From a virus (Duplodnaviria; Caudoviricetes): 52,935 nucleotides of DNA. The DNA lies in IMG/VR virus record IMGVR_UViG_3300042868_013143, positions 1-52,935 of that record; one strand, 5' to 3'. Under the pieces are notes generated by a model, which was not told the DNA's origin, ran no database searches, and worked only from the letters and a program-made list of their open reading frames with translations. This document shows, piece after piece, positions 1 to 52,935 of the stretch. How positions within the stretch are numbered: position 1 is the first letter of the stretch; each line of letters starts with the position of its first letter. A program made the position numbers and the translations under genes.

Positions 1-1
1 T

Positions 2-1162
2 ATTAGACAAAAGGAGAAGGGTTTAGCTAAAGATCATCTACTTGGACTTATAGATAAATTGGAGTCTACTGAATTGACAAATCCAAATCATCTAAAAGAT
101 TCAGCTTATTATTTCTTCAAAGAAAGAAGTGTTAAAAATTGTTTATTTGAGCTAGTTAAGGATTGGAAGGGTCATAACTATGACTCTATGAAGGTTAAGC
201 TAGAAAATGCTCTTAAAGCAGGTGAGCCAAAAGAAACAGGTCACCATTACTTAAGAGATATTGAAAAAAGGCTAGAAAGAGATTTTAGAGCTCCAATTCC
301 TGCTATGTATGGTTTGGATAAATATATTGGCGGTGGTTTAGCAGGTGGTGAGATGGCTATCGTTTTAGCTCCTCCAGGTGGTGGAAAGTCTATGGCTTTG
401 GTTAAGATTGCATCTACGGCTTTATTAGAGGGTAAAAAGGTTATTTATTATACATTAGAGTTATCGGAAAAGGTTGTTGGGCAAAGATTTGATGCTTGTC
501 TAAATCAAATAAAGATAAAAGATGTTTGGGAATATCCTGATATCGTAAGAGAGAATGCTCAAGAGATAGATGATAAGGGCGGCCAGTTGGTTATTAAAGA
601 GTTTGCTACAGGTCAAGCTACAACCAATACAATAATGGCTCACTTAAGAACACTAGAGGCAAATGAGGGGTTTGTTCCAGATATAATCTTTATTGATTAT
701 GCTGACATTATGAAACCACTTGCTGTGTTCAGCGAAAAAAGACACTCGCTTACAAGTATTTATGAGGGCATTAGAGGTATTGCTGTAGAGCTTGGGATTC
801 CAATTTGGACTGCATCTCAAACCAATAGAGCAGGGATGAATAAAGATAAGTTTGGTCTTGATGCTATTGGTGAAGCTTTAGGTAAAGCAGCGACTGCCGA
901 TTTGGTTATAGGTATTGGTAGACCAGATGAAGTGAAGGTTGCAAACGAGGCCACTTTTGGTATTTTGAAAAACCGAAATGGATCAGATGGATTCTATCTT
1001 CCTGCGATTTTTGATACACATAAAATTTTTATTGAAATTTTACCCCCAGAAGAGTCTGTTATGATGCCTGGAAATCAAAAGTCAACCAACAAAAAAAATG
1101 AAAAAAAGAAGGACGATGATATAGAAAATATCAACGACATATTGATGGACAACGATTTTTAA
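2..1162 (+). CDS. dnaB: DnaB/T4 gp41-like replicative helicase (5' end truncated by the window)
   Basis: Walker A APPGGGKS, YYTLELS, IFIDYAD, WTASQTNR, KNRNG motifs; frame is open back to base 2. Confidence 0.9.
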   Translation: MRQKEKGLAKDHLLGLIDKLESTELTNPNHLKDSAYYFFKERSVKNCLFELVKDWKGHNYDSMKVKLENALKAGEPKETGHHYLRDIEKRLERDFRAPIPAMYGLDKYIGGGLAGGEMAIVLAPPGGGKSMALVKIASTALLEGKKVIYYTLELSEKVVGQRFDACLNQIKIKDVWEYPDIVRENAQEIDDKGGQLVIKEFATGQATTNTIMAHLRTLEANEGFVPDIIFIDYADIMKPLAVFSEKRHSLTSIYEGIRGIAVELGIPIWTASQTNRAGMNKDKFGLDAIGEALGKAATADLVIGIGRPDEVKVANEATFGILKNRNGSDGFYLPAIFDTHKIFIEILPPEESVMMPGNQKSTNKKNEKKKDDDIENINDILMDNDF

Positions 1163-1250
1163 AAAAAAGATAAATTTTATTTTTTTTGATTTTATTTATT
1201 TCTACACTCGTTAAATAATAATCAAACCTAAAATAAAAAATAAACAAAAA

Positions 1251-2219
1251 ATGAATGAAGTAAAAATGGAAGAACCGATTTTAAAATCAAACCCAGACAG
1301 ATTCGTATTGTTTCCAATAGTACACCAAGATTTGTGGGAGCTTTATGAAGAACAAGAGAAAGCAATGTGGACAGTTAAGGAGTTGGATATAGCTCAAGAC
1401 ATATCACATTGGAAAACTAAACTTACAGACAATGAAAGATTTTTCATCAAAAATGTATTAGCATTTTTTGCAGCTTCTGATGGAATAGTTAATGAAAATT
1501 TAGCTGTGAATTTCTTGAATGAAGTTCAGTATACAGAGGCGAAGTTTTTTTATGGACTTCAGATTCATATGGAAAATGTTCATAGCAATACTTATTCTCT
1601 ATTGATTGATACATATATCAAAGATACAAAAGAGAGAAATGAGTGCTTTAAAGCTATTGAATATATGCCACCTGTAAAGAAAAAAGCAGAGTGGGCTCTT
1701 AAGTGGGTTGAGTCAGAATCTTTTATTGAAAGACTTATTGCTTTCGTAGCTGTTGAAGGTGTATTTTTTTCAGGATCATTCTGTAGTATTTTTTATTTAA
1801 AGTCTAGAGGTTTGATGCCAGGTCTGTGTAGTAGTAATGCTTTTATTTCTAGAGATGAAGCTATGCATTGTGATTTTGCGATACATTTATTAAATAATCA
1901 TATTATAAACAAGCCATCAAAAGAAAGAATTAAGGAGATACTTTTGTCTGCTCTTGAAATAGAAAAAGAGTTTATCACAGAATCTTTGCCAATTTCTTTG
2001 ATTGGTATGAATGCTGACTTGATGAAACAATATTTAGAATATGTTGTTGATCAGTTATTGATTCAATTGGGTTGTGATATAGAATTTGGCTCAAAGCAAC
2101 CATTTGAGTTTATGAATCAAATCGCATTAAAATCTAAGTCTAATTTCTTTGAGAATAGACCGACTGAATATAAAGTAGCAGATTTAACTGGACCAATCAG
2201 TTTTGATGAGGAAATTTAA
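1251..2219 (+). CDS. nrdB: Ribonucleotide reductase class Ia beta subunit
   Basis: FFAASDGIVNEN, ENVHSNTY, VEGVFFSGSF, SRDEAMH diiron motifs. Confidence 0.97.
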   Translation: MNEVKMEEPILKSNPDRFVLFPIVHQDLWELYEEQEKAMWTVKELDIAQDISHWKTKLTDNERFFIKNVLAFFAASDGIVNENLAVNFLNEVQYTEAKFFYGLQIHMENVHSNTYSLLIDTYIKDTKERNECFKAIEYMPPVKKKAEWALKWVESESFIERLIAFVAVEGVFFSGSFCSIFYLKSRGLMPGLCSSNAFISRDEAMHCDFAIHLLNNHIINKPSKERIKEILLSALEIEKEFITESLPISLIGMNADLMKQYLEYVVDQLLIQLGCDIEFGSKQPFEFMNQIALKSKSNFFENRPTEYKVADLTGPISFDEEI

Positions 2220-2242
2220 CAAAAACAATAAATGATACAAAA

Positions 2243-4555
2243 ATGCAAGTAATAAAAAGAAACGGAAACAAGATTGATTTTAACCCTAGTAGAATACTAA
2301 CTAGAATTAAGAAACAGGCAGAGGGATTAAAAGTTAATGCAGACGAAGTGTTCATTAAGGTAACACAAGGTTTGGCAGATAACATGACAACAAATCAATT
2401 AGATGATTTGATTTCAGTGGTATCTGAATCATTGGCAATGAATCACCCTGACTATTCTAAGTTAGCAGCAAATATAGCAATTAGTAAACTTCATAAAGAA
2501 ACTGAGGATTCTTTTATGAAAGCGACTAAAAAAATGTACAATAGTGGTTTGTTAAGTGAGAATTATTACAATAAGGTAAAGGAGAATATTGATTTAATAG
2601 AGTCCGTGATTGATTATTCTAGAGATTACAATTTTGATTATTTTGGATGGTGCTCATTAAAGGATATTTATCTTTTAAAAACTGCCGAAGGTGTAGTTAT
2701 TGAGAGACCTCAACATATGTATGTGAGAGTTGCTTTGATGGTTACAGCAAATGCAAAAGACTTTAAAGAGAAATATAATGATTTGAGTTTTCAAAAAGAG
2801 AGCCCAGCAACACCAATTAAAATCAACATCGGTACAAATATTGGTCAAATTGCATCTTGTAATCTTTCTATAGTTCCTGATGATTCAACAGATGGTTTAT
2901 TGGATATGTTAGGAAGAATTTCAGTTTCTTCATCTAAAGCTGAAGGTATTGGATTGGCTGTTTCTAACATTCGTTCAAAAGAAAGCAATGTTGGTAAATC
3001 AGATGGTAAAGCAGGTGGTATTTTAAAATACTTAAAAGTTGTAAATGAAGCTTTAAGGTTTTGGAATCAAAGAGGTAAGAGACCAGGTTCTTGCGCTGTT
3101 TATATCGAGCCTTGGCATAAAGATGTGTTTGATGTTTTAGAAATCAGAAAAAAGACTGGCGATGAAACATTAAGAGCTCGTGATTTGTTTTCTGCACTTT
3201 GGATTCCAAATAATTTTATGAAAGCTGTGCAAGAGAGTGGTGACTGGTATTTGTTCTGTCCTAATGATATAAAAGTAGCTGGATTAAAACCTTTCTATGA
3301 AATATATGGTCAGGAGTTCGAAGAAGAATACAATAAAGCTGTTTCGCTTGGTATCGGAACTAAGATTAAGGCTCACGATTTGTGGATTAAAATATTAGAA
3401 TCTCAAATTGAAACAGGAATGCCTTATATGTGCTATAAAGATCATGCCAATGAGAAATCAAATCAGAAAAACTTTGGTGTAATTCATAGCTCAAATTTGT
3501 GTTCAGAAATTATGGAAGTAACCGATAAAGATACTACCGCAATTTGTACTCTTACTTCAGTTCCAATTCAGAAATTTGTTAAAAATAAAAAGTATGATTT
3601 TAAAGAATTGGGTAGAGTTGTACGCTCAATTACAAAATCTCTTAATGTTGCGATTGATGTAAATGAATATTCTACAAAAGAAGGTCGTAAGGGAGGTTTA
3701 GAGCAACGAGCTTTAGGAATTGGTATCCAAGGTTTGGCAGATGTTTTTGCTATGCTTAAATTGCCTTTTATATCTGAAGAAGCAAAGAAATTAAATAGAG
3801 ATATTTTTGAAACAATCTATTTTAACTCATTAAGACAATCTTGTGATATATCAAAGGAAACAGGTTTGACTTATGACCACTACGAAGGTTCTCCGATATC
3901 TAAAGGTATTTTCCAATGGGAAATGTGGGGATTGAAAGAAGAGGATTTAAGTGGTATGCATGATTGGGCTACACTTAGAGAAGATATTATCAAATATGGA
4001 GTAAGAAACTCTTTGGTAACAACTTGTCCTCCAACAGCTAGTTCTGCTCGTGTAATCGGATCTAATGAAGCTTTTGAGCCATTTACTTCAAACTTATATG
4101 TTCGTAAGGTAACGGGTGGTGAATTTGCTATGGTTAATAAACATCTTGTTAGAGATTTAGAAGAGGTAGGTCTTTGGAATAGAGATATTCTAAATGAGCT
4201 AATAAAAAATGAGGGTAGTATTCAAAACATACCTGTAATTAGTTCTGATTTGAAAGAGGTTTATAAAACGGTTTGGGAATTATCTCAAGGAGCTTTGATT
4301 ACTATGTCTGCAGAAAGAGGTCCATTTATTGACCAATCTCAAAGTCTTAATCTTTTCTTTGACACTCCAACTGTTGGTAAATTAAGTACAGCTCACAACT
4401 TAGGGTGGAGATTGGGTCTTAAAACTGGTCAGTACTATTTAAGAAGTCAGTCTGTTGAGATGAAGTCTAAGCATTTGGCGATTGATATGTCTACAGAAAA
4501 GAAAGTAGAAAGACCTGTTGATAGTCAATTTGAATGTTTTGGATGCAGTAGCTAG
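2243..4555 (+). CDS. nrdA: Ribonucleotide reductase class Ia alpha subunit with N-terminal ATP cone
   Basis: VIKRNG ATP cone, SNLCSEI, PTASS, DQSQSLN, YYLR, C-terminal CxxC. Confidence 0.97.
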   Translation: MQVIKRNGNKIDFNPSRILTRIKKQAEGLKVNADEVFIKVTQGLADNMTTNQLDDLISVVSESLAMNHPDYSKLAANIAISKLHKETEDSFMKATKKMYNSGLLSENYYNKVKENIDLIESVIDYSRDYNFDYFGWCSLKDIYLLKTAEGVVIERPQHMYVRVALMVTANAKDFKEKYNDLSFQKESPATPIKINIGTNIGQIASCNLSIVPDDSTDGLLDMLGRISVSSSKAEGIGLAVSNIRSKESNVGKSDGKAGGILKYLKVVNEALRFWNQRGKRPGSCAVYIEPWHKDVFDVLEIRKKTGDETLRARDLFSALWIPNNFMKAVQESGDWYLFCPNDIKVAGLKPFYEIYGQEFEEEYNKAVSLGIGTKIKAHDLWIKILESQIETGMPYMCYKDHANEKSNQKNFGVIHSSNLCSEIMEVTDKDTTAICTLTSVPIQKFVKNKKYDFKELGRVVRSITKSLNVAIDVNEYSTKEGRKGGLEQRALGIGIQGLADVFAMLKLPFISEEAKKLNRDIFETIYFNSLRQSCDISKETGLTYDHYEGSPISKGIFQWEMWGLKEEDLSGMHDWATLREDIIKYGVRNSLVTTCPPTASSARVIGSNEAFEPFTSNLYVRKVTGGEFAMVNKHLVRDLEEVGLWNRDILNELIKNEGSIQNIPVISSDLKEVYKTVWELSQGALITMSAERGPFIDQSQSLNLFFDTPTVGKLSTAHNLGWRLGLKTGQYYLRSQSVEMKSKHLAIDMSTEKKVERPVDSQFECFGCSS

Positions 4556-4611
4556 TAAATCCATTTTGAAATTTAAATTAGATTTATTAGATTTATTTAA
4601 AAATATAAATT

Positions 4612-4806
4612 ATGAAAAAACCAGAAAAAGACCAAAAGAAAAAATTGGCTAAAATCAAAAGAGGAAATAAAAGAACTCAAAGATTTAAAGAATCTAGAGA
4701 AGTTATTGCCAAAAGAAGAAAGCAAACAATGTTAGCAAAAGCGCTTAGACAGAAAAAAATGGATGAGCTAATGGATAAAATTTTGCAATCTAGATTTAAT
4801 CAATAA
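4612..4806 (+). CDS. Small basic hypothetical protein
   Basis: K/R-rich ORF between nrdA and a terminator. Confidence 0.6.
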   Translation: MKKPEKDQKKKLAKIKRGNKRTQRFKESREVIAKRRKQTMLAKALRQKKMDELMDKILQSRFNQ

Positions 4807-4810
4807 AAAT

Positions 4811-4836
4811 TAAGCCCCTCGTGGGCTTATTTTTTT
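4811..4836 (+). terminator. Intrinsic terminator
   Basis: TAAGCCC-CTCGT-GGGCTTA followed by a T run. Confidence 0.75.
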
Positions 4837-4870
4837 GTTTTTTCATATATTTATATAAAATAGTTTTATT

Positions 4871-5170
4871 GTGTCAAAAGATAAATTAAAAGTGTTAGCT
4901 GAAAAAATTGAGCAAGTTGTTAATGCAACTGCTGAAGCACAGGCTCAAAGAAAGAAGCCTGTTAAAGTTGTTTTTGATAAAAGCTCTTCAGCTCCTTGGG
5001 AAGTTATATTTTCCGAAAGAGGTTTTTTGGTAGGAGATACAAGATTATCTTTTGAGGAAATAAAAAATGCCTTATCTAAAAATTATCAAATTGTTTTAGA
5101 TGCAGGAAATGGTTTAGTGTTGGATGGAGTAAAAATGCAATCGATTTTAAAGTATGAGGATAGAGTTTAA
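4871..5170 (+). CDS. Hypothetical protein
   Basis: GTG-start ORF preceded by TATTTATA at 4848. Confidence 0.7.
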   Translation: MSKDKLKVLAEKIEQVVNATAEAQAQRKKPVKVVFDKSSSAPWEVIFSERGFLVGDTRLSFEEIKNALSKNYQIVLDAGNGLVLDGVKMQSILKYEDRV

Positions 5171-5425
5171 TTTAAGGGTATATAGATTAATTTATGGGTA
5201 AAAAGAAAGAAGTATTAAGGAGCGTATTTACAAACAAACAGAAAACTAATAAAAAAATAAAAATCACAAATTCTTTATTGGTTTCCCCCTTATATATTAC
5301 AGGGGTTTAATTTTTTATGCTGACAATCACATAAAAGATTTCTATTTATTATAATTTTTTTGTTTAAAAGAAAAAAAATAGTTACTTTTGTTGGCAGTCA
5401 TTGTTGGCTATAAACTTTACATATT

Positions 5426-5863
5426 ATGGATAATCAAGCAAAACAAGTATTACAAAAAGGTATATTGGGAGAGCAAGCGGAAAATCCCTACGCAAATGTA
5501 GGTGAGATGGTTCCTCAAGAACAGCCTGTTGATCATCAAGCGGCATTTGAAGCGCAAATGAAACAGGCAAAAGCTCAACCACAACCACAAGTTCAGAATG
5601 AGGGTCAAACATATGCATTTGAGCAAAATGGTACATATTGCAGAACTGGAAATTTTGAAAATGGCTTCATCGAAACTGATTTAAAAATAGTGAAACAGAA
5701 AGGTATTGAAGAAAGATGTGTTTCATTTACTATAATAACTCAGGCAGAAACGGCTGAATTATATGAGGAAAACAATTTAATATTGGTTAAAATGGAAATG
5801 CGCTCTGAAGAACAATTTAATAATTTCAAAAATTTTGTGGCAAATTTACAATGGAATGATTAA
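5426..5863 (+). CDS. Hypothetical protein with Q/P-rich N-terminus
   Basis: 145-aa ORF co-oriented with the sigma gene. Confidence 0.75.
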   Translation: MDNQAKQVLQKGILGEQAENPYANVGEMVPQEQPVDHQAAFEAQMKQAKAQPQPQVQNEGQTYAFEQNGTYCRTGNFENGFIETDLKIVKQKGIEERCVSFTIITQAETAELYEENNLILVKMEMRSEEQFNNFKNFVANLQWND

Positions 5864-5879
5864 ATAACAAACAAACATT

Positions 5880-6755
5880 ATGGCAGAAAAAACAAACAAC
5901 AATGATTGCAGTGTTAGTGGCAACAGCATTTCAATCAGAAATTATTTCAAAGACTTAAGGAAGTTAGATACAATATCTGGTGACGAACAAACTGATTTGG
6001 CAATAAAAGCTAAGGGTGGAGATCAAAGAGCTATGAATAGATTGGTGGAATCAAATTTAAGATTTGTCTTATCAATCGCAAAAGAATATTCATGGTCTGG
6101 AATTCCCTTAGAAGAATTGTCTAGTGAGGGTAATATCGGCCTTATAAAAGCAGTAGGCAAGTTTGATGAAACAAAAGGTGTAAAGTTTATATCCTACGCT
6201 GTTTGGTGGATAAGACAATCTATTATGCAGTCTGTATACGAAAACGGAAATACAGTAAGGCTTCCAATAAACAAGATAAACAACATAGGTAAAATAAATA
6301 AGGCATCGGATAAGCTTTATCAAAAACTAGATAGGGAGCCAACCATACAGGAAATTGTAGGGGCTACTGAATTGACAGAAAAAGAAGTGAAGATTTCTGT
6401 TAATGATGCAATGAGTTATGTATCAATAGATGATAAGATAAAGGAAGATTCAGATAGTGAAATAGGCGATTTCATTCCAGGGGAAACTATGGATGATATA
6501 GATAAAAAGATTAATCTTAATTCACTAAAAGAAGAAATAAATTCAGTTTTTGAAGATTTAAGCAACAGAGAAATACGTATATTAAATATGCATTTTGGTC
6601 TTAATGGATATCACGAAATGAGTTTAAAAGAAATTGGTGAAGAACTTGAGTTGACAAACGAAAGGGTTAGGCAGATTAAAGAGTTTGCTTTGAAAAAATT
6701 AAGAATGTATGGGAAGAGTTCTAAGTTAAAAGAATTTTTGAATTGTAAATTATGA
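5880..6755 (+). CDS. rpoD: RpoD/SigA-family sigma70 factor, Bacteroidota type (no region 1.1)
   Basis: LVESNLRFV, EGNIGLIKAV, KFISYAVWWIRQSI, TVRLP, region 4 LTNERVRQIKEFALKKLR. Confidence 0.93.
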   Translation: MAEKTNNNDCSVSGNSISIRNYFKDLRKLDTISGDEQTDLAIKAKGGDQRAMNRLVESNLRFVLSIAKEYSWSGIPLEELSSEGNIGLIKAVGKFDETKGVKFISYAVWWIRQSIMQSVYENGNTVRLPINKINNIGKINKASDKLYQKLDREPTIQEIVGATELTEKEVKISVNDAMSYVSIDDKIKEDSDSEIGDFIPGETMDDIDKKINLNSLKEEINSVFEDLSNREIRILNMHFGLNGYHEMSLKEIGEELELTNERVRQIKEFALKKLRMYGKSSKLKEFLNCKL

Positions 6756-7003
6756 TTTTTGCTTGCTATAGATTAATTGAAAATAAGCTTATGTCTGATG
6801 GGGTTGAAATCCCAAAAGACCAAAATTTATATTGTATTAAAAATGAAGACGACATTTTATTTTTGTTGTTTGAAAAAGAAGAAGAAAAAGCAATTATGTT
6901 TTGGGCACGCCTAGAAGAAGTGGCTTATGTATGTGATATTGAAAAAGATTTTGATTTTAATATTGATGATGTAATAAATGGTCAATATTTCAACTTGATT
7001 TGA
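6752..7003 (+). CDS. Hypothetical protein
   Basis: ATGA overlap with the sigma gene stop. Confidence 0.65.
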   Translation: MIFACYRLIENKLMSDGVEIPKDQNLYCIKNEDDILFLLFEKEEEKAIMFWARLEEVAYVCDIEKDFDFNIDDVINGQYFNLI

Positions 7004-7030
7004 TTTTTAAATACGATAGATTAATAATTT

Positions 7031-8518
7031 ATGGCAAAAAGAAATATAGTAAAGAAGTCTCAACAGCAGACTGCTCAATTAGATTTATTATCTGAAATTG
7101 ATAAGCAATCTTATACTCCAGAACAAAGAAAGTTTGTGGAGTTTGATGGAGAAGAATCTGTAATTTTAGCAGCAACAGCTGGCGCAGGTAAAACTTATAG
7201 TTGTGTGCAAAGAGTAAAGGAGTTATTAAAAAGGGGTGTGGATCCAAATAAAATAATATTCTTCAGTTTTACAAAAGCAGCGACAGAGGAGCTAAAAGGT
7301 AGAGTTGGGAATAAAGATATAAAGATTACTACAATACACGCTTTTTGCTATCACATATTAGCAACCACAGGAAAGTTTAAAGATATTGCTAGTTTTTATG
7401 ATTTCATCGAATGGTTCAAGGTAAAATACAAGCCAAATCATTTTGCTGACAAAGAAACTAAGGAGTTCTTCTATGACACCATTTCAACCTTATATGAAGA
7501 TGCTGAATTTATTTCATCTTCTATAGCATCTTTTAAGTTGCAATCTGCTGATGGAATAAAAGCAAAACTGCCTTCATACATCAACGAGTATAATAAGTTT
7601 TTACGTGAAAAGAAGTCAAGAGACTTCTCAGATATGCTTATTGAGGTTAGAGATATGTTTAAGGAAGATAAGTGGCTTAGAATGTTTAGAGGTAAGTATG
7701 ACTATATATTTATCGACGAGTATCAAGATACAAGTACAATACAACTTCAAATATTGCTAGCATTAAATGCAAAGTATTATTATTTAATTGGAGATAGAAA
7801 TCAATCAATATACGGCTATTCAGGGGCAAATTGTAGACTTCTTGAAAGTATGGTTAAGGGTAGAAGAAAAACTACTGAATTAAGCCTTTCTGTAAATTTC
7901 AGAAGTGATAAAGTAATTGTTGAAAATTCAAATAAGTTCTCATCATTAAAGGCTGTGGCTAATAGCAAAGAAGAGGGGTATATTGATGATAAGGTAATGC
8001 TTAAAATGGATGACCTAATAGAAGTATTAAAACTTCCTCAAGAGGTTGCTGTTTTGGTTAGAACAAACGATGTTATTAAAAAGTTAGAAAGACAGCTTCT
8101 TAAGAAAAAAGTTCCAATGAAGTATTTTAATTTCATCACAGAAAAAGATGTGGAAAACTTTGAGAAAGATGTTGTGACAGATGCTTTAAAAAATAAGCTG
8201 AAATTAGTTAGAGAGTTTTTTGATAATAAAGATGAAAATGTAATATCATTCATTAAAAGATATCAAGGAATGAATAAGTTTGTTACAACAATTCATAAAA
8301 GTAAAGGAAGAGAGTTTCACACTTGTGTTGTAGTAAATTCGATAGCGCCTGAACTATTGGAACAAAATCCAAATTTTCACAAACTAACAAAGAAGCAAGT
8401 TGCTCAAATTAGTTTTGATCCTGATGACGATGATGATGTGGAACCTAGAAATATTCATTATGTAGCTGTATCTAGAAGTAAGCATAAGTTATACTTTATG
8501 ATTTATATGACTAAATAA
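7031..8518 (+). CDS. UvrD/Rep-like superfamily 1 helicase
   Basis: ATAGAGKT, IDEYQD, GDRNQSIY, NFRS, TIHKSKGREF, YVAVSR. Confidence 0.93.
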   Translation: MAKRNIVKKSQQQTAQLDLLSEIDKQSYTPEQRKFVEFDGEESVILAATAGAGKTYSCVQRVKELLKRGVDPNKIIFFSFTKAATEELKGRVGNKDIKITTIHAFCYHILATTGKFKDIASFYDFIEWFKVKYKPNHFADKETKEFFYDTISTLYEDAEFISSSIASFKLQSADGIKAKLPSYINEYNKFLREKKSRDFSDMLIEVRDMFKEDKWLRMFRGKYDYIFIDEYQDTSTIQLQILLALNAKYYYLIGDRNQSIYGYSGANCRLLESMVKGRRKTTELSLSVNFRSDKVIVENSNKFSSLKAVANSKEEGYIDDKVMLKMDDLIEVLKLPQEVAVLVRTNDVIKKLERQLLKKKVPMKYFNFITEKDVENFEKDVVTDALKNKLKLVREFFDNKDENVISFIKRYQGMNKFVTTIHKSKGREFHTCVVVNSIAPELLEQNPNFHKLTKKQVAQISFDPDDDDDVEPRNIHYVAVSRSKHKLYFMIYMTK

Positions 8519-8545
8519 ATGTTTTTTGACTCTATTTATTAATAG

Positions 8546-8989
8546 ATGAAAAACGAGAAAGTCATAGCAGCGGGCGTTTTACCGATATGCACAAAGACGG
8601 GAAGAGTTATGTTGATTAGACGTGGCTTTAATCAACCACAACCTGGAACTTGGGCTACATTTGGTGGAAAGTATGAAAAGGGTGATGATTTAAACCCTAA
8701 AGATAACGCTATGCGTGAGTTCGTAGAGGAAAGTGGGTTTCATGGAAAGTTCAGAATATCCAACAAACCACTAGACGTATTAGATTCGAATCATTTGAAA
8801 TTTTACACTTTTGTGGGTCTATTTGATGAAGAGTTTATTCCAGATCTAGAAAAAGAGCAAGAGGCTGTCGATTATGGTTGGTTTTATTTAGGAGAATTCC
8901 CTGAAGACTTACATCCAGGCGTATCTGAAATGTTGGATAAAAGTAAAAAGACAATAGAAAATATTATTTGTTTTTTCCACAATAAATAA
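8546..8989 (+). CDS. NUDIX hydrolase
   Basis: Nudix box GG...AMREFVEESG. Confidence 0.88.
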   Translation: MKNEKVIAAGVLPICTKTGRVMLIRRGFNQPQPGTWATFGGKYEKGDDLNPKDNAMREFVEESGFHGKFRISNKPLDVLDSNHLKFYTFVGLFDEEFIPDLEKEQEAVDYGWFYLGEFPEDLHPGVSEMLDKSKKTIENIICFFHNK

Positions 8990-9002
8990 TTAGATTTGCT
9001 CT

Positions 9003-9248
9003 ATGAGTGATGAAAATTTTTATAAAGAGATTGACTTTATGTTTGAAAGTTATCTGTCCGCAAAAGAAGAGCAACTACAAGTAAGAATCAAAGACATTTC
9101 TAAAGATAAAATACTGAGTGATTCTGATATGAATTACTCAAAAGTTTTTTTTGATTCAGATCTCAATATATACAAGAAAACTATTGATGGTAAAATTGAG
9201 CTAGTAAACAGCGACAATTTTCAGGCTGTTGTCATAAAGATTGATTAG
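9003..9248 (+). CDS. Hypothetical protein
   Basis: ORF with TAGATTTG 4 nt upstream of the ATG. Confidence 0.65.
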   Translation: MSDENFYKEIDFMFESYLSAKEEQLQVRIKDISKDKILSDSDMNYSKVFFDSDLNIYKKTIDGKIELVNSDNFQAVVIKID

Positions 9249-9265
9249 TTGATATAAAAACAAAA

Positions 9266-9288
9266 AAGCTCTCGATTTGAGAGCTTTA
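9266..9288. terminator. Bidirectional terminator between convergent genes
   Basis: AAAGCTCTC-GATTT-GAGAGCTTT flanked by A and T runs. Confidence 0.75.
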
Positions 9289-9309
9289 TTTATTTTAAGT
9301 GGTTTGGTT

Positions 9310-10533
9310 TTATTTAGAAATTCTTCTGTAAACTTCTTCCATAATTGTATCCATATTGTCATTTACAAAAGATTCGAAAAGATCTTCTTCTGAGCTTGGG
9401 CTCAACAAGATTCTTCTAATTTCTTGATCAGCAGCTGAAGAATCAGATTCTTGAATTCCTTTTTTGTATGCGCTTATAAATCTAGCTATTTCTGTAAATT
9501 TATTTTTCTTGTCATGGATAAATTCAAGCCAGCTTTCAGGAAGACCATTGTCTATTCCTGTATCTTTCATAAGCTTGTATAATTTAGATGTAGGAGAAAA
9601 GTATAATTTTAACCAAGAAGTAAACTCATTTCTTATTTGTTTAATAGCTTTAGATAAATCACCTCCTTTTTGGATTGTTTTTCTATCTATTAAATCTTTA
9701 AGTATTTCATCATTTTGATATTTAGCAAAAGTTTCAGAAGGCTTCAATCCATCAAAATAATTTACAAAAACAAGTTTAATAAGCGGGTTTTTGAACACAA
9801 CGTTTCCATCTTCTATACGCTGTTTTATTGTGTCAAAAGTCTCTTTCAGCTTATCTGCAGAAAGTTGTCTAAGCAATTCATTTGTTTCAACATCTACGTC
9901 AACACCGCCTGATAAGTCAAACTTTCTATTACCTTCTTCGTCTGTTCCTGCAGAATCTAAGCTTTTGCCAATAGATTTACCTCCCTTTTTTTGAGTCGCT
10001 TGTGTTGCCACTTCTCCTCTTGCAGCGTTTAATATGTAAGTTCTAAATAAACTTCCTATACCAGTATCGCTATCAACATTATATTTATCAACAATTTCGT
10101 CAAATTTAACTGGATCCACCATTCTTTCAGTATAAGCACCTCCAAGAAAAACATCAAAATCTTCTGGATTGGTTAACTCAGCTTTTTTTCCTTTAACTGC
10201 ATTATCGTTAGAAATTATGGTATACATTTTTCTACTTCCAAAATTAGGGTCAGGATAGTAGAAAGTGCTTATAGCATCATGAATTTTTTTATTTCTTGAG
10301 CTCTTATATTCTTCTACTGCTTTTTCGATTAGGTAATTTTCTGTGTTTGAGTCTAAATCTCCAAAATAAATTTGTTTTGAACCTTTAATCCAAGGAGCGT
10401 ATAATGCTTCAGCTTTTTGCAATTCTTGAGGCGAAAGCTTTTGAGCTAAAGCTTCTGAAGACTCATTTATTAATTTATTTATAAAAGCAATTTTAAAGGC
10501 TTCACGTATTGTTCTTAATAAGATTTTCTCCAT
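9310..10533 (-). CDS. Divergent sigma70-like protein with 'LRTIRE' tag, putatively virion-associated
   Basis: Sigma-like segments in the right order: KFDEIVDKY..FRTYILNAARG (region 2), SLDSAGTDEEG (3.2), LIKLVFVNYFDGLKPSE (4.1); TATTTATT upstream. Confidence 0.5.
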   Translation of the reverse strand: MEKILLRTIREAFKIAFINKLINESSEALAQKLSPQELQKAEALYAPWIKGSKQIYFGDLDSNTENYLIEKAVEEYKSSRNKKIHDAISTFYYPDPNFGSRKMYTIISNDNAVKGKKAELTNPEDFDVFLGGAYTERMVDPVKFDEIVDKYNVDSDTGIGSLFRTYILNAARGEVATQATQKKGGKSIGKSLDSAGTDEEGNRKFDLSGGVDVDVETNELLRQLSADKLKETFDTIKQRIEDGNVVFKNPLIKLVFVNYFDGLKPSETFAKYQNDEILKDLIDRKTIQKGGDLSKAIKQIRNEFTSWLKLYFSPTSKLYKLMKDTGIDNGLPESWLEFIHDKKNKFTEIARFISAYKKGIQESDSSAADQEIRRILLSPSSEEDLFESFVNDNMDTIMEEVYRRISK

Positions 10534-10586
10534 AATTTGGTTTCGTTTTTATAATAAATAGTTTAAATTTTTGATTATTTACGTAT

Positions 10587-11942
10587 ATGGAAAATTTACA
10601 AAAAACATTTAATAAAAGAGCTTATATAAATGATTTAATGTCTAAAATGGAGGTGGACAAATTCAATTTTGGAGAAGTAATGACGCCTTTTGATTTAGTG
10701 GAGGAAATGTTGAATTTATTGCCAAATAAAATTTGGGAAAATCCAAATCTTAAATGGTTTGACCCATGTGGTGGAGTAGGTAATTTTCAGGTTATTATAG
10801 TGGAAAGGTTAATGGAGGGTTTGAAAGGCTTTATTCTAAACGAGGAAGATAGGTATAGGCATATATTAGAAAACATGATTTATGTGTGCGAAATTCAAGA
10901 AAAAAACACATCTGTTTTTTTAAATATTTTTAATCCAAATAAACTTTTAAATTTAAATTGTTATAATGGAGATTTTTTATCTGAAGACTTTGACTCATTT
11001 ATGAATAATGTTTGGGGCTTAGAAAAGTTTGATGTATTAATAATGAATAGCCCCTATCAAATATCATCAAATGGAAACCATCATAGAAGCCGACCTCTTT
11101 ATCATCTTTTTATTGAAAAGGGCTTAAGGATATCTGACAAATTAGTTAGTGTAAACCCTAGCAGGTGGATGACAAAATCTATGGGACTGGAAGAGTTTAG
11201 AAAAAATATGCTAAGTAGAAATGATATAAAATTCATAAAAAACCTAAATTTTAAAAATAAGCATAGCATATTTGGAGAGTCGGTGGAAATTAGGGGTGGT
11301 ATACATTTTTTTTTAATTGACAAAGAATATGAAGGAATGGTTAATTACGATGGCGTCCTTTGTAATCTAGGTGATTTTGATATTTTTTTAGATCAGAAAT
11401 TTCACGAGATTGTAAAGAAGTATTGTATTAATAAAAAATCTCTTAGCAATATCTGCGAATCAAATTCTTTGTTTATGAATTTTAATAATAGTAAACTTAG
11501 CAATGAGCCGAGTGAGGGTTATGTAAAATGTTATGTATCAAATCAAAAGGGAGGTATAAAGTATATTAAAGAAGAAGATATTGCAAAAAAGGGTAAAAAA
11601 TTGATAGAGTCCTGGAAAGTATTTACTCCGTTTGCATCTGGTTATGGAGTGAAGTTTAATTACTTTGGTTCTAAAATAATTGGAAAGCCAAGAGAGGTTT
11701 GTTCTAACACATTTTTAACACTAGTAGTAAATTCAGAGCAGGAGGCAGAAAGCCTTGCGTCTTATATGAATACAAGTTTTTGTTGCTTTTTCTTATCTCT
11801 AAGGAAAAAAACTCAAAATATGAATAAGAAGACGCTTCAGTGGATTCCCTTAGTTCCGTTGGATAGACAATGGACAGACGAAGATTTATTTGAGTATTTT
11901 AAATTGAGTTCCGAGGAGGTTGATTTAATTCTAAAAAAATAG
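10587..11942 (+). CDS. Eco57I-like N6-adenine DNA methyltransferase (apparently orphan)
   Basis: GEVMTP, FDPCGGVG (motif I), MNSPY (motif IV), C-terminal specificity region. Confidence 0.85.
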   Translation: MENLQKTFNKRAYINDLMSKMEVDKFNFGEVMTPFDLVEEMLNLLPNKIWENPNLKWFDPCGGVGNFQVIIVERLMEGLKGFILNEEDRYRHILENMIYVCEIQEKNTSVFLNIFNPNKLLNLNCYNGDFLSEDFDSFMNNVWGLEKFDVLIMNSPYQISSNGNHHRSRPLYHLFIEKGLRISDKLVSVNPSRWMTKSMGLEEFRKNMLSRNDIKFIKNLNFKNKHSIFGESVEIRGGIHFFLIDKEYEGMVNYDGVLCNLGDFDIFLDQKFHEIVKKYCINKKSLSNICESNSLFMNFNNSKLSNEPSEGYVKCYVSNQKGGIKYIKEEDIAKKGKKLIESWKVFTPFASGYGVKFNYFGSKIIGKPREVCSNTFLTLVVNSEQEAESLASYMNTSFCCFFLSLRKKTQNMNKKTLQWIPLVPLDRQWTDEDLFEYFKLSSEEVDLILKK

Positions 11943-12011
11943 CTTTATAAATTATCAACAACTTGTTGAAAAAAAAGTTTTTTTCCCTTGATTTTTGTAA
12001 TATAAAATGCT

Positions 12012-12019
12012 TATATTTG
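12012..12019 (+). promoter_or_regulatory. Bacteroidota housekeeping-sigma -7 element upstream of ssb
   Basis: TATATTTG matches TAnnTTTG, with TTG upstream. Confidence 0.65.
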
Positions 12020-12079
12020 TATAAGATTAACAACCAATGTTTAGTAGAGAGTATTTAATTAATTCAAAAAAGTAAAGTT

Positions 12080-12559
12080 ATGGACGGTTTAAATGAAGTA
12101 AAGTTAATTGGAAATGTAGGAAAAGACGTAGAGCTTAGACATTTAGAAAATGACAGAAAAGTCGCAAGAGTTGTATTAGCAACAAATAAGACTTACAAGA
12201 AACAAAATGGTGAAAAAGAAAGCAAGACTGAGTGGCACAATGTAGAATTTTGGGGTGACACAGCACAGTTTTGTGGTAATTATGTGAAAAAAGGTATGTT
12301 ACTATACATCTGCGGAGAGCTTAGAACAGATTCTTATGAAAAAGATGGTGTTAAGCAGTATAGAACAAAAATCGCTGGTTCTGAAATCAAAATTCTTTCA
12401 AACGGAAATTCAGCAACATCAACAACTAGTGTTCCTACTGCTGACTCAACAGAAGCAGCAAGACAGCAAAGTCAACAATATGTAGCAGAGCCTGCAAATA
12501 CAGCAGCAACTAGCGCTTCTTTTGCGTCTAGTGCGGTAGATGAGGATTTGCCATTCTAA
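12080..12559 (+). CDS. ssb: Single-stranded DNA-binding protein
   Basis: LNEVKLIGNVGKD, TEWHNV, acidic tail DEDLPF. Confidence 0.96.
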   Translation: MDGLNEVKLIGNVGKDVELRHLENDRKVARVVLATNKTYKKQNGEKESKTEWHNVEFWGDTAQFCGNYVKKGMLLYICGELRTDSYEKDGVKQYRTKIAGSEIKILSNGNSATSTTSVPTADSTEAARQQSQQYVAEPANTAATSASFASSAVDEDLPF

Positions 12560-12585
12560 TAAAAGCAATTTTGTGTTGTTATTCT

Positions 12586-12612
12586 AAAGCCCACCTAACT
12601 AGGTGGGTTTTG
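12586..12612 (+). terminator. Intrinsic terminator
   Basis: AAAGCCCACCT-AACT-AGGTGGGTTTT. Confidence 0.8.
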
Positions 12613-12649
12613 TTTTTTACTGAATATTTATATAAAAACTCCTTTTTAA

Positions 12650-13093
12650 ATGAAAAATCTTAGAAAGATAATTAGAGAAATGGTCGAGCTCAATATTCAA
12701 GAAGTTGAACTAGAAGAGGCGCAAATAGATGAAGAAAGAATCACCAATAAAGAAGCTGCAGAAAAAGTAAATAATAGAGAAAACTTTGTTGCTTCTCATA
12801 CTTACGGAGAAGATTTGGGAGGGCTTGGTGAAATGTATGTTGCGTATTCTTACGGAGAACAACATCCTCTATATTTGTGGTATAAAGATAGATGGTATTA
12901 TAACAATCAAGACTACATATTAGATGATGGAGAAATAAATATTTGGACTAGAAAACATCTTAAGGATTTAAAACCAAACTCAGAAGTTCAAGCTAGACCA
13001 ACAGCTTTCCTTGAAAAAATAATCAAGAAATTCAAGAATAAACATGGGCTGGGAGACAATACTCACACTGATCTTGAACCAGGGGAAAAATAA
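12650..13093 (+). CDS. LRKIIRE-tagged hypothetical protein (putative head-associated)
   Basis: Begins MKNLRKIIREMVE; TATTTATA at 12625. Confidence 0.7.
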   Translation: MKNLRKIIREMVELNIQEVELEEAQIDEERITNKEAAEKVNNRENFVASHTYGEDLGGLGEMYVAYSYGEQHPLYLWYKDRWYYNNQDYILDDGEINIWTRKHLKDLKPNSEVQARPTAFLEKIIKKFKNKHGLGDNTHTDLEPGEK

Positions 13094-13132
13094 TCTATTG
13101 ATTTTAATAGTTTAATTTTTTATTTTTGCATT

Positions 13133-14560
13133 ATGTTAGAAAGAATTAAGCAATATTTTTTCCCGTTTTTAGTTGCCCTATCTGCCTTTTCTTTGGCGGG
13201 TGCAGCGGCATTCTTTTCTGTTACGGGTTTATCTAAGCTATTTGGGGGTGCTCAAGAAGCTGTTATCATTATGGCTTCTAGTTTAGAGTTTTCTAAGTTG
13301 GTTACAGCATCATTTCTTCATAGGTATTGGAAAACAATAGATTGGAAATTAAAAACCTACTTAACCATAGGTATTGTCACTATTATGTTTATTACAAGTG
13401 CTGGTATTTACGGGTTTTTATCAAGTGCATATTCAGAAACATCAAATAAACTAGATAATATTGATGGGCAAATAGCGTTGGTAGAGCAGAAGAAAAAAAT
13501 CATTCAAGATGATATTACAAGATTGGAATCAAACCAAAAGCTAAAACAAGATAGGGTTCAGTCATTGATTACTTTGAGGAGTCAGCAAGAGGCTAGGGTT
13601 GATAGTTTATATAATAGAGGTAGAGCTAATATAGCAAAGAGAGTTGAGGATCAAATAAATCAATCAAACTCTGAAATAACAAGAGTAACAACAGAGACAG
13701 ATGGTTTAGGTCAAAAAATACAAGTTAAAAATGATGAGATTGCAAAACTAGATACTGAAATATTAGGATTGAAAAATAATGATATAGCAGGAGAAGTTGG
13801 TCCGTTAAAGTATATAGCGAAACTAACTGGGTATAGTATGGATTCTGTTGTAAACTTCTTTATATTACTTTTAATATTTGTTTTTGACCCTATGGCAGTA
13901 TGTTTGGTTATTGCAACGAACATAACACTTGAAAGAGCTGGAGTGAAGTCTTTGGCTGATATTGTCCCAAGAAAAAAAGAGGAAGATGTTGTTATAGAAG
14001 AACAATTTGAAGATAATCAAATTAGCGATTTAGAGAGCGAGTTAGATTCTAATATAGAATTCCTTATGCCTAATGAGGATATTGATAAAAAAGAAGTTGT
14101 TGATGAGCCTGAAACTATGGAAGTGGAAGTGGAGGAACAACCTGTCTTGGAAGTTGAAATAGAAAGCGAAAAAGAAGTAGAAGATAAAATAGAATACAAA
14201 TCTAATGAGGAAGGTGAATTTGTTCAGCAAAATCCAGGTGAGACAATAAGTTCTAGCGAAGCTATTCAAATATTAAATGATATTAAACTACAAGGAATAC
14301 AAACAAATGAGAAATATCAGTTGTTTTTAGATTCTCTTTATATGAATGGAGCTTTAAATGTGGGAGATACATTACCTCCATATTCTCAGTTTGTGGAAGA
14401 TTTAAATTCACGAGGTATTCAGCATGAAGATAAAGAGGTTTTAGATTTCTTGACAATCTGTAATTTATTAAAAGTGACAGATATGAATGGTTCAGACAGA
14501 AGAGTGGCTAAGGAGTATGGTGTTGCCAAAGGTATTTTTAAAGTATTGTCTTCAGAGTAA
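13133..14560 (+). CDS. Multi-pass membrane protein with long coiled coil and acidic C-terminus
   Basis: Three N-terminal hydrophobic helices, heptad region, a further TM segment (FFILLLIFVFDP). Confidence 0.8.
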   Translation: MLERIKQYFFPFLVALSAFSLAGAAAFFSVTGLSKLFGGAQEAVIIMASSLEFSKLVTASFLHRYWKTIDWKLKTYLTIGIVTIMFITSAGIYGFLSSAYSETSNKLDNIDGQIALVEQKKKIIQDDITRLESNQKLKQDRVQSLITLRSQQEARVDSLYNRGRANIAKRVEDQINQSNSEITRVTTETDGLGQKIQVKNDEIAKLDTEILGLKNNDIAGEVGPLKYIAKLTGYSMDSVVNFFILLLIFVFDPMAVCLVIATNITLERAGVKSLADIVPRKKEEDVVIEEQFEDNQISDLESELDSNIEFLMPNEDIDKKEVVDEPETMEVEVEEQPVLEVEIESEKEVEDKIEYKSNEEGEFVQQNPGETISSSEAIQILNDIKLQGIQTNEKYQLFLDSLYMNGALNVGDTLPPYSQFVEDLNSRGIQHEDKEVLDFLTICNLLKVTDMNGSDRRVAKEYGVAKGIFKVLSSE

Positions 14561-14600
14561 AAATATTTAATATTAAGAAATTCCCCATATTTATATAAGT

Positions 14601-14831
14601 ATGGGGAATTTTGCTTTAAGGAAAATAATAAGAGAGATAATATCTGAATATGGAAACATGGCTTTCTATAACGCAGATATATATTCTACAGATGGAACTA
14701 GATTTCCAAAGTATGATAAAGAAAATCCAAATACACCAACTGAAATAGACTTTTGGAATGACTTAGAATTTAAAACAGATGAGGACATTCCTATCTCTGA
14801 AGATGAGGACACATCTGAGTCAGAAGACTAA
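14601..14831 (+). CDS. Small LRKIIRE-tagged protein
   Basis: MGNFALRKIIREIISE; TATTTATA at 14588. Confidence 0.7.
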   Translation: MGNFALRKIIREIISEYGNMAFYNADIYSTDGTRFPKYDKENPNTPTEIDFWNDLEFKTDEDIPISEDEDTSESED

Positions 14832-14896
14832 AAAATTAATTCAATTTTATTAAAAAAACCTTTGCTTTATCCTTTTGCTTGATTATTTATTGTTAA

Positions 14897-15112
14897 ATGC
14901 AAATGAATATGAGAGTCGTGCAAAAGACATTGGAAAAAATAGTCCTTGAGGTCACCTCGAAAGAGATTGACGATGAGGGTTTTGATACTATTTGGGATAA
15001 GGTGAGAAAGGTATACTCTACAGAAAACTATGATATTTCAGCAATCAGAGTAAGTGAAAAAAATGAAGACATTATATTCATAGAATTGATAAATAAAAAA
15101 ATAAAGGATTGA
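14897..15112 (+). CDS. Hypothetical protein
   Basis: 71-aa ORF in gene-dense context. Confidence 0.65.
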   Translation: MQMNMRVVQKTLEKIVLEVTSKEIDDEGFDTIWDKVRKVYSTENYDISAIRVSEKNEDIIFIELINKKIKD

Positions 15113-15169
15113 CCTTGTGTTGATTTTCTAGCGTCAAATCCTTATATTTGTACAATCACAAATTAACAG

Positions 15170-17182
15170 ATGGAAAAACAAAAGCCTTTTGACCATGAGG
15201 ATGATGATGCAGGTCAAGATAAAGTAAAAAAAACAAATAGCCCAACTCCAAATTTAGATAAGTTTGGAAAAGATTTAACAAAGTTGGCAGCAATAGGAAA
15301 ACTGGATCCTGTAATTGGAAGAGAGGATGAAATTGATCAAACGATTGAAATTCTAAATAAGAGGAAAAAGAATAATCCAATTTTAGTTGGTGAACCTGGC
15401 GTAGGAAAGACAGCTATCGCAGAAGGTTTAGCATTAAGAATACATCAAAAAAAAGTTGATAGGTCTTTAGCCAATAAAAAAATTATAGAATTAAATATTA
15501 CTTCTATAGTTTCAGGAACTAAATATCGTGGTGATTTTGAACAGAGGATGGATGAAATAATGAAGGAAGTTCAAAAGAATCCAGATGTTATCATATTCAT
15601 TGATGAAATTCATAATGTAATTGGTGCAGGTAGTGCATCGGGGTCTATGGATGCTGCAAATATTATCAAACCAGCTTTAGCAAGAGGTGAGATGAGATGT
15701 ATAGGAGCAACTACATTAGATGAGTACAAGAAAGTTATAGAAAATGATAGTGCTCTCGAAAGAAGATTCCAAAAGGTTTATATCAATATCCCCACAAAAG
15801 AGGAAACGCATGAGATATTAAATCAGGTAAAAATAAAATATGAAGATTTTCATGGCGTATTTTATTCTGATGAAATATTAAAGAATTGTATAGATGTATC
15901 TGATAGATATATTACGGATAGAAATTTTCCAGACAAAGCATTGGATTTAATGGATGAGGTTGGCGCTAGCGTTAAGCTTCATAAGATTAAAATACCAGAG
16001 TCTATCAAAAAGCTTGAGTCAGAAATGTCTGAAATAGTTGATAGAAAAGAAATAGCTGCAAAAAAACAAGACTATGAAAATGCGGCCATATACAGAGACA
16101 AGCAAAGAAATATCTTAGCTTTAATAGAGCAGGAGAATGTAAAATGGAAAGAGCAATTAAAGCAATCTAGAATTCCTGTTGAAATTGAGGATATTGCAAG
16201 GGTTGTATCAAAGCACACAGGGATTCCATTAAGCAAGCTTACTGATTCCGAAAATGTTAAATTGGTTAAGCTTGATAAGTTTCTAAAAGAGAAAATTATA
16301 GGTCAAAATGAGGCTGTTGAAAAAATTGTTGATGCTATCCATAGATCAAGAATTGGGATACAAGACCCAGATAAACCAATTGCATCATTCTTGTTTTTAG
16401 GTTCTACAGGTGTGGGTAAAACATATTTAGCTAAAACGCTTGCCAAGTTTATGTTTGACACAGAAGAATCATTTATTAGATTTGATATGTCTGAATATAT
16501 GGAGAAAATAAGTGTTAGCAAATTAATAGGTGCTCCTCCAGGGTATGTTGGATATGAAGAAAAAGGTATATTGACTGAGAAAGTTAAAAACAGACCATAT
16601 TCAATTCTTTTGTTTGATGAAATAGAAAAGGCTCACCCAGATTTGTTTAATATATTATTGCAAATATTGGATGAAGGAAAGCTTACAGATTCAGCAGGAA
16701 AAGAAGTTAACTTCAAGAACACCATTATCATATTAACTTCTAATATCGGTACGGAAAAAATATTAACAGAAAAGAGAATGGGTTTCAACACTTCTTCTGC
16801 AGAATATGATGTTACAAGTATGGTGATGAATGAGTTGAAAAAGAAATTTAAGCCAGAGCTAATAAATAGAATAGATGAAAAAGTGGTTTTCAAACCAATA
16901 AATGATGAAGATGTTTTGAGTGTAATTGATTTAGAACTTACAAAGCTTATTAAGAGACTTCAAGAAAAAGGATATAAATTGTCAATAAATATTGCGGTTA
17001 AAAAATTCTTAGCATCAGTTGGATATGATAGAGATTATGGGGCTAGACCTCTCAAAAGAGCAATAACTACTTACATAGAAACTCCAATAGCAAAATTCTT
17101 ATTAATTGAAAACCCTGCGGAAGGCACTACTCTTAAATTGAGTTTAGACAAAAAAGGAAATGTTGTTGTAGTTAAATCATAA
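15170..17182 (+). CDS. clpC: ClpC-like AAA+ chaperone lacking the N-terminal domain
   Basis: Two AAA modules (GEPGVGKT, GSTGVGKT), UVR-like middle domain QDYENAA, MGF ClpP-docking loop, YGARPL. Confidence 0.9.
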   Translation: MEKQKPFDHEDDDAGQDKVKKTNSPTPNLDKFGKDLTKLAAIGKLDPVIGREDEIDQTIEILNKRKKNNPILVGEPGVGKTAIAEGLALRIHQKKVDRSLANKKIIELNITSIVSGTKYRGDFEQRMDEIMKEVQKNPDVIIFIDEIHNVIGAGSASGSMDAANIIKPALARGEMRCIGATTLDEYKKVIENDSALERRFQKVYINIPTKEETHEILNQVKIKYEDFHGVFYSDEILKNCIDVSDRYITDRNFPDKALDLMDEVGASVKLHKIKIPESIKKLESEMSEIVDRKEIAAKKQDYENAAIYRDKQRNILALIEQENVKWKEQLKQSRIPVEIEDIARVVSKHTGIPLSKLTDSENVKLVKLDKFLKEKIIGQNEAVEKIVDAIHRSRIGIQDPDKPIASFLFLGSTGVGKTYLAKTLAKFMFDTEESFIRFDMSEYMEKISVSKLIGAPPGYVGYEEKGILTEKVKNRPYSILLFDEIEKAHPDLFNILLQILDEGKLTDSAGKEVNFKNTIIILTSNIGTEKILTEKRMGFNTSSAEYDVTSMVMNELKKKFKPELINRIDEKVVFKPINDEDVLSVIDLELTKLIKRLQEKGYKLSINIAVKKFLASVGYDRDYGARPLKRAITTYIETPIAKFLLIENPAEGTTLKLSLDKKGNVVVVKS

Positions 17183-17186
17183 TTAT

Positions 17187-17735
17187 ATGGCAGAAGAAAT
17201 TTTAAAAATAGGAAGAGATTCTCAGTTTTACCTAGAAGGTAATTTAATATCAACAAAAGAAGTTGGTGATTTAAATGATTACTTGACTCAGTTATTAGCT
17301 TTTAATACTACTCTAGAAAGTGGTATTACGCTATCTGAATTAGTACACGCTCTGTACGGCTTAAAAAAGTTTGTTAGTGATTATTTTTCAGAAGAATATG
17401 AAGTCGTAAGAGCTTTTTCTACATCAACAAAGCTAGATAGAAAGATGTCAAATATAACTTTCTATAAAAGTTTTAGAGTGGAGTCAGATGATTTTATGGA
17501 TGATGATGAGTATGTGTATATTCTTCCTGAAATAAAAATAGAAGACATAAAAGGTGATGAGGATGGTTTTATCAAACTTGGTGACTTACCTGTAATAATA
17601 GATGAAAACCTGATCTACAAAGGAGATGAGTTCAGTTTTGAGAAAAAGGTAAAATTTACATTACTAGATATAATGACTTGTATATTTGAAGAGGTGGTTT
17701 ATACTGTAAGGGATGGTAAAAATATAGAAGCCTAA
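17187..17735 (+). CDS. Hypothetical acidic protein
   Basis: 182-aa ORF 4 nt after clpC. Confidence 0.75.
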   Translation: MAEEILKIGRDSQFYLEGNLISTKEVGDLNDYLTQLLAFNTTLESGITLSELVHALYGLKKFVSDYFSEEYEVVRAFSTSTKLDRKMSNITFYKSFRVESDDFMDDDEYVYILPEIKIEDIKGDEDGFIKLGDLPVIIDENLIYKGDEFSFEKKVKFTLLDIMTCIFEEVVYTVRDGKNIEA

Positions 17736-17750
17736 AGAAATTTAGGCTTT
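17729..17750. terminator. Bidirectional terminator overlapping both convergent stop codons
   Basis: AAGCCTAAA-GAAA-TTTAGGCTT. Confidence 0.7.
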
Positions 17751-17994
17751 ATTTTTTTATAAATTTTCTGAGCTGAGTCTTAAAAGCTAATCCGACTAAT
17801 TCATTTACATCATCAGGAACAACTTTGTTCTCATGACTTGTACCCTTCTTCCATTCTTCCCCTTCTTCTATTTGACTAAATGAGTAATAATCTAATATTG
17901 TGTTTATTAAATGATTTAAATCTGAAATTTCAGAGTCAAATACGGGACCTTCAGAATCTGTATCCAATAACTCATCTTCTTGATTCTCTTTCAT
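17749..17994 (-). CDS. Hypothetical protein
   Basis: 81-aa ORF with TATTTATA upstream on the minus strand. Confidence 0.65.
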   Translation of the reverse strand: MKENQEDELLDTDSEGPVFDSEISDLNHLINTILDYYSFSQIEEGEEWKKGTSHENKVVPDDVNELVGLAFKTQLRKFIKK

Positions 17995-18076
17995 AGCTTT
18001 TTTTTATAAATATAATTCTTTTTTTGCTAAAAGCAAATTCATGTCGTTTTGATAAAATTTGAGTTTATTTATAGCT

Positions 18077-18433
18077 ATGGAAAGAGATATTATAAAAGAG
18101 ATTTCGGAGTCCAAAAATAGGGATATAGTTATTCATATGGACAATGAAAAGCATTGGTCTGAACATATAAAGTTCTTAAACTCGCTTAAAGAGTCAGACT
18201 TGTTTTATGAGAGAGTGGTTTCTGAACTACCAAAGTCTAGTAAGGGAAATAAGTGTTATCTTTCTTATAATAATAAAATTTATGCTTGGTTGGAAGTTTA
18301 CTCAATTACCAAAAAAGTAAATAATGTAATAATACAAATGTTTCCTTATTTGAATTTCGTATTTCCAAGTTTGGAGAACAACGATTTCAAAGAAGACTTT
18401 AGGTATTTCTACGACAATAAATCAAAACAATAA
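18077..18433 (+). CDS. Hypothetical protein
   Basis: ATG at 18077 preferred over TTG at 18059; TATTTATA just upstream. Confidence 0.65.
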   Translation: MERDIIKEISESKNRDIVIHMDNEKHWSEHIKFLNSLKESDLFYERVVSELPKSSKGNKCYLSYNNKIYAWLEVYSITKKVNNVIIQMFPYLNFVFPSLENNDFKEDFRYFYDNKSKQ

Positions 18434-18472
18434 CTATTTATTTTACTAATAATATTTGATACATTTCAGTTT

Positions 18473-18805
18473 ATGAAATATGTCTATTTAGTAAACATAG
18501 AAGGTACAAGTGTTTATAAGATTGGGTTTACAAAACAATCTCCAGAAAGAAGATTGAAAAATCTACAAACAGGTAATCCATATAAAATGGTATTGGTAGA
18601 TTCATATAAATCGAATATTGCTCCAAACATAGAATCTGTAATGCATAGTTATTTTAAGCATAAAAAAAACAACCCCGAAGAGGGGTTGAAATTATTAGGT
18701 GAATGGTTTATGTTAGACAAAAGTGATATAGAAGCATTTAAGGATACTTGTCAAATGATTGAGGGTAACTTAAAGGCTTTGGGTGATAGCACTATGTTTT
18801 ATTAA
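18473..18805 (+). CDS. T5orf172/MUG113-like GIY-YIG domain protein
   Basis: YVYLV..YKIGFT..RRLKNLQTGNP..E..H..GEWF. Confidence 0.85.
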   Translation: MKYVYLVNIEGTSVYKIGFTKQSPERRLKNLQTGNPYKMVLVDSYKSNIAPNIESVMHSYFKHKKNNPEEGLKLLGEWFMLDKSDIEAFKDTCQMIEGNLKALGDSTMFY

Positions 18806-19233
18806 ATACTATCTTCTTCTCTACCTGTTCCTTCACTGATTTGTGGGTCTGTAGTCTCTGTAGAGTCAGAATTTTGAGGTGCACTTTGTTGTTTTTGAAT
18901 ATTATTAACACCAACGCTATCCTTATTGTCTTTTGCTGACTTAAGAAGATCCATATATTGTTTTGTTTCTGCGTTTTTGTTTATTCCAAGAAGTGCCAAG
19001 TGGTGTGCTAAAATCATACCAAAGAAGATTAAGTCTTCTGTAGAAATTATAAAAACTTGACCTTTAGACCATTTTATTACGGCATTTACAATATCAATTA
19101 ATAGATATACAATTCCTGTTGTAAGTATAGAACCTAATATCAAATAAGAGCTTATTCTAGTTGTTGAAACCTTATTAGAAATGCCAGCTAAAATAGATTT
19201 TTCAACATACTCCCAAAACTTTTTAAATACCAT
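18802..19233 (-). CDS. Two-TM membrane protein (holin-like topology, unproven)
   Basis: SxxR motif, two hydrophobic helices, hydrophilic tail. Confidence 0.55.
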   Translation of the reverse strand: MVFKKFWEYVEKSILAGISNKVSTTRISSYLILGSILTTGIVYLLIDIVNAVIKWSKGQVFIISTEDLIFFGMILAHHLALLGINKNAETKQYMDLLKSAKDNKDSVGVNNIQKQQSAPQNSDSTETTDPQISEGTGREEDSI

Positions 19234-19305
19234 ATCGATTTATTTTAATATTTTTTTTTACTATTATTTACTCTTAAATAAATAACAACTAAAAAAAATA
19301 TTGAT

Positions 19306-19857
19306 ATGAAAAACTTTTTAAGAGATTTGTTTCTGCTGCCAGGAAAGAATGGTGAAAGAAGGTTAGTAAGACATTTTTTTACCAAGAAAATGGTTTGGAC
19401 AAAAGGGTTAGAGCCAAAGTTTGTAGAAAATCCTGAAGTAAAAAAAGTAATGCAAAATACAGAAGATAAAAAAATTGATACTACATCTTTTGCGCATTTT
19501 GAACCTATTAAGAACAGAAGATTTGTTGTCGATTTCCCAGGGATAGATTCTTTTATATTTAAGTCTTATAAGTTTTTGGGAGATGATTTCGTAACACCCA
19601 AAAAACAAGTTTCAGAATTTCATACTTATTTGCCTATAGCGCAAGATGTTGATGTAGATTTTTATTCTAGAAAATCAAAAAAGATTGGAGCTATAAAAAT
19701 TTTAGTATTAGACACTACAGGTCTTGTTATTAGAACTATAGAGTTAGAAAATTGTTATATTGAACATGTTTCTGTGTATGAAGAGTTCGATTATGAAAAA
19801 GACGATTTTCAAATTATGAAATTAAGAGTTTCACATTCACCAAGAAAATTAAGTTAA
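19306..19857 (+). CDS. Hypothetical protein with a tail-tube (gp19)-like C-terminal domain
   Basis: FEPIKNRRFVVDFPGI and beta-rich pattern resemble phage tail tube proteins. Confidence 0.45.
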   Translation: MKNFLRDLFLLPGKNGERRLVRHFFTKKMVWTKGLEPKFVENPEVKKVMQNTEDKKIDTTSFAHFEPIKNRRFVVDFPGIDSFIFKSYKFLGDDFVTPKKQVSEFHTYLPIAQDVDVDFYSRKSKKIGAIKILVLDTTGLVIRTIELENCYIEHVSVYEEFDYEKDDFQIMKLRVSHSPRKLS

Positions 19858-19861
19858 TATT

Positions 19862-19886
19862 AGCCTCTTTTTAGAGGCTTTTTTTT
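19862..19886 (+). terminator. Intrinsic terminator
   Basis: AGCCTCT-TTTT-AGAGGCT plus T run. Confidence 0.8.
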
Positions 19887-19919
19887 GGAAATAACTTTAT
19901 AAAAAACTATCTTTGTGTT

Positions 19920-20909
19920 ATGCAAAATTTAATTTTAGAAGAAAATATTTCTGATAACTATAAGGTTAGAACAGAAGAAAATGTTCGAAACTCAGACTTA
20001 ACATTGGCTATTGCTATTGACTTTGAAAGTTTTGGTGAGAAAATTACCAAGGAGTTAACTGTTAAGGCTAACAAGAAGTATATAGCAGTTTATCCTGATG
20101 GTGATCCAATTGAAAAAGCAGCAAAGATTGTTGCAAAGATGAATGAGTTGAACTTGCCACAAAAATTTATTTTGAATATTGCAGGAAATGGTTTGTCAAT
20201 AATGAAAGGTCAAATACTTCAAAATGAGGCTGATGAGTTTACTTATATCTTGCTAAAGACAATCAGTCAAAATCCAAAATTAAATAGCAAGATAGGGTCT
20301 GTAAGAACGGGCGGTCAATCAGGTTTTGATGAAGCTGGCGCAAAAGCAGCCATCAAGCTTGGGTTTACAACTGTTGTGCATATGCCAAAAGGTTTTAAGA
20401 TGAGAAACCAAGACGGTAAGGATGTAACAATGTCTTATGAGCACGCAAAGCTTAGATTTGAAATTTTAAAATCAAAAATCATATATATTGATATGGACGA
20501 TACAATTTGTGACTATAGTGGTTTGTGGAGTATTTATAAAGAAAAGTTTCCTGGCGTACAATACCCTCAGTCAAAATTTGGATTTTTTTCCAGATTAAAA
20601 CCTATTGAGGGAGCTCTAGAATCTATAAGTTTATTAGAAAAATATTACGATGTTTTTATTCTAACAAGACCCTCTATTAAAAACCTTCATTCGTATTCTG
20701 AAAAAGCGGAGTGGGTAGAAAAATATTTAGGTGAAGAATATTTAGAAAAGTTAATTTTATGTCCTGATAAATCACTAGTAAAAGGAAATTTCTTAATTGA
20801 TGATTATGATAAAAATGGTCAAACAGAATTTGAAGGTGAATTTATTAAATTTAAAACTGAAATGTTTCCTAATTGGGAAAGTGTTGTAAAATATTTAATA
20901 AAAATATAA
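19920..20909 (+). CDS. SLOG (YpsA/MoCo-carrier-like) domain fused to a HAD 5'(3')-deoxyribonucleotidase
   Basis: RTEENVRNSDLTL, LNIAGN, TGGQSGFDEAG; then YIDMDDT...LIDD. Confidence 0.8.
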   Translation: MQNLILEENISDNYKVRTEENVRNSDLTLAIAIDFESFGEKITKELTVKANKKYIAVYPDGDPIEKAAKIVAKMNELNLPQKFILNIAGNGLSIMKGQILQNEADEFTYILLKTISQNPKLNSKIGSVRTGGQSGFDEAGAKAAIKLGFTTVVHMPKGFKMRNQDGKDVTMSYEHAKLRFEILKSKIIYIDMDDTICDYSGLWSIYKEKFPGVQYPQSKFGFFSRLKPIEGALESISLLEKYYDVFILTRPSIKNLHSYSEKAEWVEKYLGEEYLEKLILCPDKSLVKGNFLIDDYDKNGQTEFEGEFIKFKTEMFPNWESVVKYLIKI

Positions 20910-20955
20910 ATTGATATAAAAAATAATTTTTATTATATTTATATATAAAAAAATT

Positions 20956-21747
20956 ATGAAATTAAGCGAGATTGACAAACAAGATATAGTAAAATTATCT
21001 GAAATTCATAAACAAAGTGAGATAGCTATAATGTATAGCATATCCCAAACGACAGTGTTTAAAATTTTGAAAGATAATAACATAAAGAGAAAAAGAAATA
21101 GATTAAATCTAAGCAGGTTAGCAATTGATTTTAATTATTTTGATAATATAGATTGTGGAACTAAAGCTTATTGGCTTGGATTTATATCTGCGGATGGTTG
21201 TTTAAAAGGCGGAAAGTTGAGAGTGACTTCTAAAGATTTAGATATTTTAGAAAAGCTAAAATCAGACTTAAAATCAGATCATGCAATTACTATAAACAAA
21301 TCTATACACAAAAAGACAAAAAAAGAATATGTGTCATATATTTTACAAATTACAAATAGTGCATTTACTAATAAGTTAACTAAGTTTATTCCACAAGATA
21401 AAAGTAATAATTTTAATATTCCAGCAATAAAGAAGGAGTTATATCCTTATTTTATTGCTGGAATGGTAGACGGGGATGGTTCTTTTAGTGTAAACTCAAA
21501 AGGGCAAATAAAAGCTTCAATCATATCTACAAAAGAGTGTTTGCAGCAAATTCAAGATTATTTGTTTGTAAATTTAAGTATAAAAAAAACTACATTACAA
21601 AATATCACAAAAAATGGTAATGTTTGGAAGCTTTTTGTCTATTCTAGCTCTAAAGAATTTTTAGAATTTATTTATTCCGATTCAAATAAAAACATTTATC
21701 TTAAAAGAAAACAAGAAAAGCTTAAAAATATGTTTATTAATACTTAA
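20956..21747 (+). CDS. Free-standing two-motif LAGLIDADG homing endonuclease with N-terminal HTH
   Basis: KAYWLGFISADG and YFIAGMVDGDGSF; C-terminal LKRK. Confidence 0.85.
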   Translation: MKLSEIDKQDIVKLSEIHKQSEIAIMYSISQTTVFKILKDNNIKRKRNRLNLSRLAIDFNYFDNIDCGTKAYWLGFISADGCLKGGKLRVTSKDLDILEKLKSDLKSDHAITINKSIHKKTKKEYVSYILQITNSAFTNKLTKFIPQDKSNNFNIPAIKKELYPYFIAGMVDGDGSFSVNSKGQIKASIISTKECLQQIQDYLFVNLSIKKTTLQNITKNGNVWKLFVYSSSKEFLEFIYSDSNKNIYLKRKQEKLKNMFINT

Positions 21748-21860
21748 TCGGAAGTGAAGAATACTCAATCCTTGCAAGTACTGTAGACTTCTTTGATAGT
21801 ATATAAATTTGGAATTATATTTTGTTTTTCCTATATTTAAAATAATTAATACAAACAACT

Positions 21861-22190
21861 GTGAAAACAATAGACGTTCTAAGTAAGTCCCTTGACAAGG
21901 CAAAACAAAAAGGCTACAAATCTTCCTTTGATTTTACATATGAAAAAGGTAGGATAATTGATGGTAAAACTTACTATGCAATTATATTCGATAAAGATTT
22001 TTGCAAGGCTATTTGGAGTGATGAAAAAACGTTTTTATCTTTCTCAGGATTACATCAACACTTAGGTGAAAATGTGGTTCTTTGGAAGTGGCATTTAAGA
22101 AATATGGTTGTTTCTGATAATCCAATAAAGTATTTAGAAGATAATCTAGAGTTGGATAGTTGGGAAAAAATAGAAAATGAAATTTATTAA
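21861..22190 (+). CDS. Hypothetical phage protein
   Basis: IIFDKDFCKAIW...WKWHLRNMV..PIKYL ORF. Confidence 0.7.
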   Translation: MKTIDVLSKSLDKAKQKGYKSSFDFTYEKGRIIDGKTYYAIIFDKDFCKAIWSDEKTFLSFSGLHQHLGENVVLWKWHLRNMVVSDNPIKYLEDNLELDSWEKIENEIY

Positions 22191-22215
22191 TTTATTTATA
22201 TAAAATGATAACAGG

Positions 22216-22497
22216 GTGGATGCTGTAAATTTTACATATTGGCTACAAGGTTTCTTTGAAGTATCAGACGCAAAGAAGTTAGATGAAAAGCAAGTTCAAG
22301 TTATTAAGGACCATCTAAATTTGGTTTTTAATAAAGTGACTCCTAATAGGGAATCATTCCCAAAAGGATCGACATTACAAGGGGATTCAAATGTTAATTT
22401 GTTTGTTGATAATCCTAGTATGTTTAATGGTGATAAAAAGTATTGTTCAACAACAACTTTTGACCTAAAAGATGTATCAACTAAAGTAATCTGCTAA
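22216..22497 (+). CDS. Hypothetical phage protein
   Basis: FTYWLQGFFE...IKDHL pattern typical of phage small proteins. Confidence 0.7.
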   Translation: MDAVNFTYWLQGFFEVSDAKKLDEKQVQVIKDHLNLVFNKVTPNRESFPKGSTLQGDSNVNLFVDNPSMFNGDKKYCSTTTFDLKDVSTKVIC

Positions 22498-22507
22498 CGC
22501 TATAGTT

Positions 22508-22768
22508 ATGAGAATAAGAGGTAAACTTTATATTGAAAAGCTAGATGTAGAAATGTATAAAGGTATTGCCGACCTAGCTCAAAGCAAAATGAAAAAAATT
22601 GACGAGGAATTAATTCCGAGTTTTATAATAGAAGAGGCAATAAGTTATTATAATGATTTAGAAAAGTATGAACTTTGTCAAAAAATAAAAGGTTTCTTTT
22701 CTATAAATCCTAGTTATACAATAAAAATAACTAGAGCTGAATGGTTCGGTTTGGTTTGTTGCAAATAA
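22508..22768 (+). CDS. Hypothetical protein with a UVR-like motif
   Basis: EEAISYY..EKYELCQKIK. Confidence 0.6.
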   Translation: MRIRGKLYIEKLDVEMYKGIADLAQSKMKKIDEELIPSFIIEEAISYYNDLEKYELCQKIKGFFSINPSYTIKITRAEWFGLVCCK

Positions 22769-22780
22769 AAAAGCAAGAAT

Positions 22781-23038
22781 ATGAAATGTCCAGTTTGTGA
22801 AAAAGAAGAATTAAAAAGCTGTGTATATCCTGGAATGAGTACAAGTACTTTAATGTACTGTTCTCCTTATTATGATGAGGAAGGAAAATATCATTCTCAC
22901 GATTCTAATACACATACAACTCATTATAGTTGCTCCAATGGTCACAATTGGAGTGAGTCATCTACAGGAAAATGTCCATCTTGTGATTTCGGAAAAGATT
23001 CAAAAAAAGTTTGGATTAAAGATGAAAAAACTGAATAA
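22781..23038 (+). CDS. Small zinc-finger protein
   Basis: CPVC, CSNGH, CPSC. Confidence 0.7.
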   Translation: MKCPVCEKEELKSCVYPGMSTSTLMYCSPYYDEEGKYHSHDSNTHTTHYSCSNGHNWSESSTGKCPSCDFGKDSKKVWIKDEKTE

Positions 23039-23062
23039 TTTTTAAAAATATTTTGTTTTTTG

Positions 23063-23090
23063 TGTAACTTTTTTTATATTTGTACGTATA
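23063..23090 (+). promoter_or_regulatory. TGTAAC-N16-CGTA (ECF-like) promoter of tRNA operon 1
   Basis: One of 7 copies with invariant 16-nt spacer. Confidence 0.75.
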
Positions 23091-23121
23091 AAAGAAAAAA
23101 ATACATATTTATAAAGGTAAA

Positions 23122-23205
23122 ATGAAAACAACAGTAACAAATAGGAGATCTAGTTGGTCGAGTTCGAGAAGAGCCGAATCAGGGATTCTATTGTCTGCGC
23201 TGTAA
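23122..23205 (+). CDS. Attenuator leader peptide 1 (MKTTVTNRRSSWSSSRRAESGILLSAL)
   Basis: Ten consecutive Arg/Ser/Trp codons matching the downstream tRNAs; contains antiterminator strand GAATCAGGG. Confidence 0.8.
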   Translation: MKTTVTNRRSSWSSSRRAESGILLSAL

Positions 23206-23235
23206 AGATATAGTGCTTGAGCACAAGCTAATTTG

Positions 23236-23274
23236 AAACCCTGATTCTAAAAAAGAGTCAGGGTTTTTTATTTT
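23236..23274 (+). terminator. Attenuator terminator 1
   Basis: AAACCCTGATTCT-AAAAA-AGAGTCAGGGTTT plus T run; 5' arm is also complementary to 23176-23184. Confidence 0.85.
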
Positions 23275-23287
23275 AAATTAATTTATC

Positions 23288-23719
23288 ATGAGAGAAGAAG
23301 TTTATAATAAGTTGGTGCTAAAGCTAGGCGAGGAAAAAGCTGACGAAGTGCGTAAGGCTATGGATGAGGCAAATAAGCAACGAAAGAATGTTGAAAAGTG
23401 GAACAGAGAAAGAGATAAGAAATTTTTGGAAGTTGGAATTAAGAAAGAGGATTTAGAAGATTGTGCATATTATCATGGGGTTAGATTTAGAGGACATGGA
23501 ATAGCGCAGTGGGACAAGAAGCTTGATAGGTTTATAATAATAGCATATGAGTGGGGAGTTCCTGTTATTGAAAAGCTAGAACATTTTGTTGATGTTGTTG
23601 AAAAAAGATATGATGGATTTGTGCCGATAGAAGAGTTAGATAAAAATAAGTATTATGATATCAGGAAAATGGATCCTAAGAAAATTGAAGAAGAGGTAAA
23701 AAATAGAAAATTGGAATAA
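23288..23719 (+). CDS. Hypothetical phage protein (first gene after attenuator 1)
   Basis: 143-aa ORF. Confidence 0.75.
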   Translation: MREEVYNKLVLKLGEEKADEVRKAMDEANKQRKNVEKWNRERDKKFLEVGIKKEDLEDCAYYHGVRFRGHGIAQWDKKLDRFIIIAYEWGVPVIEKLEHFVDVVEKRYDGFVPIEELDKNKYYDIRKMDPKKIEEEVKNRKLE

Positions 23720-23727
23720 ATAAATAA

Positions 23728-23814
23728 GGAGGAATAAGAGCAGTTGGTCTAAGCTTGGCGGTCTTGAAAACCGTAGGCCCTAGTGGTGTGTGAGTTCGAG
23801 TCTCACTTCCTCCG
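23728..23814 (+). tRNA. tRNA-Ser(UGA)
   Basis: GGAGGAA/TTCCTCC acceptor, GCGGT-CTTGAAA-ACCGT, long variable arm, TTCGAGT loop, G73. Confidence 0.92.
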
Positions 23815-23830
23815 CTGAAAAAAAATTGAT

Positions 23831-24010
23831 ATGCAAGAGAGAATGATGTACTTAGGTAAGGAAAAAAACAAAAAAGTATATGAAAATTTTGATGCTAATT
23901 TTGATAAGTACAAAAAAAGGGCAATTGATAAAGGGTATAAAAATCCTAAGTTAAAAATTCTCAAAGAGAAATCAATAGTGAAATTCTATGTTGTTGTAGA
24001 GATAGAATAG
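23831..24010 (+). CDS. Small basic hypothetical protein (59 aa) inside the tRNA cluster
   Basis: Open frame ATG..TAG filling the spacer between two tRNAs. Confidence 0.6.
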   Translation: MQERMMYLGKEKNKKVYENFDANFDKYKKRAIDKGYKNPKLKILKEKSIVKFYVVVEIE

Positions 24011-24026
24011 AATTTTAAAATAACAT

Positions 24027-24097
24027 ACAGATGACAGGCTTGGTGTCGGTGGGAACTCCAAATTCTTCACGAGTCGCTTCGATTGCGGCCATCTGTG
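24027..24097 (+). tRNA. tRNA-Trp(CCA), atypical D arm
   Basis: ACAGATG/CATCTGT acceptor, GGGAA-CTCCAAA-TTCTT, GTCGC-TTCGATT-GCGGC, G73. Confidence 0.75.
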
Positions 24098-24106
24098 CTA
24101 TAATAA

Positions 24107-24192
24107 GGAAGATAAAGCGACAAGGTTGTCGTCCTCGCCTGCTAAGCGTAGGGTTCTGAAAGATGAATGGGAATCGTTTTCTCTGTCTTCCG
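24107..24192 (+). tRNA. tRNA-Ser(GCU), atypical T loop and anticodon stem
   Basis: GGAAGAT/GTCTTCC, CGC-CTGCTAA-GCG, long variable arm, G73. Confidence 0.75.
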
Positions 24193-24207
24193 CAAAAAAT
24201 AAATTAT

Positions 24208-24282
24208 GGCTCCGTAGCTCAATTGGAATAGAGCATTGGGATTCTACCCCAACGGTTATAGGTTCGAATCCTATCGGAGTTA
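24208..24282 (+). tRNA. tRNA-Arg(UCU)
   Basis: Canonical cloverleaf; TTGGG-ATTCTAC-CCCAA. Confidence 0.92.
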
Positions 24283-24299
24283 CAAGGGTGAAATAATAT

Positions 24300-24374
24300 G
24301 CCCCCATAGCTCAACTGCATTAGAGCACCGTTTTTCTACAGCGTCGGTTACAGGTTGGAATCCTGTTGGGGGTA
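24300..24374 (+). tRNA. tRNA-Arg(UCU), second copy with C19-G56
   Basis: GCCCCCA/TGGGGGT, loop TTTCTAC, T arm ACAGG-TTGGAAT-CCTGT. Confidence 0.82.
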
Positions 24375-24395
24375 CAAAAAAAATTTTTGTATTTG

Positions 24396-24423
24396 TGTAA
24401 CATTTATTATTTTTGTTCGTATA
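24396..24423 (+). promoter_or_regulatory. TGTAAC-N16-CGTA promoter upstream of the structured ncRNA region
   Basis: TGTAAC 24396-24401, CGTATA 24418-24423. Confidence 0.75.
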
Positions 24424-24433
24424 GATAAACAAA

Positions 24434-24883
24434 TGGCGAATTCTTTGGAGAATGATGTGCAGTCATGAGCCGTCATGCAAGGGACACCAAATCATAATAT
24501 GGTGTTAATGGATCGAAGCCCCGATTCGCCACTTTAATGTTCTTTGAAAAATTGAAAGTGAATGTGCAACGAAAGTTCTTGTAGGCATACAAGAGTGAGG
24601 TGGGTTCGAATCTCGTTTAATAATCCCAATGACATGGTGGGAGCCAAGTAGTTGAGAACACATTATATCCATTTTAGGGGAGGCGCTGATAAATTCCCCA
24701 TAATAGTGCTGAGTAAACAGGATCAGCACCACTTTCAATTGCATTAAAACCACTCAAGCGTAAAAAGGTCGTAAGTTGGGGAAAGGCACGGAGCAGATAC
24801 CAGAAATGACTCGTCAGAGGATATGGAATACGTTGACAGAAGATCCCAATGTTTTGACCCCGTGCAAGCCTCTGAGTGGTTTT
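24434..24883 (+). ncRNA. Unidentified structured ncRNA region (three closed domains)
   Basis: Closing helices 24434/24531, 24550/24740, 24746/24883; internal hairpins; GC-richer than flanks; no credible ORF. Confidence 0.65.
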
Positions 24884-24889
24884 TTATTT

Positions 24890-24996
24890 AGTCAGGTGGC
24901 GGAGTGGCTTAACGCTGAGCATACATAGAGTCTGGGAATGTGGTATGTATGATACCTATACACGGGGACTCGCAGGTTCGAATCCTGTCCTGGTTA
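24890..24996 (+). ncRNA. tRNA-like RNA with intact acceptor, D and T arms but no canonical anticodon arm
   Basis: AGTCAGG/CCTGGTT, GCG-GAGTGGCTTAA-CGC, GCAGG-TTCGAAT-CCTGT; ~55-nt insert in the middle. Confidence 0.7.
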
Positions 24997-25031
24997 CTAT
25001 ATTTTTTGTAAAAAAATTTATATTTATTATT

Positions 25032-25067
25032 ATGAAAACAAATAAAATATCTCTTCAGTTCTGGTAG
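25032..25067 (+). CDS. Possible third leader peptide (MKTNKISLQFW)
   Basis: MKT start 3 nt after TATTTATT; FW-stop lies in a hairpin ending 5 nt before the next ATG. Confidence 0.4.
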   Translation: MKTNKISLQFW

Positions 25068-25084
25068 TTTAAACCAGAATACAT

Positions 25085-25783
25085 ATGAATAGAAAAAATC
25101 CCCACTTTAAAGAGTGGTTAAAAGTTTGGGAGGAAGTCCAAACTTTAATTGATTACAAACGTAATCGTAATTGGATTCCATTGGAAAAGCCTTACAGAAA
25201 AGGCTATTGGATGTCTTTTGACCTTCGTGAAGATATTAAAAATCGTGAAGATGCTTGGGTGTTTTATACATGCATTGAATTGTTTGGTACACATACTTGG
25301 TGTAAAGACAAAACAATGACATATAAATCTAGAAAGAAAAAGCCAGAGCCAATTGCCCTTGAGAAGAAGTTAATATCAGAAGAGAAATATGAAAACTTGC
25401 CAAGCGCAGTTCAAAAATATTTTTCAGAATCATCTAGCTACAATAAAGGCTGGAATCCATATAGAAAAACTTATTATTGTAATGTTCCAGATTATTTCTT
25501 TGTATACAAGTTAGAACCTAGATGGATAACACACTATCAGGAAGTAGATTCTGTTATTGAGCAAGAAATAAGTGAGAAGCGTGATTATGTTGATAAGAGC
25601 CCAAAATTTCAAAATGTAGGAAAGTGGAGTTATAATGCTCCAAAGTCATTCTGCAAATTTTTAAACAGAAGCGATAGAAGACTTAACAAACAAGTTCTTC
25701 AAAAAAACTTGATGTCAGAAGATTGGGATAAGTATGAATATAAATATAATCACAGACATTACGCAAAATGGTTGTATTGGTAA
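25085..25783 (+). CDS. Basic, aromatic-rich hypothetical protein
   Basis: 232-aa ORF, IPLEKPYRKGYW..FDLREDI. Confidence 0.8.
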   Translation: MNRKNPHFKEWLKVWEEVQTLIDYKRNRNWIPLEKPYRKGYWMSFDLREDIKNREDAWVFYTCIELFGTHTWCKDKTMTYKSRKKKPEPIALEKKLISEEKYENLPSAVQKYFSESSSYNKGWNPYRKTYYCNVPDYFFVYKLEPRWITHYQEVDSVIEQEISEKRDYVDKSPKFQNVGKWSYNAPKSFCKFLNRSDRRLNKQVLQKNLMSEDWDKYEYKYNHRHYAKWLYW

Positions 25784-25813
25784 AAATTAAAAAATATTTA
25801 TTGAAAAAACCAA

Positions 25814-26818
25814 ATGATTTGTCAGCTTTATACATACAATGAAAATGGTCACTCTCTTGATCAGAATACAGCAGAACATTTTGCAAAAAGGTTTTCGCTA
25901 GACACTTTAAAAAAGGGTAAAGTACATTGGTTGAATTATCACTCTGTGGAATTCAAGGATGAACTATCCAAGATGTTTGATAATTTGGAAATTAGCCCTT
26001 TTATCTTAGAGGATATTTACAAGCTAGAAAAAAGACCAAAGGTTGAAGAATATGCAAATTGTATATTTTTTAAAGTTCAATCACTTCTTCCTGAAAAAGA
26101 TGAAAATCATTTAAACAAAGAAAGTGTGTCATTCATATTGGGTGATAATTTTTTAATTACCACCCAAGAACAGAAATCAGGACACTTTGATGCAGTAAGA
26201 GATAGAATAGAGAACAAGAAAGGTAAATTATGTTTTAAGGGTGCTGATTATTTGCTGTTTAGGTTGTTAGATGCCATTATTGATAATTACTTTGAAGTCA
26301 TAGAGTCAAACATTAAAAAAATCCAACAAATAGAAAAATCACTTTCAAAATCAGATAGCTCTGTATTAAAAGAAATTGAAATAGAAAAGAGAAAAATAAT
26401 GGAACTAAAGAAAATTGTTTTTCTAACTAAAGATGTTATTTCTCACATAGAAAGATTGGATAGTAATCTTATTAAAGAAGAAAACTTCTATTATTTTTCA
26501 GAACTAAAAGATGAATGCTTAACAATTTTAGATGAAATAGATACAGCCTCTCAAATGCTCGATGGTTTATCTAATTTATTCTACGCTATTCAAGGTCAGA
26601 GAATGAACGAGATAATGAAAATGCTTACGTTGGTTAGTACGATATTTATACCTATAACTTTTATAGCTGGAATATACGGAATGAACTTTAAGTATATGCC
26701 CGAATTAGAACAGCCATATGCTTATTATACAATATGGGGCATCATCATTATAACTGTCTTTTCTTTCTTGACTTTCTTTAAGAAAAAGGGGTGGTTAAAA
26801 AGTGGAAAAGATAAGTAG
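25814..26818 (+). CDS. corA: CorA Mg2+/Co2+ transporter
   Basis: RPKVEEY, MNEIMKMLT, IPITFIAGIYGMNF..MPEL signature, two C-terminal TMs. Confidence 0.95.
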   Translation: MICQLYTYNENGHSLDQNTAEHFAKRFSLDTLKKGKVHWLNYHSVEFKDELSKMFDNLEISPFILEDIYKLEKRPKVEEYANCIFFKVQSLLPEKDENHLNKESVSFILGDNFLITTQEQKSGHFDAVRDRIENKKGKLCFKGADYLLFRLLDAIIDNYFEVIESNIKKIQQIEKSLSKSDSSVLKEIEIEKRKIMELKKIVFLTKDVISHIERLDSNLIKEENFYYFSELKDECLTILDEIDTASQMLDGLSNLFYAIQGQRMNEIMKMLTLVSTIFIPITFIAGIYGMNFKYMPELEQPYAYYTIWGIIIITVFSFLTFFKKKGWLKSGKDK

Positions 26819-26859
26819 TTTTTTGGTTTTTAAGACTATTTATTGAAAAACATTTTTTT

Positions 26860-28218
26860 ATGAATCTAAGAAAACATATCCAAAAAGAAATTAGTAGAAT
26901 ATTGTCTGAAAGCGATTATTTGCCTTTGGGTGCTGAATATATAGAAGATGCGCCATATAATCAGGAAGATCCATCTATTAGACAAGGTAAAAATCCAAAA
27001 GAAAGCAAATATTCACCTGTTTGGCATGGCTATAATGCTGGGTTTTGTATTTTAAAAGATTCAAATGGTAAATTATATTCCTTTTCTTATGATGGAATAG
27101 ATAAGGGTGATTTTGAGCCATATGCCAAAAGAGAGGTTGTTGGTTATGATGAAGATGGTTGGCCTGAATATGCTGAACTTGAATTGGATGGTGACACACT
27201 TGCTGCATATGTAAACGATAATATTGATTCATTAACCACTGGAGTGGGAAGAAAAGATGAATTGGATGGAACAGATATTGTTTTGATTGACAAAGAATGG
27301 AAAGATGGTTGGTTAGAGTACGCTCATAAAAAAGGTATGGGAGATAAAAATCAGGAGTTTATTGAAATTCTTTCTAACTATAATCCAACAGAATCTTTAG
27401 AAGAGTCTGCTCCATACGAGGCTAAAATGCCAAATGAAGAATTCGAAAAAGTTGTTTTTGAATATGAATTTCCTTCTAATGAAAATAGATTGCAATTAAT
27501 TAACATAATCAAAGATTATTTTGGTGAACCACTAGGTAAAGGTAGGGAAGATCAATATTGGTCAACATATATTCCTAAATTGGAGTTGGAAGATTTTATG
27601 TTTGAGGCTCAAGATTTTAATCCATATCCTACAGGAGATGTAATTATGGCAAATAGATTTAAGCCTCTAACAAAAGGTTTAAAAGATGGCGAGATTATAA
27701 AGTTTTTTGATTATACTGTTAGTGAGAATGACCCGCCAAGAGCAGAGGGTTATTTGAAACCAGGGTTCATCCAAAGAAATAGATCTTTAATGAAGTGGGA
27801 TGGAGATGCAAAAGAAGCTTGGATTGACAATTCTATGATTGATAAGTATTATTTCTACCACGGAAATGTTTCCGACATTAAAAATCATCCAGGTAGTAGA
27901 AAGCTTGATTCGGATTATGCAAAAATATTCTTCGACGATTCAATTCTTGATAATATGAATGCAGAACAAGAAGACGAGCTAAGAAACATCATAACTAGCC
28001 ACAAAGGTCAACTGAGATATGTATTTGGTAAAGAAAGAGCTTCTGGCGGTCAAAGATATACATTAGTTCCTCAAGATTTGGCGGATGATTTCATTCAAGC
28101 AGCGTATGATTTTGGCGCTCAATACGCCGAAACAGAAAGGAATATATATTTGGAAGATAAAGCCTTAAATGAAATAAGAAAAATTGTTAGAGGGGTAATC
28201 AATAATGTCATTAAGTAA
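26860..28218 (+). CDS. LRK-tagged acidic protein (putative head-associated)
   Basis: MNLRKHIQKEISRILSE and C-terminal LNEIRKIVRGVI; TATTTATT at 26837. Confidence 0.75.
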   Translation: MNLRKHIQKEISRILSESDYLPLGAEYIEDAPYNQEDPSIRQGKNPKESKYSPVWHGYNAGFCILKDSNGKLYSFSYDGIDKGDFEPYAKREVVGYDEDGWPEYAELELDGDTLAAYVNDNIDSLTTGVGRKDELDGTDIVLIDKEWKDGWLEYAHKKGMGDKNQEFIEILSNYNPTESLEESAPYEAKMPNEEFEKVVFEYEFPSNENRLQLINIIKDYFGEPLGKGREDQYWSTYIPKLELEDFMFEAQDFNPYPTGDVIMANRFKPLTKGLKDGEIIKFFDYTVSENDPPRAEGYLKPGFIQRNRSLMKWDGDAKEAWIDNSMIDKYYFYHGNVSDIKNHPGSRKLDSDYAKIFFDDSILDNMNAEQEDELRNIITSHKGQLRYVFGKERASGGQRYTLVPQDLADDFIQAAYDFGAQYAETERNIYLEDKALNEIRKIVRGVINNVIK

Positions 28219-28220
28219 TT

Positions 28221-29381
28221 TTGAGTTTAAGAAAAATAATAAGAGAAAGTTTGGAGGCGCTCTTAAATGAGGGCGCACCAAAAAATCTTATGCCCTTAAA
28301 TGAAAAAAAGAAAAAGAAAAGAAAGACTAAACAGCCATTAATGGCAACGCCAACAGGCTCTATTTTTTTTATGGATGCAGCTGTGAGTGAAATTTCAGAA
28401 AGCAAAAAAACTAAAAAAAAAGTTTTAACTGAATCCCTAGCAAACAGAAAAGTTCCAAAAACTTTTGACCACTTAAAGTGGGGTTTAAATCAACAACAAA
28501 AACATTTCCTGCAAGATTTTATAGATACTCACCCAGATACAATGAAAGAGTCTGATTACGAGTATGCTTCAAAAATGACAGGTATACCAGCAAAAAGTAT
28601 AAAGTCTATACAGAATACTTATGGTTCTTGGAATGGAAAGAGTGATGAGCTGGATCCTCAAGATATTAATTCATACGGCAAATTTGCTTTTGGAAAAGGA
28701 GATGTATTTAATGCCAAGGATTATGATTTCCCTCAAAAATATAGAAATGATGTTGTAAATTTTAAGACAATATCAAAAGATGAGGCGGACAATTTAAGAT
28801 ATCCAAAAAAGTCTTTAAGACAAAAGAAATATGAATCAGATTTAGCTGGCTCTATAGGCGGTTCAGTTCGAAAGTCAGATGTGAAAAGACCAGAAGATAA
28901 CTACGATGAGTGGTTAAAGTATTATATTGTTGGTGAGGCAAAACCTAAAGATTGTAGATTAAATAAAGAAAAGAATCAGATAGAGGTAGATTTTGAACCA
29001 TCAGATGATTATTATGATTTCCACAAGTCTATGTTGAATTCAAATAAGAAAAGCAAATTTTGGATTTCAGTCGAAAGTTTAATCAATCAATTCAATGATG
29101 CTTTTGGGACTTATTATATGATAGATGATCAATATGATTTGACACAGGCAAAAAGTAATTGTATAAGATTGGTTGTAAAAGAAATTGCCACTTCAGATAA
29201 GATGCTTTGGGATTCTGATTCGAAAACATATATTCCTTGGGAATACGCTCCTGAAGATTTGAGAAAACAACACTTGGCTCATAAGTCTTGGAATTTGGCA
29301 AAGCCAACTCCAAGCGTAGACTTTAATGAGCTTTTAGATAAGTATTTAAACTTCCACCACTCAATGTTTCAGGGTTTATGA
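28221..29381 (+). CDS. LRKIIRE-tagged protein (putative head-associated)
   Basis: SLRKIIRESLEALLNE; several LxE sites; TTG start. Confidence 0.75.
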   Translation: MSLRKIIRESLEALLNEGAPKNLMPLNEKKKKKRKTKQPLMATPTGSIFFMDAAVSEISESKKTKKKVLTESLANRKVPKTFDHLKWGLNQQQKHFLQDFIDTHPDTMKESDYEYASKMTGIPAKSIKSIQNTYGSWNGKSDELDPQDINSYGKFAFGKGDVFNAKDYDFPQKYRNDVVNFKTISKDEADNLRYPKKSLRQKKYESDLAGSIGGSVRKSDVKRPEDNYDEWLKYYIVGEAKPKDCRLNKEKNQIEVDFEPSDDYYDFHKSMLNSNKKSKFWISVESLINQFNDAFGTYYMIDDQYDLTQAKSNCIRLVVKEIATSDKMLWDSDSKTYIPWEYAPEDLRKQHLAHKSWNLAKPTPSVDFNELLDKYLNFHHSMFQGL

Positions 29382-29896
29382 AAAAATTAAGACATATTAT
29401 AAGAGAGGCTATTGAGTCTGCAATGGAATCAAAAGATGTTAGGTTGGATTTTGATAAAGGGGACATAATGTTGAATGATGAAACTATTGGTTACTTTGAA
29501 TTATATAAAACTAAGAGCGGATTCTTAAAATTAGCGAAAATAGAAATACTTCCTAAATATCAAAGAATGAGATATGCAACTCAGGTTATGAATAAAATAA
29601 TAGCTCACGCAAATCAAGAAGGTGCTACAATCATTTTAACTCCAGATCCATACTTGCGCAATTTAACCAAAAACAATCTTATTGATTGGTATAAAAAATT
29701 GGGATTCATAATGAATAAGGGTAAAAATAAAGATTTCACTCACCAAGAGTTGATGCAGAAGTTTCCTGATTCATTAGATGAGAGTAATTGGCCTCAAAGT
29801 AATATGAGAAACTTTATTCCACCACAATATCCAACATTCCCAAATCCATCAGATTATGATCAGTTTGGCAACAGATTGGATGACATAAATAGATAA
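29378..29896 (+). CDS. LRHIIRE-tagged GNAT-family acetyltransferase
   Basis: IEILPKYQRMRYAT (motif A-like), LIDWYKKLGF (motif B). Confidence 0.75.
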   Translation: MKKLRHIIREAIESAMESKDVRLDFDKGDIMLNDETIGYFELYKTKSGFLKLAKIEILPKYQRMRYATQVMNKIIAHANQEGATIILTPDPYLRNLTKNNLIDWYKKLGFIMNKGKNKDFTHQELMQKFPDSLDESNWPQSNMRNFIPPQYPTFPNPSDYDQFGNRLDDINR

Positions 29897-30084
29897 AAAA
29901 ATCTATTTTTCCACCTTTTAATCCCTTATAAATAAGGAAAAAAACTAATCAACATCTTGTGGAAAAAAAGCTTTAAAAAAAGTCTTTTTTTTCTGAATAT
30001 TCGGTTCATATTCTGAAAATATATCTATTTATAAACAGAAGATAAGCGTTCTTTTTATAGTATGAAATTTAAATTTAGTCAAGT

Positions 30085-30408
30085 ATGAAAACAGCGATTA
30101 AAGTTGTTAAACCAAATGTGTTTAACTATGGTGATGATTGGAAAGATTATTTTGTGAAGATTAAAGATTTGAGAAAGGGTGACATTTTTTATGAGTGCTC
30201 TGGAAGTGGTGAAAATTATGAGTTAAGGGTTATTGAAAATCCTAAGAAGACAAAAGAAGGTTGGTTTTGTTTAGTGGAAAATACGAGCAAAGAAGTTTTT
30301 GATTTCTTTGTCTCCTCAGATACAAGTTATTTAGAGCCAAATTTATTTTGGGCTCCAATACATTTATCTCAACTAGAAAATGGTGAGTATGTGTATATGA
30401 TACAGTAA
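30085..30408 (+). CDS. Hypothetical protein
   Basis: 107-aa ORF. Confidence 0.7.
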   Translation: MKTAIKVVKPNVFNYGDDWKDYFVKIKDLRKGDIFYECSGSGENYELRVIENPKKTKEGWFCLVENTSKEVFDFFVSSDTSYLEPNLFWAPIHLSQLENGEYVYMIQ

Positions 30409-30463
30409 GTTCTGTTCAGTTAATATATAAAAGTTATCGACTATGCTATTTATTAGTGTGGTT

Positions 30464-30490
30464 GGTAACTTTTTTTTGTTTTATTCGTAT
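30464..30490 (+). promoter_or_regulatory. GGTAAC-N16-CGTA promoter variant
   Basis: Same spacing as the other six copies. Confidence 0.6.
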
Positions 30491-30533
30491 GATATATTAA
30501 ATTTGTCGGTATTAACGATATAAAACACGTCTT

Positions 30534-30704
30534 ATGAAATTTTTAATGATTACAATTTGGTTTTTGATGTCGCTGAGCCTTTGGCTTTTTGCCACTGCAA
30601 TAAAAATTGAAAACCCTCAATTTAAACATTACGAGTTCAGAGCGAAAAGTGTGTTTTATTGGATTGCGGTATTGACTTCTTTATTAATAGGAATTTCAAT
30701 TTAA
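30534..30704 (+). CDS. Small two-TM membrane protein (56 aa)
   Basis: MKFLMITIWFLMSLSLWLFA...FYWIAVLTSLLIGISI. Confidence 0.6.
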   Translation: MKFLMITIWFLMSLSLWLFATAIKIENPQFKHYEFRAKSVFYWIAVLTSLLIGISI

Positions 30705-30714
30705 AGTATATAAT

Positions 30715-31137
30715 ATGAGTTTGGATGTTTATTTAGAAAGAAAGAGGTGGATTAGTTATGATGAAGGCAAAACATATACAGAGGACAAGGAAAATCTGTA
30801 TAGTGCAAACATCACTCATAATTTAGGTGAAATGGCTAGCGAGGCTGGAATCTACGAAGCACTTTGGAGACCTCATAGATTAAAAGAAGGGTATAATATT
30901 CCTGAGAGTGACCATAATGCTGAGTGGGAGTTTGAGGATAATACAATCACAAAAGCTTCTGAAATAATACCTATAATTGAAAAAGGTTTAGAAGATCTTA
31001 AGGCAAGACCTGAATACTTCAAGAAATTTAACTCTCCAAATGGTTGGGGAATGTATGAACACTTTGTTCCATTTGTGGAAAAATACCTGGAAGCCTGCAA
31101 GGAATATCCAGAATCTATTGTCGAAGTCTCAAGGTAA
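30715..31137 (+). CDS. Conserved phage hypothetical protein
   Basis: MSLDVYL..ANITHNLGEM..FNSPNGWGMY pattern. Confidence 0.8.
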   Translation: MSLDVYLERKRWISYDEGKTYTEDKENLYSANITHNLGEMASEAGIYEALWRPHRLKEGYNIPESDHNAEWEFEDNTITKASEIIPIIEKGLEDLKARPEYFKKFNSPNGWGMYEHFVPFVEKYLEACKEYPESIVEVSR

Positions 31138-31151
31138 ATAAATTAAGGCAA

Positions 31152-31307
31152 ATGAATAGAAAGACTAAACTTTATGGTGTTGATTTATTTTATGGTATTG
31201 GATTGGGATTTGATAAAGCCTATATATCTGATTCAAGATATAAATATAAAATCTATGCAATAACCATATTATTTATTAGATTGAGTTGTTGTATTAGATA
31301 TTGTTAA
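31152..31307 (+). CDS. Small hypothetical protein (51 aa)
   Basis: Open frame filling the intergenic gap. Confidence 0.45.
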   Translation: MNRKTKLYGVDLFYGIGLGFDKAYISDSRYKYKIYAITILFIRLSCCIRYC

Positions 31308-31326
31308 AAAATGTATCTTTGTAGTT

Positions 31327-31923
31327 ATGATGATAGAAAATATAAAAATTACAGAATTTGCCAAGAGGCATTTTGATTCAAAGTTCGGAGGTACAAAGAT
31401 TTTAAATGTTACTCCTGAAGATTTTGAACACATGATAAATACTTTACATACATCAGCTCATACAGAGCATTTGTTTGAGCGTGTTATTCCAGGTTATGCT
31501 GATTTTTGTAAACTATTAGTTGTGAAAAATTTTACAAATGCAAAAACTGGTACTTTGCCTATTACGTTGGAAAATTATCAATATCTTAGAACTGGTTATT
31601 CTGCTAGAACAGAAAGTGAACTTCCTATTATGGAAAGATGGTTTGAGCTCCCCTTGCCTGCGCCAAAAGCTGAATATCTTGTTATCGTATTGTATTCAAA
31701 AGAACAACTAGAAAAGGAAGCGACTTCTGAATATGTTTTTGATGGTGATTGGGGTATTGTAGCAATCCTAGGACAAATGTCTGCAGTCGAAGAACCGATG
31801 AAGCCGATAACAATGATGCGAAATGCTCTTGGAATAGAAGAGGGTGGATCTGGAGTTCCAATTGATAAAGAGGCATATAAAAAGTCAGTTGATTTTTGGA
31901 GTTTAAACGCAACTGTAAAATAA
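31327..31923 (+). CDS. DUF3228-like protein
   Basis: GYADFCK, Y.ARTE.ELP, PMKPITMMRNALGIEEGGSGV. Confidence 0.8.
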   Translation: MMIENIKITEFAKRHFDSKFGGTKILNVTPEDFEHMINTLHTSAHTEHLFERVIPGYADFCKLLVVKNFTNAKTGTLPITLENYQYLRTGYSARTESELPIMERWFELPLPAPKAEYLVIVLYSKEQLEKEATSEYVFDGDWGIVAILGQMSAVEEPMKPITMMRNALGIEEGGSGVPIDKEAYKKSVDFWSLNATVK

Positions 31924-31927
31924 TTAT

Positions 31928-31955
31928 TGTAACCTTTTATGTTTATGCTCGTATA
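31928..31955 (+). promoter_or_regulatory. TGTAAC-N16-CGTA promoter
   Basis: TGTAAC 31928, CGTATA 31950. Confidence 0.72.
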
Positions 31956-31982
31956 TTAGGGCATAAGCATAAAACAAGTTAT

Positions 31983-32435
31983 ATGAAAAAATTAATTCTT
32001 ATTATTTCAACTTCTTTGTTTTTGTTCTCTTGTGGACAAAAAGAAGTTAAGAGTGTTAGCGAGCCTACCGCTGAAGTTCCTAAAGAAGTAATTGTAGACC
32101 CTTCAATGTCAAACCCTGAATTGTTTTTAGGTAGTGGTGTTGGTCCTGCATTTGTGTCTTTCATTAAAACACAAAACTTTGATTTAGCAATTCAATTCAC
32201 TTCCAAAGAGTCAGTTGACAAGTTTGGTCGTGAAGTGATTTTGGAAAAATATAAAAGTCTAAAGACAAATTATACTTTGAAAAAAGTGTCCACTTCCACC
32301 AATGTCGGAGAAACCACACTAAGATATACAACAAACGAGTTTGCTACTAGCAAGTTTAAAGATTTTGTTGTCGTTGTAGAGAATGATTCATGCAAGATTT
32401 TGTTACCTAATAACTTGGATGATTTCTTAAAATAA
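31983..32435 (+). CDS. Lipoprotein
   Basis: Signal peptide II MKKLILIISTSLFLFSC; start reassigned to ATG 31983. Confidence 0.8.
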   Translation: MKKLILIISTSLFLFSCGQKEVKSVSEPTAEVPKEVIVDPSMSNPELFLGSGVGPAFVSFIKTQNFDLAIQFTSKESVDKFGREVILEKYKSLKTNYTLKKVSTSTNVGETTLRYTTNEFATSKFKDFVVVVENDSCKILLPNNLDDFLK

Positions 32436-32455
32436 TACAAATATTTTTTTTGTAT

Positions 32456-32481
32456 TGTAACTTTTTGTAATTTTGGTCGTA
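32456..32481 (+). promoter_or_regulatory. TGTAAC-N16-CGTA promoter
   Basis: TGTAAC 32456, CGTA 32478. Confidence 0.72.
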
Positions 32482-32501
32482 GAATATAAAAAAACAAGTA
32501 A

Positions 32502-33194
32502 ATGAGTTGGAAAGATTTATTCATTATAAGTAATGAAGAAGAAGCAAAAAAGGAGACGACTGCTCCCGCTACTAGCGAGCCAGTTAAATTTCCTAGTGCA
32601 ACTGACAGTGTGACAATAGCACCTGCAGGTTTTGGATCGCCAAGTGTGGGTGTTCCTTTAGAAAGTAACCCTGCTTGTCAGCCACATATGGAGAAAATAC
32701 TACAAATGTATGAAGCTGGATTTGATGGGCTGAATATGGAGGGGTATGATTTCTTCGAATTCTATAAGGCAATTCTGTCTGCTGGAGCTGATAATCCTGC
32801 GGTTTATCCTATGGCGTTTACAATGGCTCAATCGATGGATAAGAAGATTACAAAAGATTCATTGGTAACTCAATCAGAATTTTATGTTAAAGAAATTTCT
32901 AAAGTTCATACTAAATATGTAAGCGGAGGAAATGACAAGAAGAATGAGTTGTTGTCTAGGAAAGAAAACGAAAGAGAACAATTGGGCACAGAAGTTCAAA
33001 ATTTAAAAATGCAAATTGAGGCATTGACGAATCAATTGAACAATGCGCAAACTAATTTAGTTCAAATAGATAATAAGTATGCCAATGACTTGATGGAAGT
33101 TGAATGCAAGTTAATGGCTAATGATGTTGCTAAGAATAATTTATTAGCTTCAATTGATAAAGTAAAACAAGGTTTAATTAATAACGTTAAGTAA
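32502..33194 (+). CDS. Coiled-coil hypothetical protein (envelope module)
   Basis: GYDFFEFYKA motif and C-terminal heptads. Confidence 0.8.
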   Translation: MSWKDLFIISNEEEAKKETTAPATSEPVKFPSATDSVTIAPAGFGSPSVGVPLESNPACQPHMEKILQMYEAGFDGLNMEGYDFFEFYKAILSAGADNPAVYPMAFTMAQSMDKKITKDSLVTQSEFYVKEISKVHTKYVSGGNDKKNELLSRKENEREQLGTEVQNLKMQIEALTNQLNNAQTNLVQIDNKYANDLMEVECKLMANDVAKNNLLASIDKVKQGLINNVK

Positions 33195-33202
33195 AAAGTA
33201 AA

Positions 33203-34306
33203 ATGGAGACACAGAGCACATACATGAATCTTCCTATTATGAAACACTTCTCTGAAGGTGAGATTTCTAATAAGGTTGATAAATTTAGAAAAGGCGAGAA
33301 AGGTTTATTTTGGTTCCTGAAGTTGGGCGCATTAATTGGTTTGGGGTATTTAACATGGGTGTATGTATTGCCGCCATTGTTTCTTGCTATTGGTCAATTT
33401 TTAGCGGTAGCTGCAACTGGAGTATTATTGGTTGGTTTGATTATCGCAATGCCCGTTATTCTAAAAGGAATTAGAGTTCTTACACGAAACTTGCACAAGG
33501 CAATCATTAAACATGACCCTTTCGCTGAGTTGGAAAATCAAAAACAATTGATGGTTGCGAATCAACAAAAGTTCAGATTGGCTAAGGGTAAAATTGCAAA
33601 TCTTAGACAAGATATGGAAGTTGAAGCCGCTCAATCAGAAAAGGATGCTAAAGAAATGCAAAACCGCATCATATCATTACAAACTAAGGCGCAAAAACTA
33701 AAAGCAAATTTAGACGATATGGTTGCTAAGGGTGGCGCTGCAGCTAGAGGTTCTGATGAGTATGTAAATGGTAATGCTGAGCTTATGAAGTTGCTTTCTG
33801 AAGCACAGCGTGTAGGACACCAAATGGAGCAATCTAAAGACTTCGTTACAAAGTACGGAACAAGAGCCAATATTATGAAGAAATTCGGACAAAAATTGGT
33901 GATGGTTGAAACAAGTATGGACATTAAAGTATTGGACTTCGATGCTACAATTGAAATCTTGAAGAAAGATTACGCATTTGCTCAGAAATCTAAAGAAGCA
34001 ACTGAAAGCGCAAAATCAGCAATGTTGTTTACTAAGAGCTGGGAACTTGATTACGCATTGGATGTTGTAACAAGTACAATTGCTGAAGATATCGCAGTTA
34101 CGGCTGGTAACTTGAATGATATCGACACATTGACAAGCAAATACTCATTGGATAGTGATGAATTGTACACTAACCTTGATGCGTTGGCAAATCAAATCAA
34201 AATTGGCGCTGAAGCTGTACCATCAGCTAAGGCATACAATAACCCTGAATACCAACTTACTAGTGATGATAAACTAAAAAGTGGTGGATTTGGGGATCTA
34301 TTTTAA
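33203..34306 (+). CDS. Two-TM protein with a long PspA-like coiled coil
   Basis: Hydrophobic hairpin followed by ~250 aa of helical heptads. Confidence 0.75.
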   Translation: METQSTYMNLPIMKHFSEGEISNKVDKFRKGEKGLFWFLKLGALIGLGYLTWVYVLPPLFLAIGQFLAVAATGVLLVGLIIAMPVILKGIRVLTRNLHKAIIKHDPFAELENQKQLMVANQQKFRLAKGKIANLRQDMEVEAAQSEKDAKEMQNRIISLQTKAQKLKANLDDMVAKGGAAARGSDEYVNGNAELMKLLSEAQRVGHQMEQSKDFVTKYGTRANIMKKFGQKLVMVETSMDIKVLDFDATIEILKKDYAFAQKSKEATESAKSAMLFTKSWELDYALDVVTSTIAEDIAVTAGNLNDIDTLTSKYSLDSDELYTNLDALANQIKIGAEAVPSAKAYNNPEYQLTSDDKLKSGGFGDLF

Positions 34307-34356
34307 TAACAAATAAATAAGTGTAATTAGATTTAAATTAATTAAAAAAGAAAAAA

Positions 34357-36171
34357 ATGGGAAAAATTTTAAGAACAAAAAATTTAACAACAGGTTTTGA
34401 AGCGATTATTGTTGTTTTAGGATTGGCAGTTATTTTGACTGGTGTATATTACCTAGCTCCTGGACTTCGAGTTGATGAGTCCAAGCAGTTGGATGGAATG
34501 GAGTTGAGCGATGATAATATCGACAACAACACAAAGAGTGCATTGATTGAGTTGCCTTCGACTGAATTGTCTAGCGTGGCTTCTGAAAGACCGCTTGTAA
34601 GAGTTGCTGGATATGCTTGGAATAGCCAATCTGGTATTATCGTTGCAAATGGAGGACCTAAGACTACAGAGGGCTCAATTATGGAAAAGAATGGTCTTAA
34701 TGTTGAGATTATTCGTCAGGATTGGGTTTCTGAGTTGAGAAATATGCAAATGAAGTTTATTGAGGAATTTGATCGTGGTGTTGAATATCCTAAGTCTAAC
34801 AAAAGTGCATATGCTGTAATGATTATGGGTGATGGTGCTCCGTTCTATATTTCAACTATGCAAGCTGCATTGGATGAGAAATTTGGTGAGGGTAAATATC
34901 ACGTAGAAGTACAAGGGTGTTTCGGTATGTCAAATGGAGAAGATAAACTGATTGGCCCTAAAGAGTGGAAAACAAATCCCCAAACAATGAAAGGGGCTCT
35001 TATTTCTGCGGTTCTTGGTGATGGTGATTGGGTTGTAGCATTAAACTACGCATCAGCTAATGGTTTGAAAGTAAATCCTGATGTAACTACCTATGATCCT
35101 GAGGCTGTAAACTTCTACCCTTCTGAAGATGATGATTATATAAACTCTGCAAAAGAATTGATTAAATCTCAAAACAGCGGATTTACAGTTGAACTGAAAG
35201 AGATTAAGGATGGTAAATTAACAGGTAAGACTATTAAGAAGAAAATTGATGGTTGTGCAACTTGGACTCCTGGAGATAAAATGGTATTCGATGCTGTAAC
35301 TGGCGTGACTGATATCGTATCTACTAGAGAGTTTAAAAACCAAATGCCTACAACATTCATTGGTGTTAAAGAGTGGGCAAGCAAACACCCTAAGACAGTT
35401 TCTAATATCTTGAAGTCAGCGTTGACTGCATCAAACCAAATGAAGCAATATGATTCTTGGAGAGTGCGTGCTTCTGAAGCTGTATCTGAAACGTTCAATC
35501 TTGAAACTCCTAAATATTGGTATAATATGTTCAAAGGAGAAAAGATTACTAAGAATGGTATGACTTACAATGTAGGTGGTTCTAAAGTTCTTAACTATGC
35601 AGACGTTATGCAGTACTACGGAATTACTGATGGAGTTGATAGATATAAAGCAGTTTACAACCAAGTGTCTACTTATCTTACAGAGTTGAACCCATTTGGA
35701 TTTAATGAGTCAGTAAAAGGTGTTGTTCCTTATAGCGAAGCAGTGAACTTGTACTACTTGAAAAATATTGAAGATATTGAAGTGGGTACTGCAGAACACT
35801 CGGACTATACGGAAACTAAAACTAAGGTAATGGCATCAGGAAACTGGTCAATTAACTTCTCAACTGGTAGTGCAACTATTGAGTCTGTTTCTTATAAGGA
35901 TCTTGAGAAAATCTACAACTTGTTAATTCAAGCGGAGGATGCTAAATTGAGAATTGTTGGTCACACAGATAACGTAGGTAATCCTGCAAGCAACAAGACT
36001 TTGTCTAGAAGTAGAGCAAATTCAGTTGTTGAATACCTTGAAAGTCGTGGAATCCCTTCATCTCGTATTCAAGAAATTGATGGTAAAGGTGATGCTCAGC
36101 CAGTGGCTTCAAATGCAACAGCTGCAGGTAAGGCTAAAAACCGAAGAGTAGAAGTTACATTGCTACAATAA
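34357..36171 (+). CDS. Membrane-anchored ABC substrate-binding-like domain fused to an OmpA C-terminal peptidoglycan-binding domain
   Basis: N-terminal TM; C-terminal IVGHTDNVG..N..LS..RA..V, NRRVEV. Confidence 0.85.
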   Translation: MGKILRTKNLTTGFEAIIVVLGLAVILTGVYYLAPGLRVDESKQLDGMELSDDNIDNNTKSALIELPSTELSSVASERPLVRVAGYAWNSQSGIIVANGGPKTTEGSIMEKNGLNVEIIRQDWVSELRNMQMKFIEEFDRGVEYPKSNKSAYAVMIMGDGAPFYISTMQAALDEKFGEGKYHVEVQGCFGMSNGEDKLIGPKEWKTNPQTMKGALISAVLGDGDWVVALNYASANGLKVNPDVTTYDPEAVNFYPSEDDDYINSAKELIKSQNSGFTVELKEIKDGKLTGKTIKKKIDGCATWTPGDKMVFDAVTGVTDIVSTREFKNQMPTTFIGVKEWASKHPKTVSNILKSALTASNQMKQYDSWRVRASEAVSETFNLETPKYWYNMFKGEKITKNGMTYNVGGSKVLNYADVMQYYGITDGVDRYKAVYNQVSTYLTELNPFGFNESVKGVVPYSEAVNLYYLKNIEDIEVGTAEHSDYTETKTKVMASGNWSINFSTGSATIESVSYKDLEKIYNLLIQAEDAKLRIVGHTDNVGNPASNKTLSRSRANSVVEYLESRGIPSSRIQEIDGKGDAQPVASNATAAGKAKNRRVEVTLLQ

Positions 36172-36190
36172 CAAACATAAAACCATACGA

Positions 36191-36221
36191 AAGGAGAGTG
36201 AGTTTTTGCTCTCCTTTTTTT
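36191..36221 (+). terminator. Intrinsic terminator
   Basis: AAGGAGAG...CTCTCCTT plus T run. Confidence 0.75.
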
Positions 36222-36230
36222 GTGTAATAT

Positions 36231-36258
36231 TGTAACATTTTTTTATTGCATTCGTATA
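36231..36258 (+). promoter_or_regulatory. TGTAAC-N16-CGTA promoter
   Basis: TGTAAC 36231, CGTATA 36253. Confidence 0.75.
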
Positions 36259-36274
36259 AAAAAGAAAAACATTT

Positions 36275-37672
36275 ATGGAGATAAAGCAAATTCTAGATGA
36301 GATTTCGAGTGAACCTGGAAAGAATCAGAAAATGGTTATTCTAGGTAAGTATGCAGACAACGAACTATTGAAGCGTGTGTTGTATATGGCAAACTCTAGT
36401 CGAGTGAAGTTCTATATCAAGCAAATTCCTGAGTATACTCGTAAAAATGAGCAAACAAATACGTTGGACTTTGTTATCAACGAACTAGGTCATATCTCAA
36501 GAAGAGAGGTGACTGGAAATGATGCGTTGCGTTTCTTAAGCGATTTGTTGTCCACATTGAGTCCAAATGATGCTTATGTGATTGAGCGCATTATCGAAAA
36601 GGATCTTAAAATTGGAATGGATTCTAGCATTAATAAAGTTTTCAAAAACCTTATTGAAGAAACTCCTTATATGGGTGCAGTTTCTTTTGATGAGAAGAAA
36701 GCTAGAAAGTTGTTTGATAAGGGTGCTAAGGCATATTCGCAAGTTAAGATGGATGGTCGCTATTGCAATGCCACAATTAACGATGGGGAAGTATATCTAG
36801 AAAGTCGTCAGGGCGAACCAACAATTGTTACTGGTGCAAAATTTTTAGAGGAATTAGCTTTGTTGGACAATATGGTTCTGAATGGTGAACTGACAATGGA
36901 TGGAGTTCCACGTTATGAGTCGAACGGAATTATTGCCTCAATTATTGACATTTGCGGAAAGCGTGATGCAAGAACTGAACAGGAAAACTCCAAGAAACTT
37001 TCTACATTCGAAGAGAAGCACGGAAGTTTCGAAGATGCATTGGCTAAAATTCGTTATACGGTTTGGGATGTGATTACCATTGATGAGTATAACGCAGCTA
37101 GTTCAAAAACTCCATACAATATAAGGTTAAAAAACCTATCATGGTTTATATTTGGTGGCGAACATACTTTAAGTATGGTCTCAATCATTCAAAATAGAGA
37201 GGTGAATACATTCGAAGAAGCAATGAACCACTTTAAAGAAATGCTTGGCAGAAATGAAGAAGGTACAATTCTTAAAGCTCAAAATGGTGAGTGGAAAGAT
37301 GGCAAGCCGACTTGGCAAATCAAACTGAAGTTGGAATTGACTTTGGATTTGGTAATCACTGGATTTAATTATGGTACGAAAGGTACAAAGAACGAGCACG
37401 TTGTAAGCTCTTTGAATGCTGAGACATCTTGTGGTTTACTCAAAACTCGTCCTCAAGGACTAAAAGAAGACTTGATGAAAGAAATTACCGAGAATCAAGA
37501 GAGTTTGTTGGGCACAATTATCGAAGTTAAATGCTCAGGTCTTTCCTTTGACAATACGGGTGCATATTCACTTTTATACCCAGCATTCAAACACTTCAGA
37601 GACGATAAGGGCACAGCCAATTCATTAGATGAGTGTATAGAAATTCAAAACGCAGCTTTAGGGCTATCTTAA
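36275..37672 (+). CDS. ATP-dependent DNA ligase (T4 gp30-like)
   Basis: KMDGRY motif I, LNGEL, EEGTILK, IKLK, C-terminal PAF..FRDDK. Confidence 0.92.
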   Translation: MEIKQILDEISSEPGKNQKMVILGKYADNELLKRVLYMANSSRVKFYIKQIPEYTRKNEQTNTLDFVINELGHISRREVTGNDALRFLSDLLSTLSPNDAYVIERIIEKDLKIGMDSSINKVFKNLIEETPYMGAVSFDEKKARKLFDKGAKAYSQVKMDGRYCNATINDGEVYLESRQGEPTIVTGAKFLEELALLDNMVLNGELTMDGVPRYESNGIIASIIDICGKRDARTEQENSKKLSTFEEKHGSFEDALAKIRYTVWDVITIDEYNAASSKTPYNIRLKNLSWFIFGGEHTLSMVSIIQNREVNTFEEAMNHFKEMLGRNEEGTILKAQNGEWKDGKPTWQIKLKLELTLDLVITGFNYGTKGTKNEHVVSSLNAETSCGLLKTRPQGLKEDLMKEITENQESLLGTIIEVKCSGLSFDNTGAYSLLYPAFKHFRDDKGTANSLDECIEIQNAALGLS

Positions 37673-37687
37673 TTTAAAACAATAAAA

Positions 37688-38137
37688 ATGAAAAATTTAA
37701 TTTTAGTATTATTCGTTGCGATGAGTGCAACATTGTTTGGTCAAAACAAAATCAATTATTATACTTCTGCAGGATTATCAATTTCAAACTCAGGAGATAC
37801 AACGTTTTCATATTCTTCTTATCCATCTATTGAGTTTGGTGGAATGTATGACAACATTGGAGTTGGGTTGGTGTTAGGAAGAAGTAATCTTTCTGGGTTT
37901 AGGTCTGATGTGATTAGTAATTATTGGTATGAAATAAAGACTTCCGCTTGTAAAACAGTAGGATCAGCAAGTGTTTACGGGTTGTTTGGAATTGGAAACT
38001 ACTTGTCAACAAAAAGAGTTTTTATCGAATATGGTGCAGGTATTTCTTACACATATAAATCAGTTAGTTTTTTTACACAAGCAAGTAATTGGGATGGGTA
38101 TTGGTATGTAACTCCTGGTATTACTTATAATTTTTAA
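37688..38137 (+). CDS. Secreted small outer-membrane beta-barrel-like protein
   Basis: Signal peptide, alternating aromatic strands, C-terminal GITYNF. Confidence 0.65.
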   Translation: MKNLILVLFVAMSATLFGQNKINYYTSAGLSISNSGDTTFSYSSYPSIEFGGMYDNIGVGLVLGRSNLSGFRSDVISNYWYEIKTSACKTVGSASVYGLFGIGNYLSTKRVFIEYGAGISYTYKSVSFFTQASNWDGYWYVTPGITYNF

Positions 38138-38142
38138 CCTAT

Positions 38143-38910
38143 ATGAATATTTTTAAACCTTTCGAAAGTGTTAATGGCAAAGCCAAGACACTGATTTTAT
38201 CAGGATGGCTATTGTTCGTAACTGCTATGTGGATTATGTTTTCATTCAGTGAAACACATATGTTCCCAACTCCTAGTCAGGTATTTGGCGGAATGGCCGA
38301 ACTATACAAAGAGGGTCTGATAGTGCATATATTTAGCTCTCTTGCTTTGTGTGCTAAATCTGTACTTATTGCAATCGTTATCTCACTATCATTTTCATAC
38401 TTATCTACTCTACCTATTATATCTCCGATATCAAATGTTTTGAGCAAATTTAGATATTTGCCTCTCACTGGTATTTCTTTCTATATTGCAATTTTATTGA
38501 GTGATGGTAGAGCAATTCAGGTGTGGGTTCTTGTAACCTTTATGACAACGTATCTAACAACTTCGTTACTTGCAATGCTTAAGGATATTCCCCAAGAAGA
38601 GTTTGACCACGCTAGAGCGCTTGGTTGTAATAGATGGGAAATACTTTGGGAAGTCGTTATTAAGGGTAGGCTCGATTATGTAATAGAGGTAATCAGGCAG
38701 AATCTTGCTATTGTATGGATGATGCTTGTAACTGTAGAATCAATCTTAGCTGCAGCGGGAGGATTGGGATTTCTAATCAAAAACTCAGACAAGATGATGA
38801 ACCACGGAAGAATCATTGCGTTACAATTAGTAATTTTACTTGTTGGATTATTTATGGACTTTGCTCTTACGTTCCTTAGAAAGAGACTATTTAGATACTC
38901 AAAGATTTAA
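38143..38910 (+). CDS. NitT/TauT-type ABC transporter permease
   Basis: FPTP, EAA-like FDHARALG, LVTVES...GGLGF. Confidence 0.88.
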   Translation: MNIFKPFESVNGKAKTLILSGWLLFVTAMWIMFSFSETHMFPTPSQVFGGMAELYKEGLIVHIFSSLALCAKSVLIAIVISLSFSYLSTLPIISPISNVLSKFRYLPLTGISFYIAILLSDGRAIQVWVLVTFMTTYLTTSLLAMLKDIPQEEFDHARALGCNRWEILWEVVIKGRLDYVIEVIRQNLAIVWMMLVTVESILAAAGGLGFLIKNSDKMMNHGRIIALQLVILLVGLFMDFALTFLRKRLFRYSKI

Positions 38911-38912
38911 TT

Positions 38913-39065
38913 ATGGTTAATTATATTTTAGGTTTATTAAAGGGGATGATAATTGGAATTTGTATCGTAAGTTTAGATTCAGATTATTGGGGTTATCCTT
39001 TGGTTGTAGGCACACTTACATTAATTGGTGTTGTAATTGAAATTAAAAAATTATATAGGAAATGA
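38913..39065 (+). CDS. Small two-TM membrane protein (50 aa)
   Basis: Hydrophobic ORF with ATGA overlap into the ABC ATPase. Confidence 0.6.
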   Translation: MVNYILGLLKGMIIGICIVSLDSDYWGYPLVVGTLTLIGVVIEIKKLYRK

Positions 39066-39880
39066 AATACGAAATTAAGGAAACAATACTTTATTTAGAC
39101 AATGTAAGTGTTGCATACGATGGAAAGACAATTATAAAAGATATTACTCTTTGCGAAAAAGATGTAATCTCTGCAGGAAAGGTGGTTGGTCAAACCATTG
39201 CTATTGTTGGAAGATCAGGAAGAGGAAAGTCAACTTTATTTAAAGCATTGACTGGCCTTGTGAAACCAACAACAGGTCAAGTTTTAATTACAGATGTCAA
39301 TAGTGATATTAAAGATGATGCGAAGCTTGTATCTGAAGGAGATGTTGGTTTTGTAGATCAAAAATATACACTATTCCGTCATAAAACAATTCAGCAAATT
39401 TGTAACTTTGCACTTCGTAAGAAGAATATAAGCAAAGAAGAAAAGGCAAGTATGATTGATAAGTATTTGACTGATTGGGGGTTGTTCGAGCATAAAGATA
39501 AATATCCTTGTGAACTTTCGGGTGGTCAAAGACAAAGAACTGCAATCATTGAACAAATTCTTTCTTCTGGTCATTTTATGGTTTTTGATGAGCCATTCAG
39601 CGGTCTAGATGTTGGAAACATTCAAAACGTAAAAAACTCATTCAGCTTAATTCAGCAAAGTCATGAGTTGAATACAATTATCTTCTCCACTCACGATATA
39701 AATTTGGCAGTTGAATTGGCTGATAGTATTTATGTGATTGGACATAAAGATGGTTGTAAGGACTATAGTACAATTGTTAAGCATTATGACCTTAAAGAGA
39801 TGGGTTTGGCTTGGGAAGATTTTAGTCCAAAACATTTAAAACTAGTAGAAGAAATTAAATCAGTATTATTAAATTCATAA
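39062..39880 (+). CDS. ABC transporter ATP-binding protein
   Basis: GRSGRGKST, LSGGQRQR, FDEPFSGLD, STHD. Confidence 0.94.
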   Translation: MKYEIKETILYLDNVSVAYDGKTIIKDITLCEKDVISAGKVVGQTIAIVGRSGRGKSTLFKALTGLVKPTTGQVLITDVNSDIKDDAKLVSEGDVGFVDQKYTLFRHKTIQQICNFALRKKNISKEEKASMIDKYLTDWGLFEHKDKYPCELSGGQRQRTAIIEQILSSGHFMVFDEPFSGLDVGNIQNVKNSFSLIQQSHELNTIIFSTHDINLAVELADSIYVIGHKDGCKDYSTIVKHYDLKEMGLAWEDFSPKHLKLVEEIKSVLLNS

Positions 39881-39883
39881 ATC

Positions 39884-41326
39884 ATGGCAGAAGAAAAATC
39901 AAAATCAAAAAATCAAAGAGACATTATCGTTAGTGTAATGAGATCAAAATTTAATGAATATTCAGATTCTGAGTTATATCCATCAGCAGCATTAGGTGTA
40001 GAAATAAACTTATCAGAGTTGAAAAATGCTTGCAAGAATAGTTCTAGGTCAAAGATTGATCCAAACACAAAAAGCTTTAGACCATATAGTGTTGACTACG
40101 TTAAAAACGATGTACTTCCAAGTATGATATTGGAATATGGATTTAGTCAAAAAGAAAAAGGTCTAACAGTAAAAAGTGAAGCTGGAATGTTTGCAGTTAG
40201 GTTTACAGATAACTCTGTAATGATGTTTGCTCAACGAATAGTTGGTATGGGCAGAAATCAATCTGTTGAGACATATGCACTTGCAACAAGACAAACATTG
40301 AATAAATACTATTCATATCTTAACAGACAGGCTAAGATAAATTCAAAACCAAAAGTAGGACTATTTAAAATATCAGTAAAATCAAGTCCTATGGGAGATA
40401 GGCTAAATTATACTCCTATTAAAGGTAAAATGACTGAGAAGAAAGTCTATCACCAAAATAAAAAGCTTGTTGAAAATGATGTAGAACAATTCTTTGATAA
40501 CGTTAATTTGTATACACGATTCAATCAGCCTGGATCAAGAAGGCTATTATTGGTTGGAGAACCTGGTGGGGGTAAGACAAGTGCTGCAAATGAAATAGCT
40601 ATGAAACTGTCTGAAAAAATGTGTGTTGTAATCGCAACAGATTTAAAAGCTGTTATGATGCATACTTACAATATTTCAAAAGCAGAAATGCCAACACTTA
40701 TTATATTGGAAGACGCAGAATCAACAATTCCTTGGGGTAATTCAGATGTTCTTAATTACTTGGATGGAATTAATCAACCAAGAACAACAAAGGGTTGTTA
40801 TATGATTTTGACAACAAACTATCCTCAAAGAATCGAGCCGAGAGTTCTTAAAAGACCAGGTAGAATTGATAAGATTATTAAATTCGGAGTCCTAGACCAA
40901 GTAAATTCTATTATGTGTGCAAAGCATTATTTTGAAGGAATTTTGTTTGATTCAAATAAAGATAAAGCATCTACAGTAGAAGAAATGTTGAAACAGGTAT
41001 ATGAGAAGATTATTGCTGTTGATAATGAGACTGGAATGACAGGAGCTCAAATAAAAAACCTTTCAGAGGCAACAATTTCTTATGCAATATCTAATAACAC
41101 TGAAAAGATAAATATTGATACAATCATTGCTGTTAGAGATCAGTTAAGTAAAGATTTGAAAGATGTTTATGAAATGGCTGATGATGAAAGTATGAGCGCA
41201 AATAAGCCATCTCCAATTGGATTTGATATCTCAGACGGCAAGCGAAAAAATACATGGGAAGAATCTTTGGACTGGGATTCTATAATAAATCCAGAAAAAA
41301 GTAAAGGAAATGATTTGAGTTTTTAA
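39884..41326 (+). CDS. AAA+ ATPase
   Basis: GEPGGGKT, ILEDAE, LNYLDG, TTNYP, RPGRID; IGF near the C-terminus. Confidence 0.88.
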   Translation: MAEEKSKSKNQRDIIVSVMRSKFNEYSDSELYPSAALGVEINLSELKNACKNSSRSKIDPNTKSFRPYSVDYVKNDVLPSMILEYGFSQKEKGLTVKSEAGMFAVRFTDNSVMMFAQRIVGMGRNQSVETYALATRQTLNKYYSYLNRQAKINSKPKVGLFKISVKSSPMGDRLNYTPIKGKMTEKKVYHQNKKLVENDVEQFFDNVNLYTRFNQPGSRRLLLVGEPGGGKTSAANEIAMKLSEKMCVVIATDLKAVMMHTYNISKAEMPTLIILEDAESTIPWGNSDVLNYLDGINQPRTTKGCYMILTTNYPQRIEPRVLKRPGRIDKIIKFGVLDQVNSIMCAKHYFEGILFDSNKDKASTVEEMLKQVYEKIIAVDNETGMTGAQIKNLSEATISYAISNNTEKINIDTIIAVRDQLSKDLKDVYEMADDESMSANKPSPIGFDISDGKRKNTWEESLDWDSIINPEKSKGNDLSF

Positions 41327-41397
41327 AAAAAATTCATACTGATTATCAGACATTTAAATGATATTTTTATTTTTTTTAAAAAAAGTTTTGTTTTTTG

Positions 41398-41425
41398 TGT
41401 AACTTTTTTTAATTTTGTACGTATA
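41398..41425 (+). promoter_or_regulatory. TGTAAC-N16-CGTA promoter of tRNA operon 2
   Basis: Near-identical to the 23063 copy, including flanks. Confidence 0.78.
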
Positions 41426-41476
41426 AATTAAAGAAAACAAAATTTTATAACTATTTAGAATTAAAATCATTTAAAG

Positions 41477-41605
41477 ATGAAAACAGTATTAACATATACA
41501 GCAAATATCCCCGCTATGCCGATGAACGGCTTAGGGAATGGGTATGCCCCTGCCGATTATAGCTTGGGAGAAGCGAGTGTGTTATACTTTAAAGTAATCT
41601 TATGA
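41477..41605 (+). CDS. Attenuator leader peptide 2 (MKTVLTYTANIPAMPMNGLGNGYAPADYSLGEASVLYFKVIL)
   Basis: 14 of 17 codons at 41510-41560 are Pro/Ala/Met/Gly/Tyr/Asp; contains antiterminator strand 41570-41586. Confidence 0.78.
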   Translation: MKTVLTYTANIPAMPMNGLGNGYAPADYSLGEASVLYFKVIL

Positions 41606-41634
41606 TAGATTAGATTTAAATAAAAAAATATAAC

Positions 41635-41670
41635 AAAAGCTCGTTTCGAAAGATTCGAGCTTTTTTGTTT
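41635..41670 (+). terminator. Attenuator terminator 2
   Basis: AAAAGCTCG..TC-GAAA-GA..CGAGCTTTT plus T run. Confidence 0.82.
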
Positions 41671-41729
41671 TATAAACGTTTTTTGACATATTGGTGATGA
41701 AGTTGAAAGCTAACAAGGTTAGCAAATTT

Positions 41730-41805
41730 CTGGGTGTGGAGGAATTGGTGCCTCGCCTGCTTTGGGAGCAGGAGCTTAATGCAGGTTCGAGTCCTGTCAC
41801 CCAGA
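41730..41805 (+). tRNA. tRNA-Pro(UGG)
   Basis: CTGGGTG/CACCCAG, CCTGC-TTTGGGA-GCAGG, A73. Confidence 0.92.
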
Positions 41806-41815
41806 CAAATAAAAT

Positions 41816-41896
41816 GGCTACGGCGCATAATGGCTGGTGTACCCGACTGTCTATCGGGCGTGAATAACGTAGAGGGTTCGATTCCCTTCGTAGCCG
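41816..41896 (+). tRNA. tRNA-Asp(GUC) with extended variable arm
   Basis: GGCTACG/CGTAGCC, CCCGA-CTGTCTA-TCGGG, G73. Confidence 0.85.
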
Positions 41897-41942
41897 CAAA
41901 TAGCCTTAAATATCCAAGTAACCCCTTGGTGGCTTTATAAAC

Positions 41943-42025
41943 TGGAAGGTGGGTGAGTGGTTAAAACCAACAGACTGTAAATCTGTTCTCGCAAGGGTAC
42001 GGCGGTTCGAATCCGTCCCTTCCAA
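41943..42025 (+). tRNA. tRNA-Tyr(GUA)
   Basis: TGGAAGG/CCTTCCA, ACAGA-CTGTAAA-TCTGT, long variable arm. Confidence 0.92.
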
Positions 42026-42031
42026 CAACAA

Positions 42032-42125
42032 CTAGCGATGATCGAGAGGTTGAAGATGTCCGACTTGGAATCGGATGCGGGCACACAGTAGGTGTCTGCC
42101 GTGGGTTCGAATCCCGCTCGCTAGA
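42032..42125 (+). tRNA. tRNA-Pro(UGG) with long variable arm and A37
   Basis: CTAGCGA/TCGCTAG (C1-G72, A73), TCCGA-CTTGGAA-TCGGA, 8-bp variable stem. Confidence 0.8.
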
Positions 42126-42271
42126 CTAAATTTAAAAACAATTAAAATGATAGGTCAAGGAGGCAACAGCTTGGACGCCTGAGTAAACACGATAGGGTCG
42201 AGCTAAGAAAAAAAGAAATTGGAAGTAAGAAACATAGAAAGCTTAGAAAGTATTCTGATGGTTTTAATGAG

Positions 42272-42664
42272 ATGTTTACATTCTTCCTACAAGGTTACAG
42301 AAAGGGTCTGTTTAGTTTCTGCGGATCCATCGTTGTAACAGAATTTGATGTAAATGGAGATGAAGGCAAGTTTTGTTTCAGAAGATTAGAAAATGGAGAG
42401 TACAAACCTGGTGAAATTCCCAAGACAAGACATTCAAATATTTTAAAGGGTGTTATATCAGGAAAGAAGGGCTGGGGTTTGTGGGTTGATCAATGGTCAG
42501 ATGGAATTGTTGATTGGACATTTACAGAAGAGGAAATATTAAGTGAGTTTGAAAAGAGGAGTGTTAAAATCCCCGAACCACTTCTACGAGATTTCTACAA
42601 TAGAATCGATAAGAAGAAGAGAAAGAGAAACTTAGAGTACTTTGAAATGTTGAATAAAGAATAA
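42272..42664 (+). CDS. Hypothetical protein inside the tRNA cluster (start uncertain)
   Basis: Frame is open from 42146 but the first ATG is at 42272. Confidence 0.65.
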   Translation: MFTFFLQGYRKGLFSFCGSIVVTEFDVNGDEGKFCFRRLENGEYKPGEIPKTRHSNILKGVISGKKGWGLWVDQWSDGIVDWTFTEEEILSEFEKRSVKIPEPLLRDFYNRIDKKKRKRNLEYFEMLNKE

Positions 42665-42670
42665 TAAAAT

Positions 42671-42744
42671 GGGGCTATGGTGACAACTGGCTAACACGCT
42701 GCACTTGCACTGCAGAGATGGGGAATCATACTCCTCTAGCTCCA
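42671..42744 (+). tRNA. tRNA-Ala(UGC), atypical T loop
   Basis: GGGGCTA/TAGCTCC with G3-U70, CTGCA-CTTGCAC-TGCAG, T loop ATCATAC. Confidence 0.85.
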
Positions 42745-42800
42745 CTAACAGAAATGGTAATCCGATACCGCAAACTGAAAACTAAAGAAAATCGGAATAA

Positions 42801-42872
42801 GGGAGTATCGACAGGGTCTGGTCGTGTCTGTAAAACATCGCCTTATTGGTTCAATTCCAATTGCTCCCACCA
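42801..42872 (+). tRNA. tRNA-Tyr(GUA)-like, short variable loop, encoded CCA
   Basis: GGGAGTA/TGCTCCC-ACCA, TGT-CTGTAAA-ACA, ATTGG-TTCAATT-CCAAT. Confidence 0.7.
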
Positions 42873-42922
42873 AATGGTTGATTTTGTACTTTTTTTGACT
42901 ATTTATTTAGAAATAGATAGAT

Positions 42923-43543
42923 ATGCCAAGAAAAGAAAAGAAGTATCACTTCATTTATAAAACGACGAACTTATTGAGTGGTAAGTATTACATTGGAATG
43001 CACTCCACAGAAAACCTAGAAGATGGTTATTTGGGCTCAGGAAAAAGGTTGAGATATTCCATAAATAAATATGGTGCGGAAAACCATAAGAGAGAAATAC
43101 TTGAATTTGTTGACTCAAGAAAAGAGTTAATAAATAGAGAAAAAGAAATTGTTAATTTAGATGAAGTTGCAAAAGAGGAGTGCATGAACTTAATGGTTGG
43201 AGGTAAAGGTGGTTTTACACCAAACATTCAAAAAAAAGGTATTAGTGCTTGGTTAGATAAATACAAAGGAGGAGAAAGTCATAAAGAGTGGGCTAAAAAA
43301 GGCGGAATTAAGAGGTTTGAATTATATGGGATTCCAAAAAAATTCAAACCTGATTGGGTTGGCAGAAAACACACAGAAGAAACAAAAGAAAAAATGAGAA
43401 TTTCCAGCAAAGGTAAGAGTACTGGAAGTTTAAATTCACAATACGGAACTTTTTGGATTACGAAAGATGGGATTAACAAGAAAATAAAAAAAGAAGAATT
43501 AGATTTTTTTATCCAACAAGGATGGATTAGGGGTAGAAAATAA
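42923..43543 (+). CDS. SegB-like GIY-YIG homing endonuclease with NUMOD3 motif
   Basis: FIYKTTN..KYYIGMH..GYLGSG; GRKHTEETKEKM. Confidence 0.9.
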   Translation: MPRKEKKYHFIYKTTNLLSGKYYIGMHSTENLEDGYLGSGKRLRYSINKYGAENHKREILEFVDSRKELINREKEIVNLDEVAKEECMNLMVGGKGGFTPNIQKKGISAWLDKYKGGESHKEWAKKGGIKRFELYGIPKKFKPDWVGRKHTEETKEKMRISSKGKSTGSLNSQYGTFWITKDGINKKIKKEELDFFIQQGWIRGRK

Positions 43544-43549
43544 ATTAAT

Positions 43550-43622
43550 GCGGTAGTAGCTCAGTTGGTAGAGCACCGTCCTTCCAAGTCGGGGGTCGCA
43601 AGTTCGAGCCTTGTCTACCGCT
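43550..43622 (+). tRNA. tRNA-Gly(UCC)
   Basis: GCGGTAG/CTACCGC, loop CTTCCAA, U73. Confidence 0.92.
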
Positions 43623-43628
43623 CTAAAT

Positions 43629-43777
43629 AAGAGGCTATATAGATTTGTTACTTCTATGTGGAACAGTTGGCGCAAGCCTTCGCAGTGTTCGAATCCTGCT
43701 CCCCCGACGAGGTTTTAATTCGGGGGATAGCCAAGTGGTAAAGGCAACTGTAAGAATTACTTCTATGATTTCCTCTT
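43629..43777 (+). ncRNA. YrlA-like Y RNA (circularly permuted tRNA-like domain)
   Basis: Order is T arm, closed acceptor stem, D arm; terminal helix AAGAGG/CCTCTT; GTTACTTC motif. Confidence 0.7.
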
Positions 43778-43781
43778 AAAT

Positions 43782-43854
43782 GCGATAGTAGCTCAGTTGA
43801 TAGAGTACAACCTTGCCAAGGTTGGGGTCGTGGGTTTGAGCCCCATCTATCGCT
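43782..43854 (+). tRNA. tRNA-Gly(GCC) with A19-U56
   Basis: GCGATAG/CTATCGC, CAACC-TTGCCAA-GGTTG, U73. Confidence 0.9.
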
Positions 43855-43907
43855 CTAAAAATGTAGATTAATATAAGTAACAAAGCGGGTGAAAGTCCCG
43901 CAAACTT

Positions 43908-43979
43908 GCCGATGTCGTATAATGATAGTACGGGTCCCTCATAAGGACTAGGTTTAGGGTTTGATTCCCTTCATCGGTA
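43908..43979 (+). tRNA. tRNA-Met(CAU) elongator (or Ile2) with A19-U56
   Basis: GCCGATG/CATCGGT, GGTCC-CTCATAA-GGACT. Confidence 0.82.
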
Positions 43980-44052
43980 CAAAAATTACAATTTTTTTAA
44001 CATGACGTTTAAATTGGTGCAAAAATTACAATTTTTTTAACATCACCTTTAA
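43976..44052. repeat. Tandem direct repeat with a 40-nt period
   Basis: CAAAAATTACAATTTTTTTAACAT at 43980 and 44020, with matching flanks. Confidence 0.85.
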
Positions 44053-44646
44053 GTCCCCATCTCCTTTTATAATTCTATGGAAGGTATCTTTGGGAATAAA
44101 TATTTGTCCTTCTATTTTTATTGGCAATTTGTTGTCTATTTGAAACAGCCAATTAGTTTCACCAACAGCTTCTACGATTCTATCTTCTTTGTCTCTATGC
44201 CAAACCAGTTCTCCTGATTTTGTATCATTTGGAAATGTTCTGTATATGTTTCCGTTGTATTCTTCTTCTAGGAATTGTTTATTCACATCCACCACAAAAC
44301 CTTGACTTAAAATGTCTTTTCCAATAAGAATTGGATAGTTCATTTTCTCTCTATTGTTTAAGGTGAAATTACCAACAACTTCAACACCTTCAATTATAAC
44401 TTTTAATCTAACAGAGTATCTTTCACTGCCTTCTCCGTTGGAACTTTTTACAGATTTTTGTTTAAAATTTTTAAATTTAAAAATCTTTTTCAGAGAAAGT
44501 ATTTTGCAATATAAGACATCGTCTTTTACATAGCAATCATCACAATGAATAGAGCTAGAATCTGCACCAGTATCAACTTTTGCTAGGAAAGATTCATCTC
44601 CAAGTTTAGGAAATGTTATTTTTGTTATAGAACCTAATATATTCAT
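44026..44646 (-). CDS. RimK-associated/retropepsin-like protease fused to a cupin-like domain
   Basis: AKVDTGADSSSIH, R..M.YPILIG; then LVWHRD..E..FHRIIKG. Confidence 0.8.
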   Translation of the reverse strand: MNILGSITKITFPKLGDESFLAKVDTGADSSSIHCDDCYVKDDVLYCKILSLKKIFKFKNFKQKSVKSSNGEGSERYSVRLKVIIEGVEVVGNFTLNNREKMNYPILIGKDILSQGFVVDVNKQFLEEEYNGNIYRTFPNDTKSGELVWHRDKEDRIVEAVGETNWLFQIDNKLPIKIEGQIFIPKDTFHRIIKGDGDLKVMLKKL

Positions 44647-44649
44647 ATT

Positions 44650-45492
44650 TTACCACCACTTACCTCCACCAGAAAGACCTAGTTGTTTTGCATATCTAGG
44701 AAGTCTACAAGACCAATATCCAGGAGTTGTTCTGTCGTTCTTTTGTTCACAATTATGTCTGTCAGCAAATCTTTTTCTTGCTTTTGGATCTCTCAGTTTA
44801 ACAGCTAGATTTCCGCCGCCTGATTTTGCTCCAAATGAAACTTTCTTAATTTTACCAGTTTTAGGATTTCTGACATAAACATAGAATTTTTTAGAACCGC
44901 CTCTCTTTGGCTTTCCAACTTGTACATTTTTACCTTGATATTCAGCTTCGCTCAATAAAGGTTCGTCTTCAACTTCTTCAAATATAAAATTCAGCTTTAC
45001 TCTTTCACCATTTAAAACACAGAAATCTTCGTCGTGTTCTGAAATGATAAATTCATCATTTTCATTTAGGTCAATAATATCATTTTCAAAAAGATACTTT
45101 GCTTCAGAAATTAGATTGAAGTACTCTTCTGATCCATATCTAAATGCACACTCACTTAAAGAAATGCCATTGTCGATATGATATTTTAGATTTTCAGTAA
45201 CAAGACAATCTTGTTTAACATAAATAGGTCTAGACCACTCTTCGTACACTTCATTAAGTGCGCCAAAGTTTTGAACAGATTCGTTCTTTAATCCTTTCCA
45301 AATCTTACCAGCTCTACATTGAACAACTGCTCCAGAAGCATAAGCTGAAGGCCATCTATTGTATTTTCTCTTTGCGATTTTAATACATCTATCAGCTTTT
45401 TTCTTTTTGCTTCTTTTTTTCTTTCCTCTTCTTTCAGAAAGAATTTGTTCAAAAGCTTCTCTTATGATTTGTCTTATTTCTTTTTCTTCCAT
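44650..45492 (-). CDS. IRQIIRE-tagged basic multidomain protein of large phages
   Basis: WPSAYASGAVVQCR; KKFYVYV..KKVSFG..RHNC..GYWSC. Confidence 0.8.
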   Translation of the reverse strand: MEEKEIRQIIREAFEQILSERRGKKKRSKKKKADRCIKIAKRKYNRWPSAYASGAVVQCRAGKIWKGLKNESVQNFGALNEVYEEWSRPIYVKQDCLVTENLKYHIDNGISLSECAFRYGSEEYFNLISEAKYLFENDIIDLNENDEFIISEHDEDFCVLNGERVKLNFIFEEVEDEPLLSEAEYQGKNVQVGKPKRGGSKKFYVYVRNPKTGKIKKVSFGAKSGGGNLAVKLRDPKARKRFADRHNCEQKNDRTTPGYWSCRLPRYAKQLGLSGGGKWW

Positions 45493-45773
45493 GAGATACT
45501 ATCTTTACCTTTTTTCTTTTTCTTGCCTATTGAATTACAAGCACCTAGTGTAGGTCTGCAAGCAGGATATTTTCTATCAGCACCCCTACCAGCTTTATCT
45601 CTTCCACAAGGAACAAGTTTTCCTTTTTTGCTTGCTCTGCAATCAATCCAACCTTTGCCTTTGTTTCTAGCAAACCATCCGTGGAGACCTTGTTCTTTCT
45701 CTTTTTTGAAGATGCTTTCTTCAATTATTTGATAGAACATTTCTCTGATTATTTTTCTTACTTGCTTTTCCAC
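45474..45773 (-). CDS. VRKIIRE-tagged small basic Cys-containing protein
   Basis: GLHGWF..WIDC..PCGR..KYPACRP; GTG start. Confidence 0.75.
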   Translation of the reverse strand: MEKQVRKIIREMFYQIIEESIFKKEKEQGLHGWFARNKGKGWIDCRASKKGKLVPCGRDKAGRGADRKYPACRPTLGACNSIGKKKKKGKDSISWKKKK

Positions 45774-45779
45774 CTTTAA

Positions 45780-45926
45780 TTAGTTACCTTGTTTAGCGTA
45801 ACGCTTTTTGTAATTTTTAGAAGTTTTAAGTTTAGAAGTTTTGCTCTTAGAATGAACTCCAGGGCGCTTTCTTTTAGCTTTTCTTAGGAAGCTAGAAGAT
45901 GATTCAGATTTTTTAGCTTTTGCCAT
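45780..45926 (-). CDS. Very basic 48-aa protein (possible DNA-condensing protein)
   Basis: MAKAKKSESSSSFLRKAKRKRPGVHSKSK...; TATTTATT upstream. Confidence 0.65.
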   Translation of the reverse strand: MAKAKKSESSSSFLRKAKRKRPGVHSKSKTSKLKTSKNYKKRYAKQGN

Positions 45927-45981
45927 AACTTTGTTTTCTTAATAAATAGGAATTAAAAATGAAATTTACTATATTTGTGTT

Positions 45982-47919
45982 ATGAAAAAAATGTTGTTTA
46001 TTTCACCTCATTTATCTACTGGTGGCGCTCCTCAGTTCACTCTTAGTAAAATTGAAATCTTAAAAGATTCATATAATATATTATGTGTTGAAAAAGATTT
46101 CATAGCACCTGAGTTTGTGGTTCAAAGAAATAAGATATCTGAAATACTTGGAGATAAGTTTATTTCTTTAGGTGAAGATAAAATGGAGCTTATTAGGATT
46201 ATAGAAGAATTTAATCCAGACATAATTTCTATGGAAGAAATTCCTGAATTTTTTCTAGATGATTACTTGACAGAAAAAATATATAATACAAATAGGAATT
46301 ATTTAATCTTTGAAACAACTCATGATTCCTCTTTTCCGACAAATGAAAAAAGGTGGTTTCCTGATAAGTTTATTTTTGTATCTGCTTTTAACGCTTTTAG
46401 ATATTCTGATTTTGATATACCTTACGAGGTTATTGAATATCCAGTTAACTTTAAAGAGAAAAATGTTTATGCAAAAGAAAAGCTGGGCTTAGATAAAAGT
46501 TGGAAGCATATTGTGAATGTTGGTTTGTTTACGCCTAGAAAGAACCAAAAATATGTTTTTGAGTTGGCAAAAAAATTGCAGAAACACAAAATAAAGTTTC
46601 ATTTTATCGGAAATCAAGCAGATAATTTTGCTGATTATTGGAAGCCCCTTATGGTTAATAAACCAGAGAATTGTATTGTTTGGGGTGAGAGATCAGATGT
46701 TTTAGATTTCCTAGAGGCGAGTGATTTGTTTTTATTTACATCAAAAGGGGATAAAAACAATAAAGAATTAAACCCAATAGCAATAAAAGAAGCTTTGGAA
46801 TATAGAATGCCTATGATGATGTTCAATTTGGATGTGTATTGTGGTAAATATGATGATTATGAAAATATTACTTTTTTAAGTGGAGACTTAGAGAGGGATG
46901 CAAATGAAATACTTAAATTATTTGAAATGGAAAATATGGATGGAATGTTTAGTACGCAATATGAGCGTGAAGAAAATAAAATCACTATAAATTATTATGG
47001 TGAAAATCCAATAAATTTAAATGTGTCTGTAAAATGTATGACATCAGGTGCGCCAATGTATTGGTTTAACTATCAGGCAAGTCAAGGGGGTGGTTGGTTT
47101 ATAATTCCAATTCCAGCACATATTTTTAAATTCTATCAAAATACAAATTTTAGAGGTTTCTTATTGGAGTTTTATGATGAACAAAATAAACTGAAACACT
47201 CAGAGACAATTATAGTTAATGATATACTTCCAAAGTTAACACCTATAAATTTCATGCCTTTTGATTGTAGTTATAGAAACTATATTGAGTTTTTTGCAGA
47301 TGATATTTATGGAGGCTTTAATTTAAATGATTTAGATTTAGTGTTGGACATTGGTGCAAACATAGGTTTGTTTGCAAAATATATGTATAATAAGAATGCA
47401 AAAAAAGTAATACTTGTAGAAGCGAATCCGTTGATAAAAGAAAATATTGAAACGGTAATGGGTTTTGAAATAGAAAAATCAGCTATATATTTAGCTCCTT
47501 TATTTTCTGAAAAGAAAACAGTGTCTTTTAATTATTCTTCTACAAACTCAACAATAGGAACTTTGGTTATGGATTCTAGCGTTAGCGGTTATGAGGAATT
47601 AGATTCTACAATTGAATTGGAAACTATAACTTTAGATGAGGTTATAACAGAAAATTACATTGAAAGGATATCTTTGTTTAAATGTGATATTGAGGGTGGA
47701 GAATATGATTTAATTGAATCTCTTACTCCTGAACATATGAATATTATAGATAGGTTTTTAATTGAATTCCACCAAAACAAAGGACAGCTTCAAGATATGG
47801 TAAACAAGCTTGAATCTTATGGTTTTGAATGTGAGTTTTATAAGTTGGACATGGCTAATAAAATTAAGGTTGATATAAATTGTGAGCATGGTGTTTTGAT
47901 AACAAACAAAAAAATTTAA
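45982..47919 (+). CDS. GT4-like glycosyltransferase fused to an FkbM methyltransferase
   Basis: HLSTGGAP, RKNQ, ELNPIAIKEAL; LDIGANIG, KCDIEGGE. Confidence 0.88.
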   Translation: MKKMLFISPHLSTGGAPQFTLSKIEILKDSYNILCVEKDFIAPEFVVQRNKISEILGDKFISLGEDKMELIRIIEEFNPDIISMEEIPEFFLDDYLTEKIYNTNRNYLIFETTHDSSFPTNEKRWFPDKFIFVSAFNAFRYSDFDIPYEVIEYPVNFKEKNVYAKEKLGLDKSWKHIVNVGLFTPRKNQKYVFELAKKLQKHKIKFHFIGNQADNFADYWKPLMVNKPENCIVWGERSDVLDFLEASDLFLFTSKGDKNNKELNPIAIKEALEYRMPMMMFNLDVYCGKYDDYENITFLSGDLERDANEILKLFEMENMDGMFSTQYEREENKITINYYGENPINLNVSVKCMTSGAPMYWFNYQASQGGGWFIIPIPAHIFKFYQNTNFRGFLLEFYDEQNKLKHSETIIVNDILPKLTPINFMPFDCSYRNYIEFFADDIYGGFNLNDLDLVLDIGANIGLFAKYMYNKNAKKVILVEANPLIKENIETVMGFEIEKSAIYLAPLFSEKKTVSFNYSSTNSTIGTLVMDSSVSGYEELDSTIELETITLDEVITENYIERISLFKCDIEGGEYDLIESLTPEHMNIIDRFLIEFHQNKGQLQDMVNKLESYGFECEFYKLDMANKIKVDINCEHGVLITNKKI

Positions 47920-47920
47920 T

Positions 47921-48556
47921 ATGGATCCAGTAGAAGAAGCTTTAATCAAAGAAAATTCAATTAAAACAATATGTCACATAGGTTCTCATATTGGTTTGGA
48001 GGCTGAAAAGTATTATGAATTAGGTGTAGAACGTGTAATTTGGGTTGAGGGTAATTATAGGGTTTTAAATAGATTAATAAAGAATACGTCAAAATACAAT
48101 ATAGATAACATATATGTCCCTCTAGCAATATCTGATAGGGATGATGAAGTCTTAGACTTTAACATTACTAACAATGAGGAAAGCTCTTCTTTAATGCAAT
48201 TAGGTTCTAGTCATAAGGAGTTTTATCCTCATATCGATGTTGTAGATAAAATAAAAGTAATAACAAAAAGATTTGATACCTTTTTAAAGGGTCAGGATGA
48301 GTTTTTGTGGGAAGATGTTGACATGCTTACAATTGATTGTCAAGGATCAGATTTAAATGTATTAAGGAGTTTTGGTGGATTGCTAAATTCTAATAATTTA
48401 AAGGTAATTAAGACTGAGATTAACTTTGGAGAGATGTATGTTGGAAATCCAACAGAAGAAGATATAGGGAATTATCTTTTGAATTTTAATTTTCATAAAA
48501 AGTTTTGGTTCATAACTGATGATGGTTATTGGGGTGATAATTTTTGGCTGAGATAA
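47921..48556 (+). CDS. FkbM-family methyltransferase
   Basis: HIGSHIG, WVEGN, IDCQGSDLNVL. Confidence 0.85.
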   Translation: MDPVEEALIKENSIKTICHIGSHIGLEAEKYYELGVERVIWVEGNYRVLNRLIKNTSKYNIDNIYVPLAISDRDDEVLDFNITNNEESSSLMQLGSSHKEFYPHIDVVDKIKVITKRFDTFLKGQDEFLWEDVDMLTIDCQGSDLNVLRSFGGLLNSNNLKVIKTEINFGEMYVGNPTEEDIGNYLLNFNFHKKFWFITDDGYWGDNFWLR

Positions 48557-48557
48557 T

Positions 48558-49187
48558 ATGGCAAGTGGAGTTCATAAAATAACAGAAGATTTTGAAAAGT
48601 CTTTATCAGACTATACAGGTGCGCCATACGTTGTTGCATTGGATAATATGAGCAATGCTTTATTTTTGGCTCTGTATTATGAGAAGATAAGCGGTCAAGA
48701 AATAGAAATACCATCTAGAACATACCCATCTGTTCCTTGTGAGATTATTCACGCAGGAGGAAAGGTAAAGTTTGAACCAGTGGAAGGTCAAACCATAAAA
48801 GGAGCTTATCAATTAAAACCTACAAAGGTTTGGGATTCAGCATTAAGATTTACAGGTGATATGTATATTCCAAATACTCATATGTGTGTTTCTTTTACAG
48901 GTCCATATAAGCACTTGAAATTATCTAAGGGCGGTGCAATACTTACAGATGATTTGCATGCGTATTTGTGGTTTAAGAGGGCTAGGTTTAGTGGTAGAAG
49001 AGAGTGTTCATATCATGATGATTACTTTGATATGCTTGGATGGAATTTCTATATGATTCCTGAACTTGCAGCTAGAGGTCTTCATATGATGCCTCAGTTT
49101 TATAATCTAGATGGGACAAAAAAACAAATGGAAGACTTGGAATTACCATATCCTGATTTGTCAAACTTTGAAATATATAAACAATGA
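48558..49187 (+). CDS. Short DegT/DnrJ-family PLP aminotransferase
   Basis: FEKSL..YTGA, DSA, SF..YKHL..GGAILTDD, GWNFYM. Confidence 0.82.
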   Translation: MASGVHKITEDFEKSLSDYTGAPYVVALDNMSNALFLALYYEKISGQEIEIPSRTYPSVPCEIIHAGGKVKFEPVEGQTIKGAYQLKPTKVWDSALRFTGDMYIPNTHMCVSFTGPYKHLKLSKGGAILTDDLHAYLWFKRARFSGRRECSYHDDYFDMLGWNFYMIPELAARGLHMMPQFYNLDGTKKQMEDLELPYPDLSNFEIYKQ

Positions 49188-49768
49188 AACAAGCTTTAAT
49201 TGGAAGTGGCGGGCACGCAAGAGAAATTGAGCTTCAAATGCAAAGAAGTTTTGTGAAGTTTGTGGATGATGAATATGTGACGGGAGAAGATGATTTTGTT
49301 CTTCCACTTTCATCTTTTAATCCTGAAGAATATGAACTGATGATTGCGATAGCAGATTCTAGTGCTAGAGATAAGATAATATCTAGACTTCCGTCTAATA
49401 CAAAGTTTTTTTCTTTTATTCATAGAACGGCAATAGTTTCTGAAGATTTAGAAATTGGCGAAGGTGCTTTTTTGGGGGCTTTTTCTTTTATTTCTTGTAA
49501 TGTAAAAATAGGAAAGCACGCTATATTAAATAGATTTGTTCACATAGGTCACGATTGTATGATTGGAAATTGTTTTAGTGCGATGCCAGGGGCAATAGTT
49601 TCTGGAAATGTAAATATTGGAAACAATGTTTATTTAGGTACAAACGCCTCAGTTATAGAAAAAAAGAACGTGTGTAGCAATGTGATTGTGGGCGCTTCTT
49701 CTTGTGTCGTAAAACATATTACTCAACAAGGTACATATGTTGGTGTACCTACAAAAAAGATAAAATAA
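49184..49768 (+). CDS. NeuD/PglD-like sugar O/N-acetyltransferase
   Basis: IGSGGHARE, hexapeptide repeats, IGHDC, YVGVP. Confidence 0.9.
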   Translation: MKQALIGSGGHAREIELQMQRSFVKFVDDEYVTGEDDFVLPLSSFNPEEYELMIAIADSSARDKIISRLPSNTKFFSFIHRTAIVSEDLEIGEGAFLGAFSFISCNVKIGKHAILNRFVHIGHDCMIGNCFSAMPGAIVSGNVNIGNNVYLGTNASVIEKKNVCSNVIVGASSCVVKHITQQGTYVGVPTKKIK

Positions 49769-49771
49769 ATT

Positions 49772-50581
49772 ATGATAGACGGAAAAATAGTATCTCTTTC
49801 AATAACATCATCCAAGAGGCTTGCTATGCTCGAAAGAGTATTGAGGGCTTTTAGTGTTTTTTGTGAGGATTTACATGTTATAGATAATATTATATTTTTT
49901 GACGATTCTTCCACAGAAGAAGAAAAGAAAAAAATGGAAATTATGTTAAATGTTTTATTTCCTGCGCAAAACAAGATAATTCAACATTTCTATTCAGATT
50001 CTTTTAATGATGCATATAGACATTCTAGGATTTTAAATGCATGGAGAGAAAAGCTGATTGAAACAAACACTGAATATTGTTTTCATTTAGAAGATGATTA
50101 CTTATTTGTTGACTTTTTTGATTTGGAAACGGGAATAAAAGTTTTAGACTTAAAAGATGATTGTGGATACGTGGGTTATTTTCAGTCATACAAAAAATTC
50201 CCAAAAGAGCATCAGCCTTTCGTAATAGAAGTTAATAAAGTCAAGTTTTGGGAGTGGATTTATAAATCGGATATCCCATTGAACGAGCATCTCTTTTTAG
50301 ATGAAGCTGGTGCAATACAAACATTAAATGGAAATGGCTATTGGATGATGTACATTAATTGGCCTCATTTTTCTTTGAGGCCAGGAATACATAATGTGCA
50401 AAAATTACTATCCATAGGTGAATTTTCTACCTCATATGATACAAATACAATGCGTACTGAATTGGAATTCTCAATTCGTTGGGCAAAAAAATGGAAAACA
50501 TATTGTCATGAAAAATTTATGGTTGTAAATTTAGCATGGGATGAAAGTCAAAGTTCTTATACATTAAATAATTCGAATTAA
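49772..50581 (+). CDS. GT2-like glycosyltransferase
   Basis: FFDDSS, FHLEDD, HFSLRPG. Confidence 0.75.
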   Translation: MIDGKIVSLSITSSKRLAMLERVLRAFSVFCEDLHVIDNIIFFDDSSTEEEKKKMEIMLNVLFPAQNKIIQHFYSDSFNDAYRHSRILNAWREKLIETNTEYCFHLEDDYLFVDFFDLETGIKVLDLKDDCGYVGYFQSYKKFPKEHQPFVIEVNKVKFWEWIYKSDIPLNEHLFLDEAGAIQTLNGNGYWMMYINWPHFSLRPGIHNVQKLLSIGEFSTSYDTNTMRTELEFSIRWAKKWKTYCHEKFMVVNLAWDESQSSYTLNNSN

Positions 50582-51895
50582 ATGGAGTATAATTTTAAAA
50601 ATATTTGGGAAAAGGCGTTGTTTTATAATATAGAGCAAAAGCCAGAAGAGATTAAGATGTTGTTAGATTTTTTAAACAACACTAAAAATAAAAGGTATGC
50701 ATTAGAAATAGGTTCAAACTATGGTGGTACAGCATATTCTTTGTGTCATTTATATGACTACGTTCTTACTATTGATATAAAGCATAACGAGAATTTTGAT
50801 AAAATTAGATCTGAGTTCCCAAACTACAACTATATAATAGCAGATTCAAATGCTCTAGATACTATAAATGCTATAAAAAAATTAGGGATAAAATTTGATT
50901 TTATTTTTATCGATGGAGATCATTCATATGATGGTGTAAAGAATGATTATGAGAATTATAAGCAATTTTTAGCTTCCGATGGTCATATGGCTTTTCACGA
51001 TATAGTATCTACTAAAGAAAATCATGAAAACAATATTTTTGTAGATAAATTGTGGTCTGAACTTAGTGAATCATATGAATCAAAGTTTGAATTTGTAGCT
51101 CCCAATAGAGAGAATATTTATAGAACAGATAATCTTTTTCATGAGATTTTGAGAAATCAAAAATATGAAGTTTGGGGCGGAATAGGCGTACTGAAAAATA
51201 CACAAGTTTCTGTTTTTTCTCATAATTTCTTGCAAAATCATTGGGAGGAAATTGTGGGACAGCAGCTTAATAAAATGTCTTCAGGTGGATTATACGATAG
51301 AGCTGATACTATACTTTATGGAGTTTATTCAGAAAGCGAAGAAGAATATAGAAAGTTTGAAAATTTGATAAAGCAATATGATACAAGGCTAAAAATAGAT
51401 ATAGTTAGATATTGCGAAAATCAGGCAGAGTATAGCACTTTGTTAAATCTACAAAATCATTGTAGGTTGAATCCAAATAGTCAAGTAGTATATTTTCACT
51501 CTAAGGGGTCTTCTAGAGAAAAGAATCACTATATTACATCATGGAGAGAGTGTTTGGATTTTTTTGTAATTGAGAAATGGGAACATTCTTTTAAGAATTT
51601 GCTTAATAAGAATTGTGATGTTTGTGGTGCTTTGTATGTTAATCTGTTTAGGTTTTTAGACTATGAATTCAAAAACTATTTCTCAGGTAATTTTTGGTGG
51701 GCTGATTCTAATTATATAAATAAACTTCCATCATTGTCATTATTAAAATCTCAAACACAAGAACGTGTGTTTAATGAGATGTGGATTGGAATGCATCCAC
51801 ATGTTTGGGCTAGTTATTATAATGAGGATGTAACTATGTGGTATGAGCATTATTTTAATCCAGATATATATAGAAACTCAAATTTTTTATATTAA
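50582..51895 (+). CDS. Class I SAM methyltransferase fused to a GT-like domain
   Basis: LEIGSNYGGT, FIDGDHSY, FHDI; then YFHSKG, SGNFWWA. Confidence 0.8.
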   Translation: MEYNFKNIWEKALFYNIEQKPEEIKMLLDFLNNTKNKRYALEIGSNYGGTAYSLCHLYDYVLTIDIKHNENFDKIRSEFPNYNYIIADSNALDTINAIKKLGIKFDFIFIDGDHSYDGVKNDYENYKQFLASDGHMAFHDIVSTKENHENNIFVDKLWSELSESYESKFEFVAPNRENIYRTDNLFHEILRNQKYEVWGGIGVLKNTQVSVFSHNFLQNHWEEIVGQQLNKMSSGGLYDRADTILYGVYSESEEEYRKFENLIKQYDTRLKIDIVRYCENQAEYSTLLNLQNHCRLNPNSQVVYFHSKGSSREKNHYITSWRECLDFFVIEKWEHSFKNLLNKNCDVCGALYVNLFRFLDYEFKNYFSGNFWWADSNYINKLPSLSLLKSQTQERVFNEMWIGMHPHVWASYYNEDVTMWYEHYFNPDIYRNSNFLY

Positions 51896-52935
51896 TGAAA
51901 GTAAGTGTAGTTATTCCCTCTTATAAGTTTTTTCGTTTTTTAGAAGTAAACCTTATTACCGTTTTAAGTCAAAAGACAAATTTTGAATTTGAGGTTTTGG
52001 TGAGAGATGATTTTTCTCAAGATGGATCAGACTTGTTATTAAAAAGACTTCGAGGCTTTTATTCAAATTTGGTTGTATTTGAAGCGGAAGAAAATTGGGG
52101 ATTCCACAAGAATATTAAATTTTTGATGGAGCAAGCTGTTGGTGAATATATTTGTTATTTGGATGGTGATGATTATTTCTTGGATCCATTAAAGCTACAA
52201 AAGCAGGTTGATTTTTTAGATGCAAACCCAAGTTATGTTATGCATGCAACAGGATACTGTATTTTAAAAGGAGATTCAGAATATATACCTGGTGAACCAG
52301 GTGATATGATGATGCCTAATATTTATGAGCCAACAACTGAGGATTTGCTAGAACATAATTATGTTGGATTTGGAAGGATGTTCAGAAATTTACCAGGTTT
52401 ATATAAAGACTATATGGACAATTTGCCCTATCTTGATTATCCATTAAATTTTGAGATTTCTTTGCATGGAAAGATAAAAAATGATAACTTTGTTGGTGGT
52501 ATTTATAGGGAGCATTTTGGCGGGGTTCTAACTGCTTTAAATTCGGAAGAAAAAGAAAAAACCCATGAGTTTGTAAAGAGTGAGTTAAGAAAGAGATATA
52601 TGGAAAACAAAAAACAAAACAAGTCAATTTTTATAATTGATTGTTACGTACATTCAATAGATGTGGAAATTAAGTTGCGCAATTGTATTCAAAATTTAAA
52701 AAAACACAACCAAGACATTCTTTTGATTTCCAACAAGATTATTAAAGAAGACATATTAAAGCTTGTTGATTATTATGTATATGATAGTGAAAACAGATTG
52801 TTTTCAGACGAAAAATATTCAGCTGACCCTATAACTCTGTATAAAATATATGAGTCAATTGAAATATATGAGATTGTAAAAGGAGTTCAGAAGCATGGTT
52901 TATCAGTAATTAGAAATCTATTCAAATCAATTAAG
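51895..52935 (+). CDS. GT2 glycosyltransferase (runs off the window end)
   Basis: MKVSVVIPSY, VRDDFSQDGS, YICYLDGDDY, KLQKQVDFL; not in the ORF track because it has no stop. Confidence 0.85.
   Translation, partial: MKVSVVIPSYKFFRFLEVNLITVLSQKTNFEFEVLVRDDFSQDGSDLLLKRLRGFYSNLVVFEAEENWGFHKNIKFLMEQAVGEYICYLDGDDYFLDPLKLQKQVDFLDANPSYVMHATGYCILKGDSEYIPGEPGDMMMPNIYEPTTEDLLEHNYVGFGRMFRNLPGLYKDYMDNLPYLDYPLNFEISLHGKIKNDNFVGGIYREHFGGVLTALNSEEKEKTHEFVKSELRKRYMENKKQNKSIFIIDCYVHSIDVEIKLRNCIQNLKKHNQDILLISNKIIKEDILKLVDYYVYDSENRLFSDEKYSADPITLYKIYESIEIYEIVKGVQKHGLSVIRNLFKSIK

What the first reader, a model, noticed from the sequence alone, without database searches (positions are those of the whole stretch)
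23063..43979. Phage tRNA operons gated by codon-matched leader-peptide attenuators (demand-driven tRNA replenishment)
Seen: both tRNA clusters have the same upstream layout. It is a TGTAAC-N16-CGTATA promoter, then an MKT-starting short ORF, an antiterminator strand 15-33 nt before the leader stop, an intrinsic terminator, and then the tRNAs. The two leaders differ after MKT, yet each is loaded with codons for its own cluster's tRNAs: Arg/Ser/Trp in cluster 1 and Pro/Ala/Met/Gly/Tyr/Asp in cluster 2. Established: this is the logic of trp/his/ilv attenuators, which normally control amino-acid biosynthesis genes; anti-phage anticodon nucleases (PrrC, RloC, PARIS AriB, retron PtuAB) deplete tRNAs. 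Inference: stalling on any depleted codon frees the antiterminator and switches on the replacement tRNAs, whose product then shuts the operon off. That would be a multi-input sensor with negative feedback. I know of no described attenuator controlling tRNA genes in a phage.
Basis: partly seen in the sequence, partly recalled or inferred. Interest (0 to 1): 0.97.

Follow-up and report, generated by a model that had tools for sequence, protein, structure and literature searches.

The report
Leader-peptide attenuators gating phage tRNA genes
Each tRNA gene block of this lake-water phage sits behind a tiny test gene spelled in the codons those tRNAs read and wired to a switchable transcription stop, so the phage probably makes these tRNAs only when ribosomes run short of them.

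Summary
Both tRNA clusters have the described layout: promoter, short MKT ORF, antiterminator strand, intrinsic terminator, tRNAs.

Leader 1 carries ten consecutive Arg/Ser/Trp codons ahead of tRNA-Ser, Trp, Ser, Arg and Arg. In leader 2, 14 of 17 core codons are Pro/Ala/Met/Gly/Tyr/Asp ahead of those tRNAs.

Scanning public contigs for the shared promoter gave further leader types, each matching its tRNAs. Six or seven Gln codons precede 3-5 tRNA-Gln genes. QVVRLFVVVLFVQLFL precedes Phe/Val/Leu/Arg tRNAs. N/H/T/K-rich leaders precede Asn/His/Thr/Lys tRNAs. The true leader-to-cluster pairing ranks first of 120 permutations.

Leader 2 keeps its length in relatives, and its stop codon changes among TGA, TAA and TAG. 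Antiterminator complementarity beats shuffles in 16 of 19 units. It survives complete sequence turnover in diverged homologues of both window units. In several relatives the first tRNA starts 5-11 nt after the U tract, so transcription must pass the terminator.

Caveats: there are no expression data, the OFF state needs kinetic coupling, and two cluster-1 tRNAs score poorly. The link to anticodon nucleases is untested.

Eight literature searches found no description. This scan has already noted the same design on other phage DNA.

The parts
23063..23090 (+). Promoter motif TGTAAC-N16-CGTATA of unit 1. One of 6 + strand copies in the window.
23122..23205 (+). Leader ORF 1: 27 codons plus TAA, MKTTVTNRRSSWSSSRRAESGILLSAL.
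   Evidence: The same ORF occurs in L021 with one substitution, and a diverged homologue occurs in L059.
23143..23172 (+). Sensor run, codons 8-17: AGG AGA TCT AGT TGG TCG AGT TCG AGA AGA. All are Arg, Ser or Trp.
23175..23189 (+). Antiterminator strand (segment 2). It pairs with the terminator 5' arm at -18.2 kcal/mol, against a shuffle mean of -8.2 (p=0.003).
23235..23271 (+). Intrinsic terminator 1: 14-bp stem, 5-nt loop, U tract.
23288..23719 (+). 143-aa ORF of unknown function. It lies between terminator 1 and the tRNAs, so it is inside the gated operon.
23728..23815 (+). tRNA-Ser (tga)
24027..24098 (+). tRNA-Trp (cca), low score.
   Evidence: Called only by ARAGORN -ps85. Not seen by Rfam at E<=1. 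A canonical Trp-cca is present in the homologous cluster of L059.
24105..24191 (+). tRNA-Ser (gct)-like, low score.
   Evidence: Called only by ARAGORN -ps80. Canonical Ser-gct x2 are present in L059.
24208..24283 (+). tRNA-Arg (tct)
24300..24375 (+). tRNA-Arg (tct)
41398..41425 (+). Promoter motif of unit 2.
41477..41605 (+). Leader ORF 2: 42 codons plus TGA, MKTVLTYTANIPAMPMNGLGNGYAPADYSLGEASVLYFKVIL.
   Evidence: The length is the same in L001, L003, L004 and L074. The stop codon is TGA, TAA or TAG.
41510..41560 (+). Sensor core, codons 12-28. 14 of 17 are Pro/Ala/Met/Gly/Tyr/Asp.
41569..41584 (+). Antiterminator strand of unit 2. It pairs with the terminator 5' arm at -14.8 kcal/mol, against a shuffle mean of -9.7 (p=0.003; 0.013 on repeat).
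41632..41672 (+). Intrinsic terminator 2: GAAA-capped hairpin plus U tract.
   Evidence: Invariant in 5 of 5 aligned loci.
41730..42126 (+). tRNA-Pro (tgg), Asp (gtc), Tyr (gta), Pro (tgg)
42671..42745 (+). tRNA-Ala (tgc)
   Evidence: Rfam 44.8 bits; ARAGORN -ps85
42801..42872 (+). tRNA-Tyr (gta)-like, low score.
   Evidence: ARAGORN -ps85 only. Not in Rfam at E<=1.
43550..43980 (+). tRNA-Gly (tcc), Gly (gcc), Met (cat)

Best explanation
Both tRNA clusters are controlled by ribosome-mediated (leader-peptide) transcription attenuators.

Transcription starts at the phage promoter, and the short leader is translated. Its central codons are the ones read by the tRNAs encoded downstream.

ON state. 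If any of those codons is decoded slowly, the ribosome stalls upstream of segment 2. Segment 2, in the last third of the ORF, then pairs with the 5' arm of the terminator. RNA polymerase reads through into the 143-aa ORF and tRNAs (unit 1) or the tRNAs (unit 2).

OFF state. If decoding is fast, the ribosome runs over segment 2 while the terminator is being made. The hairpin forms and transcription stops.

Because the product is the limiting tRNA itself, the circuit is a multi-input negative-feedback supply controller.

Shown: the architecture, the codon matching, ORF conservation and the alternative pairings.

Inferred: translation in vivo, stalling, regulated readthrough and feedback.
For: (1) Layout is confirmed in both units.

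(2) Codon match in the window. There are 10 consecutive S/W/R codons in leader 1. The overall counts are 12/26 (P=1.3e-5) and 19/41 (P=6e-3).

(3) Tracking in relatives, from promoter-pattern scans:
- Leaders with 6-7 Gln codons precede 3-5 tRNA-Gln genes (L011, L014, L015, L048).
- QVVRLFVVVLFVQLFL precedes Phe, Val x2, Leu x3 and Arg-acg (L027). It has 14/26 strict-wobble cognate codons and a run of 11 (P=1.4e-5).
- RSWSWRRSSSSSR precedes Ser-tga x2, Ser-gct x2, Ser-gga, Arg-tct, Arg-cct and Trp (L059). It has 14/28 cognate codons and a run of 13 (P=4e-7).
- An N/H/T/K-rich leader precedes Asn x2, His, Thr x2 and Lys x2 (L007).
In the 5x5 matrix of leaders against tRNA sets, the true pairing ranks 1 of 120 permutations. 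Arg codons follow the isoacceptor: AGR where the tRNA is tct or cct, CGA or CGT where it is acg.

(4) Leader 2 behaves as a translated ORF. It has 42 codons in the window, L001, L003, L004 and L074. Its stop is TGA, TAA or TAG at the same codon. In L001 the sensor half carries only synonymous changes that keep the isoacceptor (GGC>GGT, GGG>GGA). In L074, 23 residues differ, yet matched-set residues rise from 19 to 24.

(5) Antiterminator. The leader-to-terminator 5' arm duplex beats 300 dinucleotide shuffles (p<=0.05) in 16 of 19 units. The own leader is the best of 14 partners for both window terminators and for their diverged homologues L059 and L074, whose helix sequences differ.

(6) Folds. 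With the 3' arm masked, the antiterminator sequesters the 5' arm. With segment 2 masked, the terminator forms. The unconstrained fold gives 1:2 plus the terminator. With a ribosome mask at sensor codons, P(5' arm sequestered) is 0.7-0.9. With the ribosome on the last ~10 codons it is 0.2-0.4.

(7) In the Gln, Phe and Glu units the first tRNA starts about 5-17 nt after the terminator, leaving no room for a separate promoter.

(8) Specificity. Of 20 assessable strict-pattern units, 16 have leader plus terminator plus tRNAs. The 3 units without tRNAs have ordinary 63-214-aa first ORFs. In the window, the three other promoter copies that precede protein genes lack the module.
Against: No expression data exist: no RNA run holds this DNA.

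In the equilibrium mask model, a ribosome parked at the stop codon does not cover segment 2. P returns to 0.7-0.8 in both window units, L004 and L007. The untranslated state is also predicted ON (0.80-0.84). The OFF state therefore needs kinetic coupling of ribosome and polymerase.

Leader 2 is only marginal under strict wobble (14/41, P=0.07).

tRNA-Trp and Ser-gct of cluster 1 are low-scoring calls that Rfam does not see.

Antiterminator support is weak for some relatives. Shuffle p values are 0.44 (L048), 0.25 (L054) and 0.10 (L023). The own leader ranks 2-10 of 14 for 8 of 14 terminators, mostly Gln and Glu types.

One promoter-bearing unit (L016) has tRNAs 1.6 kb downstream, behind ORFs and an HNH-like gene, with no leader seen.

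The Glu-type leaders carry only 3 Glu codons (P=0.28).

Units are not all independent, because many are close relatives.
Confidence: 0.78

Rival explanations
1. The same attenuator exists, but its main purpose is counter-defence. Host anticodon nucleases cut particular tRNAs, the leader senses the resulting stall, and it switches on replacement phage tRNAs. It is a special case of the best explanation, not exclusive with it.
For: The sensors resolve individual isoacceptors and take several inputs, as a detector of unpredictable tRNA loss would need. The tRNA sets include types that I recall as nuclease targets (Lys, Tyr, Arg, Asn/His/Asp); no call tested this. A search listing mentions Septu cleaving tRNA-Tyr (PMC13096335, listing and abstract start only).
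Against: Nothing in the window points to defence. Pfam and PHROG scans found no tRNA repair genes or nuclease inhibitors. The relatives together carry tRNAs for most amino acids. That fits general supply for an AT-rich, probably very large phage at least as well. AGA is 73% of the phage's Arg codons, and it carries two Arg-tct genes.
Confidence: 0.2
2. The short ORFs are independent micro-protein genes with their own promoter and terminator. The tRNAs are made by constitutive leak-through or from other promoters, and the codon match has no regulatory meaning.
For: Promoter, small ORF and terminator form a complete gene. Leader 2 is well conserved among close relatives. The same promoter also drives a 66-aa membrane protein elsewhere (L009).
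Against: Peptide order is not conserved between diverged homologues, whereas composition is (L059 against the window). Composition follows the downstream tRNAs in 5 types. Non-synonymous changes are tolerated where RNA pairing is kept. In the Gln, Phe and Glu units the tRNAs start a few nt after the U tract. No further promoter-motif copy lies between the terminators and the tRNAs.
Confidence: 0.05
3. This is a translation-coupled terminator that reports general translation capacity or amino-acid charging, not the level of these particular tRNAs. Making more tRNA is then not a corrective feedback.
For: An attenuator cannot tell a missing tRNA from an uncharged one; this is textbook knowledge of the trp and his attenuators. 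The predicted ON state without any ribosome would also make the operon respond to a global loss of translation.
Against: A general sensor needs no codon matching. Yet the matching is specific to each cluster and to isoacceptors.
Confidence: 0.1
4. This is an untranslated RNA element, such as a riboswitch or a T-box-like tRNA-binding leader, and the ORFs are accidental.
For: The leaders are structured.
Against: No Rfam family matches either leader. The only hits are sub-threshold ones on terminator 1, at gathering score or E<=1. The reading frame and length are kept, and the stop codon interchanges among TGA, TAA and TAG. Changes in the sensor half are synonymous only.
Confidence: 0.03

Closest known systems
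Leader-peptide transcription attenuators of amino-acid operons (trpL, hisL, leuL, pheL; multivalent thrL and ilvL). Recalled textbook knowledge; the pheL mechanism was read in passages of PMC3082878.
   Same: A short translated leader has runs of regulatory codons. Segments 1-2-3-4 form alternative 1:2, 2:3 (antiterminator) and 3:4 (intrinsic terminator) pairings. Ribosome position decides termination. The poly-Gln leaders of relatives look like the 7-His or 7-Phe runs.
   Different: The regulated genes are tRNA genes (plus one unknown ORF), not biosynthetic enzymes. The output is therefore the sensed molecule itself. The leaders mix up to six amino acids and sample several isoacceptors. Segment 2 lies 14-34 nt upstream of the stop, so a ribosome at the stop does not mask it. 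The element is phage-encoded.
pheST attenuator of E. coli, a leader peptide controlling an aminoacyl-tRNA synthetase operon (recalled, not checked in a call).
   Same: A leader-peptide attenuator governs a component of the translation apparatus in response to slow decoding of its cognate codons.
   Different: It controls the charging enzyme, not the tRNA. It has a single amino-acid input and is a cellular gene.
T-box riboswitches (Rfam RF00230)
   Same: A terminator/antiterminator switch responds to the state of a specific tRNA.
   Different: A T-box binds uncharged tRNA directly and needs no translation. No T-box match was found here, and the leaders here are conserved ORFs.
Anabaena trn operon, a long tRNA array induced under translational stress. 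For PMC8421152 I saw passages. For PMC10272220 I saw the abstract.
   Same: An accessory tRNA gene array stays silent until translation is impaired.
   Different: Control there acts at the promoter, through direct repeats and the TrcR repressor. The words 'leader peptide', 'attenuat' and 'terminator' occur 0 times in PMC8421152. It is also not codon-resolved.

Membership tests
Leader-peptide (ribosome-mediated) transcription attenuator | Short translatable ORF between the promoter and the regulated genes | tested here: met
   There are ORFs of 27 and 42 codons. Leader 2 keeps its frame and length in 5 loci, its stop is TGA, TAA or TAG, and the sensor half of L001 carries synonymous changes only. 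Translation itself is not shown.
Leader-peptide (ribosome-mediated) transcription attenuator | Regulatory codons enriched for the amino acid(s) whose supply is sensed | tested here: met
   12/26 and 19/41 residues match (P=1.3e-5 and 6e-3). Five leader types pair with their own tRNA sets, rank 1 of 120. The codon-level test is; window leader 2 reaches only P=0.07 under strict wobble.
Leader-peptide (ribosome-mediated) transcription attenuator | Intrinsic terminator between the leader and the regulated genes | tested here: met
   Energies are -21.1 and -14.7 kcal/mol with U tracts. All 12 units examined, and the 7 new ones among the 9 units, have one.
Leader-peptide (ribosome-mediated) transcription attenuator | Alternative antiterminator pairing that uses the terminator's 5' arm | tested here: met
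   Shuffle test p=0.003 for both window units, and 16 of 19 units at p<=0.05. The own leader is the best of 14 for both window units and for L059 and L074. Constrained folds agree.
Leader-peptide (ribosome-mediated) transcription attenuator | Ribosome position (stalled against finished) selects between the two structures | tested here: inconclusive
   The mask simulation gives the expected contrast between sensor codons (0.7-0.9) and the last ~10 codons (0.2-0.4). It does not give it for a ribosome resting at the stop codon or for no ribosome.
Leader-peptide (ribosome-mediated) transcription attenuator | Regulated genes are amino-acid biosynthesis (or synthetase) genes | tested here: not met
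   The downstream genes are tRNAs, a 143-aa ORF of unknown function, a 130-aa ORF and a homing endonuclease.
Leader-peptide (ribosome-mediated) transcription attenuator | Readthrough rises when cognate charged tRNA is limiting | not testable with these tools
   No RNA run holds the sequence, and there is no cultured relative.
T-box riboswitch | Match to the T-box covariance model (specifier loop, T-box sequence) | tested here: not met
   No hit at gathering score or at E<=1 over either leader.

The most novel reading that the evidence does not exclude
Large phages run their own tRNA supply through a family of modular, isoacceptor-resolved leader-peptide sensors. These double as detectors of host attack on the tRNA pool, such as anticodon nucleases or tRNA degradation. 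Cutting a given tRNA would stall the ribosome on the matching leader codon and switch on a phage replacement copy within seconds, which then shuts the operon off again.
Probability: 0.2. Interest if true: 0.95.

Novelty: new variant of a known kind. Interest (0 to 1): 0.88.

Why it matters
Leader-peptide attenuation is a textbook mechanism. As far as eight full-text searches show, it has been described only for amino-acid and synthetase genes.

Here the same logic is applied to tRNA genes, so the sensed quantity and the product are the same molecule. That makes it a direct supply-and-demand controller of decoding capacity, resolved to isoacceptors and taking several inputs.

It would explain how phages with dozens of tRNA genes avoid making them needlessly. 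It gives a sequence rule (leader composition equals downstream anticodon set) that predicts operon boundaries and even the identity of odd, low-scoring tRNAs. It provides natural parts for codon-specific translation sensors. It also makes the question of why phages carry tRNAs, and when they use them, directly testable.

This scan has noted the same design on other phage DNA, which suggests a general principle rather than a curiosity of one contig.

Tried and rejected
Close relatives in the phage collection. Megablast of 22.5 kb gave only tRNA-sized hits. tblastn with the upstream AAA ATPase gave nothing above 37.5% identity. There is therefore no cultured relative.

Extending the cluster-1 family through the 143-aa ORF.

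Function of the 143-aa ORF. There is no Pfam or PHROG family and no usable Atlas hit. The AF2 model has pLDDT 70. Foldseek found no PDB match at E<=0.001.

Expression. No RNA holder was listed for this DNA. Read laying was not used, because only DNA contigs were on offer.

My early idea that leader 1 is a decayed tRNA, prompted by its AGTTGGTC...GAGTTCGAG similarity to tRNA-Ser, was dropped. The letters are simply the Ser/Trp/Arg codons, and the ORF recurs in L021 and L059.

My first reading of the promoter as a plain Bacteroidota sigma-A promoter (TAnnTTTG, recalled) is not settled. Pfam finds no sigma domain in the ORF at 9310-10533.

The Rfam search for a permuted tRNA or Y-RNA at 43629-43777 found nothing.

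Literature. Searches gave no paper on attenuation of tRNA genes. For PMC3082878 I saw passages only, with nothing on tRNA genes. Supplementary files were not opened.

Full report
WHAT THE WINDOW IS

The window is the whole held record: 52,935 nt in one contig, about 32% G+C. It encodes ribonucleotide reductase, a UvrD-type helicase, a ClpB-like ATPase, a DNA methylase and an ATP-dependent DNA ligase. It also encodes CorA, ABC-transporter parts, an OmpA-domain protein, glycosyltransferases and two homing endonucleases.

Its relatives are IMG/VR viral contigs. A 93%-identical copy of one of its proteins sits on a 393,507-nt contig. DNA runs that hold it are lake and freshwater metagenomes. It is most likely a piece of a very large phage. 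No cultured relative was found.

THE OBSERVATION

Promoter. The motif TGTAAC-N16-CGTATA is at 23063 and 41398. It also occurs at four more + strand sites: 24396, 31928 and 36231 exactly, and 32456 with one mismatch. The shuffle expectation is 0.08. It is therefore a general promoter of this phage. Three of the other copies sit directly in front of ordinary protein genes with no leader or terminator.

Unit 1. The leader ORF is 23122-23205 (27 codons). Codons 8-17 (23143-23172) read R R S S W S S S R R. The terminator stem is 23235-23267, followed by a U tract.

Unit 2. The leader ORF is 41477-41605 (42 codons). In the core at 41510-41560, 14 of 17 codons are Pro, Ala, Met, Gly, Tyr or Asp. A GAAA-capped terminator lies at 41632-41672.

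tRNAs. ARAGORN and Rfam agree on Ser-tga and two Arg-tct in cluster 1. In cluster 2 they agree on Pro, Asp, Tyr, Pro, Gly-tcc, Gly-gcc and Met, plus Ala-tgc from Rfam only.

IS THE CODON MATCH MORE THAN CHANCE?

The background was the amino-acid composition of the window's 36 long ORFs.
- Leader 1 has 12 of 26 residues in {S,W,R}, against 0.117 expected (P=1.3e-5).
- Leader 2 has 19 of 41 in {P,D,Y,A,G,M}, against 0.269 expected (P=6e-3).
- Under a strict wobble rule (U34 reads A/G only) the figures are 8/26 (P=1.7e-4) and 14/41 (P=0.07).

Leader 2 on its own is therefore only moderately convincing.

THE DECISIVE TEST: RELATED CLUSTERS

I scanned IMG/VR and the metagenome collection for the extended promoter pattern. 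I then scanned IMG/VR again with a looser pattern. For each hit I read the first ORF and the downstream tRNAs. The same promoter precedes further tRNA clusters, each with its own leader:
- MKNFIQQQQQQQ..., MRNLFNTQQQQQQQ... and variants precede three to five tRNA-Gln genes (L011, L014, L015, L048).
- MKNLINISNQVVRLFVVVLFVQLFLTA precedes Phe-gaa, Val-tac, Leu-aag, Leu-tag, Val-gac, Arg-acg and Leu-caa (L027). It has 14/26 strictly cognate codons and a run of 11 (P=1.4e-5).
- MYGLNLHITINNTICNKKH... precedes Asn x2, His, Thr x2 and Lys x2 (L007).
- A diverged homologue of leader 1, MKTVTNNRSWSWRRSSSSSR..., precedes Ser-tga x2, Ser-gct x2, Ser-gga, Arg-tct, Arg-cct and Trp-cca (L059). It has 14/28 cognate codons and a run of 13 (P=4e-7).
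- A diverged homologue of leader 2 precedes Pro x2, Asp x2 and Tyr x2 (L074).

In a 5x5 table of leader types against tRNA sets, the diagonal is the row maximum every time. The true pairing ranks 1 of 120 permutations.

Matching reaches isoacceptors. Arg is AGA or AGG where the tRNA is tct or cct, and CGA or CGT where it is acg. The Leu codons CTT, TTG, CTG and CTA of L017/L027 correspond to Leu-aag, Leu-caa and Leu-tag.

The canonical Trp-cca and Ser-gct in L059 also lend some credit to the two low-scoring calls in the window's cluster 1.

ARE THE LEADERS TRANSLATED ORFS?

Leader 2 has 42 codons in the window, L001, L003, L004 and L074. The flanking ATPase in L001-L004 is 76-92% identical in protein. 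The stop codon stays in place but is TGA, TAA or TAG.

In L001 the sensor half carries only synonymous changes, which keep the isoacceptor (GGC>GGT, AAT>AAC, GGG>GGA). All six amino-acid changes fall in the last 12 codons. In L074, 23 residues differ, yet residues from the matched set rise from 19 to 24.

Composition is conserved and order is not. That is what a codon sensor predicts and what a folded micro-protein does not.

No Rfam family matches either leader. The only hits are two sub-threshold sRNA-family matches, E about 0.06-0.07, that fall on terminator 1.

THE RNA SWITCH

I computed the best duplex between each leader region and the 5' arm plus loop of its terminator, and compared it with 300 dinucleotide shuffles.
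- Window unit 1: -18.2 against a shuffle mean of -8.2 kcal/mol (p=0.003). The strand lies at 23175-23189.
- Window unit 2: -14.8 against -9.7 kcal/mol (p=0.003; 0.013 on repeat). The strand lies at 41569-41584.
- Overall, 16 of 19 units reach p<=0.05. The failures are L023 (0.10), L054 (0.25) and L048 (0.44).

I also ran a control that keeps natural sequence, pairing every leader with every terminator. The own leader is the best of 14 for 6 terminators, including both window units and their diverged homologues L059 and L074. It ranks 2-5 for six terminators and 10 for two. The weak cases are mostly Gln and Glu types.

The homologue pairs use different helix sequences at the same place in the ORF. 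In the cluster-1 type, the window has CGAATCAGGGATTCT pairing with GAAACCCTGATTCT, while L059 has CGAGCCAGGC pairing with CCCTGGCTCA. In the cluster-2 type, the window has AGAAGCGAGTGTGTTA pairing with AACAAAAGCTCGTTTCG, while L074 has TGGGAGCGGA pairing with CCCGCTCCCT. Complementarity has therefore been maintained through sequence turnover.

Constrained folds of both window leaders give three states:
- Unconstrained: segment 1:2 pairing plus the terminator.
- Terminator 3' arm masked: the antiterminator sequesters the whole 5' arm.
- Segment 2 masked: the terminator forms.

A footprint simulation on the nascent transcript gives P(5' arm sequestered) of 0.7-0.9 with the A site on codons 2-15 (unit 1) or 2-29 (unit 2). 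With the ribosome on the last ~10 codons it gives 0.2-0.4.

WEAK POINTS OF THE MECHANISM

- In the same simulation, a ribosome resting exactly at the stop codon no longer covers segment 2, and P returns to 0.7-0.8.
- The ribosome-free state is also predicted ON (0.80-0.84) in both window units. The Gln-type relatives differ, at 0.12-0.19.
- The OFF state therefore has to be kinetic. A ribosome following the polymerase would cover segment 2 while the 5' arm emerges, and the short-loop terminator hairpin would then close first. This is inference.
- There is no RNA evidence of any kind.

MUST THE tRNAs BE TRANSCRIBED THROUGH THE TERMINATOR?

In the Gln, Phe and Glu units of relatives, the first tRNA begins about 5-17 nt after the terminator. 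A separate promoter cannot fit there.

In the window, unit 2 has a 58-nt spacer. It is conserved in the close relatives and diverges near the tRNA end in L004. No copy of the promoter motif lies between terminators and tRNAs.

Of the 22 distinct strict-pattern units, 2 are cut off and 20 can be assessed:
- 16 have leader plus terminator plus tRNAs. In the Glu type a tRNA-Met comes first.
- 1 (L016) has tRNAs 1.6 kb downstream, behind ORFs and an HNH-like gene, with no leader seen.
- 3 have no tRNAs and have ordinary first ORFs of 63-214 aa.

MOST LIKELY FUNCTION

These are ribosome-mediated attenuators whose regulated product is the sensed tRNA itself: a multi-input, negative-feedback controller of phage tRNA supply. 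My confidence is about 0.78.

The sensor runs over-use codons that are rare in the phage's own genes: TCG 3%, CCC 5%, GCC 5% and GGG 8% of their families. This may sharpen sensitivity or serve the helices.

I saw no defence-related or tRNA-repair gene in the window. Relatives together carry tRNAs for most amino acids, which fits general supply at least as well.

COMPARISON WITH KNOWN SYSTEMS

The element works like the trp, his, leu and pheA attenuators, and like the multivalent thr and ilv attenuators. It meets their structural criteria.

It differs in the class of regulated gene, in the mixed isoacceptor-level codon sets, in the placement of segment 2 upstream of the stop, and in being phage-borne. 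It is not a T-box.

The nearest account in print of a conditionally expressed tRNA array is the Anabaena trn operon. That operon is controlled at its promoter by direct repeats and the TrcR repressor. I saw passages of PMC8421152 and the abstract of PMC10272220.

Eight full-text searches found no paper describing leader-peptide attenuation of tRNA genes. Subscription-only literature and supplements were not searched.

EARLIER NOTES OF THIS SCAN

The same design has been noted on other phage DNA, including giant Caulobacter phages, a marine Bacteroidota phage and a ~330-kb phage. Those are unchecked AI notes. I did not use them as evidence, but they suggest the design is widespread.

VERDICT

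It is a new variant of a known kind of regulation, of high interest, and awaits experiment.

Noticed in passing
window 24396-25000: A sixth promoter copy (24396) is followed not by a leader and terminator but by about 600 nt of structured, tRNA-like RNA. It has a long closing helix at 24434-24531 and TTCGAAT T-loop-like elements near 24600 and 24975. ARAGORN with introns allowed and an 80% threshold calls odd 'Cys-gca' and 'His-gtg' genes. Rfam finds nothing for 24424-24900. The fold z-score of the first domain is only -1.1.
   Followed up: partly
window 43629-43777: The 3' half of a tRNA (T arm and acceptor strand) is followed, after a 14-nt loop, by a 5' half (acceptor strand and D arm). This is a circularly permuted tRNA-like RNA inside the gated cluster. 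It has no Rfam hit and no ARAGORN call.
   Followed up: partly
window 23288-23719: A 143-aa ORF lies inside attenuated operon 1. It has 28 homologue clusters at 49-99% identity in metagenomes, one on a 393,507-nt contig. Invariant residues include R66-F-R-G69 and E98-H-F100. There is no Pfam or PHROG family, the AF2 model has pLDDT 70, and no PDB fold match was found.
   Followed up: partly
window 42923-43543 and 20956-21747; L016, L048: Homing endonucleases are embedded in or near the tRNA clusters: GIY-YIG (PHROG 314) and LAGLIDADG. In relatives, an HNH-like gene (L016) and an 848-nt insert (L048) separate the promoter or leader from the tRNAs. This suggests endonuclease-driven remodelling of these operons.
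   Followed up: no
L013, L054 (relatives): This is a variant layout. The promoter is followed within about 40 nt by tRNA-Met. Only then come a 24-codon leader with E-x-E-E, a terminator, and tRNA-Glu genes starting 5 nt after the U tract.
   Followed up: partly
L071 (another viral contig with the same promoter core): The cluster has tRNA-Cys and a tRNA with anticodon cta (amber-reading). The first short frame after the promoter is ATG AAA AAG TAG. This may indicate stop-codon recoding in that phage.
   Followed up: no
window 23143-23172 and 41510-41560: The sensor runs over-use codons that are rare in the phage's own long ORFs: TCG 3%, CCC 5%, CCG 6%, GCC 5% and GGG 8% of their families. G+C of the runs is 0.47 and 0.57, in a genome of about 32% G+C.
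   Followed up: partly
window, all six promoter copies: The promoter core AAC-N16-CGTATA resembles ECF-sigma promoters (from recall, and from an earlier scan note). It also contains a TAnnTTTG element like the Bacteroidota -7 box (from recall). Which polymerase holoenzyme reads it is open. Pfam finds no sigma domain in the ORF at 9310-10533.
   Followed up: partly

What the first reader, a model, noticed from the sequence alone, without database searches (positions are those of the whole stretch)
23122..24374. Attenuator 1: ten consecutive codons, all decoded by the five tRNAs downstream
Codons 8-17 (23143-23172) are AGG AGA TCT AGT TGG TCG AGT TCG AGA AGA. Downstream tRNAs are Ser(UGA), Trp(CCA), Ser(GCU) and Arg(UCU) x2. 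The match holds at isoacceptor level: only AGR Arg codons (no CGN), and both TCN and AGY Ser codons. GAATCAGGG (23176-23184) pairs perfectly with CCCTGATTC (23239-23247), the 5' arm of the terminator, whose own 3' arm is GAGTCAGGG (one G-U). The two helices are mutually exclusive.
Basis: partly seen in the sequence, partly recalled or inferred. Interest (0 to 1): 0.93.

Follow-up and report, generated by a model that had tools for sequence, protein, structure and literature searches.

The report
Codon-matched leader gating phage tRNA genes
A lake phage places a tiny test gene, spelled in the codons read by the tRNA genes behind it, in front of a switchable transcription stop, so it probably makes those tRNAs only when ribosomes run short of them.

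Summary
The sequence claims hold. A 27-codon ORF (23122-23205) follows a promoter box that occurs three times in the window. Its codons 8-17 are all Arg-AGR, Ser or Trp. GAATCAGGG (23176-23184) can pair with the 5' arm of an intrinsic terminator (23235-23267). Behind it lie an unknown ORF and five tRNA genes: Ser-UGA and Arg-UCU x2 are canonical. Trp-CCA appears only at a relaxed threshold but has compensatory changes in a relative. Ser-GCU appears only at a very relaxed threshold.

The 10-codon run is the longest of its kind in any frame of the window; the next is 5.

Relatives carry the case. Metagenomic relatives and the 634-kb phage LR745206.1 have the same layout with different leaders, each enriched in the amino acids of its own downstream tRNAs. 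In 9 independent units, only the true pairing reached the observed score in 200,000 permutations. A divergent class-A leader (L120) reshuffles S/R/W but stays within the set.

My reading is a trp/thr-type leader-peptide attenuator that senses tRNA supply (confidence 0.8, mechanism inferred). "Only AGR" is not significant, since AGR is 86% of Arg codons here.

Eight literature searches found no paper on this. This scan has already reported the same kind of unit on other phage DNA.

The parts
23055..23090 (+). Promoter-like box (TTTG..TGTAAC-N16-CGTATA, containing TATATTTG). Copies also lie at 24395-24423 and 41397-41425.
   Evidence: A regex finds exactly 3 copies in the window, all on the + strand and all ahead of RNA genes. 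The same box precedes leaders or tRNAs in metagenome loci. No transcription start has been mapped.
23122..23205 (+). Leader ORF, 27 codons plus TAA (MKTTVTNRRSSWSSSRRAESGILLSAL)
   Evidence: It is 92-99% identical in L111, L101 and L078, where the next gene is 76-86% identical.
23143..23172 (+). Regulatory run of 10 codons, all Arg-AGR, Ser or Trp. It is also the 5' strand of the predicted 1:2 hairpin.
   Evidence: The pairing 23137-23165 with 23171-23194 appears in the full-length MFE.
23176..23184 (+). Arm 2 (antiterminator strand GAATCAGGG, codons 19-21)
   Evidence: It pairs 9 of 9 with 23239-23247 at -13.5 kcal/mol. This is the MFE partner on RNA cut at 23250. It is the best partner of the terminator 5' arm, beaten by 0 of 300 codon shuffles.
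23235..23269 (+). Intrinsic terminator: arm 3 at 23239-23247, loop, arm 4 at 23255-23263, then a T-run
   Evidence: 14 pairs, 5 G-C. The hairpin is -18.0 kcal/mol. Leader plus terminator folds with z=-4.12, and 0 of 200 shuffles fold as well.
23288..23719 (+). ORF of 143 aa, function unknown, the first gene behind the terminator. It holds this position in L111, L101, L078 and L120.
   Evidence: 51-84% aa identity. No Pfam or PHROG match. The AlphaFold model has pLDDT 56.6.
23728..23815 (+). tRNA-Ser(UGA)
   Evidence: 48.5 bits
23831..24010 (+). ORF of 59 aa, unknown, lying between tRNA genes
   Evidence: No Pfam or PHROG match.
24027..24098 (+). tRNA-Trp(CCA), with a non-canonical D arm
   Evidence: ARAGORN -ps only. 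Rfam gives no match. Against L078, all 8 of 8 differences keep stem pairing (counted by eye).
24105..24191 (+). tRNA-Ser(GCU)-like, with a degenerate T arm; doubtful as a working tRNA
   Evidence: ARAGORN -ps80 only. Rfam gives no match. Identical in L078.
24208..24283 (+). tRNA-Arg(UCU), copy 1
   Evidence: 63.6 bits
24300..24375 (+). tRNA-Arg(UCU), copy 2
   Evidence: 51.4 bits
41477..41605 (+). Sibling leader ORF (42 codons, ..IPAMPMNGLGNGYAPADY..) ahead of the Pro/Asp/Tyr/Pro/Ala/Tyr/Gly/Gly/Met tRNAs
   Evidence: Its sequence is identical in L001 and L002, although the flanking gene differs.
41639..41666 (+). Terminator of the sibling unit. GAAGCGAG inside that ORF can pair with its 5' arm.
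   Evidence: (hairpin -9.4; partner -12.1; 1% of codon shuffles do as well).

Best explanation
The element is a ribosome-mediated (leader-peptide) transcription attenuator that gates a phage operon of one unknown ORF and five tRNA genes.

Proposed mechanism:
- Transcription starts at the TGTAAC-N16-CGTATA box.
- A ribosome begins the 27-codon leader while RNA polymerase moves on.
- If tRNA-Arg(UCU), tRNA-Ser(UGA/GCU) or tRNA-Trp is scarce, the ribosome stalls within codons 8-14. This covers region 1 and leaves arm 2 (23176-23184) free. Arm 2 then captures arm 3 (23239-23247) as it emerges, the terminator cannot form, and the tRNA genes are transcribed.
- If these codons are read quickly, the ribosome runs over arm 2. 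Behind the ribosome, arm 2 pairs back onto the codon run (the 1:2 hairpin). Arm 3 then pairs with arm 4, and transcription stops at about 23264-23272.
- The result is negative feedback on the supply of exactly the tRNAs the operon encodes.

Shown: the sequence anatomy, the codon-to-tRNA match and its recurrence, and the alternative pairings. Inferred: that the leader is translated, that ribosomes stall, that termination occurs, and the direction of the response.
For: 1. Anatomy. Promoter box, short ORF, run of 10 codons, arm 2, terminator and tRNAs are all in place.

2. Codon match in the window. 12 of 26 leader codons after Met1 are readable by the five tRNAs, against 2.9 expected (P=5e-6). 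The run of 10 arose in 0 of 50,000 simulations. It is the longest such run in the window.

3. Recurrence with different content. The sibling at 41477 is rich in P/A/M/G/Y/D and sits ahead of those tRNAs. L120 reads MKNITTNSRWSWRSSSSSRV.. ahead of Ser x4, Trp x2 and Arg x4 (13 of 27 codons, run of 12, at default ARAGORN). L131 reads ..VVRLFVVVLFVQLFL.. ahead of Phe, Val, Leu and Arg(acg) (14 of 26, run of 11). LR745206.1 has six more units: H/K/F/W/S, E/Y, I/G/A, N/L/T/M/V/I/R, P/D and Q.

4. Permutation test. Over 9 non-homologous units, the own leader scores highest for 9 of 9 tRNA sets. The summed z is 37.5, against 0.2 +/- 6.0 for shuffled pairings. Only 1 of 200,000 permutations reached it, which is the rate at which the true pairing itself is drawn (about 0.6 expected).

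5. Evolution of the run. Window versus L078 shows 2 changes, both synonymous. Window versus L120 or L100 shows reshuffled residues and a 3-codon insertion (AGC TCA AGT), all within Ser/Arg/Trp.

6. Structure.
- The antiterminator is the MFE on RNA cut at 23250 with no ribosome, or with the A site at codons 1-14. It is lost at codons 17-26.
- The full RNA folds as 1:2 plus the terminator.
- The same three-way logic holds in 7 of 8 units tested.
- T-A in the window becomes C-G in L100 between arm 2 and arm 3, while arm 4 keeps its T.

7. Conservation. Leader plus terminator are 92-100% identical in L111, L101 and L078. The flanking ORFs are 76-99% identical (ORF143 76-86%).

8. Weak RNA evidence. 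A contig from an RNA library (X18, 151 nt, 0 differences) spans 23213-23363, across the terminator. That library may contain DNA.
Against: - No data show translation, stalling, a 3' end or regulation.
- Two of the five tRNAs are non-canonical. With the three sure ones, the longest run is only 3.
- Under strict wobble rules the sibling class B is only marginal: 13 of 41 (P=0.09) and 16 of 41 (P=0.05) in the window, and 13 of 38 (P=0.10) in L088. L094-C gives P=0.06.
- In relatives with short arms (6 nt), or a mismatched 8-nt arm in L120, arm 2 is not significant on its own. Codon-shuffle fractions are 0.07-0.24 for L088, L103, L094, L115, L130 and L120. My terminator finder failed on L095 and L131.
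- With a 30-nt footprint, a ribosome stalled at the last two run codons (16-17) would mask arm 2, and one waiting at the stop codon would leave it free. Termination in the replete state therefore relies on the 1:2 hairpin or on timing, and neither is tested.
- At equilibrium the full transcript always prefers the terminator, so the switch has to be kinetic.
- In L120 both helices carry a mismatch.
- The host is unknown, and so is whether it couples transcription to translation.
- Background codon use was taken from the window alone.
Confidence: 0.8

Rival explanations
1. The element is a real leader-peptide attenuator, but it reports amino-acid starvation or general translation stress rather than tRNA supply. 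Its main regulated product would be the conserved 143-aa ORF, with the tRNAs merely co-transcribed.
For: A stall at these codons cannot tell missing amino acid from missing tRNA. In class A units the 143-aa ORF always follows the terminator directly.
Against: In classes B and C and in 6 of 6 LR745206.1 units the tRNAs follow the terminator directly, with no such ORF. The leader content tracks the tRNA set in 9 of 9 units. Making tRNA would not relieve amino-acid starvation.
Confidence: 0.1
2. The short ORF encodes a small protein with its own function, or it is translated only to stabilise or protect the transcript. The terminator would be a fixed, leaky stop.
For: The ORF is conserved. The leaders share K/T/N-rich N-termini.
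Against: Between the window and L120 the run swaps Arg, Ser and Trp freely, which no folded peptide would tolerate, yet it never leaves the set. L094 and LR-3 share the N-terminus MKNLNNIS but continue with L/V/F and I/G/A respectively, each matching its own tRNAs. Arm 2 duplicates arm 4 in all three classes.
Confidence: 0.05
3. The run is a relic of tRNA sequence or a direct tRNA-binding RNA, or it is chance. AGTTGGTC and GAGTTCGAG also occur in the D and T loops of the neighbouring tRNA-Ser. On this view the codon content is a by-product.
For: Both motifs occur in the leader and in tRNA-Ser 23728-23815 (by eye). A run of 10 arose in 1 of 200 Markov simulations.
Against: L100 has AGTTCTAGC where the window has AGTTCGAGA. 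That is a synonymous change which breaks the T-loop likeness but keeps Ser. No T-box or other Rfam family matches at E<=1. Chance cannot explain 9 matched units.
Confidence: 0.03

Closest known systems
Multivalent leader-peptide attenuators of enterobacterial amino-acid operons (thrL for Thr and Ile; the ilvGMEDA leader for Ile, Val and Leu). Recalled from textbooks, not from a call.
   Same: A short ORF with a run of codons for several amino acids. Regions 1:2, 2:3 and 3:4 exclude one another, and an intrinsic terminator lies ahead of the regulated genes. The predicted logic is the same: a stall causes readthrough.
   Different: The regulated genes are tRNAs, not biosynthetic enzymes, so the loop feeds back on tRNA supply. 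The element is phage-borne. It has no sequence likeness to the Rfam leader families. Several units with different codon sets occur in one genome.
The trp operon leader (trpL) of E. coli. Recalled.
   Same: The terminator is more stable than the antiterminator, and the choice is kinetic. The regulatory codons lie in region 1.
   Different: With no ribosome at all, this leader is predicted to form the antiterminator, so its default is ON. trpL defaults to termination. Here the stop codon lies 19 nt beyond arm 2, rather than just before region 2.
T-box riboswitches
   Same: They read the state of a specific tRNA and choose between a terminator and an antiterminator.
   Different: T-boxes bind uncharged tRNA directly and need no ORF. 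No Rfam T-box match was found at E<=1. This leader has an ATG, a reading frame and a stop.
The inducible long tRNA array (trn operon) of Anabaena PCC 7120, under the TrcR repressor (PMC8421152, seen as search listing and abstract start; PMC10272220, passages read)
   Same: An extra tRNA gene set is kept silent and switched on when translation is impaired.
   Different: Control there is by a protein repressor at the promoter. The words 'leader', 'attenuat' and 'terminator' occur 0 times in PMC10272220, and 'attenuation' 0 times in PMC8421152.

Membership tests
Ribosome-mediated leader-peptide transcription attenuators (functional class) | A short ORF with start and stop codons in the 5' leader, upstream of the regulated genes | tested here: met
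   ORF 23122-23205, 32 nt after the promoter box
Ribosome-mediated leader-peptide transcription attenuators (functional class) | A run of regulatory codons cognate to what the operon supplies | tested here: met
   10 consecutive codons readable by the downstream tRNAs. The same holds in 9 of 9 independent units. The product here is tRNA, not an amino acid.
Ribosome-mediated leader-peptide transcription attenuators (functional class) | An intrinsic terminator between the leader ORF and the regulated genes | tested here: met
   23235-23267 plus a T-run
Ribosome-mediated leader-peptide transcription attenuators (functional class) | An antiterminator that shares a strand with the terminator and lies just past the regulatory codons | tested here: met
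   Arm 2 pairs with arm 3 at 9 of 9 positions. It is the MFE on RNA cut at 23250. There is one compensatory change against L100. 7 of 8 units behave the same way.
Ribosome-mediated leader-peptide transcription attenuators (functional class) | An anti-antiterminator (1:2) that overlaps the regulatory codons | tested here: met
   23137-23165 pairs with 23171-23194 in the full-length MFE. Arm 2 is paired upstream in 7 of 8 units. This is prediction only.
Ribosome-mediated leader-peptide transcription attenuators (functional class) | Translation of the leader, and stalling in it, change termination | not testable with these tools
   No raw RNA reads, no ribosome profiling and no cultured host. The only runs that held the stretch are kept as contigs.
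Rfam leader families (Trp, His, Thr, Leu and related leaders) | A match to the covariance model | tested here: not met
   cmscan of 22000-26500 at E<=1 returns only three tRNAs and two weak sRNA-like hits on the terminator. The element is not a sequence member of any curated leader family.
T-box riboswitch | A match to the Rfam T-box model (the specifier loop and T-box motif were not examined separately) | tested here: not met
   No match at E<=1

The most novel reading that the evidence does not exclude
Huge lake phages, probably of Bacteroidota, may run a distributed sensor of the tRNA pool. Each block of tRNA genes would have its own codon-tester leader. The phage would then refill only those tRNA species that infection, host shut-off or tRNA-cutting host defences have depleted. 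The leaders would be a modular family, with a shared N-terminus, whose codon run is rewritten whenever the tRNA content of the block changes. tRNA genes would thus be regulated by translation of their own codons, which is a feedback loop not described for tRNA genes in any organism.
Probability: 0.45. Interest if true: 0.92.

Novelty: new variant of a known kind. Interest (0 to 1): 0.85.

Why it matters
It is not known how phage tRNA genes are regulated, or why phages carry them at all. Proposed reasons include codon compensation, replacing tRNAs lost during host shut-off, and escaping tRNA-cutting defences.

A leader written in the operon's own codons would make tRNA supply itself the sensed quantity. 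That gives a direct, testable link between tRNA demand and tRNA gene expression. It also extends classical attenuation from amino-acid operons to the decoding machinery.

The units are small, at about 180 nt, and modular. They could serve as natural sensors of individual tRNA species. The leader content also predicts which tRNAs each block is meant to supply, including non-canonical genes that tRNA finders miss.

Tried and rejected
- my promoter pattern had the wrong spacing and gave 0 matches. I corrected it.
- blastn of 22700-24500 against cultured and deposited phages matched only tRNA pieces.
- the 143-aa ORF has no relative in IMG/VR.
- of 76 stretches found with a loosened promoter pattern, 74 were chance matches by eye (G+C-rich spacers, no leader). 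Only L001 and L002 are relatives.
- among the 59 metagenome stretches, I followed up only those whose context looked related (the list is). The rest were not examined further.
- Rfam gives no family for the leader and none for the two odd tRNAs.
- The function of the 143-aa ORF stays unknown. There is no Pfam or PHROG match and no Atlas neighbour. The AlphaFold model from 5 sequences has pLDDT 56.6 and pTM 0.33, so I ran no fold search.
- Expression. Only contigs were on hand, not reads. RNA-library runs X18 and X19 cover scattered parts, and the uncovered parts say nothing. No 3' ends can be read from contigs.
- The X9 joint from 23039 to 24396 would remove the whole cassette. It has only 28 letters on its short side and lies in the repeated promoter, so I do not trust it.
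- 'Only AGR' as evidence for isoacceptor matching is rejected as not significant.
- tRNA-relic origin of the run is rejected (L100 has TCT where the window has TCG).
- Rows dropped before the permutation test:
  - All homologous duplicates: L120, L100, L078, L101, L111, L092, L088, L103, L001, L002, L094, L115, L130 and L095.
  - One candidate in L138, a 59-aa ORF with a weak -6.4 hairpin that looks like an ordinary gene end.
  - An ARAGORN '???' call in L139.
- The tRNA sets for the LR units are those lying between one terminator and the next leader or the end of the locus. That delimitation was my choice.
- The 30-nt ribosome footprint is an assumption.
- Supplementary files of papers were not opened.
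Full report
**What is there**

The window is a 52,935-base contig with 32% G+C. It is all that is held of its genome. It is clearly phage. It encodes a ribonucleotide reductase, a helicase, a Lon-like protease, a DNA ligase and homing endonucleases. Near-identical DNA is held by lake-water metagenome runs.

At 23055-23090 lies a promoter-like box of the form TGTAAC-N16-CGTATA, which contains TATATTTG. It occurs exactly three times in the window: at 23062, 24395 and 41397. All three copies are on the + strand and ahead of RNA genes.

Thirty-two bases after the first copy starts a 27-codon ORF, 23122-23205.
- Codons 8-17 are AGG AGA TCT AGT TGG TCG AGT TCG AGA AGA.
- GAATCAGGG (23176-23184) is the exact complement of CCCTGATTC (23239-23247).
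- CCCTGATTC also pairs with GAGTCAGGG (23255-23263, one G-U), and a T-run follows.

An independent consensus scan calls the terminator at 23235-23267.

**The tRNAs**

ARAGORN at default settings and the Rfam tRNA model agree on Ser(UGA) 23728-23815 and two Arg(UCU) genes, 24208-24283 and 24300-24375. The claimed Trp(CCA) at 24027-24098 needs ARAGORN's relaxed setting. The claimed Ser(GCU) at 24105-24191 needs the 80% threshold. Rfam scores neither.

The Trp gene is nonetheless a constrained tRNA. Its copy in metagenome locus L078 differs at 8 positions. All 8 lie in the acceptor, anticodon or T stems, and all keep pairing. Three of the changes are double compensatory, and the anticodon loop CTCCAAA is unchanged (sequences; pairs counted by eye).

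The Ser(GCU)-like gene is identical in L078 and has a poor T arm, so I leave it as doubtful. If it is dead, 8 of the 10 codons remain covered.

**Is the run more than chance?**

Codons readable by the five tRNAs make up 11.0% of 11,661 codons in the window's long ORFs. The run of 10 is the longest in any of the six frames. Only three runs of 5 or more exist, and the other two are 5 long. One of 200 Markov simulations of the whole window reached 10.

Within the leader, 12 of 26 codons match against 2.9 expected (P=5e-6). With only the three sure tRNAs the figures are 9 of 26 (P=1e-4) and a longest run of 3.

AGR is 86% of Arg codons in this genome.

**Relatives decide the matter**

The window has a sibling unit. 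It has the same box at 41397 and a 42-codon ORF at 41477-41605 (MKTVLTYTANIPAMPMNGLGNGYAPADY...). A terminator follows, and then tRNAs Pro, Asp, Tyr, Pro, Ala, Tyr, Gly, Gly and Met.

A pattern scan for the box found 2 relatives in IMG/VR and 59 stretches in metagenomes. I examined the ones with a related context. Three leader classes appear.
- **Class A (Ser/Arg/Trp).** The window's type is also in L111, L101, L078 and L092. A divergent type is in L120 and L100: MKNITTNSRWSWRSSSSSRV.... In L120 it is followed by Ser x4, Trp x2 and Arg x4. The default-ARAGORN set (all of these except Ser(gga), found only at -ps90) gives 13 of 27 codons readable and a run of 12.
- **Class B (Pro/Ala/Met/Gly/Tyr/Asp).** This is the window's second unit, with a divergent form in L088 and L103.
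- **Class C (Leu/Val/Phe/Arg).** L094, L115 and L130 form one type and L095 and L131 another. They sit ahead of Phe, Val, Leu and Arg tRNAs. L131 gives 14 of 26 codons and a run of 11.

In class C the Arg codon is CGA or CGC, which are 3% and 1% of Arg codons in the window. The Arg tRNA downstream is ACG or GCG. That is better evidence for isoacceptor matching than anything inside the window.

Under my strict wobble rules class B is only marginal: P=0.05-0.10. L094 gives P=0.06. These weak rows should be kept in view.

**A second lineage**

The window's Lon-like protease is about 52% identical to that of the 634,780-bp uncultured phage LR745206.1. That record holds 61 tRNA matches. I fetched its clusters and found six more units of short ORF, strong terminator and tRNAs. 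None has the TGTAAC-N16-CGTA box in the one locus I scanned for it (L136); L137-L140 were not scanned.

| Leader | tRNAs that follow |
|---|---|
| MTTNSTHKNFSKSHKWFS... | His, Phe, His, Phe, Trp, Lys x4, Arg, Ser |
| ...SYESYYEE... | Glu x3, Tyr, Glu, Tyr |
| MKNLNNISIAVIGNGAGAI... | Ile, Gly, Met, Gly, Gly, Ala |
| MTTMNLNMTMNLTLNVVNITL.NIR... | Asn, Arg, Leu, Val, Ile, Thr, Met |
| ...PVNPQPQDQDP... | Pro, Asp x4, Pro |
| MTTTQQIQQQQINQTD | Gln x3 |

I then took nine non-homologous units, three from the window's family and six from LR745206.1, and scored each leader against each tRNA set at the amino-acid level. The own leader is the best for 9 of 9 sets. The summed z is 37.5, against 0.2 +/- 6.0 for shuffled pairings. 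Only 1 of 200,000 permutations reached it, which is the rate at which the true pairing itself is drawn (about 0.6 expected). The rows I left out are listed under Tried and rejected.

One natural swap is telling. L094 and the third LR unit share the N-terminus MKNLNNIS. They continue with Leu/Val/Phe and Ile/Gly/Ala respectively, each like its own tRNAs.

**How the run evolves**

Between the window and L078 the run has two changes, TCT to TCA and AGT to AGC. Both are synonymous. Between the window type and L120 or L100 the residues are reshuffled: R to S, S to W, S to R. Three codons are inserted (AGC TCA AGT). The run never leaves the Ser/Arg/Trp set.

This is what selection on which tRNAs get used would produce. 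It is not what selection on a peptide or on an RNA motif would produce. It also disposes of my own worry that the run is a tRNA relic, raised because it contains D-loop-like and T-loop-like words. L100 has AGTTCTAGC at that place.

Leader and terminator are 92-100% identical in L111, L101 and L078. The flanking ORFs are 76-99% identical, and ORF143 just downstream is 76-86%.

**Structure and mechanism**

The terminator hairpin is -18.0 kcal/mol. The two competing 9-bp helices are -13.5 kcal/mol each. The leader with its terminator folds far better than shuffles (z=-4.12).

At equilibrium the full transcript always keeps the terminator. As I recall, the same is true of trpL. The choice must therefore be kinetic.

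On RNA that ends at 23250, with arm 3 out and arm 4 not yet made, the results under an assumed 30-nt footprint are these:
- With no ribosome, or with the A site at codons 1-14, the antiterminator is the minimum-energy fold (pair probability at least 0.96).
- It decays at codons 15-16.
- It is impossible at codons 17-26.
- It returns at codons 27-28.

In the full-length fold the codon run (23137-23165) pairs with 23171-23194. That is a 1:2 hairpin which would hold arm 2 once the ribosome has passed.

The same three-state picture holds in 7 of 8 units tested. Arm 2 pairs upstream in the full RNA and pairs with arm 3 when arm 4 is absent. The exceptions are WIN-B, which keeps the antiterminator even in the full RNA, and L120, where arm 2 pairs only partly with arm 3 on the truncated RNA.

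Arm 2 and arm 3 co-vary once. T-A in the window becomes C-G in L100, while arm 4 keeps a T that pairs with either base.

Not all units are individually convincing. With 6-nt arms, or a mismatched 8-nt arm in L120, the arm 2 match is reached by 7-24% of codon shuffles.

The most likely working is therefore as follows. A stall in the first seven or so run codons blocks 1:2 and frees arm 2. Arm 2 then sequesters arm 3, and polymerase reads on into the tRNA genes. Smooth decoding leads to termination. With no translation at all, the prediction is readthrough.

**What is not shown**

No data show translation of the leader, stalling, a 3' end near 23264-23272, or the sign of the response. The only RNA evidence is a contig from an RNA library, identical to the window, that spans 23213-23363 and so crosses the terminator. 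That library may contain DNA.

The host is unknown. The TAnnTTTG word in the promoters, and my recollection that the 630-kb-class phages were assigned to Bacteroidota, are leads and not results.

**Comparison with what is known**

The element works like the multivalent enterobacterial attenuators thrL and ilvL. It is not a sequence member of any Rfam leader family, nor a T-box.

I ran eight full-text searches. They combined terms for leader peptide, attenuation, antiterminator, tRNA operon, tRNA cluster or tRNA array, and phage. None returned a paper describing leader-peptide control of tRNA genes.

The nearest case in print is the inducible tRNA array of Anabaena. It is controlled by the TrcR repressor. 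I saw PMC8421152 as a search listing and abstract start, and I read passages of PMC10272220. 'Leader', 'attenuat' and 'terminator' occur 0 times in PMC10272220, and the listing counts 'attenuation' 0 times in PMC8421152. About 1.7 million PubMed Central articles and all subscription-only papers are outside these searches.

This scan has reported the same kind of unit before on other phage DNA. Those are unchecked AI notes and I do not count them as evidence.

**Verdict**

The attenuator interpretation is supported at confidence 0.8, with the mechanism inferred rather than shown. It is a new variant of a known kind: classical attenuation turned onto tRNA genes. Interest is 0.85.

Noticed in passing
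window 24395-25070: The third copy of the promoter box has no leader ORF. It runs straight into about 640 bases without ORFs that look like structured RNAs. One begins GGCGAAT... and closes ...ATTCGCC, and T-loop-like words are present. Rfam gives no match at E<=1.
   Followed up: no
window 43629-43777: This looks like a circularly permuted tRNA-like gene inside the second tRNA operon. The 3' half, with T arm and acceptor strand, comes before the 5' half, with acceptor strand and D arm. TTACTTCTATG is repeated at both outer ends (by eye).
   Followed up: no
LR745206.1 (loci L136-L139): Six units of leader ORF, terminator and tRNA block occur in a 634,780-bp uncultured phage. Each leader matches its own tRNAs. 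One leader shares the N-terminus MKNLNNIS with the leader of metagenome locus L094, yet it has a different codon run.
   Followed up: partly
L087, 373-445 bases after the promoter box: ARAGORN calls a tRNA with anticodon CTA, labelled Pyl, behind the same kind of promoter. It would read the amber stop codon.
   Followed up: no
L086, L099 and L112: The same promoter box is followed directly by tRNAs, with no leader ORF or terminator: Met then Glu, or Asp then Glu. So not every tRNA block in this phage group is gated.
   Followed up: no
window 42923-43543 and 20956-21747: A GIY-YIG/NUMOD3 homing endonuclease gene sits inside the second tRNA operon. A LAGLIDADG endonuclease gene lies upstream of the first operon.
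   Followed up: no
window 25814-26818 and 19920-20909: The phage carries a CorA-like Mg2+ transporter (Pfam E=5e-64) and a fusion of a permuted YpsA/SLOG domain with a 5'-nucleotidase domain.
   Followed up: no
window 23143-23172: TCG makes up 3% of Ser codons in the window's long ORFs but 2 of the 5 Ser codons in the run. At least one TCG is kept in L078, L100 and L120. This may mean that slow codons are chosen on purpose.
   Followed up: partly

What the first reader, a model, noticed from the sequence alone, without database searches (positions are those of the whole stretch)
41477..43979. Attenuator 2: PAMPMNGLGNGYAPADY leader mirrors the Pro/Asp/Tyr/Ala/Gly/Met tRNA cluster
At 41510-41560, 14 of 17 codons specify Pro, Ala, Met, Gly, Tyr or Asp. 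All six amino acids of the nine downstream tRNAs are represented, and the codons are GC-rich in an AT-rich genome. GAAGCGAG-TG-TGTTATA (41570-41586) can pair with TATAACA-AAAG-CTCGTTTC (41629-41647), sequestering the terminator's 5' arm. The non-matching codons in this stretch are Asn x2 and Leu. That predicts a tRNA-Asn in the ancestral or related cluster; an orphan T-arm-like hairpin GCGGG-TGAAAGT-CCCGC at 43885-43901 may be a remnant.
Basis: partly seen in the sequence, partly recalled or inferred. Interest (0 to 1): 0.9.

Follow-up and report, generated by a model that had tools for sequence, protein, structure and literature searches.

The report
Leader-peptide attenuator gating phage tRNA genes
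An uncultured freshwater giant phage puts a tiny translated test gene and a switchable transcription stop in front of its tRNA gene cluster, written in the amino acids whose tRNAs follow, so it probably makes those tRNAs only when ribosomes read those codons slowly.

Summary
A 42-codon ORF (41477-41605) follows a phage promoter and precedes an intrinsic terminator (41635-41670) and nine tRNA(-like) genes. In 41510-41560, 14 of 17 codons name the six amino acids of those tRNAs; only 2 of 1249 background short ORFs reach this.

The rule generalises. A second unit in the window (23122-23205) has ten consecutive Ser/Arg/Trp codons ahead of tRNA-Ser, -Trp and -Arg. In eight related IMG/VR records I found units for Asn/His/Thr/Lys/Ile/Leu, Lys, Leu/Cys, Gln/Phe/Arg(CGN)/Val and Glu.

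- In one complete 372-kb relative, the true leader-to-cluster pairing is the single best of 720 permutations.
- The match is specific to the reading frame in 19 of 20 units.
- It reaches codon level: 228 of 254 codons.
- The ORF's 3' end pairs with the terminator's 5' arm, and this helix covaries.

My best reading (0.8) is ribosome-mediated attenuation that senses tRNA supply. Nothing here shows translation or regulated termination directly.

Eight literature searches found no description of this control. Earlier notes of this scan report the same kind in other phages.

The parts
41398..41425 (+). Phage promoter of the TGTAAC-N16-CGTA type that starts the leader transcript
   Evidence: The block 41380-41450 recurs at 23045-23114 (85% identity) and 32444-32497. 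The motif has seven copies in the window. The same motif heads every unit found in relatives.
41448..41457 (+). Conserved 5'-UTR word TAACTATTTA between promoter and start codon
   Evidence: Seen in the window, L012, L013 and G003. Used as a search pattern, it retrieved further units.
41477..41605 (+). Leader ORF, 42 codons
   Evidence: Ten homologous protein clusters at 81-100% identity, plus more distant homologues in L012 and L013. The ORF frame gives the best match to the tRNA set.
41510..41560 (+). Regulatory core: 14 of 17 codons for Pro, Ala, Met, Gly, Tyr or Asp
   Evidence: 12 of 14 in-set codons (ARAGORN set) are readable by a cluster anticodon under strict wobble.
41569..41587 (+). 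Antiterminator 5' strand, inside the last third of the ORF
   Evidence: RNAduplex -17.2 kcal/mol, 0 of 200 shuffles reach it. Covariation in A4.
41629..41647 (+). Antiterminator 3' strand, which overlaps the terminator 5' arm
41635..41670 (+). Intrinsic terminator hairpin and T run
   Evidence: The 65-nt gap to the first tRNA holds no promoter motif.
41730..42126 (+). tRNA-Pro(UGG), tRNA-Asp(GUC), tRNA-Tyr(GUA), and a 95-nt tRNA with anticodon UGG
42272..42664 (+). 130-aa ORF of unknown family inside the cluster
   Evidence: No Pfam or PHROG family.
42671..42872 (+). tRNA-Ala(UGC) at 42671-42745 and a Tyr(GUA)-like tRNA at 42801-42872
   Evidence: Ala: Rfam 44.8 bits and relaxed ARAGORN. Tyr-like: relaxed ARAGORN only.
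42923..43543 (+). GIY-YIG homing endonuclease inserted in the cluster
   Evidence: phrog_314, E = 5.8e-36. Weak Pfam SegE_GIY-YIG and NUMOD3 matches.
43550..43980 (+). tRNA-Gly(UCC), a tRNA-like permuted stretch, tRNA-Gly(GCC), a spacer hairpin, and tRNA-Met(CAU)
23063..23270 (+). Paralogous unit 1: promoter, 27-codon leader (23122-23205) with ten consecutive Arg/Ser/Trp codons (23143-23172), terminator 23236-23266
   Evidence: Antiterminator 23175-23189, -18.2 kcal/mol, 0 of 200 shuffles reach it. No background ORF reaches 10 of 10 (0 of 1249).
23728..24375 (+). tRNAs behind unit 1: Ser(UGA), Trp(CCA)-like at 24027-24098, Arg(UCU) x2
   Evidence: Trp appears only at relaxed ARAGORN thresholds and is not supported by Rfam at E <= 1.

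Best explanation
This is a ribosome-mediated (leader-peptide) transcription attenuator that gates a phage tRNA operon.

Proposed sequence of events:
1. Transcription starts at the TGTAAC-N16-CGTA promoter, and the 42-codon leader is translated right behind the polymerase.
2. If ribosomes pass the Pro/Ala/Met/Gly/Tyr/Asp core quickly, they are on the ORF's last third (41569-41587) while the polymerase makes 41629-41670. The terminator hairpin then forms and the transcript ends before the tRNAs.
3. If decoding of any of those codons is slow, the ribosome waits in the core and 41569-41587 stays free. It pairs with 41629-41647, the terminator cannot form, and the polymerase reads into the nine tRNA genes. 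Slow decoding would follow from too little charged cognate tRNA.
4. The new tRNAs then speed up decoding of the leader and shut the operon down again. This is a negative feedback on decoding capacity, and it acts as an OR gate over six amino acids.

Shown here: the anatomy, its conservation, the codon-to-tRNA match across seven classes, and covariation of the antiterminator.

Inferred: that the leader is translated, that termination is regulated, and the direction of the response.
For: 1. Anatomy. Promoter, short ORF, terminator and tRNAs follow each other with no promoter motif in any of the 21 terminator-to-tRNA gaps. Gaps are as short as 2-66 nt.

2. The mirror rule is general.
- Of 26 promoter + short ORF + terminator candidates in nine sequence sets, 21 are followed by ARAGORN tRNAs.
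- In the CheckV-complete 372-kb relative G005, the best ten-codon windows of six leaders score 10, 9, 9, 5, 8 and 10 for their own tRNA set, against 1-5 for the other sets.
- The true pairing is the only one of 720 permutations to reach the observed sum, by two different scores.

3. A prediction was met. I looked upstream of a third cluster in G003 (Asn, Asn, His, Thr, Thr, Lys, Lys, Ile, Leu) and found a leader with a 10-of-10 window for exactly those residues.

4. Frame. The ORF frame beats the five other frames in 19 of 20 distinct units.

5. Codon level.
- 228 of 254 in-set codons are readable by a cluster anticodon under strict wobble.
- Arg codons are AGR in 15 of 15 cases in the four leaders ahead of Arg(UCU/CCU).
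- They are CGY in 3 of 4 cases in the leaders ahead of Arg(ACG), where CGY makes up 13% of Arg codons in long frames.

6. Coding constraint. The leader's first 30 residues are nearly invariant in 10 protein clusters. In the block 41540-41563, six of eight codon variants among relatives are synonymous.

7. Switch.
- In all 22 units the best partner of the terminator's 5' arm lies between 43 nt before and 6 nt after the stop codon's end. In 10 of 22 units, 0 of 200 shuffles reach the observed energy.
- On the model-fitted alignment A4, 74% of cells pair against 56% in shuffles. The covariation score is 0.428 against 0.153 (0 of 500 shuffles) and 0.07-0.14 for slid partners. 10 of 13 pairs change on both sides.
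- In transcripts that lack the 3' arm, the 5' arm is already paired with probability 0.69 when a ribosome is parked mid-core, and 0.32 when a ribosome sits six codons before the stop (21 units).

8. RNA. A 193-nt contig of depth 13 from a freshwater metatranscriptome covers 41503-41694. This is weak evidence.
Against: - No experiment shows translation of the leader or regulated termination. RNA-run contigs cannot show transcript ends, and DNA may be present in such libraries.
- Equilibrium folding does not switch. The terminator keeps P > 0.5 in 21 of 21 free leaders and falls below 0.5 in only 1 of 21 with a ribosome mid-core. For this unit it drops to about 0.5 only with the A site at codons 7-11 or 27. 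The switch, if real, must be kinetic.
- In the snapshot without the 3' arm, free RNA behaves like the stalled state (0.68 against 0.69). I see no anti-antiterminator (the classical 1:2 helix), so an untranslated leader would read through.
- In 9 of 22 units the antiterminator duplex is no better than 9-52 of 200 shuffles.
- Three units match their set weakly over the whole leader: Lys p = 0.16, Phe/Tyr p = 0.24, Glu p = 0.28.
- L009 changed the leader's only Asp codon to Tyr although its cluster keeps tRNA-Asp. ARAGORN finds no tRNA-Tyr in that cluster.
- Units within a class are homologous, so there are about seven independent cases, not 21.
- A4 was fitted to the structure it tests.
- tRNA sets rest mostly on ARAGORN defaults. 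Some members appear only at relaxed thresholds.
Confidence: 0.8

Rival explanations
1. The terminator is constitutive or merely leaky, and the short ORF is an independent small gene. The tRNAs are made by unregulated partial readthrough or from promoters I cannot recognise.
For: The terminator is the favoured structure at equilibrium in every ribosome state modelled. The peptide's first 30 residues are nearly invariant in close relatives, as a functional peptide's would be. There is no direct evidence of regulation.
Against: A functional peptide would not track the tRNA set behind it across seven classes, nor at codon level. In the Ser/Arg/Trp class the order of residues is scrambled among relatives while the composition is kept. 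The part of the ORF that varies as peptide is the part that covaries with the terminator arm. No promoter motif lies in any of 21 gaps, some only 2-30 nt long.
Confidence: 0.1
2. The switch is RNA-only. A protein or an uncharged tRNA binds the GC-rich leader RNA (T-box-like or protein-mediated antitermination), and the open frame is incidental.
For: The core is unusually GC-rich and folds into local hairpins. One L006 change keeps a hairpin pair as G-U. Free RNA already forms the antiterminator in the snapshot model.
Against: No T-box or other cis-regulatory Rfam family matches at gathering score or at E <= 5 beyond chance-level terminator hits. The match to the tRNA set is specific to the one frame opened by ATG/GTG and closed before the terminator in 19 of 20 units. 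Changes in 41540-41563 are mostly synonymous. A single-specifier mechanism does not explain runs of 10-17 cognate codons for up to six amino acids.
Confidence: 0.05
3. The attenuator depends on translation but is driven by nascent-peptide arrest (a sequence-specific stalling peptide), not by the supply of cognate tRNAs.
For: In the Pro/Asp/Tyr/Ala/Gly/Met class, residue order in 41540-41563 is conserved across six of seven distinct leaders. Pro-rich stretches are known to slow ribosomes (abstracts of PMC8129111 and PMC11611912, seen in the listings).
Against: Other classes keep composition but not order (Ser/Arg/Trp). Arrest peptides give no reason for each leader to use the amino acids, and the isoacceptor-specific codons, of the tRNAs behind it.
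Confidence: 0.05

Closest known systems
Enterobacterial leader-peptide attenuators of amino-acid operons (trpL, hisL, pheL, leuL; multivalent thrL and ilvL/ivbL). Names are recalled. The principle is as in the abstract of PMC1183508, seen in the listing.
   Same: A short translated ORF with a run of regulatory codons. An intrinsic terminator lies before the regulated genes. An alternative helix uses the terminator's 5' arm and lies where a translating ribosome would cover it. Several amino acids are sensed by one leader, as in thrL and ilvL.
   Different: The regulated genes are tRNAs, not biosynthetic enzymes, so the output acts directly on the signal (decoding speed). Up to six amino acids are sensed per leader. 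It is phage-borne and present as a set that covers most or all amino acids. I found no 1:2 anti-antiterminator. No Rfam leader family matches (Thr_leader 19.5 bits against a gathering score of 55).
pheST (phenylalanyl-tRNA synthetase) attenuator with the pheM leader of E. coli
   Same: Leader-peptide attenuation applied to a gene of the translation apparatus rather than to biosynthesis.
   Different: It controls a synthetase, for one amino acid, in a cell. Here the products are the tRNAs themselves, in a phage.
T-box riboswitches (Rfam RF00230)
   Same: They read tRNA status and choose between a terminator and an antiterminator.
   Different: T-boxes bind uncharged tRNA directly through one specifier codon and a conserved T-box sequence, without translation. 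No such match is present here, and the signal is a translated run of codons.
Phage tRNA genes that offset host tRNA loss or cleavage (PMC11555353, passages read; PMC12409363, abstract start only)
   Same: Phage-encoded tRNAs as a supply of decoding capacity during infection.
   Different: Those reports describe tRNAs expressed from strong promoters. The terms 'attenuat' and 'leader' occur 0 times in PMC11555353. Here expression appears to be conditional on decoding speed.

Membership tests
Ribosome-mediated (leader-peptide) transcription attenuator | Short ORF on the same transcript, upstream of the regulated genes | tested here: met
   The 42-codon ORF at 41477-41605 lies between the promoter motif and the tRNAs. 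The gap holds no promoter motif.
Ribosome-mediated (leader-peptide) transcription attenuator | Run of codons cognate to the regulated product | tested here: met
   14 of 17 codons; 2 of 1249 background ORFs reach this. The rule holds across classes: 1 of 720 permutations. 228 of 254 codons are readable by cluster anticodons.
Ribosome-mediated (leader-peptide) transcription attenuator | Intrinsic terminator between the leader and the regulated genes | tested here: met
   Hairpin 41635-41664 plus a T run. Present in all 26 candidates by construction of the finder.
Ribosome-mediated (leader-peptide) transcription attenuator | Mutually exclusive antiterminator that uses the terminator's 5' arm and a segment a translating ribosome would cover | tested here: met
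   41569-41587 pairs with 41629-41647. Covariation is above shuffled and slid controls. The partner lies in the last 43 nt of the ORF in all 22 units.
Ribosome-mediated (leader-peptide) transcription attenuator | Anti-antiterminator (1:2) helix that gives termination without translation | tested here: inconclusive
   The MFE of this unit pairs codons 3-8 with the antiterminator strand. In the snapshot model, free RNA behaves like the stalled state across 21 units. I did not test this helix for covariation.
Ribosome-mediated (leader-peptide) transcription attenuator | Leader is translated, and readthrough rises when the cognate charged tRNA is scarce | not testable with these tools
   Only indirect support: frame specificity in 19 of 20 units and synonymous changes. 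RNA contigs cannot show transcript ends.
Rfam leader families (Trp, His, Leu, Thr leaders and the like) | Match to the family covariance model at gathering score | tested here: not met
   No match at gathering score. Thr_leader scores 19.5 bits against 55, E = 1.7, over the terminator only.
T-box riboswitch | Specifier loop and conserved T-box sequence (Rfam RF00230) | tested here: not met
   No match at gathering score or at E <= 5.

The most novel reading that the evidence does not exclude
These phages split almost the whole genetic code into about seven tRNA regulons, each switched separately and each read out by its own codon-matched leader. The ribosome would then serve as a codon-resolved gauge of tRNA supply. 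The phage could detect which host tRNAs are scarce, degraded or cleaved by tRNA-targeting defences, and replace just those, with built-in feedback. This would be a supply homeostat for translation that has not been described for tRNA genes in any organism.
Probability: 0.35. Interest if true: 0.9.

Novelty: new variant of a known kind. Interest (0 to 1): 0.85.

Why it matters
Leader-peptide attenuation is a textbook mechanism, but it is known for amino-acid biosynthesis genes, where it reports amino-acid supply.

Here the same logic appears to control tRNA genes themselves. The sensed quantity (decoding speed at given codons) is then directly corrected by the product.

If this is true, three things follow:
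- It explains how large phages with near-complete tRNA sets decide when to make which tRNAs.
- It accounts for the conserved grouping of phage tRNA genes into fixed amino-acid sets.
- It makes a long-standing question testable with simple reporters: whether phage tRNAs answer codon-usage mismatch, host shut-off or tRNA-cleaving defences. The leaders say which codons the phage monitors.

The leaders are also compact, modular parts that could serve as codon-specific sensors of translation capacity.

Tried and rejected

**Hairpin 43885-43901 as a T-arm remnant.** Rejected. The exact word is absent from the 91 loci held, but L009 has the same hairpin before tRNA-Met with a compensatory pair.

**Extra tRNAs in cluster 1.** I guessed a tRNA-Trp and a tRNA-Ser(GCU) at 24030-24200. 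Rfam at E <= 1 supports neither. Relaxed ARAGORN supports only Trp, at 24027-24098. I make no claim for Ser(GCU).

**Identity of Rfam-only tRNAs.** Relaxed and intron-mode ARAGORN on the tRNAs behind the Lys and Glu leaders of G005 gave implausible calls. Their identity stays open.

**Equilibrium folding with ribosome masks.** This gave no switch. I keep it as evidence against a thermodynamic switch.

**Anchoring unit 1 by its 143-aa neighbour.** No relatives were found in viral contigs.

**Nucleotide search of cultured phages.** It matched only tRNAs and the endonuclease. A protein search with the AAA ATPase found no close isolate; the best hit was 37.5% identity to a crAss-like phage. No cultured model was found.

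**Pattern scan of viral contigs.** 21 of the 32 stretches had no leader-like ORF with tRNAs and look like chance matches.

**Candidates dropped.** Five of 26 candidates had no ARAGORN tRNA behind them:
- G001 45093
- G005a 5719, which overlaps a tRNA
- G005b 1736
- G005b 4714, which is the Glu leader, followed by Rfam-only tRNAs
- G007a 6511

**Unplaced unit.** The leader seen in L055 was not placed on my G006 stretch. It is in no count.

**RNA runs.** Shares were small. Parts of the stretch without cover in X15-X19 say nothing.

**Lineage.** The 'moraphage' paper (PMC12619734, passages read) is only a lead for the lineage. I did not test membership.

**Supplementary files.** None were consulted.


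Full report
**What the window is.** The window is a whole IMG/VR virus record of 52,935 bases, rated 16% complete by CheckV. It is about 31% G+C. It carries a DNA ligase, an AAA ATPase, a GIY-YIG homing endonuclease and two tRNA clusters. It is therefore a fragment of a very large phage.
- DNA runs that hold the stretch come from lake and other freshwater metagenomes.
- None of 45 long ORFs has a Shine-Dalgarno-like word upstream, against 9.6% of random 15-mers, and the upstream bases are A-rich. From recalled knowledge, this is typical of Bacteroidota. The host assignment is an inference.
- No cultured relative was found.

**The observation.** All the stated facts check out.
- The ORF at 41477-41605 has 42 codons.
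- At 41510-41560, 14 of 17 codons name Pro, Ala, Met, Gly, Tyr or Asp. Only 2 of 1249 background short ORFs reach this value for that set.
- Downstream lie seven tRNAs by default ARAGORN, an eighth (Ala) by Rfam, and a ninth, Tyr-like, only at relaxed thresholds.
- Eight of the leader's twelve Pro/Ala/Gly codons end in G or C. Such codons are 11-21% of their families in long frames.
- The proposed pairing of 41570-41586 with 41629-41647 is exact. It is also the best duplex RNAduplex finds: -17.2 kcal/mol, with 0 of 200 shuffles reaching it.
- The terminator at 41635-41664, followed by a T run, is in the MFE fold.

**Conservation.**
- Four IMG/VR loci found through the neighbouring AAA ATPase (76-92% identity) all carry the promoter, ORF, terminator and tRNAs in the same place.
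- In two of them the leader region is identical in nucleotides although the ATPase is only 78% identical.
- The large protein collection holds ten clusters of the peptide at 81-100% identity. The first 30 residues are nearly invariant and the last twelve vary.
- Two more distant homologues (56% and 66% identity) keep the ORF and have different terminator stems. The variable 3' end of the ORF has changed so that it still pairs with the new terminator arm.
- In the block 41540-41563, six of the eight codon variants among relatives are synonymous third-position changes.

**The rule generalises.**
- The promoter block recurs at 23045-23114. There it heads a 27-codon ORF (23122-23205) in which ten consecutive codons (23143-23172) are Arg, Ser or Trp. 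A terminator follows, then tRNA-Ser, a Trp-like tRNA and two tRNA-Arg.
- I then predicted that other clusters in relatives should have their own leaders. In G003, a third cluster (Asn, Asn, His, Thr, Thr, Lys, Lys, Ile, Leu) is preceded by the same promoter and by a 34-codon ORF with a 10-of-10 window for exactly those residues.
- A scan of viral contigs with a promoter/5'-UTR pattern returned 32 stretches, of which 11 were real units. With the fetched parts of eight related records, this gave further classes: Leu/Cys, Gln/Phe/Arg/Val, Lys and Glu.
- My finder listed 26 promoter + short ORF + terminator candidates. Of these, 21 were followed by ARAGORN tRNAs.

**Statistics.**
- G005 is 372 kb and CheckV rates it 100% complete. 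Its six leaders with ARAGORN tRNAs score 10, 9, 9, 5, 8 and 10 of 10 for their own set and 1-5 for the others.
- The true pairing is the single best of 720 permutations, both by window counts and by binomial scores.
- Against 1249 background short ORFs, 0-10 reach the observed window in 14 of the 20 distinct leaders. The six others are Phe/Tyr (577), Gln/Arg/Val (75), Glu (33), Lys (29), Arg/Trp (28) and the same-sequence copy G004, which was not scored.
- The ORF frame is strictly best of six frames in 19 of 20 units.
- At codon level, 228 of 254 in-set codons can be read by an anticodon of the cluster under strict wobble. Most of the rest are family-box codons facing U34 tRNAs.
- Arg codons are AGR in 15 of 15 cases ahead of Arg(UCU/CCU). 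They are CGY in 3 of 4 cases ahead of Arg(ACG), where CGY makes up 13% of Arg codons.

**The switch.**
- In all 22 units the best partner of the terminator's 5' arm lies in the ORF's last 43 nt or just past the stop. Ten units beat all 200 shuffles, and nine do not stand out.
- A covariance model of the antiterminator, built from seven Pro/Asp/Tyr/Ala/Gly/Met units, also found four paralogous units of other classes.
- On its alignment, 74% of cells pair (56% in shuffles). Ten of 13 pairs change on both sides. The covariation score is 0.428, against 0.153 (0 of 500 shuffles) and 0.07-0.14 for slid partners. The alignment was fitted to the structure, which favours it.
- Equilibrium folding with ribosome masks does not switch; the terminator wins almost everywhere.
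- A co-transcriptional snapshot does behave as expected. Before the 3' arm exists, the 5' arm is already paired with probability 0.69 when a ribosome sits mid-core, and 0.32 when it is six codons from the stop. Free RNA gives 0.68, so I see no anti-antiterminator.

**Mechanism.** The best-supported reading is a kinetic, ribosome-mediated attenuator. Fast decoding of the core brings the ribosome onto the antiterminator strand in time, and transcription stops. Slow decoding leaves the strand free, and transcription runs into the tRNA genes. The product corrects the signal. Translation, regulation and the direction of the response are inferred, not shown.

**RNA data.** One 193-nt contig of depth 13 from a freshwater metatranscriptome covers 41503-41694. 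Contigs of a relative cover the ORF and the terminator region. This shows presence in RNA libraries and nothing more.

**Comparison and novelty.**
- The design works like the enterobacterial leader-peptide attenuators, most like the multivalent ones. It matches no Rfam leader or T-box model.
- Eight full-text searches found no paper that describes leader-peptide control of tRNA genes. I read listings and abstract starts only, plus passages of PMC11555353 and PMC12619734. Subscription journals are largely outside that library.
- Earlier notes of this scan report the same kind of unit in at least seven other phage genomes. I reached my reading before seeing them, and I did not test their DNA.

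**Verdict.** The attenuator reading is supported, and the Asn/Leu side prediction is not. This is a new variant of a known kind. My confidence in the mechanism is 0.8, and interest is high.

Noticed in passing
window 43629-43777: The 3' half of a tRNA-like sequence (T arm and acceptor 3' strand) lies upstream of a 5' half (acceptor 5' strand and D arm). An 11-base word is repeated at about 43648 and 43764. ARAGORN and Rfam call nothing here.
   Followed up: partly
window 43885-43901; L009 9906-9922: A small hairpin just upstream of tRNA-Met is conserved in L009, with a compensatory C-G to T-A change in its second pair. It may be a processing signal.
   Followed up: partly
window 42923-43543; L006 about 8060-8697; L013 about 6954-7606: A GIY-YIG homing endonuclease (phrog_314) sits at different places in the homologous tRNA clusters of relatives, so it is mobile within the cluster.
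   Followed up: partly
window 42032-42126: A 95-nt tRNA with anticodon UGG and a long extra arm. Its counterparts in relatives are 95-97 nt. Its identity as tRNA-Pro is doubtful.
   Followed up: no
window 42140-42215; L013 7700-7770; L007 6010-6080: A conserved block right after the long UGG tRNA contains an AAGGAGG-like word, which is unusual in a genome without Shine-Dalgarno sites.
   Followed up: no
G005 (372-kb relative), reverse complement of 1-80000: 4592-5750 and 46295-46367: tRNAs with anticodons CUA (two) and UUA (one), which may be suppressors. One CUA tRNA starts 16 nt after a promoter motif with no leader ORF. This hints at stop-codon recoding in this phage group.
   Followed up: no
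G008 24639-25186; G005 338473-338837: In the Glu units a tRNA-Met lies directly after the promoter and before the leader ORF. It would be made whether or not the attenuator terminates.
   Followed up: no
L009 7790-8015: About 230 nt of purine-rich sequence of unknown nature lies between the terminator and the first tRNA in this relative only. An RNA-run contig bridges the terminator into it.
   Followed up: no
window 41300-41730 compared with L007 and L008: The promoter, leader and terminator are identical in nucleotides to two relatives whose adjacent AAA ATPase is only 78% identical. This suggests mosaic exchange or very strong constraint.
   Followed up: no
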